The notes below the pieces were generated by a model, which did no database searches, had not been told where the DNA came from, and saw nothing but the letters and a program-made list of their open reading frames with translations. Positions 1 to 64,000 of a stretch of DNA of 64,000 bases are shown in pieces. The position numbers were made by a program, and so were the translations under genes. The number at the start of each line of letters is the position of its first letter. Within the stretch, counting starts at the first letter, position 1. The DNA comes from Eledone cirrhosa (lineage: Eukaryota): contig OZ024742.1 in NCBI GenBank assembly GCA_964016885.1, positions 330,088,001-330,152,000 on the forward strand. Direction: 5' to 3'.

Positions 1-28
1 ACAGAGCTGGCTTATCTAAGAAGTGACT

Positions 29-87
29 AACTGCCTGATAAGGTCATAGCCATTCAATGGCTATCATCGAAATATATATATAGCAGT
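29..87 (+). ncRNA. Degenerate type I hammerhead ribozyme at the 3' end of a PLE entering from the left
   Basis: Stem I ctgc/gcag; core CTGATAA (35-41, G8A relative to CUGAUGA); stem II gtcatagcca-ttcaa-tggctatcat; GAAA (69-72); self-complementary stem III ATATATATAT with an AUA site; (TA)n starts ~45 nt downstream. Confidence 0.65.
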
Positions 88-130
88 ATATAAAGGTTAT
101 GAGTTCATGCAGTTGACTTATATTTCGTCA

Positions 131-133
<3 letters not shown>

Positions 134-200
<67 letters not shown>
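134..200. repeat. (TA)n microsatellite, insertion site of PLEs
   Basis: Pure TA run directly visible; abuts the left arm of the PLE at 201. Confidence 0.95.
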
Positions 201-206
<6 letters not shown>

Positions 207-1654
207 AGATCAAAAGATGGTTAAAGGAGTTCCATATATTTTATTATGCGCATTTCAAAAACAAACATCATCAAGCAATAATATTTGTGTTTTCAAAAGA
301 TAAAACAGGAGAACATGATATGAAGGCTAAAAAACACTTGTGGATAGTGCAGTTTTAAATCAACATATGAAAAATGGTTTTAGATTGATGTGTGATATTG
401 GGAAAAATATTTTATTTAGAGAGGGGGGGAGGGGGGAAAGGATGAAAGGGGAGGAGATGATAGGGACAGATGGGTGATAGAGAGAAAGAGATAGTTTTTA
501 TAACTGAGAGGAGATATATTTTTTACATAGAGAGGTTGAAAACCGTTGGAAGATACTGTATAAATTAAAAATTTTGAAAATTAACGAAGGGAGGATATGT
601 GCGAGGAAAAATATTTTATTTAGGGAGGGGGGGGGAAAGGATGAAAAAAAGGGGGGAGGAGATGAGAGTGAAGGTGGAGAGGGAGAGATGGGTGATAGAG
701 AGAAAGAGATAGTTTTTATAACTGAGAAAAAGATATATTGTTTTAATATAGAGAGGTTGGGAACCGTTGGAAGATAATGTATAAATTAAAGGAATTTGAA
801 AATTAACGAAGGGAAATTATGTATGAAGATAGAGAGAAAAAAATAATAATTGTGGGTGAATATTCTAACGTCAAAAGAAGAAATGTATGTATTGTGGCAA
901 TTTCAAAATTAGCGAAGAGAAAAATTGTTAAGGTTTGTGTGTAGAAGGATTTGAGAAAAATAATGTGAAGTTAAAGTTTGTATATGATATGTGCGAATAA
1001 AGAGTTAATATGTATTAATAATGAGTTCGTTGATGGGGAGAAAAAAATAATAATAAATTAAGGATGAAATTGAGATTAAAAAGATTTATGATAGAGAGAA
1101 AAAATAATAATGATTGCGGATGAATATTCAAATGACAAAAACAAATGCTATGATTTTACGAGAAGATAGAATGAGGGTAATGAGTAAACGAGTATTATAG
1201 AGTGTATAATGCCCTTTAAAGTAAGGTAGATGGGTATATTTTAAAGAGGTGTATGTATATGTGCCTTTGAGAAAAGATTCTAAATTGATAAAGAATTGAA
1301 TATTAACTGTATACTTTGTGAAAAGTTCTATGGAATTTATGCAGGCAGATAGAAAACAAATCTGAGCGTCTATTTATTATAGAATCTAGGTTAGAGATAA
1401 TGATAAATTTTTCATTTAGGCAGAGATTACAGATTTTAGATAGAGAGCTGTTCAAGTATGAGGATGCAGAAGAAATCTTCTTCCAAAAGATGGTATATTT
1501 AATGTTTTTGTCTTTTAAGGACCATATGAGTTCTAAGAGAGCAGTGTTAGTTCTTTTAAGTTTGTATTTGAAAGATGAATGATGATTATAGAGACGAGCT
1601 TTAAAAGAGGTGGAAGTGGAGCCAAAATAGGTGAAGGAATTGGTGCTAGTTATA
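201..1654 (-). repeat. Inverted copy (~1.45 kb) of the element's 3' part (GIY-YIG C-terminus + 3' UTR)
   Basis: Minus ORF 1303..1704 repeats the last ~115 aa of ORF 1579..3534 with two substitutions; ends aatataagatcaaaag and cttttgatcttatatt match. Confidence 0.95.
229..314 (-). ncRNA. Hammerhead copy in the inverted arm with mutated core
   Basis: Same stems as 4524-4609, but the core reads CTTTTGA instead of CTGATGA. Confidence 0.75.
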
Positions 1655-3534
1655 TGACCGAACCATTCCTCCCAAGAACTCCGAGGATAAATCTCAAGGA
1701 TCACAAAAACAATTTTCGCACTGAACTACCTGTTAGATTAATCGCCCCCTCTAAATCTGATCTGGGGGTTGTTAGTAAAGCCATCTTGGATAGGATTATC
1801 CCACAGGTTAGTTCTAATTGCTCTTCTTTAAACCTAAATTTATGGTTTGGTACTTCTGAAGTGATTGGCTGGTTCAACACATTGGATAATAAAAACAAAC
1901 TAAAATTTATTCAATTTGATATTGCCAGCTACTATTGCTCCATTTCGCCTTCACTTCTCAATAATGCTCTATCTTTCGCACTTAAATATTCTGACATCAG
2001 CACAGATGAACTTCACAACATCCTCACCGCACGTAAAACCATCCTAGAGTTCAACAACGAATATTGGACCAGAGCCGATACCTCTAACAACTTCGACATC
2101 ACAATGGGAGCATCCGATTCATCCCAATTGACTGATTTAATTGGTATCTTCATTTTGAACTCTTTGAGTCGGAAAATTCCTCAACTTCGCGGTGAAATTT
2201 ATCGTGACGATGGACTCTTTACTATCCTAAATTGCAATATAGTTAAACTTAATATTATTAAGAACAATATACGTAATCTCTTTAACCAACATAACCTAAA
2301 AATTGAATTTGATAATAGTATCAAACTAGCTAATTTCTTGGATGTATCTCTTAATCTTGACACTGGCCTATATTACCCTTACCATAAAAACAATGAGAAC
2401 CTTAATTATGTTAACTTTAAATCTAACCATCCTACCAATATCAAGAATGCTATAGTTAATAATATTGGAAATAGAATATCTAACATATCTTCTAATAAAA
2501 ACATATTTGATGCTAACGCCAATTACTATAATAACGCACTTTCTAAAGCCGGCTATCCAGATAAAATCATATATAATAAAGAAACAAATTCTAGAAAAAC
2601 TTACAGTAGAATGATTAATCATAACCATTCCAATAATTTTAATAAAAGACCTAGATACAAAAACATAATCTGGTATAATGCTCCTTTCTCCATCTCTATT
2701 AATAACAATATTCCTAAATTATTTTTTAGTGCCTTAAATAAATGCTTCCCTCCCTCACATATCTATAGTAAAATATTTAACAAACACACCATCAAATTTT
2801 CGTATTCTACATCCTCCAATATTTCCAACATCATCTCTAAACAAAACAACAAAATATTAAATACTAAATCTCTTCCTTCCAATATTGAATTTCATAATAA
2901 CAGTAATAGTACTCCCGACGTCATTGTAAACCCTAGGCTAACTTCTGTAAACCCAAATACAACGTCAAACACAACTTCGCTAAATGTTCATAATGCAACT
3001 CTAAATCAAGAAACTATTATTCCTATTATTCCTATCGCAAACAACTTCTCCAATCCAATTCCTTCTATAGATAACACTAGATCACTCATTAATAATCTCT
3101 CTAATTGCAATTGCCGCATTAAAAATAAATGTCCTCTCAACAACCATTGCCTCGATAAAAACTTAATTTATGAATGTAAAATTATAACTAGCACCAATTC
3201 CTTCACCTATTTTGGCTCCACTTCCACCTCTTTTAAAGCTCGTCTCTATAATCATCATTCATCTTTCAAATACAAACTTAAAAGAACTAACACTGCTCTC
3301 TCAGAACTCATATGGTCCTTAAAAGACAAAAACATTAAATATACCATCTTTTGGAAGAAGATTTCTTCTGCATCCTCATACTTGAACAGCTCTCTATCTA
3401 AAATCTGTAATCTCTGCCTAAATGAAAAATTTACCATTATCTCTAACCTAGATTCTATAATAAATAGACGCTCAGATTTGTTTTCTATCTGCCTGCATAA
3501 ATTCCATAGAACTTTTCACAAAGTATACAGTTAA
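1654..3534 (+). CDS. PLE reverse transcriptase - GIY-YIG endonuclease (N-terminally truncated)
   Basis: LKDHK..F...P.RLI.PSKS, FIQFDI..YY, FDITMG, IYRDDGL, FLDV, CNCx5C linker, LIY..YFG, CNLC..EK. The first 25 aa of the called ORF (1579-1653) are antisense sequence from the inverted arm. Confidence 0.9.
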   Translation: MTEPFLPRTPRINLKDHKNNFRTELPVRLIAPSKSDLGVVSKAILDRIIPQVSSNCSSLNLNLWFGTSEVIGWFNTLDNKNKLKFIQFDIASYYCSISPSLLNNALSFALKYSDISTDELHNILTARKTILEFNNEYWTRADTSNNFDITMGASDSSQLTDLIGIFILNSLSRKIPQLRGEIYRDDGLFTILNCNIVKLNIIKNNIRNLFNQHNLKIEFDNSIKLANFLDVSLNLDTGLYYPYHKNNENLNYVNFKSNHPTNIKNAIVNNIGNRISNISSNKNIFDANANYYNNALSKAGYPDKIIYNKETNSRKTYSRMINHNHSNNFNKRPRYKNIIWYNAPFSISINNNIPKLFFSALNKCFPPSHIYSKIFNKHTIKFSYSTSSNISNIISKQNNKILNTKSLPSNIEFHNNSNSTPDVIVNPRLTSVNPNTTSNTTSLNVHNATLNQETIIPIIPIANNFSNPIPSIDNTRSLINNLSNCNCRIKNKCPLNNHCLDKNLIYECKIITSTNSFTYFGSTSTSFKARLYNHHSSFKYKLKRTNTALSELIWSLKDKNIKYTIFWKKISSASSYLNSSLSKICNLCLNEKFTIISNLDSIINRRSDLFSICLHKFHRTFHKVYS

Positions 3535-4523
3535 TATTCAATTCTTTATCAATTTAGAATCTTTTCTCAAAGGCACATATACATACACCTCTTTAAAATA
3601 TACCCATCTACCTTACTTTAAAGGGCATTATACACTCTATAATACTCGTTTACTCATTACCCTCATTCTATCTTCTCGTAAAATCATAGCATTTGTTTTT
3701 GTCATTTGAATATTCATCCGCAATCATTATTATTTTTTCTCTCTATCATAAATCTTTTTAATCTCAATTTCATCCTTAATTTATTATTATTTTTTTCTCC
3801 CCATCAACGAACTCATTATTAATACATATTAACTCTTTATTCGCACATATCATATACAAACTTTAACTTCACATTATTTTTCTCAAATCCTTCTACACAC
3901 AAACCTTAACAATTTTTCTCTTCGCTAATTTTGAAATTGCCACAATACATACATTTCTTCTTTTGACGTTAGAATATTCACCCACAATTATTATTTTTTT
4001 CTCTCTATCTTCATACATAATTTCCCTTCGTTAATTTTCAAATTCCTTTAATTTATACATTATCTTCCAACGGTTCCCAACCTCTCTATATTAAAACAAT
4101 ATATCTTTTTCTCAGTTATAAAAACTATCTCTTTCTCTCTATCACCCATCTCTCCCTCTCCACCTTCACTCTCATCTCCTCCCCCCTTTTTTTCATCCTT
4201 CCCCCCCCCCCCTCCCTAAATAAAATATTTTTCCTCGCACATATCCTCCCTTCGTTAATTTTCAAAATTTTTAATTTATACAGTATCTTCCAACGGTTTT
4301 CAACCTCTCTATGTAAAAAATATATCTCCTCTCAGTTATAAAAACTATCTCTTTCTCTCTATCACCCATCTCTCCCTCTCATCTCCTCCCCTTTCATCCT
4401 TTCCCCCCTCCCCCCTCTCTAAATAAAATATTTTTCCCAATATCACACATCAATCTAAAACCATTTTGCATATGTTGATTTAAAACTGCACTATCCACAA
4501 GTGTTTTTTAGCCTTCATATCAT

Positions 4524-4609
4524 GTTCTCCTGTTCTATCTGATGAAAACACAAATATTATTGCTTGATGATGTTTGTTTTTGAAATGCGCATAATAAAAT
4601 ATATGGAAC
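4524..4609 (+). ncRNA. Type I hammerhead ribozyme with intact core in the PLE 3' pLTR
   Basis: CTGATGA 4539-4545; stem II aaacacaaatattat/atgatgtttgttttt; GAAA 4582-4585; palindromic stem III ATGCGCAT; AUA cleavage after 4593; stem I tgttctat/ataaaata plus gttc/gaac. Confidence 0.85.
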
Positions 4610-4725
4610 TCCTTTAACCATCTTTTGATCTTATATTATGCATACTCCAGTCCCACAAACTGTAGAGTGCTTCTTATCCGATATCTGCATTGCTTTATTG
4701 TACTACAATAAAACTCACCTCCTAC

Positions 4726-4772
<47 letters not shown>

Positions 4773-6310
4773 ACGGGGCCGGTTTCTGCAATTTGCATCA
4801 GACAAATCACACACTCGTTGAATTTGGCAACGCTGCATATTTTAGAAAACAATCCGCCATTATTCATGCTGTATGAATTAAACTGACATGACATGTTTGT
4901 TCAAAAACAAAATGCTATTTGTGATCATTTCTAGATCCAGTTACTGAAAAACATTTAGAAACATTTATCATTAGTTGGAGTTAATGTCTCTGTTAGAAAA
5001 CATTCAAATAATTGTTATTTTTTGTAGGATTTGGTACAGGTTTTAAACCAAGTGTCGGGTCATATTTCCCCTTGAAGCTATTCTGTTTACACAACGACGT
5101 ATCCAATTTTTATTCACGCGCAATATATATCATACCTAGATGGAAATGTTTGATTGTAACACTATATTAATTATGTCCATCCTTAATGTATGTTGCGTGT
5201 CGTCTGACAGTATATTCGTTATGGTGAAGCATACAAGCCGGATAGATTTATTTTCGAATATTATGTTTTTGTTGTAATTGATCCCATTCGGTGTATTGAA
5301 TTATCAGAAACATTATAAAGTTGGACAAAAAGACTTATGATATAAACCTGAAGTGTTATGTTATATATTGAAATTTTCGTGTCAAATTAACATATCTTTT
5401 AAAGGCCTAAAATGAAGAATATTCAAACGTTGGGGTCAATTAAAGGTATTACGGAGAATCAATAAAAGCACAATCTCATGGAACTGTTCCTTAAAGGTAT
5501 TTTCACAAATATTATTGTTGCATATAGGCGTAAAACCAATCCCTCCCAACAGCCAGCACCTCAACGGGGCATGGGCTGTAATCCCACAAACGATGTTGGT
5601 CAACAAAGATTTTCTATACAAGCATCTGCTAATATCCAAGATTAATAGGATCTATTTTTAACGTCAGAGAGCGGTCACCCAATATTTGGAATATGAGACT
5701 ACATATGTTTATGGTATTTATGTTGGAGAAGTAAAGAGATGTTTGAGGTTATTGATTGATTCACTGATTATAATTTTGTAATTTCATATTTTGCTTTGAA
5801 GAAATGAACAATCTTCCATTTACACATCGGGTCATTTATCTTATGCCAGTCAATATTTTTTAGTTATGAAGAGTACTTCTTATTTTCATGTAAATCACGA
5901 TGCAAAAAATCAGATTTTAGTGTTATTTACTTTGTATTTTTTATATAGTCTACCACTCGTTCTTTGTTTACAAATATTGATTTTTGATTTTTTTTCATAT
6001 TATTGAATTTATCTTTGTTTTTCTTTGGATAGAGATTACCAGATAAATGGTGTTAATTAAACGTAATGATTACAGCGAATCGTCGTCAACTTGCTATTAT
6101 TCAAATCCCAGCGAAGTTTTAATTTGTTGGCTAATGGTGTAAGCTCTAAAATGAGAAGAGGCGCGTTAAAATGCCGTTGTTGTTATGTTTAGTCCGATTT
6201 ATTATTTCATAGATCGTCATCATCGTCTATTATATTATAAGATACACATATATGCGCACACACACATATATATATACATATAGATATGTGTGTATACATA
6301 CATAAACGAT

Positions 6311-6344
<34 letters not shown>

Positions 6345-6427
6345 CATTTATATACACATACACACACACACATTTATATATATGCATATATACATATATA
6401 TGCATACATATATCTATACACACACAC

Positions 6428-6466
<39 letters not shown>

Positions 6467-6491
6467 CACGCACACACACACATATATATAT

Positions 6492-7006
6492 GCAAAAGTT
6501 CGATTTAAATTGTTGGGATACAACAAGCAAATATTATTATAACTGATATAAAGCACTCGACAAATATTTGGAGTAGATATACAGTATTAATAAATAGAAA
6601 CTATATATAAAACCATATTTATTTCATTATATATATTTTAAGGATACCAAGTTAAATCATGGTATGCCTTCATCAGACAAGATACAATATATAACAGTTT
6701 TACAAATAGATAATTGACATACCCTTTCAAAAAGGTGACCGTTGTTTTTGGAGGCCATCCGGATAGTGGTTTGTTTACTTTAGTAAGTCATAACACTATG
6801 ACTTACTAAAGTAAACAAACCACTATCCGGATGGCCTCCAAAAACAACGGTCACCTTTTTGAAAGGGTATGTCAATTATCTATTTGTAAAACTGTTATAT
6901 ATTGTATCTTGTCTGATGAAGGCATACCATGATTTAACTTGGTATCCTTGAAATATATATAATGAAATAAATATGGTTTTATAAATATAGTTTCCATTTA
7001 TTAATA

Positions 7007-7014
<8 letters not shown>
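6492..7014 (-). mobile_element. Short PLE-derived foldback: ~216 bp inverted arms, 4-nt loop, ~85 bp tail
   Basis: 6577-6792 is the reverse complement of 6797-7014 (loop acac); each arm has a hammerhead motif; right arm is flush with (TA)n; left arm is separated from the TA/CA tract by the unique segment 6492-6576. Confidence 0.8.
6890..6980 (+). ncRNA. Type I hammerhead ribozyme with intact core
   Basis: CTGATGA 6913-6919; stem II aggcatacca/tggtatcctt; GAAA 6950-6953; palindromic stem III ATATATAT; AUA site; the mirror copy in the left arm has GAAA>AAAA. Confidence 0.75.
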
Positions 7015-7064
<50 letters not shown>

Positions 7065-7089
7065 TCACAAACACACACATATACATATA

Positions 7090-7173
<84 letters not shown>

Positions 7174-7339
7174 TGTGTGTATGTGTGTGTGTCTGAGTTT
7201 GTGTTTTTAATTTTTGAGACCACAATATAGAGGAATCTTCCAAAATCTATAAATACTGCCTGGTATTTCATCGATCAGGTTCGAATCCTATTCATCATTC
7301 AATGAATTTGTAGGGGAACAAATAGATGGAAAAGACTCA

Positions 7340-9248
7340 TTCTGTGTGTTTGACATGTGTTTGTTAACTCAATAAAATTGTATTTACATATATTCCAGAT
7401 AGATGTGAACGATTAACATTTTCCAATAATTGAATTTAAAGGAATTTCCCGCACCGAATCGTTCAGGATTTCCTTTATTTTCATGAAATCTCTATAAAAA
7501 CATCCTTTCACATATTGCAGTCAGATATTAAAATGTATCATTTTTATATGGTTGCACCGTTTCGATGCTGCAAGATTTATTAAGTGGAAGCCGGATATAG
7601 CTCATCTGAATAAGCTTGCGAAAATTGATAAAAACTGGATGCTAGTTCCAATATAATGTTCTAGGTTAAAGATGACATGGGATATACACCGTTAAATCGG
7701 AAATAAAATATTGTAATCTCGTATATCCAGGTACCATCTATAGGTGTTATTGTGTACAATTACAATATTATTTAATCACAAGGCCGCTGTGAATCTATGT
7801 ATGTAATCTCCCATAATTGCAACACAGTAATTTCGAACGTGGCTGCAAATGAATGCAAAGTGAACCTTTTCGTTATAAGACCATGATAGGTTTATTTCTT
7901 ACCTCATATCTCCTGATATACCGATGGATTTCATTGTTTGACTTCATGCTTCAACTTTGCTTACACTATTCATAGTTTTCTGCACGCACTTATAATCATT
8001 ACACAGTAGGCTTAACATTGATTCCAGAGTTGGTTTTTGCAATATGTTTATAGTAATTATTTTTGTATATATATATAAGAAATGTTTATTCTGAGTCAGG
8101 CATGATGCTCCAATTCATAGAAACTTAGTTAAATAGACGTTTGTGCACAGATGGTCAATTGCCATATACAGAAATATGAGGGATTAGGATGATGGACGAG
8201 CAATTTCTAGCAAGTTACCTGTCCAAGCACATGCGTCATTATTAACAAAATTCCCATATGATGCTTCAGTTGTTCAGTTTCTTCTTAAATATTTTATTAT
8301 TTCTACAAATAAATAACTCCATATTTAAACAAAAAGTTTAGTTTCATTACTTATTCTTTGAAACACAATTAAGTCTATTTAGTAATTGATCACTTCTAGA
8401 ATCAGAGTATTGTTGTCGTCGTTTGTCTTGAGGGTCATATCTGGCCTTATAGAAATGTCGTACACTTAGATATTTTTATTGTGTGATCATATCATGTATT
8501 TTTCAAATGCCAATTTCAGGCATATTTAGTAATATCTCTATATTATGAATTGACCAATTATATGACTCCAGTTGGCTCTGCGGTTCTTTATAATTTTAGA
8601 AATATTTTTATAAGAGCTGTATATATTTGGAATGATGCTAGAATTCCTTGAATATTATTCTTCTTGAAAGGATATTTGAGGAGTGAAATCTGCTAAAGGC
8701 AAAGCTATTTGTAACCTGTGTGGTGGGAAGCTAAAATCCATTCGTTCAACTGTTGCTGTAAGTTAAAATCCCTGAGCTATTTCTGATTTATGCGGAGCGT
8801 TTCTATTTTCAAACCAGTAGTTTCAATATATTATATATTAAATTTGACATGGAATAAATATCGATACTTTGAATTGAATGTAATCTGCTACTGGCTGTAG
8901 TATTGTCTCGCCGCCAGTAACTGCTGTTTCGAAAATCTGTCGTGAAAGTATAGATATTCAATATATGAAATAAGTATTTCATACAGACAATGTTTAATGT
9001 ATCCAAAGGTATATCATAATAGTATATGCTTTATCTGCAACTAGAACTGAATAAATTCGTTAAGAATTGTTGTGATATGTTACAATTTTACTTGAAAGAA
9101 GACATGCATAGTAAGGGGGAATTCATTGTGAATACAAATATCGTATCACTTTAATGAAGGACAGAATTGACTTTGTTAGCGAAGATAGAAGAGTTATAAA
9201 ACAAAATAAGAAAGAATATATAGTTTTATGTTTGAAAGGCAACAACAT
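7340..9248 (-). pseudogene. Candidate decayed Toll-like receptor / LRR gene
   Basis: Hand translation across many stops and frameshifts gives a hydrophobic leader (MLLPFKHKTIYSFLFCFITLLSSLT), FCPS..IC, LRR-like pieces (KIETLRIN, VERMDFS, SLIFLYMA, ELEH..LTQNK), a hydrophobic IGTSIQFLSIFASLF, and TIR-box-like YKNDTF/ISDC and CFYRDF. Confidence 0.35.
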
Positions 9249-9265
9249 TTATATGTAATTTCAGG

Positions 9266-9304
<39 letters not shown>

Positions 9305-9463
9305 TAAAATGGCTGGCTGTGTGGTTGTAAGTAAGTATAATGAAAATAAAAGTTACTGCAACGCGGAGAAATACCTCTGATTCCTAGTAGACTTAACTAT
9401 ATATAGTAACTTATATATATATATTTACAAAAAAGTTGTATTCAACTCAAATTTTCGTTAAGT

Positions 9464-9539
<76 letters not shown>

Positions 9540-9753
9540 TATATATATATATATATATAAATATACATATATATGTGTGTGTGTGTGAGGAGGGGGGGTT
9601 ATATATAGATGTGAACATAATATAAAATTCACATATTACAGTTTTACAGTACTCGTAGTACAGGTCTGCATTCAAGGGTCACCGAATTTGTCCCGAAAGG
9701 GGAAACTCCATAACACCACCACAGTCGCAGACACACACACACACACATATCTA

Positions 9754-9785
<32 letters not shown>

Positions 9786-9877
9786 GTGTGTAGTCACTAT
9801 CCAGGTTAGAATACTAATCAGTACCTTAGTAGGTTATAGTTATCTTCCTTTTATATAAATAAATAAATAAATAAATA

Positions 9878-9937
<60 letters not shown>

Positions 9938-9940
<3 letters not shown>

Positions 9941-11280
9941 CAATATATTTAGAAACACACAGATACATGCGGACACACACATATACATGAATGCATCCGC
10001 ACCCAACCGTGAGTTAAGGGTGCCAACTTCACCGATGTTGCTCAATGAATGACTGGCATAGACCAATCCGGTTGAACTAGACTGAACCAGTATCAGAGTT
10101 AAAAATACATTATGAAGAGAGAAGAAACATTTAGATATAATTAGTAATAAAATGTATCATACCTAAACTGCTCCTAGATTCCTCGACTACGTAGTTTCGT
10201 GGCATAAACAAAAACAATACATCATAAAGATATAGAGTCCTTGTGAGGTCTGCCGACTTATCAAGAGGATACCTCATTTTACTAGTCTCAAGAACGCGTC
10301 TACACGACGTGAGAAAGAATCCCAAAAGGCGGAGGGGGAGATAGTCACGCGATATAACGGTCGAGAAACAGAGCTAAGCCTCTTATAACCCCGAAGAAAA
10401 TACCACGGAGGCGGAGGGGGTATTTATATTGAAGCCGTAGAAGAGGTGGTGAAGGAGGCGAGAAGTATGAGTAATGGAAGCTTTCCAGCAGGCCACACAC
10501 TTCAAAGATTGCTCGACCAGAGGGAGTTATTAACAATATATTTAGAAACACACAGATACATGCGGACATATGATGTATTGTTTTTGTTTATGCCACGAAA
10601 CTACGTAGTCGAGGAATCTAGGAGCAGTTTAGGTATGATACATTTTATTACTAATTATATCTAAATGTTTCTTCTCTCTTCATAATGTATTTTTAACTCT
10701 GATACTGGTTCAGTCTAGTTCAACCGGATTGGTCTGTCCCAGCCATTCATTGAGCAACATCGGTGAAGTTGGCACCCTTAACTCACGGTTGGGTGCGGAT
10801 GCATTCATGTATATGTGTGTGTTCGCATGTATCTGTGTGTTTCTAAATATATTGTTAATAACTCCCTCTGGTCGAGCAATCTTTGAAGTGTGGGGACTGC
10901 TGGAAAGCTTCCATTACTCATACTTCTCGTCTCCTTCACCACCTCTTCTACGGCTTCGATATAAATACCCCCTCCGCCTCCGTGGTATTTTCTTCGGGGT
11001 TATAAGAGGCATAGCTCTGTTTCTCGACCGTTATATCGCGTGACGATCTCCCCCTCCGCCTTTTGGGATTCTTTCTCACGTTGTTTAGACGCGTTCTTGA
11101 GACTAGTAAAATGAGGTATCCGCTTGATAAGTCGGCAGACCTCGCAAGGACTCTATATCTTTATGATGTATTGTTTTTGTTTATGCCACGAAACTACGTA
11201 GTCGAGGAATCTAGGAGCAGTTTAGGTATGATACATTTTATTACTAATTATATCTAAAAGTTTCATCTCTCTTCATAATG
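9938..11280. mobile_element. Non-coding 593-bp unit present as two divergently oriented, circularly permuted, greater-than-unit-length copies between (TA)n tracts
   Basis: Minus arm 9938-10570 (taacaatatatttag at 9938 and 10531); plus arm 10571-11280 (tgatgtattg at 10571 and 11164); both periods are 593; contains TATAAATA (~10960) and GAAA-CTACGTAG-TC. Confidence 0.8.
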
Positions 11281-11333
<53 letters not shown>

Positions 11334-11336
<3 letters not shown>

Positions 11337-13981
11337 AGGAGGTTATAGTTCACTTGAAGCATTGTGTAATGAGGTATACACGTTTGTATTTGTCAAGCCA
11401 AAACAATGCAGGTATGGACATAGAATAAAAATGCAAATGCAAAAGATATTGTTTACAATTAGTCTTTTACTTTAGATTTATTTAAATGTCCTTAATTTTC
11501 GAGATAATATCTCTTCTTCGGAGGGAAGTAAAGTGGTTAAACCAGTGTTGTAAATAGCTTGCCAGGTCATGCTGACAGGAATGGTATACAGTATCTGTTC
11601 GATCTCTAATGTCAAAGAGTTAAGGTTAGGTGGATAAAGAGTAGTCTCCCTTTAAAAGGGGCTTTTTGTACATGTCTGTTTAGGTGTGTGGGAGAATTGT
11701 GAAGGTATACATATGTGTGTGTGTGTTTGAGAGAAGATATGTCTATACGTAAATGTGGGGGATAGATGTTCTCTCGTGTTAGAACTGGTCTTTGTGTGTG
11801 TATGTGTGTGTGAGAGAGAGAATAAGTGGAGGTGTATCGCGTGTGTGTGTATGTGTGTGTGTTTTTGGAGAATAAGTGGATGTGTAAGCGCGTGTGTGTG
11901 TGTGTGTGTGCGTGCGTGTGTGTGCGCGTGTGTGGGATGGGTGTAAGTATGGGGCTAGATGATCTATCAAGTTATAAACTGGGTGTTGAATTCTAGTCTA
12001 TTATTGATTGGTGGTTGTGTTTTGTGTATAATTAGTGCTTCCTTAATTCTAAGATTGCCGAGGTTTCTTTCCTTAGTTTCTATCCTATCTGTTATGGTTT
12101 TGTTGGTGTTTTTGCATTTCACTAGGTGTTTCTTAAATGAGGAAGCGTTAGTATTGATGTGTTCTGTTTTTCTTATGTGGAGTGGTCTGGTGGTGCTACC
12201 TACGTAGAAGTTGCTGCATTTGTCGCACTCTAGTCTGTATACGACGTAAGCCTGGTGGCATAGGTCTGTGTCTTTGATGGGGCAATTGGCTAGCCTGAGG
12301 CGGTTGTCATGTCTGATGGAGTGTGTTTTGGTTTGCTGTCCGTGTAGAGAAGGTCCTGATTGGACAAGTTTGGTATCCCGTCCCTCTCGTCTGATAGTTC
12401 TGCGGATAGCTGTTGTTGTTTCGTCACTGAATTGTGGGAGCTTCAGTAAGCAAGTATTAGTGACTCGGGTGTGGTGTCCTCTGTTCTTTCTGGCACGGTT
12501 TGTGGTGGATATCGTGTATCCGTTCAGTTTGAGTACTTCCAGGAAATGTGTGGTTTGTGTGTCTCGGTCTCTAGCGTCGGTGCATTTGTTCCGGATACGT
12601 GTAGTTCGTTCCTTATGTATGCGAACTTAACCCGGCTGGGAGGGCCGATCTGAAATGTACAAACAGGTCCCTGCTGGCGGCTTTTTTTTATAGAAGCAGG
12701 TGTGGATGTTGCCTTCCTCTGTTACCCTGAGTTGGAAGTCCAGTAGGGATAGGGATCCGTGGTCAACGGGGTGTTCCATGCTAAACTTTATACTGGCGTC
12801 CATGCTGGAGAATGTTGTGTATATGTTATCCGCCTCCTCACGGGATGATGTAAGAATGAGTATGTCATCTACATATCGGATGAAGAAGGTATGGGAATGG
12901 CAGGTGTTGAGGGCTCGGCATTCTAGCTGGTTCATATAGGTGATGGCCAGCAGGCCCGATATGCTGGATCCCATGTGTAATCCTGTTGTCTGTCTGAATG
13001 TGTGGTGGTGGAGTGAAGTACGTGTTGTCCACTGTGAAGGACAAAAGCTGGTGTATGTCCGTCGGATGGAGACCGTAGCAGTGGATGTCCTCTGCGACCA
13101 CACATTCAGTCAATAAATCGACAGCTGGATGAGCGGGGACTAAGGTGTAGAGAGAGACAACGTCGAGGCTAAAAGCGTATCTATTTAGTTTAAGTTGTTT
13201 TGGCTGGAGTTAGTGTAGTCTATGTATGACTTCGTCGGAGCTACTGACGTTCCCGGGAAAGGTGGAGAGTAGAGGCTTGAGGACCTAGGAGAGGAGCCAG
13301 GAGATTTTTTATAGGGATGATTCTATGCTAGAGACGATGGGTCTTATTTGTGTCTTAGTACTATTCTTGTAGATCTTAATGAGGTGGTAGAAAGTGGGCA
13401 GTCTGCTATTTCTAGTGGTGTAGTTGAGCTTAACTTTATTTGGGAGTTGTCTTCACCTACAAATGTCGAAACAGATGGAGTTGGTGTGTTTTCGATCTGG
13501 GTTGCAGTCATGTCCGGGATCTCTGTATATAGTTCATTGTCACTTAGGTGTTCAAAGGCTAGGTTGTTGTATGTGGCTGGAGAGATGACGCAAATCTCTT
13601 TACCTTTGTCGGATGGTAAGTATATAAGTTCCTTATTCCGTAGGTTCTTCAGGGCTAGTTGTGGTGTCCTGGAGAGATGTAGGGCTATCTTCTTCTGTTT
13701 CCGTAATATGTTAAATACGGAATACTCTTTATCCACCTAACCTTAACTCTTTGACATTGGAGACAGAACAGGTACTCATTTCCTGTCACCATGACTTGGT
13801 AAGCTATTTAGAACACTGGTTTCACCGCTTTGCTTCCCTCCAAAGAAGAGATATTATCTCGAAAATTAAGGACATTTAAATAAATCAAAGGTAAAAGACT
13901 AATTGTCAACAATATCCTTTGCATTTGCATTTGTATTCTATGTCCATACCTGCTTTGTTTTGGCTTTACAAATACAAACGT
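11334..13981 (-). mobile_element. Degraded Penelope-like element (YVDD type) with inverted 5' pLTR and ~47 bp tail
   Basis: 11381-11643 is an imperfect inverted repeat of 13723-13980; tail 11334-11380; TA runs on both sides; internal RT/GIY-YIG remnants. Confidence 0.85.
11990..13720 (-). pseudogene. Frameshifted PLE RT-GIY-YIG ORF
   Basis: LPSDKG, FSLDVVSLY, FRQTTGLHMGSSIS, IRYVDDIL, LLDF, FYKK; then NCPIKDTDLC..YVVYRLECDKCSNFYVGSTTRPLHIR..EH. Confidence 0.85.
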
Positions 13982-14039
13982 TTATATATATATAGTGTGT
14001 GTGTGTGAGAGAGAGGGGGAGGATGATAACATGATGTGG

Positions 14040-15830
14040 ATGGAGTTCATATTTAGATATAGCAACGAATTCCTGCTTAATCTCAACCTACGACATTCCA
14101 CTTTGTATATGTTTGTCTTAAATTGATGGTAGTTTAGGTGACACTTGTGCCAGTTTCTACGGGGCGAGGCGGAATGGTCAAGCACATGAAGCCACATCAC
14201 CACACATGTATACCTGCGCACATTGAAATAGAAAGCATTGGAACTTCATACCGATCTATAACTATATAGGCTACTGAAATTCTGAAAGACAACATTTTCA
14301 AAAGAAATAATTTATATATAACTATATATACATATTATAACTGACACCTTCGGCTTAGTATGTTTGACGGCGTGATTCTTCAGGGTTTCCGGCATACATT
14401 TGGTAGATTGCATACTCTGATAACTATTGTAATAGTGATAACATTGGTTTATTTTCTATGCTACAGAATTCATAAGTTACAAAGGAATAATCTAAAGAAA
14501 ACAGTCAATAAACTTAACAAAGCAATGCTTACGTCGAATATTATATTCGATGGTATATTTTGAAACCTTTAATCTCTCACAATATTGTATATTTAATACC
14601 GTTTAGTATGTACATTTGAGTAGTACTTATCTGATAAATTAATTCTAAAGGAAAACCTAATGCTGTTACAAGACGAATACAATTAAAGTTGTTCATATAT
14701 ACAATATTTCCAGGTAATTTACGAATAAATCAAATTTATTCCCTTAAATAAATCGTAGTCACTAGATAAAGAATACTTATGTCCTTAGCATAACACTTCC
14801 TCTTACATTTACACTTATCGCATTTACCTTCCTAAAAATATAGTTAGAACTTCATACAAGCAAGTGTGTATGAATTATATATGATAATATCAATGTTAGC
14901 AGAATATTATATATCATTTTCAGGGAGAGAGATCTGCAAAAAGAGATCTACGATTAATGTAAAACGTTAGTAACAATTTTGAAAGAACAATTTCTAAGAA
15001 TAGAAAAAGCGGTGCATTACTTAATATAAAAATGCTATTATTTAGCTTAACCCCACATGTAGTTGGAAAAGTAATCCATATCTATCTTATAAAACCTTAA
15101 TAAAGAGAACTATGTAATGCTGTCATTTATATATATATGGTGAGACATATTTCACAAACAAATTAAAATGTGTAGGTTAAATCAAGTTATATGACTTTAA
15201 TTTTGGAGCCCTCTCTGAACAGTTTTAGATTATGATCAAAATGATGCAGAAGCTGCCTGACTCATCGAAGAACCCATGCTAGCTGGAGCAGCTGGAGGTC
15301 ATAAAATTGTTGCTTTCAAGGAAGTGAGTTATTTGTGATCTCACCATTCTCTTAAATTCATTAATGATAACAGGTCTAAGTGGGATCGGACGGTAATTCA
15401 GAGCAAGGGACTTGTTTCAATTTTAGAAAAAGCGTAAGGAAAACTGGGAGAGAAAATGTCCATGGACAGCCTGCTTTCATTGTTTTCTTCTATATATTAG
15501 ATAGAAAGGATGCAGGTTGATGTCTACACTCCATCATGACAATAGGGGATTACTACTTAATTATGTCTATTGCTGCGATATGTATTAGTGAGGCACGCAA
15601 CCTTTACTTTGTAAGTATATGTATATCTTCGAATGGACGTTTGACAGTTTCGAAAATATGTGCTGCTCTTCATTTATGAATGGAACAATCTGCTCCAGAA
15701 TATAACCTATATTCCTTAGATACATATCTTTATTAAATTCATTCGCAAGGAGATTCAGTGTGATGAAGTGTATCACATGACTGACTCGTGTTATATATAC
15801 AGTTATTTGCACAGCCTTGCAAAAAACATC
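14040..15830 (-). pseudogene. Candidate decayed LRR (TLR-like) gene
   Basis: LRR-like fragments in mixed frames: ITLNLLANEF, IFSKLSNV, SLFADLS, YLEILYI, ERLKVSKYTI, VFQNFSSLYSYID, RRLRLSRNSLLYL. Confidence 0.4.
15200..15545. repeat. Old dispersed repeat, second copy near 18600-18900
   Basis: ttggagccct.tct.aa...ttag.....atcaaaatgatgca.aagctgc shared at 15203 and 18602, with patchy colinear similarity downstream. Confidence 0.55.
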
Positions 15831-17716
15831 TTCACGTTAAAATCTTCTTTGTTCTCTCTATCTCTCTATCTTTCCTTAGAAAATGCACGTACTTACACCC
15901 TCGTAGCCACCAACAGTCAATGAGCTAACAAGCACTAGCTGAGAAACAGTGATAACAACAGTAACAACAGAAGCAATGACACCAGTACCAATCCCACAGG
16001 CACAACCTCCTAACTCATTGATACAAGTAATATCAACACCGAAAACAACAAAACTATCACCTGTGACAACACGAATATAAACTACAACAAAACATATCAG
16101 CAATAACAAGATCGTGACAAAAAATATGAGAAACAACAACAAGATCGATAAAAGCATAAATTACACCAACATCAAAACAAGAAAAACATTATTGGACATG
16201 AAAAACGCAAATAAAAAAAATAAGATTGGATGGGCCCAAGCCCCCGAAATAAAATTTAAAGACGCCTAATCAGCATGAAATAGTAGCAGAGTAGCTAAAA
16301 AGAAACTGTGTGTCTACGAACCCGGTGATACAAACGTGTCACACTTTACTTAAGTAGAAAAATCCTTCACATTGAAAGACCAATCGAGTTCGCCAGCCTC
16401 GAGATGTTCTTTAAAATCTAAGTCATTTCACAAAAATATTCTCTGCTCTGTTCCGTTGGCGTGAAGGATTTGTACTCTATTCAACCCATCTTTCAAGAAG
16501 GACTGTCAGGCTGTGTATAACAGATATTTCTCCAGGTCTGAACAGCTGGTGGATCGTGGACTGTGTAGTCCGGGTAGCTGCAGACATACTCCTTATACCT
16601 AAATGCAGCGAAAGGGAAACCTTGTCTGGGATAAATCTGGATATTCTTATTCGGGTGAAGTCAGACGAATTAGAAAACAATGCTGGGACATAGAGGAAGT
16701 TTTCAGAAATTCAGGCATTGTGCTATGAAGATCTGCAATCTAGTCTCTCACCTCAGAGAGAGACCCCTTGTTTTCCTATACCTCAAGCAAATGTTCTTAT
16801 TATAGATTTATTGGTGACTGTTACAGTGTAGTCATTGTAACAGTTCATACAGGTGTTTAAGTGTTATTCTGAATGAAACAAATGATCTTGCTCGATATAA
16901 TGTTACATTGAAATTAATTTAAAACGTATTGAAATATTATTTGCATTATGTAAAACACAATGTGTAGCATTTCGTCATTCTATATGACGTTATTTGACTT
17001 TATTGAAAATGTGGAGTGGAATAGCGAGATATTAATTTTTTTCTGTTGCCTTGGCATTATTTACGCTACCACCATTTAATCTTGTATAATATCAATTTTC
17101 ATGTCTATTTTTGGTGTATTGTAATTACAACGTACAAAAATGTTATTAGATTTGGATTTAAGAACCTATCAGCCATGTCAATCAGCGACTTGTTTCGTTC
17201 CCCTATCCTTCTGACTATTCTTAGTCTAGCCTAATTTGTTTATGATTCGCTAACAAGATATGAGATCGAACCAAGCAACTGGTTTACAGACACCAGCCAC
17301 TTCGACCGCGTGATTTAAAATTGATCCAGCATCTTCAATCATCACAGGATATGTAAATGATCTCACTATTGCATGATTTCCATTAATTTGAACAACAAAT
17401 AAATGATGTATTTGGAGGGGAACTGCGAGAAAAAAACCTGACGAAGTCGGTGAGACACATCTGTACTATTCTAGACTGATATCATGGACCTACATACCTA
17501 CTATCGATTACTCAGTATATCGATTTATCTTGATCAATCAGGCTTCTGAAATATCTTGAAAGAATGAACTGATTATGCACTAAACCTCACTTTTTGTTTT
17601 CATTGATCAACACACATACACATACACAGATAGGCAGACAGCCAGCCACACACACTCACGCACACACACACACACACACGCACGCACACGCACACATATA
17701 CACACTCACACACACG

Positions 17717-17776
<60 letters not shown>

Positions 17777-17780
<4 letters not shown>

Positions 17781-17977
17781 AACGAGTAGGACCCCGACGG
17801 CTGAGCTCAAGCCGTTTCGACGGCTAATTCTTTCAAGATATTTTAGAATTAGCCGTCGCAACGGCTTGAGCTCAACCGTCGGGGTCCTACTGGTTCCTAT
17901 TACCCACTCTACTACCCTAAGTATTGAGTACTTTGGTGCGTTATGGTCCACCTGGTTCCTTACCACATTTCCTTCGT
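17777..17977 (+). mobile_element. Asymmetric foldback element, family X (short copy)
   Basis: ~55 bp arms 17777-17831 and 17845-17899, then a ~78 bp tail nearly identical to 38693-38771; (TA)n on both sides. Confidence 0.8.
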
Positions 17978-18170
17978 TATATATATATATATATATATAT
18001 ATAACCAGACTGTTCGAAGCCGTACTTTTGACTTTTGAAGCATTGGGAATATATGTATATATATGTGTGTATGTGTGTTTTTGTGTGTGTGTGTGTGTGC
18101 GTGTGTATGTGTGTGTTAGTGTGTGTGTGTGCGTGCGTGTGTATATATGTGTGAATATGTGTGTGTGTGG

Positions 18171-18205
<35 letters not shown>

Positions 18206-19902
18206 GAAAGCGCTCAAGCGCAGAATTGCTATAACGATAGCTTATAAACAGAGTGAAGACCACTGAAGGATATAAAAAGAAGTTGCCATCAGCCGCTATG
18301 AGGAATTGAACTCCATATATTCCAGATATCGGTATCTACGTTTCACCCTCAGCACTATCTTCTCGTTTTACATCATTATGCAGCTTTGTTTGAAAGCAGA
18401 AATTGTTCGCTTAAACATTCAATCTGTAATAATTATAAATATTTGGCAACGGATTTATGTATACGTATATATTTAAAATCAGTATAGAGTACTCTCTAGA
18501 ATGTTTTCTTCATATTTCTTTTACTGGATAGGTTCTTCAACAGCATGTTGAGATCAACATTTCCAAAAACCTTGCTGGATCCTGGGTATAAATCATGAGT
18601 GTTGGAGCCCTTTCTAAAACCTTTAGGATGTCATCAAAATGATGCATAAGCTGCGTTTGTCAGTGTCTGCAATCACAAAACCAATGCTTCTTTGAGTTTA
18701 GCAGGTTGAGTTATTGATGGTTTTACCACTCTCTCAATTGTATTAATGAAATGAGAGGTGAGTCATATCGGATGGTAATTAACTGGAAGGAAATTGTTTC
18801 TCGTTTTGAAAACTAGAACAACTGACTAGGATAGAAAATGTTCAACGGTATAGTTTACCCCCAGAGATTAGCTAGCAGGGGATGCAAGCTGACGTCGTGA
18901 CTTCTTCAAGAAAAGAACAGTAAACCTATCGGTGTCTAGTGCAAAGCTGTACTTGTTTATTGCTACAAAATATCAAGCGAACCAATCGTTATTTCACATG
19001 TAGTATGTAAGAGGTTCGCAATCTGAAAACGTCCAGGTTATTCATATCATAATTGTTGAAAATAGTGTCTGATCCATGAATTTAGTAAAACCTTGGGTAT
19101 TGTTATTTTCACCAACCAAGAGGCGGAGAATGGACATTACGGCATTCTATATATTAATCTATGAAATATACGCATCGACATTGAGATTGAAATGCCCAAT
19201 GGCTCATTACAACGGGTAACTCTACTAACAGTAATGCTAATTTTATTTCTAACTCAAACTTTAACATTAATTCTGACATTAGCTCACACACCTCAATTAA
19301 TACTCCCACTTGCACATAAATGCATAATAATATACAAAACGTATACACACTATTTATCTACTTTAATGTATTTTATCATATTCTTGTTTCTCCTTCTCAA
19401 CTCGTCTTATTTAACCTTCTTAACTTGCCGAGAACCGCACGAACTACAATAAACTATACATCCCCCATATATACATGCAGATATATTGATTTATCTGTAT
19501 GACATTACTGTATCTGAATATCCCTACCTCAGGTGGAATTCATCTCTTAAATGTTATGTGAAATTTATTCATTTTATATCTATGGGGTACAAGTGATTTA
19601 GAATTTTTTTGTGTCGGGAAATCTTCCACTTTCCCCTTTCCGATAACTCTTATAAGGATTTACTTCCTGAATATTACAGTAATGAAAACAATGTATTCAA
19701 TATTTTATTTTGCTTTAGTTGTCCAAGCTTATGTAAAATGAATACAAATTTTACGTGAAAACTTTGTCGGATTATAATTTATTCAATACCTAACATACAT
19801 ACATACACGTACACACACACATATATGTATATATGTATATATATAGAGAGATATGTACATATACATCTACATATATCTATAAATATATATATATATATAT
19901 AT

Positions 19903-20887
19903 AAATTAATAAAAATAATGAATAAAAACAAAGAAACAGTTGCTTATATTAAAAAAAATCATCATTTTACGATCGTTTCTAGAATATATATGTGTGTGTT
20001 GGTATGTATATCATATAGATCTATGTAAAATGTTTACAAACTATCAGAGGGAATATACATACCTACACATATATATGCTGTCTTCAGAAATAATGATATT
20101 TGTTTATTGAAAAAACCAACAAATATTTAATATAATAGGTCTGTTTGGGAACAGGTTTTGAATTGACCAATAGAAAGGTAGTAAGTGGTCAAGATGGTAG
20201 AATAGTAGTAATAGTACTTTAATTTAGGGGTGGAGGAAAGCAGATTTCAGTTTTGAATGGAAAGAGTATAATGAATGAAAAAATTATTTTGGGGATGAAA
20301 ATAGGTGAAGTCGGTAAGAGGTACACGAAAAATTGATGTTATAAAAGAATAATGGTAATGTAAATATCTAAGGAGAATAAAATTTTACGATAAATATGTT
20401 AGTGAAAAATATCAATCTTATTTAAAATATAAGGAATTTACATCTATAAAAAGAAAATAAATAAATTAAATTGATAGGTATATTTATATTGATAAATTTA
20501 TATTAATTCATATAGATATGATAAATAAGAATTAGTTGTAAATGAAGAGTGCTGTTACCAACGATGGGAAAATAAAAAAATTATAATTATTATTATTGGG
20601 GAGGAGGGGGGGGGGGGTAAATTTATTAGTGAGAAATAATAAATTTATATAGATTATAAGGAATATAGATTCTTAACCTGAAATTATAATAGTTTATATG
20701 CATACTTATTGGTATAAATTTTAGGAAAAGATAGCTTTAAAAGGGAAATAAAATTATGCAGTTTATTAGTAGTAGAATATTAATTATAGCTTAACTAATT
20801 AAAACAAATGTTATTAAAATAATTTGTAAAGTGTATATTAAATAGGTTTATAATATTTAAAAGTTCTTCTCAATTTATGATTACATG

Positions 20888-20891
<4 letters not shown>
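19903..20891 (-). mobile_element. PLE 3' UTR/pLTR segment
   Basis: AT-rich segment with composition like the 3' UTR at 3535-4637; hammerhead ~55 nt from the (TA)n-abutting end; same strand as the Naiad RT at 21251-23138. Confidence 0.6.
19960..20095 (-). ncRNA. Type I hammerhead ribozyme with ~100-nt stem II
   Basis: Minus strand: cattattt-CTGAAGA (20087-20081)-101 nt hairpin-GAAA (19979-19976)-CGATCG-TA-aaatgatg; 8-bp stem I; palindromic stem III ACGATCGT; GUA site. Confidence 0.8.
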
Positions 20892-20932
<41 letters not shown>

Positions 20933-20935
<3 letters not shown>

Positions 20936-21250
20936 TGGTTTTCATTGACTTTAGGAAGGCCTTTGACTCTGTGGACCGTTACTGCCTGATGAGGATCTTA
21001 CATGCCTATGGAATCCCTAAGAAGATAGTGGACTTGATATCACTGCTCTACACCAACACCAAAGCCCAAGTCATTACCCCTGATGGGATGACAGAGTTCT
21101 TTGAGATACTGGCTGGAGTGCTCCAGGGAGATACATTGGCTCCCTACCTTTTTATCATCATAGTGGACTATTGTATGCGCCTTGCACTGGAGAAACACCA
21201 GGACTCTGGCTTTACTGTAGCACCGGATCAGAGCAGGAGAGTTATGGTGT
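20933..21250 (+). mobile_element. RTE-clade LINE RT fragment
   Basis: VFIDFRKAFDSV, LHAYGIP, GVLQGDTLAPYLFIIIVDY; fused tail-to-tail with the PLE ORF at ~21251. Confidence 0.85.
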
Positions 21251-23136
21251 GCTAAAGAAGTAGAATTCTTAAACATAACATGTTTAAAATTAGAGATATG
21301 AGAATTAAACCTAGTCTTAAAAGTGTTAGATGTAGAGCCTATATACGTGCTATTAAAAGAATTAGTTTTAACCACACAAGCATAAACGATCTTCTTAGAG
21401 AGGCAGTTACCGTTTAAAGGGCAGTTAGCACTCACTCTACAGTTACACTTCCGTGTGTTATTGATCGGCTGAAGTAGTGATACATCGCACGTAGGATTAC
21501 TATGAGATAAAGTCTGCTCTGGTGGTAAGGCATTAACGGATCTATTCTGACTAGTAGCACGTAGAGAGGAGTATCCATCCCTAATTTTCCCATTGTTAGT
21601 GCTAGCTAAATGAGAACTAATATTAGGGGTGGTAGAGAATGAAAGTTTAATTACATTTTTATTAAAAATACTATGGTATTTATTAGTAGGAGGGAAGTTT
21701 TTCTCCAAGATAGAAAAGAATGACCTAGGGATGTTAGTTAATACTTCCTGATTATATGGCGGGTTAAAATAAGTATTTAGTCTCCTTGTATTTGTATCCT
21801 TACCAACTCTACCGTTATCTAATGTCCCATTATTAAGATTTGGGTTACTACAAGGATTAGTTAAAACCACATTAATAGAATCAGCCGAAACTCGATTAAG
21901 TCTCTTTCTCTTTCTACCTCTAGTATATGTGCCGCCATCTGGAGTCATATCAAAAGGATTAGGGCCAATAATAGGATCAGTAGATACAACATTATTAGAA
22001 TTAGGTATATCAAAAGTATTACCAATGGGTGAGCGCTCAGAGGGCTCGACTTGATTCCTAGAAGTATTAGATTCTCTGCTACGAGTCCGGTGGCTTAACC
22101 CATGGATGGGTTCAGATACACCTATGTGATTTCTACGATTCTTATGCTTTCTACTCCCATTCATGGCCATATTATGGGATATTATGTTATTATTATTATA
22201 AGTAAGCGGAGACATTCTAAGGTTACTCTTATTATAATGTATTTTACCAGAGTAACCTGAGTTAGCTAGGGCATTATTATAGTATTCTGCATGTGCATTA
22301 AATGTTCCTACGTCCTTAGAGAGTGTGGAAATCATATTAGATACACCATTAATTATAGAGCGTATCATAGCTTTGGGGTGGTTAGAATTTGGACTAACAT
22401 AAGAGAGTATTTCATTAGGCTTATGGAAGGGTTTAAAACTATTAGTGACCAAGTCCAAAGTCACATCTAAAAAGTTGACCGCTCTATCGTTTCTATCTGT
22501 CGTGATCGAAAGGTTATAGCTTTTAAAAAACTTATAAAGCTTCTTCTTATTATGTTCGACGTTGTTGGTGCTAGAGTTAATCACAAACAATGCATCGTCA
22601 CGATAAAGTCCGCCTTTAAGGTGCGGAAAGGTAACATATAGTTCATTTAAGAGGAACAACCCAACAAGATCAGTTACCTGGGCCGAATCACTCGAACCCA
22701 TTGTAACGTCGAAATTATTGGGCGTGTTTTTACGGGTCCAAAAAGTATCCTCAAAATTAATGATAGTTCTACGGGCTGCTAGTATAATATCTACCTGTGA
22801 TCGTGTAAGGCTGGACACTCTCATAGCCAACATTAAGGCTTTATTAAGGAGGATGGGTGAAATCGATGTGTAATAGGCTTCAATATCGAACTGGATAAAC
22901 TTACTAGATTCAAGTTTATTAATACCAGAGAACCAATCTATAACCTCCTTAGTGTTCCTCCAAAGGTTAAAATTAACCTTCTCCCTAACATCTGGTATAA
23001 TAAGGTCAAAGATTTGTTTTACTAATTATGGCTATATCAGACTTAGAAGGACAGATGAGTCTAACAGAGGGATTACTAATGAAGTCTACCTTATGATCCT
23101 TAAGAGTGAATCTCGGTTCTCTATAGTATTTCAATT

Positions 23137-23138
<2 letters not shown>
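21251..23138 (-). pseudogene. Second Naiad-type PLE RT-GIY-YIG, truncated at both ends, frameshift near 23020
   Basis: EPRFTLKDHK..F..NPSVRLICPSKSD, FIQFDIEAYY, FDVTMGS, GLYRDDAL, FLDVTL, CNCRVSANCPLNGNC, IVY..YIG; the called ORF runs on into antisense RTE sequence after NSTSLA. Confidence 0.88.
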
Positions 23139-23199
<61 letters not shown>

Positions 23200-23230
23200 C
23201 TATATTTCTATATTTCTCTATATATATATA

Positions 23231-23949
23231 TAAAGATAAAAAGATGAAATCGAAAATGCAAAATTAGAGTTGTTGAGATGGAGGGTCTGTTGTTTTTCCC
23301 ATACGGGCGCGAAACTTAATGAACTTGTTCACGTGACACTCATAATTTCATTTATAACCAATCAAATTACATTTATTTAAAAAAGCTATCGTGAGCCACT
23401 TTTTTATTGTCATAAAATTCTCTAAAATGCTACAAAATATATTCCCAAATACGGGCGCGAATTTAATGAACTTGTTCACGTGACAGCCATAATTTCATTT
23501 ATAACCAATCAAATTATATTTTTAAAAAAAGCCTTCGTGGGCCTTTTTTTTAATTAAAATAAATTCAAAGGCTCATATATGAAAAAAACAACCTGAGACC
23601 CCCCCCCCCCCCCTTGTTTGAAGAACTTTGTAACGCGAACTGGCGCGAAATTTATTATACTTATTGACCAAATTACTTCTCATAAAACGTGGTGTTTCGA
23701 GCCATTTTTTCACTTTAAAACAAGTAACATTCCAAGACCAACCAGATGTGAGAAAAACCACAGACCCGCCATCTCATCTCTACTTTTGAAAAGCAGACGA
23801 ACTGCGAAACCAGTAAATGAACCAAATATATATATATATATTTTTTAAAAATAAGACTCCAGTTGCATTTTCGATTTCATCTTTTTTGCTTTATACTTTC
23901 ACTCATGTAGGACACCTCGGTTATTTTTCATTTTGTAAAAAAGGCTTAC

Positions 23950-23956
<7 letters not shown>
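23231..23956 (+). mobile_element. Asymmetric foldback element, family Y, with internal ~110 bp direct repeats
   Basis: taaagataaaaagatgaaatcgaaaatgcaa (23231) pairs with ttgcattttcgatttcatcttttttgcttta (23863-23893); ~63 bp tail; (TA)n on both sides; direct repeats near 23296 and 23443. Confidence 0.7.
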
Positions 23957-23996
<40 letters not shown>

Positions 23997-23999
<3 letters not shown>

Positions 24000-24567
24000 A
24001 CTAGAAATGTATTGACATATATATATATATATATATAAATTAAAAATATGAAACAATCAGAGGGAATAATTTGTAAAGGTGTGTAAGCACACATAGCTAG
24101 GTAGGTAACTAATTAAAGTTTAAATAGAACTTTAAATATAGATACCTTATGAATTGATTAATCTTCCTTGTATATATTTCATTAAATAAATATATTTCAC
24201 CATCAATCGATCGGTAAACCACAGTAGCCAAATCTCGAATTTTCAACAAGGGAGAAGATTTAACTATCTGTGTTTACACAGTAAATCCAAATCCGTGGAT
24301 GACTTGCAGCACGTGTTGCATTTTTTTAAAAATACACATATCGCACCAGCTTCATCCCAGTGGCGTGAATAGGGTTACCGACAAACAGAAATAACAGCCG
24401 AGTCCTTTCAACTCAGTTAGCTCTACAATTAAGGGGCCGTATATATATATATCCAAAATTAAATTAAGGGTGTCATGTCAGAGAGACATGCGCCATATCC
24501 ACTGTAGAATATGCTCCAAGATTCCAATGAATAGATCCGAGCATTTTATATCAACTAGAAATTGATT

Positions 24568-24627
<60 letters not shown>

Positions 24628-24850
24628 ATATATTGTTTAATCTTCCTTGTATATATTTCATTAAATAAATATATTCCACCATCAATCGATCGGTAAACCA
24701 CAGAAGCCAAAATCCGGATTTTCAACAAACACAGCAAACCTAAATCTACGGATGAATTGCAGCACGTGTTGCATTTTTTTAAAATACACATATCGCACCT
24801 GCTTCATCCCAGTGGCGTGAATAGGGTTATCGACAACTAGAAATAGCAGC
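23997..24850. repeat. Imperfect direct duplication interleaved with TA tracts
   Basis: 24140-24395 resembles 24620-24850; tcaactagaaat at 23997 and 24551; 24455-24500 also resembles 38978-39025. Confidence 0.75.
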
Positions 24851-25909
24851 ATTTGCTGTGTAAATTTGGTCATTTCATGAGAGTAACTTAGTCAGCGTAT
24901 GAATTATTCAACCTATAAACATGTTGGACGACGCTTATATAATATGTGATAACGTTTCAAGAATCAAGTAAACAATTTTATGATTGATTGCACTGAAGGT
25001 AATTAAAAACATATTAAATAGATTCACTCAAGCGGCAAACCAACAAAATATGTCTAGCCCGTGGTTTGTAGTCTTATATTGTTGTTGTGTATATAGAAAT
25101 ATTATATAGACTGACTTGCATATATTCTCCGAAGAACGGCCCCTTTGCCTGTTTAAATATGGTTCTATTACTTAATAACTCACATAAAGCCAATGTGCTT
25201 TCTGCATCATGTTGCGGGGTATAGACTGAGTTATATGCTAAAATAGCCAGTCAAACATGCGCGACTTGTTATGGCGTTTTACAACACCATCCCGATCAGA
25301 GTATATAGAGAAGTTGTTGAATGACCCAGGAAATAAGTTGCTTCAAATGTCATGGTTTTCTAAATAAACCTAACCCCAATCAACCGATAGTTCACTAACT
25401 TGCCGATATTGCACAATCCCTATTACATTTGGAGATCGTGTGATGGGAAATTGTTTGTATGTTAGGCATTTATTTTATAGTTGGTATTCAGTTGGGGTTC
25501 AGCAAGTCCGATCACTAGTGTCAGCTGAACATCGATTGTTTTCCTATCATTATACCTGTTATTGGATGATCCTTTGGGGATCCTCATCTTTATTTGGCCC
25601 CTTTCGTTGAGTAACAGGCTGCTTTCCCAACGACTACTCTGTGTGTTATATATCTTGCGTGTTTTTATCATTAATGACTGCTTTGTTGTCACGTAACTAT
25701 GTTGTGGCAGATGAAGTGAATTTAACATTATATATGTGCAATGAAAGGTAGTATTTGACCTGGGCTATGAAATGTGACCAGGCGTGTTTGACTTGGGGTG
25801 TAATGTGACATTCCGTCTGTATGACAAATGTTAGGCATTGGGGCGAAACAGGGGACCATTTGATTGCGAAGTAAAATATATAACCATTCGCCAACATAAC
25901 ATCATACTA

Positions 25910-25943
25910 GCACACGGAGATGCACGTGTGCAATATATCTAGT
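25910..25943 (+). mobile_element. Possible Helitron 3' terminus
   Basis: GC-rich hairpin gcacacg-gagatgca-cgtgtgc, 7 nt, then CTAG followed by T; no 5' end identified. Confidence 0.35.
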
Positions 25944-26685
25944 GTTTCTAAGTATGTGCTTATTTTTGTAGGGAATGAAATCCTTCAAACCAACATCCTC
26001 TACATTCAGGTAAGATATTAACACTGCACAACCATATCATACCATAATTCGAGTATCAAGATTTTGCACTCATTTTTGTATTTAATCACGGAATAGACAT
26101 TTTCTTTTTTAACTATACAAACACGTGTAATAGATTTCATAATTATTGTTGGTCATAAAACAATTAACTGTATTGTAATTACTCTACTTAATAAATATCA
26201 CAGTTCAGTTCAAAAATTCCTTTCATTACGTTATGCTTCATTGATCTTCTGAGTAATAGATTTTATTGTTGATATTAATTTTTCTATTATTTTTTACTAC
26301 GTTATTCCTAATGTTGTGGTGGCGTTGAACGTATCGGTTTTAGTGTGTGAGATAAATGTGTGTTAAAACAGTGTGTAAGGCGCCTAATTGAATTGACATA
26401 GGTGTCAGCACATTGGATAGCATGAATGGCTGTGATAATTTGGATTTTCTCTGGTCCGTGATCAATCTCCAGTCCGGTATTGCAGACAAGTCTACATAAT
26501 TTTGAGTTCTACACTCACTATATTCCATTTACTTCACTTTCGGTATGGTAGAAATCGGCTCCGCTATGAAGAATAACCCCGAGACAGTACTTAGTATTGA
26601 TGCTGAATATACAGCTGACCGTGCCTTTACGACAGCAATACGATTTCAGGTATTAACTGTGAATTAAAAACATCTCCATCGTTAG

Positions 26686-26748
26686 GACTTTGCCTTTCAT
26701 CAGTTCAAGGGCGATAAAAGAGTACCAGTCGTGTACTGGGGTCGATAC
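26686..26748 (+). mobile_element. SINE central-domain fragment
   Basis: actttgcctttcatc...cgataaaa.agtaccagt...actggggtcgat matches the SINEs at 27659 and 30801. Confidence 0.6.
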
Positions 26749-27658
26749 TTCCCCTATATATCTTTCTCATTTCCTGTCTCTCACTTTATATCTTTCTCTG
26801 GAAGAAATCTGCTGTACTCAGGCCAGGAGAGGGATTCGCTCCGCCAGGATTAAAATGCTGAAGAAATGCTGTATGTCGATACGGCGCCGCTACGACTCTA
26901 TCAGGAGTTACGGGATCATAAATACAAAGACTTCTCTAACATATTCCTATACTATTCATTATGATCGAAACGTCATATCAGTGATAGCAATGATCTATTT
27001 TGTTTTGATGATAGCATTGTGAAATGTGCCTTGAAAAGGTATGGAGTTATTATATGGTAATGGTTGTTGTGAAATAAAGAAAATATGTTTACTTAAAACT
27101 TATTGTGATTTTAGTATTAATATGTTGAAAGATGGCGGACATCTAGCTAAAAATTGAACTTAATGTTTAGTTGCCGTAGTTATTCATAGGTTTAATGACC
27201 GTTGATCGTGTTAGAATATTTTACCGTGACGTTTATTGTTGTCCTTGCATTGATGATACTCATATCGTGATGGTGTTGACAATCTATTAAAAAACAAGCC
27301 CATAAATATTAATTGAATTGATGTTTCAGATATTATTCCTATTCCGTCTTTATATGAATAGTGTTTGAGCAGAGTAATGAAGTGAACATCGTGTATTTTT
27401 TTTTGTTCAGACATTGTGTATGTACGACAACATCTACAAATGTTGATAATGTTTTCCATATTGTTTTTCTGACATCATGCTGTGATATGAAGAAGATTTG
27501 ATAGATATTTCTAGCAGTCTGATAGAGTACGGTATCCAAAGGTTCTATGGATGCCTTCGTTTGTTTTATCTGAAGGTTGCAAATTCATGTAGATCTCATT
27601 GCTCTTTCTAACAAGGTAAATGATTTGGAAAGGTTTCAAATATCGGCTGGTATTATTA

Positions 27659-27847
27659 ATGGATTGACAGTATCGGTAGAGGGTTGGACGCCATGCTTTG
27701 CAGCAAAGAGTTACAGCCCTTTATGGTCTGAGTTCATATCCCGCCGAGGTTAACTTTGCCTTTCATCTTTACGAGGTCGATGAAATAAAGTACCAGTAAT
27801 ACACTGGGATAATTGCTGGCCTTGTGCCAAAAGTAGAAACAATTATT
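27659..27847 (+). mobile_element. tRNA-derived SINE
   Basis: A-box-like start, B-box-like gagttcatatcc, core ctttgcctttcatc..gaggtcgat, 3' end ggccttgtgccaaaagtagaaac; closely matches 30801-30994. Confidence 0.8.
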
Positions 27848-28949
27848 AATATAAACGACAGAGATATCTGCCTATTTATAATGTTATTGATGTTAGACCA
27901 AATGTTATATATGACTTCATACTATTGAAGTATTAAGAATTTATATGTTACTTGTAAATCAATCGGCAGTGGTAAACGACTTGAAGAACTTTAGTGTGGC
28001 AAATTGAGACAAGAGTCATGCGTTCTGAGTTCAAATCTTTACCATTCCCCCATATTTTACGACTACAGGATAGTATCTACAATGAAAAGACAAATATAAA
28101 CATTGTTTCAATGATCCCACGTAACGATCGTCTCATTTCCTTTCCTATGATAATTTGCTAAATGAATATTTGTGAAAAATATGCATATATTCTTCGAGAC
28201 CATAATACTTTAGTAAATATTGTAAATAATAAAAGTTTGCTGTGTCTGATCTTAGGTAATTAAGAATTCCTTGAGGATGTTGCAATGATAATAACGATCA
28301 TATGGTTGACAAAGATAGTGTCAGTGGCATTGTGATGTTGTTGAAACGTAAGTTATCATCCATATGATGTTCTCCAGGGAATTCTGAGAAATCTATTTAT
28401 CCCATCGAAGATTTCATTGGGATATCCGTATCAAAGAGTGGCCTATATAGTTTTTTTCGAATGGTAATATATTTCTCACTTCTACTTTGTTTTCAACTTT
28501 CCTATTGAACTTGTTTTTTATCATCATACGTTTTATCTTTTTTCGTCTGCATGATATCTTTATCCTGAAACGTCACACATTATTATATAAGTGTTCATAT
28601 TTATTATCACCACCAACATCATCACCGTTAAATTTCTCGTTTTTATCAATATATTATCGTCGTCATCATCACAACCTATGTTATATATAATTCTCCAGCC
28701 CCCAACAATCGCTCTCATATTAATCATAATCATCTTACTTCGGGTATCATTATTAATGATATTATTATTATTATTGTTGGCATTGTTATATTACTGTATT
28801 ATTATTCTACTTTGCTAATTTGGAACGACGTACGCGATAATTATATAAAATTGCGTTTGCAGATATTTCGAATATTTGAGTATTGTTATTGTGGTAGAGG
28901 CTAATTATATATTTGCAATAAGTTGTGTTTCTAATGAACAAGTCTCAAC

Positions 28950-30330
28950 ACAATTCTTCTTCATTCTATTTTGTTTCTTTTGTTGTGGTCACGACTTCAT
29001 CTCACACTGAAACATGTTCTTTGTAATATACCAAATATTTTGCAGTTATATGAATGCCTTTCAGTTAATAACATTTGAATAATTTCAATAACAGATAATA
29101 TCATGTGAGTAATGGAGAAAGAAGGGCTGATCCTTCAATTGGACCAAGGAGATGTTTATATTGCTATTTACATTAATGATATTTCATGTTAATACCTACT
29201 TATGAAAACAATTACATATTTACATATATAAATACACTCATACATATATGCAAAGTTTTAAATTCCATGATACACGATATAGCTGTGAATTTTACTAATT
29301 TACAAGAATATAGCAATTCGAAGCAAACATGCAGTTCTGATATAATTTTACCAGAACTGATTTGAGAGTTTAAATTTTACTTCCATTTACTCTCATCTGA
29401 GTAGTGACAGCGGAAAACAGTGAAGTAGAACAAGGCAATACACTCACTATGCAAAAAGGTTTGCTTTGAAAGGTCAATTTGGTCAGTAGTATTCGGAAAA
29501 TTCATTTGAAAAATCAGAGAGTAGCACAAATTATAGCGCCTATCATTCTTGTCTCCTCAATCAGGAGCATATCTGTCTCCACTCGTTCTAATGATTAGGA
29601 GTGCGTATTCCAGTCATGCATGGGTATGTTATCATTGATTTCATCTTGAAGACAGAAGAGAGAGATATGGTGATAATGGTGTTGATACGAACTGAAAATT
29701 GAGCGAACTGAAAATAATGATAACAAAATGATGTTGTTGTGGTTGGTTTTGATTTTAAAGCTGATGCTGGTTGCACAATAAATAATGGTGACGGTGCTGT
29801 TATTCACTAAACACATGGTAGTGACAAATTGTGGTTTAGTTAATATCCTTAGAAAATAGGCCCCGATTCTGTTGCGTTATTGAATCTTTAACAAATGAGA
29901 TAGGTTTGTCTACGCTGTATGTAGTTTCTCGCACAATTTGCCACCTTAGGCCATAAACATGTGTTCCATTTGTGCGAGGAAGAGCCAATAAATGGTTAGC
30001 TGGTCCATCTTCCCACCAGGTTGCATTCAATCTCGATGAAAGCTATATTATAATGATAGACTGAAAAGGTTACTTCTATGTCAGGGTTTATCAATTGCAC
30101 TTCATATTTGTTGGATTGGCTGTGACACAAATTCTAAATATAATTCCGTACAAATTTCAAATAATTTTGGCAGTACGGCAGTACAGCAAGAGTTGCATCC
30201 CATTGTTTGCCGTCTTCCAACGGAATCCCTTGCATGCAGGCTCCCTGATAGGTGTTACAAACAGCGCCATTCACTTTAAGACATCCGTGCACCCTTACGG
30301 CTCTCTAACGTCATTATATCACTTTAACGC
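28950..30330 (+). pseudogene. Candidate decayed LRR (TLR-like) gene
   Basis: Fragments NAFQLITF, IYINDISC, NFTNLQEY, SSIRKIHLKNQRVAQI, DRLKRLLLCQ, IFVGL, and LRR-CT-like VFQRNPLH; many stops and frameshifts. Confidence 0.35.
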
Positions 30331-30800
30331 TGGAAATATTAGGAAAAGTGTCTGAAAGTTTCATCAGAAGATAGAATAAGAAATAAAAGAACAAATGGAA
30401 AGATAGATAGTAAGAAAAGGAAGGAAGGGAGAGAAACACCAGCCTATTCAGTCAGTCATTGTGGTCGCTCAGATATATAAATACACACACATACACACAC
30501 ACTCACACATACGCAAACATACACACTGACACACGCACACCCGCACACACATATATATGTGTATGTGTGTGTACTTCTATGATGAGTTCATTTTATGTGC
30601 GTCGTGATCAATATCGTACACAATTGTATCCTATATATAATGTATCACAAAAAATGTACCCTACAATTATAACAGACATCAGTATAATTTACACTGGTGT
30701 ATTTACATATATTTCCTCATTTCCAATATGCACCATTCTCTTCATTGACACGCCAATTAGGTATATTTGACAAGTATTATTATGTTTATAATCATAATTA

Positions 30801-30994
30801 GGGCGGTGGATTGGTAGTATCAGTTGAGGGTCGGACGCCATGCTTTGAAGCGAAGAGTTACAGCCTTTTATGGTCTGAGTTCAAATACTGCCGAGGTTAA
30901 CTTTGCCTTTCATCGTTACGGGGTCGATAAAATAAAGTACCAGTAATGCATTGGTATAATTGCTGGCCTTGTGCCAAAAGTAGAAACAACTATT
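30801..30994 (+). mobile_element. tRNA-derived SINE
   Basis: ggcggtggattggtagtat (A box), gagttcaaat (B box), same core and 3' end as 27659-27847; a further 3' fragment lies at ~63466-63515. Confidence 0.85.
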
Positions 30995-32229
30995 TTGTTT
31001 ATAGTCAACCTGACAGCATGTTCACATAAATACGTTATATCTTTTAAGAAATCTCATCAGAACAATCAATTTATCTTATGATAGCTTATTACATTAAACT
31101 TTATTTTTAATACCGTCAGTCAAGAACTGAAGTACACTTTACATATAGCAGAAAACGTTAGTATACAATTCATACTAAAATGTGTATAGATAACGTCAAC
31201 CCATGTGATTATAAAATGACAAGCGTTAGCAGCATGGATCAACAAATGAAAGATTCTCAGGTTCGTTGTCTCGATGAATTTAAAAACCTCAAATGGATAT
31301 TGGATCATCCTCTCAGAGTATGAACATCAATGAATAATTTACAAACAAATACCCAGTCTAGCAAATGTAGGACATTGTTGCAGCTAGCCAAGTCCGACGA
31401 GATCAAATTGATTTGTATTGATCTGTGTTGGCATTCGGCGCAAGAAATCTCCACAGCTACATGTTCTATAATAAACATCTGAGAAAGTCACTGGTTCCCC
31501 AATATAATGCAAACCTCAGCCTGTTGGACAACAAAGTATGTTTCTCCTACAGGATATTTAAATTATTCAGTTAATCAAGCTTTTCCTCTGCAATATGTTA
31601 CACAGCGGACAGCATATTTAATTATCAGCATCGTATGACAATTCAATATTTAAAACATCAATATGTTTAATATTATAGAATATGAATTTGTGGCTCATGC
31701 GTCAAGTCTTTTTGATATAGTTGATTTGTATTATTACGAAATTAAATATATGCCTTTCGTATTGAATATTAGCTATTCAAGTGCAAAGCTATAAATACCC
31801 AGAATGAAGATTTTGTCATAAATGAAATGAAATCTGTTTTGCATGCCACGATGATTATGCCAGAAGAATCCTAGATATTATGAAACAAAGTGATATTAGA
31901 AAATAATTTTTATAAATATTTACTGAATATCATTTTGTCTCTTTTCTGTGTTTTGTAAAATAATGTGTATGACAGCACTTCAACGATAGAAACTAATAAG
32001 AACATATAATTAACGTATCATAAATTCAGTTTCACTTTTGTTTCTTCATGAGATTTATATTCTGCAAAGGTATTTTGTATATAGATGACTTCAGGGCAAT
32101 TGCATCGGTAAAGATCACCCGGGTGTTGCAGTCCATTTCTTTGGACTGGCCGAACCGTTGTAACCGAAGATCACACTACTCCACTCCTGCTAATCAGTTG
32201 TGAACATCGTTAGGAGATACAGATATACA

Positions 32230-33300
32230 TAACAAGATCTCACTAAAGCGATATTGAAGGAACATAAATATATAATTCAAATCGTGTCATCTTTACTACT
32301 GATTTAGCTATCGATTTCAGAAATGTCCCTCGACTGAGTCACAAATCCTACACTTAAAATAATTGTTGAAGTGGTACAGAGCCACAAGAAGGAGGCGGGA
32401 ATTGTATTCATATATTTCAAGAAAACTTTTAATACGATCGAACCAAAGAAGTTGCTCAAAGTATTTCCTGCGTATGGGATACCTCATCAGGATGCAATTA
32501 AAGTCATAAATGACAATGTTTCAGCATATGTTATGTAACTCGACGTGAATTCTAACCTACTCTCTAGTGCGATCCTCTGGATCCTATTCTTTTTGTTATT
32601 TGCCTTTCTTATGCATTGGGTAAAGTCATTGCACCATAACGGAATAATGCTGAAGAGTCCACAAAGTTAATGTCACGCAGAGAAAGTTCTATATTAAATG
32701 ACGTACTCTAATGACATATTTCTCCCGAAAACAGCTGCAAAGAAGCTGAGGACGTGTTACACGAATGGGGGATGTGGTGTAGTTTATTTTATTCTTCATG
32801 ATTTCTGACAAAACAATATTAATTCATTTCAATGCAACGTGAAATAAACAAATATATGCACTCGAATGTTCGAAGATTGAGGAATTGGATGACTATTTAT
32901 AACTTGGCAGTTTCATGAAAACAGAGTATGATAAATACACCAGGATAGGAAAGGCACGGGGGACTCTCACCATCTTATCAATGATGTGGGTGTTTCCGAT
33001 CACGTAAACAACGAAAATTAGGCTCTTCAAAGCAAAGGTTAAGTCAAATATCCTCTACAAATACGCGTCATGGTCACTAACATAAGACTCACAAAGATGA
33101 CCATTGGCACGTGTACGAGAATGCTGTTAAAAGTCAAGAGCATATCGTAGGAAAAGCAATCGCTGCAAACAATTCATAATGCGTAGGAGGTTCGCATTAG
33201 CCGGACATGTGAAACGTCATAATTAATTTGCTGGCAGATTCCTTTTCCGTATACTTGATGTGTGCTGAATACTTGGAAGACCAACCTATAAACTAAAAGC
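32230..33300 (+). mobile_element. Highly degraded RTE-clade LINE
   Basis: Colinear remnants FKKTFNTI, AYGIP, LGSF, RIGKARG, KIRLFKA.VKS.ILY..ASWSL, LAGH. Confidence 0.65.
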
Positions 33301-34310
33301 TGTTCTTTATTTACAATAGCCTATAACTTATGCCTATTAATCCGTATGATGAGGCAAATGGGGTCCCACCTTCTGCTCCCGATACACACACACACAGCCC
33401 CGGCGGACAGGATGGAAAAGGCGATTCCCCGGAGGATGGTACGGGAGATGCGCTGGATAAGCCATTCCAACTCGCGAGGCTCACACCTGCGGCTGGCTAG
33501 CCCAGCACCTTGAAGATGAGACCATGTTTGAAGCAGAGTAAATTCAGAAGACAATGCAGGAGAAGTTGAGGTGGAAAAGGATACCTTCTATATTAATATC
33601 AAATTCAACTTTACGTGTCAATATCTCTATTCTTTCGTTTTGATCCACAAACACCCCCCCCCCCCCCTCACACACACACAAACACACACACACACACAAA
33701 CACACACATCCCACACACACACATACAGACACCCATACACACCATACTGCACCACACGTACAAACACACATGCACACACGCACATATATATATATACACA
33801 CATAACTAAATATTTTTATCATACAACATATTTATATTGGACCTAAAAGACAAGAATCACAGCAAACCCTAAAAAATAATAGAAAGCAATATACCAGAAA
33901 TAATAATAGAAAAGAATCTAAAACATTTTAAGTGTTATTTTTAAATATTCCGACCTACAGATTAGAACCCAATATTTAAACGTTCTCTCTCAACAATGAA
34001 AATATCAACAGAAAAAATGTATTTATTACAAACAATATGGTGTGAACACAATAATTGAATAATTTTACTTTTGTATTTATTTCGTACTATCCTTAATAAA
34101 TACCTTACTCATTTTATATTAATTTATATTTGCTTTGCACTGGGAGATATATTCTGTAATATACACTAAACTTTGTGAGAAATATATTAAATTCGTATGA
34201 AATTGTGTCTGCAAGAATCAAAAAGAAATAATACCATATGGGAATCTTTTATCATTTGCTTTATATAATAATTCGAGAAGTTAACCAACAATAGTTATCA
34301 ATTAATTTGT

Positions 34311-34369
<59 letters not shown>

Positions 34370-34469
34370 ATAATAATATTAATACTAATACTAATGATTT
34401 CTACAATAGGCACAAGGGGAGAGCGGAGAGTCGATTAATTCTCCACCAGTGTATGACAGGTACTTGAGA

Positions 34470-34635
34470 CCCTTCAAAGACAGCTTCCTGTCAACCCTTA
34501 TCTACCTGGAAGTCTCGTCCGAACCAGACCCCGAGCAACGTTAGCGGTCCATTCGTCCAGTGCACGAATACGCTGTTGGACAGCATGGACTTGCCTCTCC
34601 AGGTGCCGATCTGCAAGTCCACAGACTTTTCCGGA
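34470..34635 (-). mobile_element. Old internal fragment of the Tx1 family
   Basis: Matches the EKSVGLQLGTWRG.SM.SNSV..WT.GP..LLGVWFG.D region (cf. 43150-43360) with substitutions and a deletion. Confidence 0.85.
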
Positions 34636-34949
34636 TATCGTTTTCTGAGATAAAAACAACTATCATAAATGCACTGATCTTTTTTATCACAACCCGTCTA
34701 CACTTAAGCGTTTCATTTCAGCTCGTTGACGTTGCCTCGCTTCCATTGAACAACAAAACCAATAAATAATGGTTATAAATCAAAATATTGTTTACATCAT
34801 CATTATTTTGTGGATTCTATCTTTCAATTAAGATTGTTTAAGATTTCAATTTGTATATGTTAACAAAATAAATATTGATTAATTTAATTATCTATTTTCT
34901 CTAAGGACATACACTTTTTGCCAACATTTTAAATAAAATAAATGTTATC

Positions 34950-35900
34950 AAATGGCTTTCTTTTACTAAGATGTGGATTCCAAGTGTACTGGGGAGTTCT
35001 GCGTTGCAACCATTAATAAATAAATATACGACAATAATTTAATTTGTGATGAATATTAAAAAAAATAACTTTCGCTTTCTGATAATAGTCCTTCATCGAA
35101 AATAATTATCACATTGACTGATGTCAAGACCAGAAAAAAGTGAAATCTTTAAACGAATAAGTCAAGAAGTAGATGTTATTGTGTAGGTTTCTGATGTTTA
35201 AAAAGTTCTATACCTTTTTATTTTTAGATTTACAGCAATAAAAGTATTAAATCAGAGATTACTGATTTGCAGTAAATCAATATTGGTAGTAAAGTTCTGA
35301 GCATTATTCTTCTGGAAGGAGCGCATTAGTTTAGAAACATGTGTTGCGGAATCATGTTTTAAACATTTTCTTCAATATTACTTCATTAACTCACTTGATT
35401 GAAACTGAACAGACATGTTCATATATTACGAATATAACGCAATTACGGAACTGCCACATCATAGCAGATATCGGGAATTAGCTTATCACATTTTGTCTTA
35501 CTGTCAAATATGTCTATTAATTTTACAATAAATTACAGACATTTATGAATGACATTTACTTAAATATAACAAACTATTGCACAATGTTAGGAGACTTGTT
35601 ATTAATGCTGTTTAGTATCATTCATTAAAAATATTTGTAATATCAAGAATCAAATTGAAGATGAATAACACGATTATTCACGTTCTTGTGTATCAAACAT
35701 TGAATAGGTTAACTACAATGCTTACTTAGTTAATCAACATCACGGATTAAAATGATGTATTATTCTACTTGAAGGTAGAGCCTTGTAAATTGGACGTCTT
35801 TTCCAAGACCAGAAAGATCAGGCTGCATATCTATAAATACGTTTCGGTGCAACAAAATTAATGAATCCCACTTTAATATCACACACAGAATAACACGGCT
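34950..35900 (+). pseudogene. Candidate decayed LRR gene
   Basis: Fragments ITDLQ*INIGS, FNITSLTHLI, TNITQLRN, LSYCQI, LHNVRRLVIN, LNRLTT, KLDVFS. Confidence 0.35.
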
Positions 35901-37238
35901 AGCATGATTAAGATGTACTGCGTAACAAAGGTGAACGCTGGATTACAACTATATTAATTGCGTATGTCCTTACACCGCTCATTATACAACTAGCAGAAAA
36001 ACCACTCTTCGCGTTGTTTTCTGCTAGCATGTGTAGTGTGAATTTTGATATTATACGCAAGTATATATGCATGTAGATATGATTCGTCAAATAAAATCGT
36101 AACTGACAATATACACAGAAATTCAACGAAGACTGTGTTACACTGTCTTATGTAATCAGTAACGTAAACCATGATACATTAGCATTAGGAAAAAAATTAG
36201 TGACAGAAATATATGAATATTTATTTAACCGGAAGTGTTGACATTTTAAAATGTTAAAGAATTGAACCTTTAAATAAGTAATAAAATATATTTAATGAAC
36301 AGCCACGAAATTTAGTGGATGAATTATGTAATATTCTATCAGTATTTATTTACTAAGGGGATAAAACATCATAAAACGACGCAGTCCCGCGCTTCCTACT
36401 TTATTATAGTTTAGATACCAATATACAATACATAAATAAAACATTTTATTTTGTAAATGCGATACTTTTATCTTTACGATAAAACCGAAAGCAAATTTAA
36501 CTTTATAAACATATTGTAAATAGGTGACTTCAAATCATTATAGAAGCTAATATATGCCAATAGCATCATGCTAAAAAAAGACACTTTATTTGGGAAACAA
36601 ATAATAGACTATCTAATATATATTTTCTGATAAAAATATAGTCATGTCAGATTACATTTATTGCAATTATGTTTACTAAATTATGTAAAGAACCAAACGC
36701 GCATTTTAACTTATATAGAGTATAGAATATAAGTAGGAATATGTTCGCCATATTCACGTGAAAATGCATGGTTTCTAAGTGAAAACAACAACCCCATTAT
36801 CACATATACGACTATGTTTCTTATTAAATTATATATATAATGCCGATTCAGAAATTACGCCTACATCAGGCTAGACTAATAAAATTGTCATACAACATAA
36901 GTAGTACATTTTAGGAAACATCCAAACTATGTTCCAGTTATGAATAATATATATATATATATATATATATCAAACGTGAAATATTTAAAGAAAGAAAAAG
37001 GAAAATGCATAGGCATTTCTGATATATATGTACATAGGACAAATAGTGAACATTTGGTTACGTTGTCATAAATGAGCTGGAATTACCTGCACCACAAAAG
37101 TGTACAATGCGAGGCCAAATAGAAATTTTCACTCAGCTCTATTATTAGTTCCTCAAAGCTCTTTTATCATATATTCTATTTAGTAAAATCCAGACCAAAA
37201 AGAAGTGGGAATGCAAAGCGGAAGATAAAATGTTATTG

Positions 37239-37413
37239 AAGGACACCATGACCAGCACAACAACATACATCAACAATAAAAGTAGTAGCAGAAACATACA
37301 TACACACACACTCACACATACACACACATACACACATATACTCACTCTCTCTCTCACACACACACACGCGCACACACACACATACACACATGCACACACA
37401 CACACACATACAT

Positions 37414-37451
<38 letters not shown>

Positions 37452-37495
37452 CTGTGTGTGTGTGTGTATGTGTGTGCGTGCGTGTGTGTGTGTGT

Positions 37496-37532
<37 letters not shown>

Positions 37533-37644
37533 AGAGAGAGAGAGGCAGTGAGTATGTGTGTGTATGTGTGAGTGTGTATGTATGTATGTTTCTGCTATTA
37601 CTTTTGTTGTTGATGTCTGTTTGTGTGCTGGTCATGGTGTCCTT
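37239..37644. repeat. ~400 bp palindrome centred on (TA)n
   Basis: aaggacaccatgaccagcaca..aaaagtagtagcagaaacatac pairs with gtatgtttctgctattactttt..tgtgctggtcatggtgtcctt; inner arms are (CA)n/(CT)n versus (TG)n/(AG)n. Confidence 0.85.
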
Positions 37645-38230
37645 GTTACAATTTCCCTTCGAAATGATTCTAAATTGTTTTTATCTTGCGCGCTTTTCTT
37701 GAGGAATATTTTCTACTCTACTTGGATTGGGAGAGGCTTCTAACGTCATATTTTTACAAATATTTTAAGTGCGCAATTTTAAATTTAAATTTCATATAGT
37801 CGGGCCAGTCGCTGAAATAATGTGGGGGTTCCATTCTTCGGGGAGAAGACTTATTCTTTATGTCCCTTTTGCAACAACAACAAAATACAATTAAAGAAAA
37901 CACCAATTCAGATAGGTGAAACAAAATCAAAAATACAGATCGAAAACAGGCATGGAGTACCATTCAGACACACCAATAATAATAATAATAATGGTAATAA
38001 TTGCAATAATTTCATAGCTTTTAAATTCTGTTTAAGAATAATATTGATTGCATAGTAATACGAATGAAATGCTTATCTGTTCGTACTTTATAATTTATTT
38101 CGATATGTATTGGTTATATTCGAGTTAAACAATTTTGTTTAGTTATTTCATCCCACAAGCATTTAAGAATTGCATGTAGTTCTTCATTTTTATGATGGTA
38201 TATATATCTACATATACTGTTTTATGTTTC

Positions 38231-38301
<71 letters not shown>

Positions 38302-38367
38302 CATGTATATATGTGTGTGTCTAGCGGGGAGTATATATACACCCACTCATGTATATATATATACATA

Positions 38368-38944
<577 letters not shown>

Positions 38945-39102
38945 CAAAAATTAAGATAAATCAAAATGAATTTAATCTAAATCAAAATTATGGGTGTCAT
39001 GCCAGAAAGATATGCACCACATCACGCGCAAAATAAGTTCCAAAATTATCTCCTGTGATTATTCATATGTTTATATTTATATGTTAATGAATTTATAGTT
39101 GT

Positions 39103-39131
<29 letters not shown>

Positions 39132-39138
<7 letters not shown>

Positions 39139-39841
39139 ATGGAGTGCTTCGTTTTTGCACATGGGTTACATATGAATCAAATTAGTCCTTCATCAGTGAT
39201 CTTCCAACCTTCCTTGATATCTCATTTCTTTAAAAATCATATACCTCTGGTTGGTACGAATAAAGTTATTGGGACAAGTAAAATAGGGTGAAGCGGGCGA
39301 GACATGTAAACAAACAAAGATGGTATTGCAACGGAAAGATAGGAAGAGGCAAGTACATGATATATATAAGCTTAAACTTGGTGAAATCATGGACAAGAAA
39401 TAGAGACCATCCGACCTGGGTGAGATGTGAGCAAGAAAATGATTTCGCACAGGTCACACTGGAAGAAGTGAGAGAGAGGGAGAAACAGAGAGTGAGTGAG
39501 TAGAAGTGTGAAGAAGAGGCCAGCTGAGAGTGTGACTGGCAGAGGGAGTAAAATGAAAATGAGGGATACACAGAGAGGAGACGCAGTAAGAAGGAAACAG
39601 ACAGGGCGCAGCTGAGGAAACATAAATATAAGAAACACGGAATGTTGCTGGTTGCACATGGGTTACATATGAATAAATTTAGTCCTTCATCAGTGATCTT
39701 CCATCTTCATTGGTACCTCCTCGCTTTAAAAATCATATACTTCTGGTTGGTGCGAGCAATAACTAAATACACTTATTGGGACAAGTAAAATAGGGTGAAG
39801 CGAGCGAGACATGCAAACAATCAAAGATGGCATTGCAACAG

Positions 39842-39843
<2 letters not shown>
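39132..39843 (-). mobile_element. Non-coding partial tandem element (497-bp period) between (TA)n tracts, pLTR-like
   Basis: 39155-39338 repeated at 39652-39844; each repeat has CTGATGAAGGAC on the minus strand; TATATATAA at ~39361. Confidence 0.6.
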
Positions 39844-39881
<38 letters not shown>

Positions 39882-39884
<3 letters not shown>

Positions 39885-40232
39885 TATCGTGGCTGCCAAC
39901 TCGTTGCGAGTACGGTCACTACCAGTCCCACTCTCTTAAGCAAGATGACATTTACCAAAAAGAAGAACAAGTCAACATCATTGGATACCATCAGGGTTGC
40001 AGGTGTGATATCAGAGTTTTCCTTCTCCTAGAATTCTGCCTTGACAAAGGCTAAGGGGTGATCTCTCCCGGTGATTTTGGATGGCCATTGACTCTTAAGA
40101 GGTCCTTTGCCTTTTGACAGGTTTTGTTTTTAGTCCTGCAGGATGTCCAAAGTCACCCTCCTCACCAAGAAACATTTGTGAGGTTGCCAGTTTAGTCGCC
40201 AACGACCCGGCCATGGGACAGGTTGTATCTGG
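39882..40232 (-). mobile_element. Probable RTE 5'UTR-derived sequence
   Basis: ttttccttctcctag...aaggctaa and gtttagtcgcc motifs resemble, from recall only, the reverse complement of RTE 5' UTRs; bounded by TA tracts. Confidence 0.45.
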
Positions 40233-40289
40233 ATATATGAATATATATATATACGTACATATAAATATATATGTATATATTCATATTCA

Positions 40290-40399
<110 letters not shown>

Positions 40400-41295
40400 T
40401 GATATGAGAGATAACGACGGAGCTAGAGACAGAGACAGAGGGGGTAATGATTCTAACACTGTTAATCATGTGGATACAATTAGGATAGAAAACATTTTAA
40501 TTCCATTCTACCACTTTTACTTTTCACGAGACACGCCTAATATAGATTTCATTGAGGTTTAAAATGAATTCTAATTAGAGGTTAGCTATCTTTATTTACG
40601 TAGCTGTTTACTTAGTTCGGTCATAGTCTATTTACTGAGTGACTTCATATATAATATTTCTCCAGTTTTAGTCAATGAACGTTAATGGTCCAATTTGATT
40701 GCCACCTTCTGGGGCTTAGTATCTGACACATTGCCTATCTTCCATACAATTTTCTTCCGGGGTTAGGAGATTTATTCACATTCACTACCGTTTGCTGTTT
40801 ACTACATTCATTTATTAGATGTATTTAACCTGTTAATATGTAGCTATACCACTTCCGCTAGAGAGGAAAACTAAGCCGGAATAAACAACACAAACAATAT
40901 CGCCCTGCCGAAAGAGATTGATAGAGAAATGGACAAAGTAGACGCTAACAATTCCGCTATTCAATCACACCTGGACAGAGCTGCTTCGTGCAAGAATGCT
41001 TAGCACCGAATGTCTTATGATTCCAACGAAGGAATTACTACCTGTAATCCTAGTAATTTCTTTTGCAACTATTTATAGAGATGTTAACACCCATGGGTTC
41101 GTAACCAAGCCCGCAATAGACTAAAGTCAACCGTTTCACATCATGGATGTGGTTTCCCAGGTAGAAGGCCTATATCACTGAATGTCATATCACATGTTTT
41201 CTCTCCACGCAGCAAAGCTGCATGGCTTAACTTTCGAAATACTTGTTGCTGTATCATGCACACGCAGAAGAAAAGGAAGAAGTATTTATTTCTCT

Positions 41296-41355
<60 letters not shown>

Positions 41356-41404
41356 CAGCAACAGCATAATGATAATAATAATAACGATAACAATAATAAT
41401 AATA
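41296..41404. repeat. (TAG)n followed by degenerate (AAT)n; left edge of the retroelement stack
   Basis: Directly visible. Confidence 0.9.
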
Positions 41405-41807
41405 GTCCGTTCCAATGGACAAGAATGTATCTATAAAAACATTTGAGAAATTGAACAAGTATAAGGACCTGGAGATAGAAATTGGAAACATGTGTAAATT
41501 GAGAACTAAAACTATACCACTGGTTGTAGGCGCTCTAGGAATGATACCTAAGGCGTCTAATGATTACTTATTGCAAATCCCAGGAGACCCGCGTATAGGA
41601 GAAATACAAAAGTTAGTACTAATGGAAACTGCCCATATACTAAGGAAGATTCTGTCAATATAAGTACATCACAAGTCTAAACACCTAAAGATGCATGTGT
41701 GAGTATGTATGTTCTTTCTTGAACATGGCGGATCTTGTTGTCTCCTGAGGTCACTGGTTGTGACTTGGTGATAACTCGTATGAACATAAAGCAAGGTAAA
41801 TACAGCT

Positions 41808-41808
<1 letters not shown>
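41405..41808 (+). mobile_element. R4/Dong-like non-LTR element, 3' fragment (REL endonuclease C-terminus + 3' UTR)
   Basis: D.NVSIK..EKLNKYKDLEIEI...IPLVVGALG...IQKLVL..TAHILRK; ends in (TAA)n; 3' UTR ctgaggtcactggttgtgacttg resembles 50397-50420. Confidence 0.8.
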
Positions 41809-41850
<42 letters not shown>

Positions 41851-42091
41851 TGTCTTTATTAACCACAAGGGTTTACATAAAGTAGACATTAAGGACAGTG
41901 CAGGGCAATACAGGACGGTACAAATGGGCATTTCTGCGTGTAAAAAAACAGAGGATGTAATAATATAACAAAGAAAAATTCCCCAATAGGGGGGAGACTT
42001 CCTAGGGACATTTGTGGAGAAATCCCATTAAAAGACCACAGTGAAAATGACCACCGGGGCAAGTGCCCTCTCCCAGTTTTCCACCTTTAAT

Positions 42092-45000
42092 TTACAGACA
42101 CATACTCAGAGAAGGCCCAATCATTCGGGCCATACTTGCTTCTCTCACCCATCTTTCAACAAAATGCTGGGAAGAGAGCACTTCCCTCTCTTCCCTGATT
42201 TTCCTTTTCAAATGAAATTTGAAAAAGTTAATCAGGGCATCACCGAAGAGGTAAGTGCTCGTCTTCAGCCCTTTCAAACGTGTCCACCATACTATCTCTT
42301 TCGCCATGGCCACCAGACAGATAAAAACTTCCTGCTCTTCCCGGCTAAAGGAAGAGGGCGGGGCAATCCTCACGATGGACTCAGTTGATAGCCGGATCCG
42401 TCCTACACGTGACAGCAGGTGTTCGACATAAACCCACAAGTCAGCAATGCTCGGACACTGGACGAGTGCGTGCAGGACGGTTTCGTCGCCCTGTGTGCAC
42501 CTCGGACATGCCCGGCTGACGGCACCTCCATGCTTGTAGAGTTTATCCCGAACTGGCAAAGCTCCCCGGTAGCACTGCCAGGCCAGGGATTTCTGGAAGT
42601 TGTCCATAAGCCCCGGCCCGAAAGTCCTTCCGAAGAGATTGGCTAGTTGATTTTCGTCGACGCCTAGAGTTTCTCCAAGTACGTTGTCGCTCTTCCCCTC
42701 CACGAATCCCCTATAGAACGCCAAGGTGGAGTTTCCACCGATCACATTGCCCGATTGGTCGAGGGCTGTGAGCGCCTGACGACATTCCAGTCTCCATGCG
42801 CTCCCTCTCGGTCTTCGCTTGACCCAGGACTGCAGCTCCGTCAAGGAGACGAGCTGGGGGGAAAAACGTGTCTAGCAAACGGCGACCACACCTTATCACC
42901 GTCGAGGAAGAGTAGTAGATGTCGTAGCCTGAGCGCGTGTCTGCGCATCATCAGCCACGGCACGCCCAGCCCTCCACGTAGCGGGTGTTGACAGCAGATG
43001 GACCGCCTGACCATCGGAGCGCGTCCCTTCCACAAGAAGCGAAAGAGCAAACGCTCCAGCGCAGTCAGGCGGGGCTTAGGACAAGGTACGACGGTCAGGC
43101 GGTAGTAGATGACGGACGCGATGTACGCGTTAGCCACCTCCGCTCGACCTTTCAGGGATAGCTTCCTCTCGGCCCATTTCTGGGTGAGAGAAGCCACCCT
43201 GCTCGTCACCTCGTCCCAGTTTTTGTCCGTCTGGAGGTCTGGACCGAACCAGACCCCAAGCAATTTAACCGGTCCGTCCGTCCAGCGCGCGACGACGCTG
43301 TTGGACGGCATGGACCTGCCTCTCCAGGTGCCGAGCTGCAGGCCCACTGACTTTTCCTGGTTGATCATTGCTCCTGTCACCGCTTCGTATACTCTTAGTG
43401 TAGTGCTGATCGCCTCGATGTGTTTGGCGTTCGACACCACTACGGTGACATCGTCCGCATATTCTGACACGGATCTTCCGCGTCATAGTTCGCGCGGCAC
43501 CCCCTCAACGTCTCCAGTTTGTGCAGCAATGGCTCGAGAATCAATACGTACAATAGGGACGAGAGGGGACATACTTGGCGGACCGAGCGCATGATGTTGA
43601 ACGATTCCGAAAGGTGACCGTTCACTCTCACTACAGATCAGATGTCGCTGTGCATGGCAGCGATCCAGCCTCTGAAGACGGGCCCAAAGCCAGCCGCCCT
43701 CAGGACTGCCGCTAGGTAACGATGGTCGACCCTATCGAAGGCTTTCGACTGATCTAAATTGATCAAAGACCCACACGTGCCAGGTTCCCTAGCTACCCTC
43801 TCTACGATGTATCGCATGAGGTGGATATTGTCGTGGATGGATCTGTCGGGAATGGCGCGTGTCTGTGCCTCTCCCACCAGACCACCAACGACATGCGCCA
43901 ACCTCTTTGCTAGCACCTTGGCCAAAATCTTGATCTCTGTGTTTAGCAGAGTTATGGGCCTAAAATTATCTATGTTATCCCACTTGTTCGAATCCTTTCT
44001 CAGCAGCTCCACCGCCCCTCGGCTCACAGAGCTGGGAACTCTCCCGTGTTGTTGCCAGTTGCAGTATACGTCCGCCAAGAGGCCTCCGAACAAGTCTGGC
44101 ATTTGTACGTAAAGTTCATAGGGCAGACCATCCAAACCAGGCGATTTACCCCTTGTGCAGCCAGTCATTACCTCCCGCACTTCAGCGTTTGTTATCGGCT
44201 TTTCGCAACACTCCGCCTCAGTGGCCGAAAGCCGCGGCAGTCCGTCGAGGTAGACACTAAAGTCCATCCCTCCATCCGGCGCGCCAACGCCCCCGAACAG
44301 TTGAGCGAAGTGTCGCTGAAAAGCTTCACACATTTGCCCGGGATCGAGTAGCATGCGCCCGTCGTGGTCCACCAAAGACCGGATCGTGGCTTTGTTGCCA
44401 CGACGCGCCTCCGCCACTCGGGCCCATTGAACGGCTTTCGTCCCCGCGTGTCTGAGAGCACGCACCCTAGCTCTGACAACGCAGCCTTCGTGCTTTACAT
44501 TGAAGGATTGGTCAAGGGCCAATTTCGCCGCAAGTACGTCGGTCGCGATGCCTTTGCTAAGCGCCTCTTCTAATTTTTTAACTAATTCTCCCTCTGCTCT
44601 ATTTTTCTCTATTGCTAAAGCCTTACTAAACCTAATGGACTCTATTCTAATTGCTCTTTTCAGAGCAAACCACCACTTGTTTGTTGACGATGGCCCCCGT
44701 CAACGCCCGCTTAACTAGTTCGCTAATCCGGTCTCTGTAGGCCTTGCGCGCTGGTAAGGACGCGTTTAGCTTCCAGTAGCCGGGTCCTCGTCTATTAAGC
44801 CTATCTAAGTCAAGCACACAGATCACGAATTTGTGGTCCGTGTAGCTGACTATCTTGAATTGTGGACAGCCTATGCTAGACCTATCTATTTCCCTACAAA
44901 ATACTCTATCTAGATATGATCTGGATGACCCTATGCGATTTGTCCAAGTCCACATTGGTACGTTCGGGAAATCCATTCGGTACCTGTCAAACAGTTCAAA

Positions 45001-45514
45001 ACGCCTGAGCACGTTGTGGAGACTCTTGAACCCTCCTTCCCTATCCACTAATCCCACACAATCCCAGCGTGCATCTAAGATCCCGTTCCAGTCGCCCACT
45101 AACACTAAAGAGCGGGACATTTCCAAGAAAGGTCTCCAGACGCCGGAAGAAATCAGGCCGCCCTGCTCCTGTCGGGGCATAGACGGCCACTAGCCTGAAA
45201 GCTTGCCCGTCTCCACTGGTCACGTCTAGCACCACCAACTTACCTTCTGGGTCCAGGAAGATGGCCCGTATGGCGAGATCCAAACCTTTCCGCAAAAGCA
45301 CAGCGACTGCTTCCCCCGATCCCGGACGGCTGGGAAATGGGTACAAATCTTAGCCGCCGAAGATCGGTGCGAAGGCCCTTGTTTCGGAGATTCTGGTCAC
45401 GCTGATTTCCACTACATCTATGTTTAGTGACCTGAGGTCGTTGAGCAGGTGACCTTGCTTCCATGACGACCCCAAGACACGCGCATTTATGCTGCCTATT
45501 CTGAGTGAGGTCAT
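42092..45514 (-). pseudogene. Copy A ORF2 (APE endonuclease-RT-zinc finger), multiple frameshifts
   Basis: Pieces 44647-45180, 43638-44522, 42841-43470 and 42092-42844 align to copy B/C ORF2 (GDWN, YTDH, KSPGLDG, YADD, CPRC..H..C). Confidence 0.92.
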
Positions 45515-45552
45515 GTTGAAATGGGGTGTAAAAGATGGGAAAGACCACTTAC
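45501..45552 (-). other. Candidate 52-nt intron spanning the ORF1 stop and ORF2 start (copy A)
   Basis: AG|GTAAGT donor overlaps the TAA stop; pyrimidine-rich interior; CTCAG| acceptor in ORF2 codon 5; splicing would give GTA-AGA-ATA in frame. Confidence 0.35.
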
Positions 45553-47502
45553 CTTACTTCTCGTAGAGGAAGAATGGTTTGTCCATCCTTTTCACTGCTT
45601 GTGGCCTCCTCTGGAAGGATGTCTTTATAAATCCTCCTGGAGAGTGTTTGTCGGAAGTCTCCGATGTCTTTGGAGAATTTTTGTTTTAGTGTCGTGTACG
45701 TTTTCTGTGTGATGCGAGTGATTTGTATGTGTGGAGGTGGTGTGAACTTTTGGGTTGTTGTGTAGTCTTTTTCTGTGATGCTGGTGTTGTGTTGCATGTA
45801 GTGTAATAATTGATTGTTGTTCAAATTTAATGCTGTATGGTGTGTATCGTTTTGGTTGTTTTGTATTGTTTGCGTTTGTTGTGGGTTTGTTTCTGTTATG
45901 CTTTTTGGTGTTGTTTGTGGTGTTGGTGATGGTTGTGTTGGAGTTAATGTTGGTGATTGTGTTGGTGTTTGTGGTGATGGGGTTCGTGATGCTGGTGTGG
46001 ATGGTGGCATATCTGTCTTAACTTTCTTGTTCGATAATTTATTTGTTTCCCTCTGTATTTTGTTTTTTGAGGGGGAAGGAAGAGATTTTTTTTCTTTTTT
46101 GGTTTCTTTTTTCCTGATACCGTTTCCCATTCCTCGTCGTCATAATCTGTCTCCAGTTGCTATAAGCCGGGGAGTGGAAAATCCTCCACAGGCGTTGGTT
46201 TTTGTTGTGGCGTGGTGGATGGTGTAGGCGCTGGTGCTAGTTCTGTGGCGTTGGGTGGTGGTGGTGTTGGTTTTGCTACTGTTGCTGGGGTTGTAGCTGT
46301 TACAGTTGCTACTGTTGTTGCTGCCACAGTTGTTGCGGCTTTTTCTGCTGCTGGTGGTGTTGATGGTTGAGTCATTCGGGTGGGTAAGAGAGGTGTCCTC
46401 AACCTTTTAGTCTGAGGGCAGAAAGCCCTTAGGTGGGTTCCTTCACCACAAACGACACACCTAGGTCTTCTGCCCTCGACGATTACGGTGAGGTGGTTGC
46501 CGTCAGTGAGGTCTATTACTCCTGGGATCTCCTCAATGCTTTTATGGTCCGCTTGGATCAGGAGCTCCATCCCAGATCCGGACCAGTTCTCCTGCTTTTC
46601 TTTTGCTATTTCTATTATTTTGTTGTTGGCCTCGATGCCGGTGAGGACGGCAGTCATTAGCCAGGGAATTTCGATGGCCGGTGGAACGTGGGTCACTCTG
46701 ATCTTCACAAGTCTCTGGCCACAATAGCTTGGGATGAGTGTGAAGTCGTCACTTCTTAATGGGGCCATGTAGTGTTCTCTGGCCTCCTGTGGTGTTTCAA
46801 AGAACACGTCCACGGTTCCATACTTCTACCCACGTCTGATGTGGGTTTTTTTTGCCCACACATGTCCCAAAGCTTTTGGGATTTGGGACTCAGATGCCCG
46901 TTCTACTCGGCGCGATTTTATGTTTATTGTCCGATGAGACACGGTGCATAGGCGACGTTGCTCCATTTTTTTAGGGTAGGGGGTGGGGTGAGACTGACCC
47001 TGTACCCATCTTTCTTTACCATTCCTTTGGCTTCGTCTAATTCTTCCTGAGATACCTGTATCGCTTCGCACGTTTTTGCTACTCTGGCAAAACTCAGGGT
47101 AGTTTTCTTAATTTCATTGTTGCTGTTGTTATTATCGTTATTTTTGCTATTGTTAATTTTAGTTTCAGTTGTGGTGGTGGTGGCGTCAGTGGTGTTCGGT
47201 CTGGAAGAGTTCATTTTGGTTGAATTCATTTCGATATCATGAGTTAATTTATTTTTTTCTTTTGTTTCTGTTGTCGCTCTGGTGGTGGTGGGGGTGGGGG
47301 TTGTCGCGGTGGTGGTGGTGGTGGTCGCGGCTTTAACACCTGCAGTCATTGGTAATGGCGGGAAATGAACGTCTGCCTGAGACAAATTAAAAATATTGCT
47401 ACTGCTTACAATTCCAGTGTTGGCAAACATAGCAATGTTTACAATGGTGATGTCGGTGTGAGGTGTTGGATTGTGAGGAAGGAGTGAATCTGTGTCATCC
47501 AT
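45549..47502 (-). pseudogene. Copy A ORF1 (gag-like), frameshifted
   Basis: LSFARVAK..EEL.EAK.MV.K.G, DVFFETPQEA, PSYCGQ, CVVCGEGTHLRAFC knuckle, T/P-rich linker, KF..DIGDFR. Confidence 0.85.
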
Positions 47503-47770
47503 TATTTTTCAAAGAAAACAATTTTTGCTTGATAATTATAAAAATTTTACATTTTGGGCTCAAGGCCCCAATATTTTTGACTGTCCTTTTCAGAAATCAA
47601 TGTATGTGCACTTATATATAGTTAACAATAAAAATTTTCCATAAATGGCAATTTTAAATAACTGAAAATAACAAACCTTTGCGGAGCTCACGATGATACG
47701 ATTTACTACGTAGGTCGCCAATAATAATAATAATAATAATAATATTAATAATAATAATAATAATAATAAT

Positions 47771-48154
47771 GCTTTCTTTATTAACCACAAGGATTTACAT
47801 AAAGTAGACATCAAGGACAGTACAGGACAATACAGGACGGTACAAATGGGCATTTCTGCGTGTAAAAAAACAGCGGATGTAATAAAAAATAACAATGACA
47901 ACATTCCCCAATAGGGGGAGACTTCCGAGGGACATTTGTGGAGAAAGCCCATTAAAAGACCACAGTGACCACGACCACTAGGGCAAGTGCCCTCTCCAAG
48001 TTTTTGACCTTTAATTTACAGACACATACTTAGAATCATACTTGCTTCTCTCACCCATCTTTCAACAAAATGCCGGGAAGAGAGCACTTCCCTCTCTACC
48101 CTGATTTTCCTTTTCAAATGAAATATGAAAAAGTTAATCAGGGCATCACCGAAG
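47771..48154 (-). mobile_element. Tx1 copy D, 5'-truncated 3' end
   Basis: Matches 41849-42250 (3' UTR and last ORF2 codons); (AAT)n on both sides. Confidence 0.92.
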
Positions 48155-48176
48155 ATAATAATAATAATAATAATAA

Positions 48177-50473
48177 AATGACCAGGCAGTGTGGATTGAG
48201 ACAGTACAAAAGAAGATTAGTGAACAGGCACACCAAACTGATTTGAGTATCACAGTTGAAACTCTTAAGGGGCAGCCCCAAAAAACTACCCAACTGGAAA
48301 TCCCCAGACCCAGATGGTGTTCAGGGGTATTGGATTAAAAATATAACATCCCTCCACCCGAAACTGACAACCATGTTCAATGACTGCTTAATGTCATGTG
48401 AGGTACCTGACTTGTTGACAAAAGATACCACTGTTCTGGTAATGAAAGACCGAATCAAGAGTAATGATGTTACCAACTATAGACCTATCACATGTCTGTC
48501 CGAAATGTGGAAACTGTTGAATCGCATTATGTCTGAGAAATTCTACCATCACCTCCACACAAACAACTTGTTATCGGACGAACAGAAAGGATGCACAAAG
48601 AAGTCCCGTGGTACAAAGGACCAGTTACTTATTGATAAGATGGTAATGAGGAATTGGAAGAGGAGACACACTGGTCTTGCCATGGAATGGATAGACTACA
48701 AAAAGGCATGTGACATGGTGCCTCATTCTTCAATGTGGCAGATAACATCAGACAGTTGTTGGGCAATGTATGAACTCCTGGAAAACAGAGCTAACATCAG
48801 CTGGTGAATCCTTGTGAGGCGTGAAGATCAAGAGAGGTATCTTCCAGGGAGATAGTATGTCCCCTCTTTTGTTTGTCCTTGCCCTGATGCCCCTGACCAT
48901 TATACTACGAAAAGTGAGAGCAGGATACAAGTTGGGAAAGTGAGACCTTACCATCAATCATCTCATCTTCATGGACGATCTTAAGCTCTTCGGGAAGAGT
49001 GAGAAGGAGTTGGATGTGCTTGTTGACACTGTCCGTATTTTCAGTAATGATATAGGTATGCAATTTGGTATTAGTAAGTGTGGAGTCCTTGTGATGCAGA
49101 GGGGTAAATTAGGCAGAAGCAACGGAATCCAGGTACCAACATGTGAGATGATAAAGGAAATTGACACTGAAGAAGGATACAATTATTTGGGTGTTCTGGA
49201 GGCGGATGACATCAAGAATTAAAAAAATGAAGGAATTCATAAGATCTGAATACATTCGGAGAATAAGGAGCGTATTAAAGTCACATCGGAACAGTAGGAA
49301 TGCCATAAGTGCAGTAAATTCCCGAGCTGTGTATGTTATTAGGTACAGTGCGGGAATTCTAAGATGGAATGTTGCTGAACAAAAATGTATGTATAGGAAG
49401 ACTAGGAAGCTATTGACTAGCTACAACATGTTCCACAAGAGGAGTGATGTCGATAGACTTTACTTAAGGAGGACTGAATGTGGAAGAGGTATTATCAGCA
49501 AGAGGACTGATGGAGAAAAACAACCTACACAAATACGTGACTGATAGTAAGGAGCCAATGCTCAGAACTGTACTGAAGGAGGGGACAATAGGCCAGGGGA
49601 TGTCCAAGGAGGAAATAACATCAAGGAGAAAGAGCAGCCTTCAGGAAAAATCCTTTCATAGTACCTTCTTTGAGAAAACTGAATTTAGAGATCCACAGAC
49701 ATGGAACTGGTTGAAAAGAGGAGACCTTAAAAAGGCTACAGAAGGAATGTTAATGGCTGCGCCAGAGCATTCCCTCAAAACGAAGTGGTTGAAACACAAT
49801 ATTTACAAGAAGGAGGCTAGCCCACTGTGCAGGATCTGTGGGTAGAGAGAGGAGAATGTGGCTCACATTGTATCCGAGTGTAAACACCTAGCCCAGACCC
49901 ACTATAAGGGCTGGAGACATGATGTGATGGGCAGGGTGATCCACTGGCACCTATGCAAAGTAAACAATTTACCACATTCTGAGAAATGGTATGAGCATAA
50001 GCCAGAGTCGGTGATAGAAAACAATCAGGTGAAGGTGCTGTGGGATTTTAGGATACAGACGGACAAGAAACTGGACGACAATAGACCTGACCTGGTCGTT
50101 TTGGACAAGGGAAACAGATCGCGCCCGATTGTGGATGTGGCCTGCCCATTCGACACGAGAGTGCAAGAGAAGGAGAGGGAGAAAATTAACCGATACCAGG
50201 CCTTAAAGTGGGAGGTAAAAAGGATTTGGAACTGCCATGAAGTCAAAGTGGTCCCACTTGTCATAGGCGCACTAGGTACTATCTCAAAAAGTTTCCAGGT
50301 ATGGTTAAAGAAAATTGGCCCCGCCACGCTTTTTGGAACGCTTCAAAAGGCATGCTTGCTGGGAACAGCAAGAACCCTCCGATTCGTCCTGAATATCTGA
50401 GGCTACAGGTAGTGGCTTGATATTCTTTTCAACAAACTTTCCTGTTAACTAACATCAATGACTGAGATTCAAG

Positions 50474-50474
<1 letters not shown>
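48177..50474 (+). mobile_element. R4/Dong-like non-LTR element (RT + CCHC + restriction-like endonuclease), 5'-truncated and degraded
   Basis: NWKSP.PDG, NYRPITCL, IDYKKA.DMVPH, RGIFQGDS.SPLLF, HLIFMDDLKL, YLG, CRICG..HIVSEC, RHD, RPDLVVLDK..IVDVACP.D..KE.EK..Y..L; (TAA)n on both sides. Confidence 0.9.
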
Positions 50475-50533
<59 letters not shown>

Positions 50534-50792
50534 TTTCTTTATTAACCACAAGGGTTTACATAAAGTAGACATTAAGGACAGTGCAGGACAATGCAGGACG
50601 GTACAAATGGGCATTTCTGCGTGTAAAAAACAAAAACAGAGGATGTAACAAAAATAACAATGAAAATAACAATGAAAAATTCCCCAATAGGGGGGAGACT
50701 TCGGAGGGACATTTGTGGAGAAAGCCCAGTAAAAAGCCACAATGACCCTGACCACCAAGGCAAGTGCCCTCTCCCAGTTTTCCACCTTTAGA

Positions 50793-53700
50793 TTACAGAT
50801 ATATACTCAGAGTCGGCCCATTCACTCGGGCCATTCTTGCTTCTCTCACCCATCTTTCAACAAAATGCTGGGAAGAGAGCACTTCCCTCTCTACTCTGAT
50901 TTTCCTTTTCAAATGAAATTTGAAAAAGTCAATCAGAGCATCACCGAAGAGGTAACTGCTCGTCTTCAGCCCTTTCAAACGTGTCCACCATACTATCTCT
51001 CTCGCCATGGCCACCAGACAGATAAAAACTGCCTGCCCTTCCCGGCTAAAGGAGGAGGGCGGGGCAATCCTCACGATAGACTCAGATGATAGCTGGATCC
51101 GTCCTAAACGCGACAGCAGGTGTTCGACATAAACCCACAAGTCAGCAATTTTCGGACACTGGACGAGTGCGTGCAGGACGGTTTCGTCGCCCTGCGCGCA
51201 TCTCGGACATGCCCGGCTGACGGCACCTCCATGCCTGTAGAGTTTATCCCGAACTGGCAAGGCTCCTCGGTAGCACTGCCAGGCCAGAGATTTCTGGAAG
51301 TTGTCCATAGGCCCTGGCCCGAAAGTTCTTCCGAAGAGATTGGCTAGTTGATTTTCGTCGACGCCTAGAGTTTCCCCAAGTACGTCGTCGCTCTTCCCCT
51401 CCACTAATTCTCTATAGAACGCCGAGGTGGAGTTTCCACCGATCACATTGCCCGATTGGTCGAGGGCTGTGAGCGCCTGAAGACATTCCAGTCTCCAGGC
51501 GCTCCCTCTCGGTCTTCGCTTGACCCAGGACTGCAGCTCCGTCAAGGAAACGAGCTGGGGAAAAACGCGTCTAGCAAACGGCGACCACACCTGATCACCG
51601 TCGAGGAAGAGGTGGAGATGTCGTAGCCTGAGCGCGTGCCTGCGCATCATCAGCCACGGCATGCCCAGCCCTCCACGTAGCGGGTGTTGACAACAGATGG
51701 ACCGCCTGACCATCGGAGCACGTCCCTTCCACAAAAAGCGAAAGAGCAAACGCTCCAGCGCAGTCAGGCGAGGCTTAGGACAAGGTACGACGGTTAGGCG
51801 GTAGCAGATGACAGACGCGATGTACGCGTTAGCCACCTCCGCTCGACCTTTCAGGGATAGCTTCCTCTCCGCCCATTTCTGGGTGAGAGAAGCCACCCTG
51901 CTCGTCACCTCGTCCCAGTTTTTGTCCGTCTGGAGGTCCGGACCGAACCAGACCCCTAGCAATTTAACCGGTCCGTCCGTCCAGCGCCCGACGACGCTGT
52001 TGGACGGCATGGACCTGCCTCTCCAGGTGCCGAGCTGCAGGCCCACTGACTTTTCCTGGTTGATCATTGCTCCTGTCACCGCTTCGTATTCTCTTAGTGT
52101 AGTGCCGATCGCCTCGATGTGTTTGGCGTTCGACACCACTACGGTGACATCGTCCGCATATGCTGACACGGATCTTCCGCATCCTAGTTCGCGCGGGACT
52201 CCCCTCAACGTCTCCAGTTTGTGCAGTAATGGCTCGAGAGTCAATACGTACAAGAGGGACGAGAGGGGACATCCTTGGCGGACCGAGCGCATGATGTTGA
52301 ACGGTTCCGACAGGTGACCGTTCACTCTCACTACAGAGCAGATGTCGCTGTGCATGGCAGCGATCCAGCCTCTGAAGACGGGCCCAAAGCCAGCCGCCCT
52401 CAGGACTGCCGCTAGGTAACGATGGTCGACCCTATCGAAAGCTTTCGACTGATCTAAATTGATCAAGGACCCACCCGTGCCAGGTTCCCTAGCTACCCTC
52501 TCTACGATGTATCGCATGAGGTGGAGGTTGTCGTGGATGGATCTGTCGGGAATGGCGCATGTCTGCGCCTCTCCCACCAGACCACCAACGACAAGCGCCA
52601 ACCTCTTTGCTAGCACCTTGGCCAAAATCTTAAACTCTGTGTTTAGCAGAGTTATGGGCCGGAAATTGTCTATGTTATCCCCCTTGTTCGGATCCTTTCT
52701 CAGCAGTGCCACCGCTCCTCGGCTCACAGAACTGGGAATTCTCCCGTTCTGTTGCCAGTTGCAGTAGACGTCCGCCAAGAGGCCTCCGAACAAGTCTGGC
52801 ATCTGTACGTAAAGTTCATAGGGCAGACCATCCAAACCAGGCGATTTACCCCTTGTGCAGCCAGTCATTGCCTCCCGTACTTCAGCGGCTGTTATCGGCT
52901 TTTCGCAACACTTCGCCTCAGTGGCCGAGAGCCGCGGCAGTCCGTCGAGGTAGACACTAAAGTCCATCCCTCTACCCGGCCCCCCGCTGCCCCCGAACAG
53001 CTGAGCGAAGTGTCGCTGAAAAGCTTCACACATTTTCCCGGGATCGAGTAGCATGCGCCCGTCGTGGTCCACCAAAGACCGGATCGTGGCTCTGTTGCCA
53101 CGACGCGCCTCCGCCACTCGGGCCCATTGAACGGCTTTCGTCCCCTCGTGTCTGAGAGCACGCACCCTAGCTCTGACAACGCAGCCTTCGTGCTTTGCAT
53201 TGAAGAATTGGTCAAGGGCCAATTTCGCCGCAAGCACGTCGGTCGCAATGCCTTTGCTAAGCGCCTCGTCTAATTTTCTAACTAGTTCTCCCTCTGCTCT
53301 ATTTTTCTCTATTGCTAAAGCCTTACTAAAGCTAATCGATTCTATTCTAATCGCTCTTTTCAGAGCAAACCACCACTTGTTGTTGACGATGGCCCCCGTC
53401 AACGCCCGCTTAACTAGTTCGCTAATCCGTCTCTGTAGGCCTTGCGCGCTGGTAAGGACGCGTTTAGCTTCCAGTAGCCGGGTCCTCGTCTATGAAGCCT
53501 ATCTAAGTCAAGCACACAGGTCACGAATTTGTGGTCCGTGTAGCTGACTATCTTGAATTGTGGACAGCCTATGCTAGACCTATCTATTTCCCTACAAAAT
53601 ACTCTATCTAGATATGATCTGGATGACCCTATGCGGTTTGTCCAAGTCCACATTGGCACATTCGGGAAATCCAATCGGTACCTGTCAGACAGTTCAAAAC

Positions 53701-54211
53701 GCCTGAGCAGGTTGGTGAGGCTCTTGCACCCTCCACCCCTATCCGCTAATCCCACACAGTCCCAGCGTGCATCTAAGATGCCGTTCCAGTCGCCCACTAA
53801 CACTAAAGAGCGGGACGTTCCAAGAAAGGTCTCCAGACGCCGGAAGAAATCAGGCCGCCCTGCTCCTGTCGGGGCATAGACGGCCACTAGCCTGAAAGCT
53901 TGCCCGTCTCCGCTGGTCACGTCCAGCACCACCAGCTTACCCTCTGGGTCCAGGAAGATGGCCCGTATGGCGAGATCCAAACCTCTCCGAAAAAGCACAG
54001 CAACTCCTCCACCCGATCCAGGACGGCTGGGAGATGCGTACACATCGTAGCCGCCGAAGATCGGTGCGAAGGCCCGTGCTTCGGAGATTCTGGTCTCGCT
54101 GATGGCCACTACATCTATGTTTAGTGACCTGAGGTCGTTGAGCAGGTGACCCTGCTTCCATGACGACCCCAAGCCACGCGCATTTATGCTGCCTATTCTG
54201 AGTGAGGTCAT
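50793..54211 (-). CDS. Copy B ORF2 APE-RT-zf with a single frameshift near 53428
   Basis: 265 aa EN part (GSINARG, SETR, GDWN, YLDR, YTDH) plus 869 aa RT part (QGCPLS, YADD, CPRCAQGDETVLHALVQC); lacks one G present in copies A and C (aatccg vs aatccgg). Confidence 0.9.
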
Positions 54212-54250
54212 GTTTAAAATAGAGTGGAAAAGATGGGAAAGACCACTTAC
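54198..54250 (-). other. Candidate 53-nt intron spanning the ORF1 stop and ORF2 start (copy B)
   Basis: CG|GTAAGT...CTCAG|A, which would give an in-frame CGA codon. Confidence 0.35.
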
Positions 54251-56344
54251 CGTACTTTTGGTAGAGGAGGGGTGGTTTTTACTTCCCTTTTCACTTGATC
54301 GTCTGGTGAAGGGACCGTTGAATCGTCCCTTCGGCTGGTCGTCGGCTCTTCTAAGAGAATGTCTGAATATACTCTTCGATTGATGGTTCCTCCTAGGTCC
54401 CTGAAATCACCAACTGCGTTGGGGAATTTCGTTTTAATGTTTGTGTATTGTTTCTGTGCTATTTTTAGCAGTCTTATGTTAGTTGGCGTTTTGATTGGTG
54501 CTGGTATTATGTAGTCCTGTTGTGAAATGTCTGTGTGTTCAATTATGTAAGTCATTAGTTTCTTGTTGTGTGTGTTTATTGCCGTGCATTTGTTTTTCTG
54601 GGGGTGGGGTGTGGTTCTGCTATTTTCTTGTCGTTGTTGCTGGGTGTGTGTGTTTTGTTGTTGTGTTTGCGATGTTGGTGCTTGTGGTGGTGGTGTTGAA
54701 GGTGTTGTTGGCGGTGGGGTTGTCGCCGGTGGTGATGGTGGTGCTGGTGTGGGTGGTGATGGTGTTGGTGGTGTTGCTGCTGTGGGTCTCTTTGCAGTAG
54801 ACTTTACCCTTTTCTCATTTCTTTCCTCCCTTTTCAAAGGCGACGATGCGCTGCTTCTGCGTTTGTGCCTTCTTGCGACCTTTTGCCATCCCTCTCCCAC
54901 CTCACACTCCATGTCTGATTCTGTGAGGTCGGGGAGGGGTACCAGCTCCACTCTTTCACTTGTTGTTGTTGGTGATGTTTGCACTGGAGTCTCTGTTGCA
55001 GCTGCATTTGGTATTGCTGTTGTTGTTGTTAATATTTCCACTGCTGCTGCTGTTTTTGATTTCCGTGGCGTGGGTATGGGTGCCACGGACCTATCGTTCC
55101 TGGTTGCCGCTTGTCCTGTTGCTGGTAGCCGTGGAGCCGGATTCGGAAGGAGGGGGGTTTTCTCCTTCCTCAGGGTCTTCTCGTTGCAGAAGGCCCTGAG
55201 GTGAGTCTTCGATCCACAGCGAAAGCATTTCGGGCGTTTGCCCTCAACACTTATGGGCAGTTGAGTGCCGTTATCGAAGTCTATCACATCCGGGATAGCT
55301 TCGATGCACTCCTGGTTGGTTTGGATTAGCATCTCAATGGAGGAGCCGACCCAATCTTCTCTTACTTTTTTCTGTACTTGCAGTACAGTTGTTTTGTCCT
55401 CGATTCCGACGAGGACAGACGCGGCCAGCCAAGAAGGGGTCATTCCGGGGGGGACGTGGGTCAGTTTGACCCTCACAATTTTTTGCCCGCAGTAGGAGGG
55501 CACCAACACCATTTCCTCGCTCCTTAGGGTCACTACTGATTGGGCCTTTGCCTCCTGGGGTGTGGCAAAAAGTACGTCTACGGTGGCATATTTTTTGCCT
55601 CGGGTGATGTGCGTTTTCTCGCTGCCACACAGACCCCAAGGCTTTTTGTATTTGGGCCTCTGTGGCTCTTTCCACCCTACGGGATTTTGTACTTACTGTA
55701 CGGTACGTGACCGTACAGTGCTCTTGGGTCTCGAAAAACTTTTCCGCTGCCTTGCAGATTGCTCGGTGTCCGTTCTTTGTCACCATCTTCTTCGCTTCCT
55801 CTAATTCCTCATTTGTTATGAGGATTGTTTCCAAGTTTTTCGCAATACCTGCAAATGAGATTGGTTTTTCTCTGCTGTTGTTGTTGTCGTCAGAGCTGCT
55901 GGTACTTTTGTTGTTGCTGCAGGTACTACGACTACTGCCTCCGCCGCTGTTGCTGTGGTTGTTGTTGGTGTTGCTGCTGCTAATGCTGTTGTTGTTTATG
56001 TTGCTGGTGATGCTGTTGCAGCTGCTACTGTTGTTTTCATTGTCACTGTTGCTGTTGTTATTACGGCTGCTACTGCTATTATTCCTGACGTCAGACGAAT
56101 GAACTGGGTTTTCGTATTTCCCGCACACCTGTTTCGTCGCTGTCGTCGTCGTCGTGGAGAAACTTTGCACGCTTTGCACGAGACTTTTCTTTTCTTTCGT
56201 CACTTGCGAAAGAGAAGGGAGGGAGAGAGACACATTTAAAGAAGGGAGGGAGAGAGACAATCTTCTCTCTGCTGTAGTGATGATTGAGGAAGAAGAAGAC
56301 GGAATGAGTGGGAGTGACGTATGAAATTTCTTTTTTGTAGCCAT
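54247..56344 (-). CDS. Copy B ORF1 with a single frameshift near 55619
   Basis: ORFs 55334-56344 and 54247-55533 join to match the 694 aa ORF1 of copy C; CFRCGSKTHLRAFC. Confidence 0.88.
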
Positions 56345-56559
56345 GTTGTTTTTTGTTTAAAATGAAATTTTGGGTACAAAACCCCAATAACTGGTTATTT
56401 AACCCCGAAGGGCCAAATAACGGACAGAAAGACCCCTCTCACGAGGAGGAGGGTGTCTTTATCAACAATTTGGTTCAAGTTTTAAACAATTTACAATTGT
56501 TTTAACGGTTAAAAATTACTATACCTTACAGAGCCGAGCCTCCGTCAACCATGGCATTC

Positions 56560-56600
<41 letters not shown>

Positions 56601-56861
56601 TTTCTTTATTAACCACAAGGGTTTACATAAAGTAGACATTAAGGACAGTGCAGGACAATGCAGGACGGTACAAATGGGCATTTCTGCGTGTAAAAAAAAC
56701 AAAAACAGAGGATGTAACAAAAATAACAATGAAAATAACAATGAAAAATTCCCCAATAGGGGGGAGACTTCGGAGGGACATTTGTGGAGAAAGCCCAGTA
56801 AAAAGCCACAATGACCCTGACCACCAAGGCAAGTGCCCTCTCCCAGTTTTCCACCTTTAGT

Positions 56862-59800
56862 TTACAGATATATACTCAGAGTCGGCCCATTCACTCGGGC
56901 CATTCTTGCTTCTCTCACCCATCTTTCAACAAAATGCTGGGAAGAGAGCACTTCCTTCTCTACTCTGATTTTCCTTTTCAAATGAAATTTGAAAAAGTCA
57001 ATCAGAGCATCACCGAAGAGGTAAGTGCTCGTCTTCAGCCCTTTCAAACGTGTCCACCATACTATCTCTTTCGCCATGGCCACCAGACAGATAAAAACTG
57101 CCTGCCCTTCCCGGCTAAATGAGGAGGGCGGGGCAATCCTCACGATAGACTCAGATGATAGCTGGATCCGTCCTAAACGCGACAGCAGGTGTTCGACATA
57201 AACCCACAAGTCAGCAATTTTCGGACACTGGACGAGTGCGTGCAGGACGGTTTCGTCGCCCTGCGCGCATCTCGGACATGCCCGGCTGACGGCACCTCCA
57301 TGCCTGTAGAGTTTATCCCGAACTGGCAAGGCTCCTCGGTAGCACTGCCAGGCCAGAGATTTCTGGAAGTTGTCCATAGGCCCTGGCCCGAAAGTTCTTC
57401 CGAAGAGATTGGCTAGTTGATTTTCGTCGACGCCTAGAGTTTCCCCAAGTACGTCGTCGCTCTTCCCTTCCACTAATCCTCTATAGAACGCCGAGGTGGA
57501 GTTTCCACCGATCACATTGCCCGATTGGTCGAGGGCTGTGAGCGCCTGAAGACATTCCAGTCTCCAGGCGCTCCCTCTCGGTCTTCGCTTGACCCAGGAC
57601 TGCAGCTCCGTCAAGGAAACGAGCTGGGGAAAAACGCGTCTAGCAAACGGCGACCACACCTGATCACCGTCGAGGAAGAGGTGGAGATGTCGTAGCCTGA
57701 GCGCGTGCCTGCGCATCATCAGCCACGGCATGCCCAGCCCTCCACGTAGCGGGTGTTGACAACAGATGGACCGCCTGACCATCGGAGCACGTCCCTTCCA
57801 CAAAAAGCGAAAGAGCAAACGCTCCAGCGCAGTCAGGCGAGGCTTAGGACAAGGTACGACGGTTAGGCGGTAGCAGATGACAGACGCGATGTACGCGTTA
57901 GCCACCTCCGCTCGACCTTTCAGGGATAGCTTCCTCTCCGCCCATTTCTGGGTGAGAGAAGCCACCCTGCTCGTCACCTCGTCCCAGTTTTTGTCCGTCT
58001 GGAGGTCCGGACCGAACCAGACCCCTAGCAATTTAACCGGTCCGTCCGTCCAGCGCCCGACGACGCTGTTGGACGGCATGGACCTGCCTCTCCAGGTGCC
58101 GAGCTGCAGGCCCACTGACTTTTCCTGGTTGATCATTGCTCCTGTCACCGCTTCGTATTCTCTTAGTGTAGTGCCGATCGCCTCGATGTGTTTGGCGTTC
58201 GACACCACTACGGTGACATCGTCCGCATATGCTGACACGGATCTTCCGCATCCTAGTTCGCGCGGGACTCCCCTCAACGTCTCCAGTTTGTGCAGTAATG
58301 GCTCGAGAGTCAATACGTACAAGAGGGACGAGAGGGGACATCCTTGGCGGACCGAGCGCATGATGTTGAACGGTTCCGACAGGTGACCGTTCACTCTCAC
58401 CACAGAGCAGATGTCGCTGTGCATGGCAGCGATCCAGCCTCTGAAGACGGGCCCAAAGCCAGCCGCCCTCAGGACTGCCGCTAGGTAACGATGGTCGACC
58501 CTATCGAAAGCTTTCGACTGATCTAAATTGATCAAGGACCCACCCGTGCCAGGTTCCCTAGCTACCCTCTCTACGATGTATCGCATGAGGTGGAGGTTGT
58601 CGTGGATGGATCTGTCGGGAATGGCGCATGTCTGCGCCTCTCCCACCAGACCACCAACGACAAGCGCCAACCTCTTTGCTAGCACCTTGGCCAAAATCTT
58701 AAACTCTGTGTTTAGCAGAGTTATGGGCCGGAAATTGTCTATGTTATCCCCCTTGTTCGGATCCTTTCTCAGCAGTGCCACCGCTCCTCGGCTCACAGAA
58801 CTGGGAATTCTCCCGTTCTGTTGCCAGTTGCAGTAGACGTCCGCCAAGAGGCCTCCGAACAAGTCTGGCATCTGTACGTAAAGTTCATAGGGCAGACCAT
58901 CCAAACCAGGCGATTTACCCCTTGTGCAGCCAGTCATTGCCTCCCGTACTTCAGCGGCTGTTATCGGCTTTTCGCAACACCTCGCCTCAGTGGCCGAGAG
59001 CCGCGGCAGCCCGTCGAGGTAGACACTAAAGTCCATCCCTCTACCCGGCCCCCCGCTGCCCCCGAACAGCTGAGCGAAGTGTCGCTGAAAAGCTTCACAC
59101 ATTTGCCCGGGATCGAGTAGCATGCGCCCGTCGTGGTCCACCAAAGACCGGATCGTGGCTTTGTTGCCACGACGCGCCTCCGCCACTCGGGCCCATTGAA
59201 CGGCTTTCGTCCCCTCGTGTCTGAGAGCACGCACCCTAGCTCTGACAACGCAGCCTTCGTGCTTTGCATTGAAGAATTGGTCAAGGGCCAATTTCGCCGC
59301 AAGCACGTCGGTCGCAATGCCTTTGCTAAGCGCCTCGTCTAATTTTCTAACTAGTTCTCCCTCTGCTCTATTTTTCTCTATTGCTAAAGCCTTACTAAAC
59401 CTAATCGATTCTATTCTAATCGCTCTTTTCAGAGCAAACCACCACTTGTTGTTGACGATGGCCCCCGTCAACGCCCGCTTAACTAGTTCGCTAATCCGGT
59501 CTCTGTAGGCCTTGCGCGCTGGTAAGGACGTTTAGCTTCCAGTAGCCGGGTCCTCGTCTATGAAGCCTATCTAAGTCAAGCACACAGGTCACGAATTTGT
59601 GGTCCGTGTAGCTGACTATCTTGAATTGTGGACAGCCTATGCTAGACCTATCTATTTCCCTACAAAATACTCTATCTAGATATGATCTGGATGACCCTAT
59701 GCGGTTTGTCCAAGTCCACATTGGCACATTCGGGAAATCCAATCGGTACCTGTCAGACAGTTCAAAACGCCTGAGCAGGTTGGTGAGGCTCTTGCACCCT

Positions 59801-60279
59801 CCACCCCTATCCGCTAATCCCACACAGTCCCAGCGTGCATCTAAGATCCCGTTCCAGTCGCCCACTAACACTAAAGAGCGGGACGTTCCAAGAAAGGTCT
59901 CCAGACGCCGGAAGAAATCAGGCCGCCCTGCTCCTGTCGGGGCATAGACGGCCACTAGCCTGAAAGATTGCCCGTCTCCGCTGGTCACGTCCAGCACCAC
60001 CAGCTTACCCTCTGGGTCCAGGAAGATGGCCCGTATGGCGAGATCCAAACCTCTCCGAAAAAGTACAGCAACTCCTCCACCGGATCCAGGACGGCTGGGA
60101 GATGCGTACACATCGTAGCCGCCGAAGATCGGTGCGAAGGCCCGTGCTTCGGAGATTCTGGTCTCGCTGATGGCCACTACATCTATGTTTAGTGACCTGA
60201 GGTCGTTGAGCAGGTGACCCTGCTTCCATGACGACCCCAAGCCACGCGCATTTATGCTGCCTATTCTGAGTGAGGTCAT
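56862..60279 (-). CDS. Copy C ORF2 APE-RT-zf with a frameshift near 59530
   Basis: 262 aa + 869 aa pieces; ggacgtttag versus ggacgcgtttag in copies A and B. Confidence 0.9.
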
Positions 60280-60318
60280 GTTTAAAATAGAGTGGAAAAG
60301 ATGGGAAAGACCACTTAC
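60266..60318 (-). other. Candidate 53-nt intron spanning the ORF1 stop and ORF2 start (copy C)
   Basis: Same CG|GTAAGT...CTCAG|A arrangement as copy B. Confidence 0.35.
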
Positions 60319-62399
60319 CGTATTTTTGGTAGAGGAGGGATGGTTTTTACATCCCTTTTCACTTGATCGTCTGGTGAAGGGACCGTTGAATCGTCCCTTC
60401 GGCTGGTCGTCGGCTCTTCTAAGAGAATGTCTGAATATACTCTTCGATTAATGGTTCCTCCTAGGTCCCTGAAATCACCAACTGCGTTGGGGAATTTCGT
60501 TTTAATGTTTGTGTATTGTTTCTGTGCTATTTTTAGCAGTCTTATGTTAGTTGGCGTTTTGATTGGTGCTGGTATTATGTAGTCCTGTTGTGAAATGTCT
60601 GTGTGTTCAATTATGTAAGTCATTAGTTTCTTGTTGTGTGTGTTTATTGCCGTGCATTTGTTTTTCTGGGGGTGGGGTGTGGTTCTGCTATTTTCTTGTC
60701 GCTGTTGCTGGGTGTGTGTGTTTTGTTGTTGTGTTTGCGATGTTGGTGCTTGTGGTGTTGAAGGTGTTGTTGGCGGTGGGGTTGTCGCCGGTGGTGATGG
60801 TGGTGCTGGTGTGGGTGGTGATGGTGTTGGTGGTGTTGCTGCTGTGGGTCTCTTTGCAGTAGACTTTACCCTTTTCTCATTTCTTTCCTCCCTTTTCAAA
60901 GGCGACGATGCGCTGCTTCTGCGTTTGTGCCTTCTTGAGACCTTTTGCCATCCCTCTCCCACCTCACACTCCATGTCTGATTCTGTAAGGTCGGGGAGGG
61001 GTACCAGCTCCACTCTTTCACTTGTTGTTGTTGGTGATGTTTGCACTGGAGTCTCTGTTGCAGCTGCATTTGGTATTGCTGTTGTTGTTGTTAATATTTC
61101 CACTGCTGCTGCTGTCTTTGATTTCCGTGGAGTGGGTATGGGTGCCACGGACCTATCGTTCCTGGTTGCCGCTTGTCCTGTTGCTGGTAGCCGTGGAACC
61201 GGATTCGGGAGGAGGGGGGTTTTCTCCTTTCTCAGGGTCTTCTCGTTGCAGAAGGCCCTGAGGTGAGTCTTCGATCCACAGCGAAAGCATTTCGGGCGTT
61301 TGCCCTCAACACTTATGGGCAGTTGAGTGCCGTTATCGAAGTCTATCACATCCGGGATAGCTTCGATGCACTCCTGGTTGGTTTGGATTAGCATCTCAAT
61401 GGAGGAGCCGACCCAATCTTCTCTTACTTTTTTCTGTACTTGCAGTACAGTTGTTTTGTCCTCGATTCCGACGAGGACAGACGCGGCCAGCCAAGAAGGG
61501 GTCATTCCGGGGGGGACGTGGGTCAGTTTGACCCTCACAATTTTTTGCCCACAGTAGGAGGGCACCAACACCATTTCCTCGCTCCTTAGGGTCACTACTG
61601 ATTGGGCCTTTGCCTCCTGGGGTGTGGCAAAAAGTACGTCTACGGTGGCATATTTTTTGCCTCGGGTGATGTGCGTTTTCCGCTGCCACACAGACCCCAA
61701 GGCTTTTTGTATTTGGGCCTCTGTGGCTCTTTCCACCCTACGGGATTTTGTACTTACTGTACGGTACGTGACCGTACAGTGCTCTTGGGTTTCGAAAAAA
61801 TTTTTCGCTGCCTTGCAGATTGCTCGGTGTCCGTTCTTTGTCACCATCTTCTTCGCTTCCTCTAATTCCTCATTTGTTATGAGGATTGTTTCCAAGTTTT
61901 TCGCAATACCTGCAAATGAGATTGGTTTTTCTCTGCTGTTGTTGTCGTCAGAGCTGCTGGTACTTTTGTTGTTGCTGCAGGTACTACGACTACTGCCTCC
62001 GCCGCTGTTGCTGTGGTTGTTGTTGGTGTTGCTGCTGCTAATGCTGTTGTTGTTTATGCTGCTGGTGATGCTGTTGCGGCTGCTACTGTTGTTTTCATTG
62101 TCACTGTTGCTGTTGTTATTACGGCTGCTACTGCTATTATTCCTGACGTCAGACGAATGAACTGGGTTTTCGTATTTCCCGCACACCTGTTTCGTCGCTG
62201 TCGTCGTCGTGGAGAAACCTTGCACGCTTTGCACGAGACTTTTCTTTTCTTTCGTCACTTGCGAAAGAGAAGGGAGGGAGAGAGACACATTTAAAGAAGG
62301 GAGGGAGAGAGACAATCTTCTCTCTGCTGTAGTGATGATTGAGGAAGAAGAAGACGGAATGAGTGGGAGTGACGTATGAAATTTCTTTTTCGTAGCCAT
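60315..62399 (-). CDS. Tx1 ORF1 nucleic-acid-binding protein, 694 aa
   Basis: Uninterrupted ORF; S/N-rich N-terminus, globular middle, CX2CX4HX4C knuckle, P/T-rich linker, basic patch, C-terminal domain shared with copy A. Confidence 0.9.
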   Translation of the reverse strand: MATKKKFHTSLPLIPSSSSSIITTAERRLSLSLPSLNVSLSLPSLSQVTKEKKSLVQSVQGFSTTTTATKQVCGKYENPVHSSDVRNNSSSSRNNNSNSDNENNSSSRNSITSSINNNSISSSNTNNNHSNSGGGSSRSTCSNNKSTSSSDDNNSREKPISFAGIAKNLETILITNEELEEAKKMVTKNGHRAICKAAKNFFETQEHCTVTYRTVSTKSRRVERATEAQIQKALGSVWQRKTHITRGKKYATVDVLFATPQEAKAQSVVTLRSEEMVLVPSYCGQKIVRVKLTHVPPGMTPSWLAASVLVGIEDKTTVLQVQKKVREDWVGSSIEMLIQTNQECIEAIPDVIDFDNGTQLPISVEGKRPKCFRCGSKTHLRAFCNEKTLRKEKTPLLPNPVPRLPATGQAATRNDRSVAPIPTPRKSKTAAAVEILTTTTAIPNAAATETPVQTSPTTTSERVELVPLPDLTESDMECEVGEGWQKVSRRHKRRSSASSPLKREERNEKRVKSTAKRPTAATPPTPSPPTPAPPSPPATTPPPTTPSTPQAPTSQTQQQNTHTQQQRQENSRTTPHPQKNKCTAINTHNKKLMTYIIEHTDISQQDYIIPAPIKTPTNIRLLKIAQKQYTNIKTKFPNAVGDFRDLGGTINRRVYSDILLEEPTTSRRDDSTVPSPDDQVKRDVKTIPPLPKIR

Positions 62400-62614
62400 G
62401 TTGTTTTTTGTTTAAAATGAAATTTTGGGTACAAAACCCCAATAACTGGTTATTTAACCCCGAAGGGCCAAATAACAGACAGAAAGACCCCTCTCACGAG
62501 GAGGAGGGTGTCTTTATCAACAATTTGGTTCAAGTTTTAAACAATTTACAATTGTTTTAACGGTTAAAAATTACTATACCTTACAGAGCCGAGCCTCCGT
62601 CAACCATGGCATTC

Positions 62615-62658
<44 letters not shown>
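62615..62658. repeat. (AAT)n spacer, one of seven (41367-41404, 41809-41848, 47720-47770, 48155-48176, 50475-50531, 56560-56598, 62615-62658)
   Basis: Directly visible at every element junction in the stack. Confidence 0.95.
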
Positions 62659-64000
62659 GGGAAGAAGACGCACGAGGTGGTAGAACGTCACGAAATTGCT
62701 CCCGTAAGTTTTTTTGATTTTTAACATATTTAAATCAATTGTGAAAGAACAATTCTTAGCACAAATGTTGCATAAAGGCACCGAATGAGGTCCCATAAAG
62801 TTTCGGATCCATATTATATTGTTGTATCGCTCAAATATTCAATTTTGTATTATATATTTTGTATTCAAAAAAAGAAAATGGTTATAAATGGAACAAAACA
62901 CCCTCTGTCTACACTATATAGAACAGCGGCAATTTCAATTTCACCAACACCAGAAACTTGATACACTACCTATCCCATCACACTAAATATAACGGCACCT
63001 TCACCGGCATCATAATAATAATTACTATTATTATTGTCTCAAATTTAAAAAAATGTTTAATTCAAATTTTACGGGAATATGTCAACACAAAATATAATGA
63101 AAATATATATTAAACATACGAACACAAACTCATAGATACTATATCAGTAACCACAACACCACCGCTGCCACCACCCCACCACATCCAGCATCGCCGCCAC
63201 CACTCATTCAATGCTACTGACACTATTCCCCTGTTAACTTGAGAGAGAAAAGTGAAGGTGGCGGTATAACTAGACAAGAGAGAGGCTAGCAAAAGATATA
63301 AATAGATTGACTTGGTGACCTTGCCACGGACAAACGTCTACATCAACAATTATGGGACTGCTGGCTCACCCCTTCCTCACCAACAATATAAAAAGCCCCG
63401 GCACCACCACCGACATAGCCAGCAGCAATAACAGCCAACTACAACAAAAAGTATATTATATTATTGTAATGCACTGGGTGATTGCTGGCCTTGTGCCTGG
63501 AGTGGAGACAATTATAAATAATTTCATTCTTAAGCCACGCAATGCTCACATTAAGGAACCACTCATGATAATAACAATTTAAAAAAAACAACAAAAAGAA
63601 AACCCCGTGACCAAGAAATACCGGGATGGCGGCCGGCGGGGAATAGCCATGTCTCTAGGGGAGAACGACCCCTCTAGTCTTGGTTGACACTCGTTCTAGA
63701 AGTGGTAACACGAAATGATTACCCCTTGGCGGATAAGGATAAAACGCGACAAAATAAAGTAGATGTCTAATGATGAAATCTCATACCGGATCGGCCGTCA
63801 CCCGGGTAAAAAAGGGCCGCGTCCCTCAGAGAGGAACCAGACTGGGGTCGAAAAATCAGCTAATGGTTCAAACCTTCCCATCACTTCGGAGCTGGAGACC
63901 TCCCATAACCGGAATACTCCTACTGTTGGCCCTCCATGCTCACCACCAAGAAATCCAAAGAAAAAGAGAGAAAAATGGTCAAGGGAAGATAATAAAGAAG

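Follow-up and report, generated by a model that had tools for sequence, protein, structure and literature searches.

How do eight LINEs come to lie end to end in a single trinucleotide microsatellite, with the members of two groups facing in opposite directions? The locus lies in the genome of Eledone cirrhosa (GCA_964016885.1, contig OZ024742.1, positions 330,088,001 to 330,152,000 of the forward strand); this whole 64,000-nt stretch is referred to as the window, and its coordinates are used below. As read from the assembly sequence, the array consists of eight LINE units (S1 to S8) over about 26.4 kb, with no unique DNA between units and with AAT-type junction runs that measure, within the window, 39, 40, 51, 22, 57, 39, and 44 bp. 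A preliminary description reported six units joined in this way, four Tx1-like units on the minus strand and two Dong-like units on the plus strand, and every run and orientation is as it described. Its right-hand limit at 62,658 does not mark the end of the array, as the DNA beyond is the 5' UTR of a full-length copy of Dong-like family A (DongA), S7, which is followed by S8. We are confident that the array represents eight separate LINE insertions into one AAT microsatellite, in opposite directions by group, each likely restoring the target repeats and thereby sustaining the growth of the stack.

The host is a compound microsatellite whose left edge is a (TAG)20 run (41,296 to 41,355, unstranded). 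Contigs that carry the unique left flank differ from the flank of the array at 8 of 835 bases and end inside the TAG run. An imperfect (AAT)n run on the plus strand (41,366 to 41,404; 39 bp) leads into S1, a plus-strand 3' fragment of DongA comprising the end of the restriction-like endonuclease (RLE) ORF and the 3' UTR (41,405 to 41,808); it is an older copy, with a closest sampled match of 95.8%. A (TAA)13 junction (41,809 to 41,848, plus) then joins the DongA 3' end tail to tail with the 3' end of S2, a full-length minus-strand Tx1-like element with a type a ORF1 (41,849 to 47,719). S2 is also older, with six small indels in ORF2 and about 94% identity to S5 and S6 across its 3' 3.75 kb. 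Past a 51-bp AAT run with a single ATT interruption (47,720 to 47,770, plus) lies S3, a 385-bp minus-strand Tx1-like 3' fragment (47,771 to 48,154; 89% identical to S2), and a 22-bp (ATA)7 junction (48,155 to 48,176, plus) separates its 5' truncation from that of S4. S4 is a decayed, plus-strand member of Dong-like family B (DongB) that retains a reverse transcriptase (RT) fragment, the CCHC and RLE region, and the 3' UTR (48,177 to 50,474).

A 57-bp (AAT)19 junction (50,475 to 50,531, plus) precedes S5 (50,532 to 56,559), and a 39-bp (AAT)13 junction (56,560 to 56,598, plus) joins it head to tail with S6 (56,599 to 62,614). Both are young, full-length, minus-strand Tx1-like elements with a type b ORF1, each with a single frameshift, near 53,429 in ORF2 of S5 and near 59,530 in S6. 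On the minus strand, S6 contains an ORF1 frame with one CCHC knuckle (60,315 to 62,411), the APE domain (59,491 to 60,447), and the RT and zf-RVT domains (56,862 to 59,531). A 44-bp (AAT)14 junction (62,615 to 62,658, plus) places its 5' end head to head with that of S7, a full-length plus-strand DongA whose 5' UTR and ORF start (ATG at 63,763) fall in the window (62,659 to 64,000). S7 has one in-frame stop and runs past the window edge to window-equivalent position 67,553; a further AAT run then separates it from S8, a short, 5'-inverted tail copy of DongA that extends to window-equivalent 67,770 and is followed by an AAT/GAA run. Identity to the nearest sampled relatives across the array units ranges from about 92% to >99%.

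On the basis of domain anatomy, the APE-type units are assigned to the L1/Tx1 group and are here called Tx1-like. Their ORF2 matches the Pfam domains Exo_endo_phos, RVT_1, and zf-RVT (an APE at the N terminus, an RT, and a zinc finger at the C terminus), APE and RT motifs are present in an intact copy of 1,139 aa, and the closest solved relative is LINE-1 ORF2p (E = 1e-51). A separate ORF1 with a zinc knuckle is a feature of the Tx1 clade, and ORF1 has one CCHC knuckle in both types found here, with no Pfam matches. The homologues retrieved are unnamed or hypothetical. The four units described earlier as Tx1 copies are indeed all Tx1-like, but they are not uniform: S2 matches S5 and S6 in the 3' 3.75 kb alone, and its ORF1, 42% identical to theirs over 233 residues, is of a different type. 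In all, four Tx1 5' halves occur on one common ORF2.

By the same anatomical reasoning, the RLE-type units are classed as Dong/R4-like. Intact single ORFs of 1,216 aa (family A) and 1,141 aa (family B) encode an RT followed by CCHC, RHD, and a PD..D..K RLE, with no APE; the solved relatives are R2 proteins only, and none of the 17 homologue matches is a named R4/Dong reference. Dong-like copies are inserted in TAA repeats, with repeats at both ends. The two copies first described, S1 and S4, are both Dong-like but belong to different families, with no blastn match between them; intact representatives of DongA and DongB share 35.6% amino acid identity. The families nonetheless have a common 5' head (75% over about 330 bp). 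An HDV-like ribozyme has been reported at the 5' end of Bombyx mori Dong and R4. A search of the common head for a ribozyme returned no Rfam family at a meaningful score, and 15 Dong heads gave a weak consensus fold with no compensatory changes in a model without a pseudoknot. The same truncation points recur in Dong copies at unlinked loci; non-autonomous subfamilies were considered as the explanation and rejected, because the copies concerned are not sisters. Elsewhere in the genome, each of the three families (Tx1-like, DongA, and DongB) has copies with intact ORFs.

Both groups adjoin AAT runs at both ends and do so in fixed, opposite directions genome-wide. In searches with exact patterns, the Tx1-like 3' end follows (AAT)3 in 7,844 matches and (ATT)3 in 23 matches at 18 sites, and the Dong head follows (AAT)3 in 1,601 matches, a figure that includes some double counts, compared with 7 matches at 6 sites. 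Among the matches listed, 82 of 83 Tx1 type b 5' ends run into (AAT)3. Orientation is not random: where a LINE borders an AAT run, 460 of 464 such sides show the predicted polarity. Among pairs of neighbors, polarity agrees in 93 of 95 that lie less than 7 kb apart and in 51 of 111 that lie more than 20 kb apart.

Flanks were sampled from copies picked on internal motifs in the first 60 Mb of contig C1. (AAT)3 is present in the 3' flank of 70 of 78 Tx1, 38 of 38 DongA, and 70 of 73 DongB copies; by chance it occurs in 16 of 5,000 random 30-mers (0.3%) drawn from window positions 1 to 41,000. The preliminary description had proposed 5' junctions elsewhere as a test, and most carry (AAT)n: 48/48 full-length Tx1-like copies, 31/38 DongA, and 55/73 DongB. 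At truncated 5' junctions, (AAT)3 is present in 16/30 Tx1, 26/32 DongA, and 44/61 DongB copies and absent from 14/30, 6/32, and 17/61, respectively. Some exceptions are reference mismatches or later deletions, and others are truly off target, for example in a minisatellite or a GTA run. RAD reads from another sample also show truncated ends running into (TAA)n (60, 15, and 115 reads). In the flank sample, 149 of 189 copies have a LINE neighbor across an AAT run, and arrays of 32 to 55 kb are present on contig C1. The array studied here, located 330 Mb along a 379-Mb contig, is a typical case of this genome-wide pattern rather than a special site; AAT insertion sites are dispersed.

These counts bear on whether Dong alone is target specific, or the AAT runs are simply element tails, with Tx1-like copies carrying (ATT)n ends and accumulating passively. 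The gap between full-length and truncated Tx1 5' ends suggests that full-length RNAs may carry upstream repeats, and at none of 30 host-repeat AAT sites does a Tx1 adjoin the left flank, both of which would fit passive accumulation. Truncated Tx1 copies cannot carry 5' repeats, yet more than half adjoin (AAT)3, far above the background level. Further, Tx1 3' ends beside GTA, GAA, or minisatellite DNA have just one or two AAT units, indicating that no long tail is added, and the four bases at the Tx1 3' junction are TAAT in 73 of 78 copies. We therefore regard passive accumulation as unlikely and favor targeting of the repeat by both groups, on which the two clades appear to have converged.

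Does insertion restore the target? Empty sites, which had been called for, were found as paralogous empty and filled sites, and these, together with run lengths that do not fall with array size, support target regeneration. At such sites, a SINE inserted in Tx1 polarity duplicates about 10 to 19 bp of the run. Informative Tx1 duplications are few (7, 7, 11, and 17 bp at four sites, one present twice), and in perfect repeats tail, target, and duplication are indistinguishable. Inner AAT runs have a median length of 36 bp (n = 204), with a Spearman rho of -0.06 against junction number. The SINE is followed by (ATT)3 in 21 of 39 cases and by (ATT)2 in 10, with the AAT polarity in 1, and it occurs in Tx1 polarity at 7 of 30 host AAT sites. 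ARAGORN finds no tRNA in it. Judged by eye only, roughly its final 25 bp look like Tx1 3' ends, and these sequence features suggest a possible link to the Tx1-like LINE, by which it may be mobilized.

The stack could instead owe most of its growth to local tandem duplication, unequal crossing-over, or gene conversion. Events of this kind have some footing in other arrays: some on contig C1 contain exact local repeats of 598 to 1,488 bp across element ends and runs, the tree joins one adjacent pair as sisters (support, 0.93), and one DongB pair has 283 bp in common at the 3' end. The eight units of the present array are set apart from one another by family, truncation point, or age. The 38 differences between S5 and S6 over 6,013 sites are distributed evenly, and the two are not sisters, S6 being nearer to 9 unlinked copies and S5 nearer to at least 3. 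We also considered, and rejected, a long 5' duplication linking the two; their 137 identical bases are reached by 27% of unlinked pairs. Even in the contig C1 cases, the element body is 2.4 to 5% off its neighbor and the 5' block alone is common to both. Growth mainly by such local events is thus very unlikely; later recombination is a live explanation for the contig C1 blocks, not for this array.

An assembly join across repeats must also be weighed, since the units are 6-kb near-identical repeats linked by microsatellites and no read was found to cross any of the junctions of this array. S5 and S6 have distinct frameshifts in addition to their 38 differing sites, S1 to S4 are diverged by 4 to 8% from their closest sampled copies, left and right host flanks match between paralogous empty and filled sites over whole arrays, and hundreds of junctions follow one rule. 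We give an artifact hardly any credence, and separate insertion into a restored target, the overall interpretation first offered for this stack, is supported.

The opposite directions probably reflect first nicks by the two kinds of enzyme on opposite strands of (AAT)n/(ATT)n. In target-primed reverse transcription, the Tx1-like APE would nick the AAT strand first and the Dong RLE the ATT strand, with the endonucleases themselves probably preferring (AAT)n/(ATT)n sequence. Run length would be restored through target duplication, Dong tails, and slippage.

In arrays other than the present one, some newer copies have 0.3 to 1.5 kb identical to a neighbor's 5' end plus the run. Such blocks may form when a cDNA end anneals to a homologous neighbor and the intervening DNA is duplicated. 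We tentatively suggest, at somewhat below even confidence, that AAT arrays act as a LINE recombination bench, in which a copy landing beside a relative completes its 5' end by copying the neighbor. Tx1 would copy its left neighbor and Dong its right, mirroring the nicked strand; up to about 1.5 kb plus the whole run would be duplicated, regrowing the target and swapping promoters and ORF1s between families. Copying of this kind in a few tandem copies elsewhere could explain the swapping of heads and ORF1s, namely the joining of four Tx1 5' halves to one ORF2 and the common head of Dong families only 36% identical. If true genome-wide, the signature would be a visible route by which LINEs exchange promoters and ORF1s as they evolve.

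The locus is one of many, and its ingredients are already known: Dong on TAA, tandem growth via target duplication, and sharing of a target in opposite polarity. Searches of the literature, in the text available, turned up neither a Tx1-like family that targets (ATT)n nor arrays in which Dong and Tx1 are mixed. Here, two unrelated insertion enzymes divide one trinucleotide repeat by strand, with thousands of young copies and intact ORFs, so that strand choice, target duplication, and second-strand priming become directly testable from one genome. The pattern gives a concrete account of how retrotransposon hotspots could arise in octopus-type genomes, and it cautions that AAT markers in these genomes can hide insertions of 30 to 55 kb.

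The TAA microsatellite is the target of Dong (PMC3812793), TAA repeats lie upstream of a Dong-type 5' end (PMC3774820), and in Octopus vulgaris LINEs of the Dong-R4 type are plentiful and have been active recently (PMC13282606). Dong (Bombyx mori), DongAg, and DongBg (Biomphalaria glabrata), all of the R4 clade, have the same target and a single RT-CCHC-RLE ORF; what differs here is the presence of two 36%-identical families with one 5' head, in arrays mixed with an APE element. Among Tx1-clade elements, microsatellite targets are described for Kibi, (TC)n, Koshi, (TTC)n, and crocodilian Tx1 families, (TTCC/TTTC)n (PMC4494074, PMC3812793), which have the same APE-RT-zinc-finger ORF2 behind a CCHC ORF1 and insert in a simple repeat with fixed polarity. 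The target here is (ATT)n on the sense strand of the element, and the available text of PMC4494074 and PMC3812793 contains no (ATT)n. Unlike in those families, the junctions have no poly(A) tail and several ORF1/5' halves occur on a common ORF2.

TRAS and SART are R1-clade kin. TRAS1 and SART1 share one repeat, (TTAGG)n, in opposite directions (PMC7265360), and the analogy drawn with them earlier holds for polarity only, as both are APE elements at telomeric repeats, whereas the partners here have unrelated endonucleases, one an RLE, and occupy dispersed interstitial microsatellites. Drosophila R1 tandems and double-insertion tandems, which arise by insertion into the target duplication of an earlier copy (PMC2718515, PMC5932611), are described as single-family arrays with 14- to 33-nt spacers; the arrays here combine two or more Dong families with several subfamilies of Tx1 and a SINE, and in some copies as much as about 1.5 kb of a neighbor is duplicated. 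In L1 templated insertions, the cDNA leaves the RNA and copies and duplicates nearby DNA (bioRxiv 10.1101/2024.08.27.596794); the templates reported there are mostly <250 bp of non-L1 DNA, whereas the block here is the neighbor's own 5' end plus the run. Finally, an APE and an RLE element meet on one multicopy target in Keno/Utopia (U2 snRNA genes) and R1/R2 (28S rDNA) (PMC4494074, PMC4640811, PMC2718515). Those pairs use defined sites in RNA genes, whereas the Tx1-like and Dong-like elements share one trinucleotide run, on opposite strands, that is regenerated.

In the window (G000:C3:330,088,001-330,152,000, within a 3.0-Gb animal assembly), the seven AAT-type runs of the preliminary description lie at the positions it gave, and the six units they separate have no unique DNA between them. 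The Tx1-like, APE-endonuclease copies S2, S3, S5, and S6 are on the minus strand, and S1 and S4, the 3' parts of RLE-type Dong/R4-like elements, are on the plus strand, also as described. The array does not end at 62,658, as first claimed: at 62,659 begins the 5' UTR of S7, a full-length DongA element that terminates at equivalent position 67,553 (window numbering extended past 64,000). It is followed by S8, a short 5'-inverted DongA tail copy (L031:5572-5770; equivalent 67,572-67,770), whose 53-bp inversion looks like twin priming, a process mostly discussed for L1. An AAT/GAA run after S8 marks the right edge, and the whole array comprises eight units over about 26.4 kb; (GAA)n runs also adjoin some 5' junctions of both the Tx1-like and Dong groups. 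Identity to the nearest sampled relatives is 92 to 96% for S1 to S4 versus about 99% or more for S5 to S8, indicating, as judged from sequence divergence, that the stack built up in layers.

Treating the Tx1-like copies as a set holds for ORF2, which is common to S2 and S5/S6, but not for ORF1, which is not uniform. S2, S5, and S6 carry frames for APE, RT, and zf-RVT behind a CCHC ORF1; S3 is a 3' fragment only. The named proteins closest to ORF2 come from the octopod Argonauta hians (69% and 59%), which makes a host of octopus type likely. Similarly, the Dong-like copies are all of RLE type but do not form one group: S1/S7 (DongA) and S4 (DongB) represent distinct families (35.6% protein identity) with a common 5' head of about 330 bp (75% identical). 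Heads of both families (window 62,659-62,990 and 22 others) have about 46 conserved nt followed by GTAAG and a T-rich stretch resembling a splice donor. Tx1-like 5' halves come in at least four types (a, b, d, and e); these and a second Tx1-like 3'-end type (73 to 81% identical) share AAT target and polarity (L189 and L225 regions), and a third RLE-type element runs at its 3' end into (TACA)n (L105:300-1400), possibly a different microsatellite target. The Tx1-like and Dong/R4-like labels are putative clade assignments, based on domain anatomy rather than on a tree with named references.

The locus is a typical, ordinary example of a genome-wide system. Exact internal motifs identify at least 6,251 Tx1-like, 7,453 DongB, and 3,689 DongA 3' ends. 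Read on the AAT strand with exact patterns, the Tx1 3' end directly follows (AAT)3 7,844 times and (ATT)3 at 18 sites; the Dong head follows (ATT)3 at 6 sites and (AAT)3 in 1,601 matches (579 reverse-strand), a total inflated by partial double counting of forward matches. Flanks were sampled on another contig, C1, in 140 of 184 planned stretches, with ends chosen by internal motifs independently of flanks (78 of 100 listed Tx1, 38 of 58 DongA, and 73 of 94 DongB). (AAT)3 forms the 3' flank of 70/78 Tx1, 38/38 DongA, and 70/73 DongB copies, against a background rate of 16/5,000. The 5' AAT junctions expected of copies elsewhere are likewise the majority in this sample, for full-length and truncated copies of Tx1 (48/48 and 16/30), DongA (5/6 and 26/32), and DongB (11/12 and 44/61). 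Copies without the flank include reference mismatches, deletions, and genuine off-target sites.

Orientation is not random: the predicted polarity was found on 460 of 464 LINE sides of 307 AAT runs, and 1 of 189 sampled copies is reversed. Across the AAT run, 149/189 copies have a LINE neighbor, which for 94/189 belongs to the other clade. Of 251 neighbor gaps between the 252 ends listed for the first 60 Mb of C1, 95 are under 7 kb versus 7 expected, and polarity agrees in 93 of these 95 pairs versus 51 of 111 beyond 20 kb. Mapping on C1 revealed near-continuous arrays of about 55 kb, 32 kb, and 34 kb or more.

Empty and filled paralogous sites were found in two host repeats. The first, which we call Penelope-like from ORF resemblance, has 2,175 genomic matches and supplies landing sites in an AAT run of about 33 bp, often in inverted pairs (L241-L270, L210). 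Its first 30 sites include 20 without an insertion: 14 identified by script, with a median run of 33 bp, and 6 by eye. The 10 filled rows hold 7 SINEs in Tx1 polarity and 3 DongB, two of these rows being sides of one event. Three DongB copies occupy one site, where the runs measure 54, 54, 45, and 21 bp (174 bp in total). The second host repeat shows similar pairs. Informative Tx1 target duplications measure 7, 7, 11, and 17 bp; at sites where an ATT interruption in the run fixes the register, the SINE duplicates about 10-19 bp without adding a tail. The runs inside arrays (n=204; median 36 bp) are no shorter in larger arrays (rho -0.06, p 0.39). The paralogs and the steady run length support target regeneration and, with the genome-wide polarity, the proposal that two clades share one target at opposite polarity in a self-extending array.

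The SINE (about 190 bp) is abundant and occupies AAT runs at many C1 loci (for example L192:780-971, L242, L254, and L261); a diverged copy lies in the window at about 34,395-34,480. Over roughly its last 25 bp it looks similar to the Tx1-like 3' end, which makes it a candidate non-autonomous partner. Its head is putatively tRNA-like and its core Deu-like; ARAGORN found no tRNA in it. Other elements outside the array include a 127-bp fragment 84% similar to Tx1-like ORF2 (34,506-34,632), minus-strand Penelope-like remnants (11,967-13,109 and 21,040-23,025) with an RT fragment and weak GIY-YIG matches below the Pfam cut-off, a plus-strand 651-aa stop-to-stop frame without a Pfam match (1,579-3,534), and, downstream, a decayed APE-RT LINE, presumably RTE-like (L032; equivalent 76,270-78,600).

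In target-primed reverse transcription, the first nick falls on the strand that primes cDNA (PMC2718515). Given the fixed orientations, we infer that the first nick is made in the AAT strand by the Tx1-like APE and in the ATT strand by the Dong RLE. TAAT occupies the Tx1 3' junction in 73/78 cases, and poly(A) is absent there. A staggered cut in the second strand would lead to duplication of part of the run, Dong may contribute repeat tails, and slippage could lengthen short runs, so that each event would leave two usable targets.

Between S5 and S6 there are 38 differences in 6,013 sites, evenly distributed, and the frameshifts are not the same; each is nearer to unlinked C1 copies than to the other, and the two show no 5' copied block. 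Among 33 aligned Tx1b copies, one adjacent pair are sisters. Other arrays do show local copying: 4 of 22 linked Tx1b pairs are identical over their 5' 587-1,298 bases and differ by 2.4-5% in the body. These represent 3 events in 2 arrays, and all belong to the 9 pairs with a divergence of 1.5% or more. The identity extends through the AAT run and, in one case, into the adjoining Dong fragment. Should a homologous neighbor lie on the primer side, annealing of the cDNA end to it could lead to duplication of the intervening DNA; post-insertion recombination with a sister or homolog would yield the same product and is a possible alternative. A mirror-image DongA pair shares its truncation point and first 285 bases, followed by 32 differences in 1,557. 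In a third array, duplicates of a 910-bp block that includes a DongA fragment lie on either side of a Tx1 copy, an ambiguous case. Some pairs run counter to copying at 5' ends only: 283 common bases lie at the 3' end of one of 27 DongB pairs, and 3 of 33 Tx1 3' pairs reach p<0.01 (short blocks or copies <1% apart); 2 Dong-head, 2 Tx1a, and 7 DongA 3' pairs showed no identical block. Separately, a truncated DongB (C1:26,095,601-26,108,000; L150, L271) has about 75 bp copied from downstream flank at its 5' junction, with several template jumps. The 5'-copying signature is the feature most worth pursuing.

Octopus repeat studies rank Dong-R4 and L1-Tx1 among the abundant or recently active elements (PMC13282606, PMC8967140, PMC9115989), with no target or array analysis in the portions consulted; those of PMC3747384, PMC4758252, and PMC3124438 contain nothing on an AAT/ATT target. 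We found no report of an ATT-targeting Tx1 or a mixed array, though subscription literature, Repbase, or supplements may contain one. The genome-wide system is well evidenced and assembled from known parts. Dong is known on TAA, including in a snail (PMC3812793), and Tx1-clade elements on TC, TTC, TTCC, and TTTC (PMC4494074). Precedents also exist for opposite-direction sharing of one target (TRAS/SART; PMC7265360), for tandem growth via target duplication (R1 and others; PMC2718515, PMC5932611), and for convergence of APE and RLE elements (U2 and 28S genes; PMC4640811).

Follow-up and report, generated by a model that had tools for sequence, protein, structure and literature searches.

The ORF1-ORF2 junction of a LINE family in the Eledone cirrhosa genome carries a U1-type 5' splice donor set over the ORF1 stop codon, and this donor is a genuine conserved feature of a LINE junction that is ordinary in other respects. 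Of 24 lineage representatives, which cover three deep clades and two reading phases, 23 retain the motif G|GTA(A/G)GT. An earlier note on this DNA had proposed that the donor is joined to a nearby acceptor, so that a mini-intron is removed and ORF1 and ORF2 are fused. No such junction was observed in the RNA run used and no exact-loss copy in the family, the AG or the frame is lost in relatives, and the proposed fusion can be dropped. We tentatively suggest that the site is used in a manner resembling that of the Arabidopsis element EVD, likely allowing a minority message that encodes ORF1 alone.

The LINE copies and their ORF1-ORF2 junction

Three near-full-length copies of an L1/Tx1-type LINE lie on the minus strand of the window, the 64-kb stretch of DNA that was analysed: copy A at about 41809-47700, copy B at 50493-56600 and copy C, a 6,016-nt element, at 56560-62656. 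B and C are arranged head to tail around a common (ATT)n tract, the AATAAA and (ATT)n tail of copy C (56560..56610) being shared with the head of copy B. All features of copy C described below are likewise on the minus strand. Its ORF1 (60315..62399) encodes 694 aa with a CCHC zinc knuckle and low-complexity N/S and P/T stretches, and ends in ...PKIR-TAA. The donor G|GTAAGT (60313..60319; cut site 60319|60318) overlies this stop, and an inter-ORF spacer of 35 nt (60280..60314), CU-rich from about 60310 to 60284, separates it from ORF2 (56862..60279). The ORF2 ATG (60277..60279) lies within the proposed intron and opens the N-terminus M-T-S-L-R-I-G-S-I-N-A-R-G-L, in which codons Leu4-Arg5 contain the proposed acceptor CTCAG (60266..60270), itself part of a predicted long-range stem. 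Pfam searches identified an N-terminal AP-type endonuclease (PF03372), a reverse transcriptase (RT; PF00078) and a C-terminal zf-RVT zinc finger (PF13966) in ORF2. The frame is shifted near 59500 in copy C, and open ORF2 frames of 1,152-1,204 aa are present in other genomic copies.

The CCHC zinc knuckle in an upstream ORF1 and the simple-repeat tail are present and LTRs are absent. On this architecture, on the general features of such elements and on the octopod account in PMC13282606, we call the element an L1/Tx1-type LINE. The available text of that paper describes 13 recently active L1-Tx1 families in Octopus vulgaris, and our family resembles them in its zinc-knuckle ORF1, its endonuclease-RT-zinc-finger ORF2, its microsatellite tail and its thousands of young copies. 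Unlike in our account, the words 'intron' and 'splice' do not occur in the main text of PMC13282606, where a donor at the ORF1 stop is not described. The nearest named protein matches were from Argonauta hians, at 56-69% identity, in keeping with an octopod host. All 40 of the scored genomic matches to the junction of copy C were 100% identical, and the LINE family is thus both young and large. The ORF2 N-terminus MTSLRIGSINARGL matches full-length relatives of about 40% identity, such as MDLRLASINARGL. An ORF2 with its own ATG after a short spacer is the ordinary two-gene LINE layout. Human L1, in the accessible parts of PMC5860796 and PMC5972666, likewise has two ORFs, a short spacer (63 nt, as against 34-35 nt in our family) and an ORF2 with its own AUG, the protein being thought to arise by reinitiation (PMC5972666).

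Over 6,112 nt, B and C share 99.1% identity; A matches C at 94% over the part that begins some 45 nt 5' of the donor and runs to the 3' end. Judged from the alignment, ORF1 has been swapped between subfamilies near the junction, since the likeness of A and C stops about 45 nt upstream of the donor. The ORF1s of A (45549-47508) and C (60315-62399) are very different, and their ORF2s are 94% identical. Small deletions, different in C (59491-59531) and B (53414-53489), fall within about 30 nt of one and the same point in ORF2, just past the endonuclease, and the head of copy A (47720-48155) holds a short, 5'-truncated 3' end of the same family at 85-89% identity. Head-to-tail arrays with a period near 6.06 kb and a shared (ATT)n were observed at 50493-62656 and also at G000:C2:110322047-110352752 and G000:C1:441102074-441138744; the pattern suggests that the tail of an older copy serves as the insertion site for a new one.

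Elsewhere in the window, a plus-strand ORF of 651 aa (1579-3534) is situated between 1,458-bp inverted repeats of 99% identity (199-1654 and 3183-4639). In its protein an RT-like YRDD motif is accompanied by a tail that resembles GIY-YIG; no Pfam family matched, and the unit at 199-4639 looks like a Penelope-like element. A similar ORF lies on the minus strand at 21040-23025.

Conservation of the donor

In order to compare junctions between lineages, all of which come from one genome, 3,808 further copies from other subfamilies were found with a degenerate endonuclease-start pattern, and 8 of 214 loci were left out for want of an anchor. The lineage representatives fall into three well-supported clades, between which the endonuclease DNA is 57-79% identical. 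Seven matches considered as candidate outgroups (L258-L264) contained no LINE junction. A metagenome scan returned 33 loci of 22-29% identity, except for one short piece at 37%, none of them close and none with a donor at an ORF1 stop, and a viral scan found no relatives. Microsatellite tails differ between the clades, being of TCTA-, TCTG- or TA-type in clade I (L278-L289, L301, L303, L309-L312) and ATT in clades II and III, which suggests a switch of target repeat.

The 24th representative, L212, is an old, 5'-truncated copy that has neither donor nor spacer. It was left out of the 23-row donor table, in which L218 stands in place of L216. Positions -1, +1, +2, +3 and +6 of the donor are invariant in all 23 rows; a purine (A or G) stands at +4, and 22 rows have G at +5. 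The flanks of the donor vary freely, and only 3 of 20 four-fold endonuclease sites are equally fixed. In the whole of copy C, G-GTA(A/G)GT is found at one place only, which is precisely the ORF1 stop. Across lineages the donor survives a change of reading phase, swaps between TAA and TAG, and replacement of the ORF1 tail and spacer. The spacer is 68-81% pyrimidine in the 21 measurable rows and is surrounded by an A-rich context; the ORF2 start which follows reads CCAACATGG in most lineages, a strong start context.

We read this pattern as a sign that a U1-type site is under selection at the level of the RNA. Since splicing as a rule harms LINEs, a near-perfect donor that is kept over deep divergence and in two phases implies a benefit. 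In the literature searched, which lay mostly outside subscription journals, no account of a conserved donor at a LINE ORF1 stop was found.

The proposed mini-intron

As had been reported, the ORF1 TAA of copies A, B and C is overlapped by G|GTAAGT, after which come a stretch rich in pyrimidines and, in codon 5 of ORF2 (M-T-S-L-R), CTCAG|A. The stretch between them is 52 nt in A (45501..45552, attached to a different ORF1 type) and 53 nt in B (54198..54250) and C, and its excision on paper gives the in-frame product (V/I)R-IGSINAR. A consensus donor with a YAG acceptor is thus present in the window copies, at the level of sequence only. The three copies do not amount to three independent cases or to meaningfully different spacers: B and C are 99.1% identical and A 94%, and the typical A-type and C-type spacers are two substitutions and one indel apart. 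Nor do lengths of 52 and 53 nt with a kept frame argue for splicing. The difference is no test of frame because the entire stretch would be removed, and the in-frame join is one ancestral event with a chance of about one in three.

Comparison among lineages separated the two halves of the proposed junction: the donor exceeds chance across the lineages aligned here and the acceptor is not conserved, the AG being lost or the frame broken in subfamilies. A YAG at the near acceptor was observed in the window's clade (III) only, with AAG or GAG in clades I and II; in L210, L211 and L251 the AG is absent and the Arg codon is Gln. The homologous GT-to-AG distance is 39 nt at its shortest and 66 nt at its longest. 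Clade II has its donor in phase 1 of ORF1, the phase whose knuckle-bearing frames are 406 and 470 aa long; no phase-2 frame in the 30 copies is longer than 76 aa. The window's family has close sisters in L208 and L265, which keep CTCAG and also have a phase-1 donor. Phase 1 holds for L296 and L297 as well. A near join would read Glu-stop in clade II, L208 and L265, and is in frame on paper in the window's family and clade I. The pyrimidine tract starts about nine bases past the donor, so that there is no room for a branch point before it, an argument which draws on established intron anatomy. The conservation of CTCAG may be accounted for by its being part of the predicted stem and of the Leu-Arg codons. 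Two other routes from ORF1 to ORF2 were considered and rejected: stop-codon readthrough, as only some of the lineages have an in-frame spacer, and leader trans-splicing, as most spacers have no AG before the ATG.

L1-type proteins favour their own encoding RNA, according to the accessible text of PMC5860796; if ORF2 were made from spliced RNA, new copies without the intron would therefore be expected. Intact and shortened junctions were counted by two-motif genome searches, in which the counts are not fully independent owing to tandem copies. Exact loss of the 53 nt was found in 0 of 3,610 copies of the window's family (3,608 intact and 2 imprecise deletions that keep the acceptor), and 0 of 261 copies of the distant L106 family were shortened. 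In clade II, 4 of 1,197 copies were shortened, three by imprecise deletion and one, L275 (G000:C3:46207654-46207685), by loss of exactly the homologous 53 nt between donor and AG. L275 has AAG at both ends of the lost stretch and is truncated about 700 nt into ORF2; its ORF2 ATG is gone and its product reads Glu-Glu-stop. A random deletion would hit the same ends in about 3-4 of 620 ways, before any microhomology bias. A search for the second exon after sequence other than the intron gave four matches, three of them single-base losses in CAG and the fourth L066 (G000:C28:29392374), in which about 600 nt of ORF1 and spacer are missing and a site within ORF1 is joined to CTCAG one base off a GT-AG cut. 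L275 may be either a rare spliced dead-end copy or a repair deletion, and it is no support for fusion; with the near-GT-AG join of L066 it may show rare use of the acceptor. Rare spliced copies of human L1, the SpIREs, are dead ends in the parts of PMC5860796 and PMC5972666 available to us, as L275 and L066 may be.

None of the listed sequencing runs was catalogued as RNA, and a host ferritin gene was used as a control to set the type of four of them. Run X3 joins ferritin exons over GT-AG introns of 1,174 and 2,730 nt (depth 58.6), the only host introns whose lengths were observed here, and is thereby shown to be RNA; run X1 covers the ferritin introns evenly and is shown to be DNA. X4 and X6 gave contigs over the junction with the ferritin exons uncovered, and were left out. 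An intron-less, ferritin-like ORF of 173 aa was noted at L097 (G000:C11:42354473-42354889), the other ferritin genes here having introns. An X3 contig of 1,412 nt (depth 77.7) reads through the donor without splicing and extends 66 bases into the proposed intron, and a second X3 contig of another variant runs unspliced across the acceptor. No joint at 60265-60319 was present among the joints listed for X3, a single run whose contigs drop rare forms. The X3 contig also shows no break at the donor that would mark an ORF1-only RNA, contigs being insensitive to minor RNAs. Some of the X3 signal may be passive transcription from thousands of copies.

Candidate far acceptors and the possible role of the donor

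To look for acceptors at the far end of ORF2, 40 fetched stretches were analysed together with copies A and C; L316, which lacks the ORF2 end, and L307 and L315, which lack the anchor, were left out. Among 39 related ends, 35 have TAG as the ORF2 stop and 29 have TAG-G; in most relatives this stop thus resembles a splice acceptor. In the window's family it is TAA, so that an acceptor at the ORF2 stop is missing there. Joined at the ORF2 stop, ORF1 would run into a stop codon no more than four codons on in all 10 clade II copies, in the phase-1 sisters L208 and L265 and in 8 of 18 clade I copies, often with its own end rebuilt exactly; this early stop fails in the other 10 of the 18 and in the L123 type. 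The phase-1 stop is present also in lineages with a phase-2 donor (the L210 and L123 types), and may be inherited rather than matched to the donor. For the window's family the best candidate, and an uncertain one, is a U-rich tract in the 3' UTR ending in ACGCAG|A (56684..56720 in copy C, 3,635 nt from the donor), identified from its sequence. With a join there, ORF1 would gain 19 residues followed by a stop in each of A, B and C; this ACGCAG is confined to the window's family and the L123 type, and the added tail has no conserved stop.

The ORF2 start is predicted to pair with the ORF2 3' end (56862..56896 in copy C). The pairing test omitted 4 of the 39 ends, on account of a frameshifted end, a deleted or missing ATG, or a shortened end. 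In 29 of 35 copies the pairing of the start with its own stop region exceeds its mean with the others, and in 14 of 35 the pairing ranks first of about 700 windows. The stem is weak or absent in L285, L296 and the L210 type (none at all), and in copy C it ranks 31st of 732; clade I starts pair equally well with clade II ends and with their own. On the side of the stem, L294, a recombinant whose 5' part is of clade II and whose 3' end is of clade III, pairs poorly.

Starting from what was observed, namely the anatomy, the donor conservation, the failure of the near acceptor and the absence of fused copies, we favour, as a tentative reading, that the U1 site at the ORF1 stop is used in the manner of EVD and likely allows a minority ORF1-only message. 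The conserved donor would bind U1 snRNP and, in a minority of transcripts, would be spliced to an acceptor at or beyond the ORF2 stop, not to the CTCAG 53 bases off, the predicted stem bringing donor and far acceptor side by side. Full-length unspliced RNA would be the template copied into the genome, and ORF2 protein would be made from it by reinitiation at the ORF2 ATG, by analogy with L1 and SART1. The ORF1-only message would supply extra RNA-binding protein and, having no ORF2 in cis, would leave few genomic copies. ORF1-only genomic copies were not found: none for the three candidate far acceptors in the window's family, none in the L106 family and none in clade II. Their absence is expected if such RNA has no ORF2 in cis, and lends the reading no support. 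A search for the donor followed by unrelated sequence gave nine matches, all of them small indels, with a pattern blind to the three far acceptors.

As described in the accessible part of PMC5580714, the Arabidopsis Ty1/copia element EVD, with its short-GAG RNA, has a conserved U1-type donor at the end of its structural gene, and U1 both permits an RNA for the structural protein only and protects the full-length RNA, which is the major form. The likeness extends to an acceptor that matters less than the donor, to RNA that is mostly unspliced and full-length, and to the structural-protein-only message proposed here. EVD is an LTR element with one polyprotein, in which the GAG stop arises through the splice, itself tied to early termination; unlike EVD, ORF1 here already has a stop, the part skipped would be all of ORF2 (3.4-3.6 kb), and spliced RNA was not seen in X3. 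The splice sites of human L1, in the portions of PMC5860796 and PMC5972666 available, lie in the 5' UTR and ORF1 and hinder mobility, whereas here the donor is fixed at the ORF1 stop in lineages up to about 40% diverged.

A different role for the same site, which we consider rather unlikely, is that U1 binds the donor without splicing and shields a long intron-less RNA from early cleavage and polyadenylation, the CU tract binding PTB-type proteins, blocking nonsense-mediated decay and aiding reinitiation at the ORF2 ATG. The donor is conserved and no single acceptor is kept in all clades, neither spliced RNA (in X3) nor a spliced genomic copy was found, and the tract is strongly pyrimidine-rich within its A-rich context, all of which would fit. 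Precedents are available: U1 blocks premature termination of full-length EVD RNA (PMC5580714, in the part accessible), and in RSV, from what could be seen of PMC4764554, PTBP1 bound just past the gag stop blocks UPF1. The RSV RNA stability element resembles the LINE junction in being CU-rich directly past the first ORF stop of an unspliced two-gene RNA, and differs in its 400 nt with many PTBP1 sites, the LINE tract being 20-45 nt long with putative binding. Against this role, the TAG-G bias at the ORF2 stop and the in-phase stops of clade II are left unexplained, and the only internal poly(A)-like hexamers in copy C, two in number, precede the donor. It may act together with the ORF1-only splicing that we favour. 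The suggestion that splicing or U1 binding matters at this junction is supported for U1, by the deep conservation of the donor alone, and abandoned for splicing over 53 nt.

It is improbable, in our view, that the donor motif is a by-product of ancestry and of other constraints (the last codon, stop context or RNA structure) with no spliceosomal role. All copies descend from one ancestor, the stop codon makes up 3 of the 7 motif positions in phase-2 lineages, some four-fold sites (the 3 of 20) are also nearly invariant, and no splicing was seen in X3. However, the motif outlasts the phase change, TAA/TAG swaps that leave the donor consensus intact and the complete replacement of ORF1 tail and spacer; positions +5 and +6 lie outside the coding sequence in clade I and most of clade III, and -1 and +1 never vary. 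Removal of a 52-53-nt intron to make ORF2 as an ORF1-ORF2 fusion protein is largely refuted, and we find it scarcely credible: its on-paper frame in the window's family and clade I stands against the lack of exact losses, an AG lost or frame broken in sister lineages, homologous lengths down to 39 nt, an ORF2 that keeps its own ATG and the absence of this junction from the joints listed for X3.

The ORF1-only reading that we favour has a more specific form, possible though doubtful, in which this group of LINEs keeps its RT gene inside a facultative spliceosomal intron, with a U1 site in the ORF1 stop, an acceptor in or just after the ORF2 stop and a co-varying stem that loops out the 3.4 kb between them. 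For LINEs the demand for ORF1 protein far exceeds that for ORF2 protein, and even in human L1 the way in which a two-gene RNA meets it has been worked out only in part. If the facultative intron is real, the ratio of ORF1 to ORF2 protein would be set by splicing, a device known from copia-type LTR elements and not found for LINEs in the literature searched.
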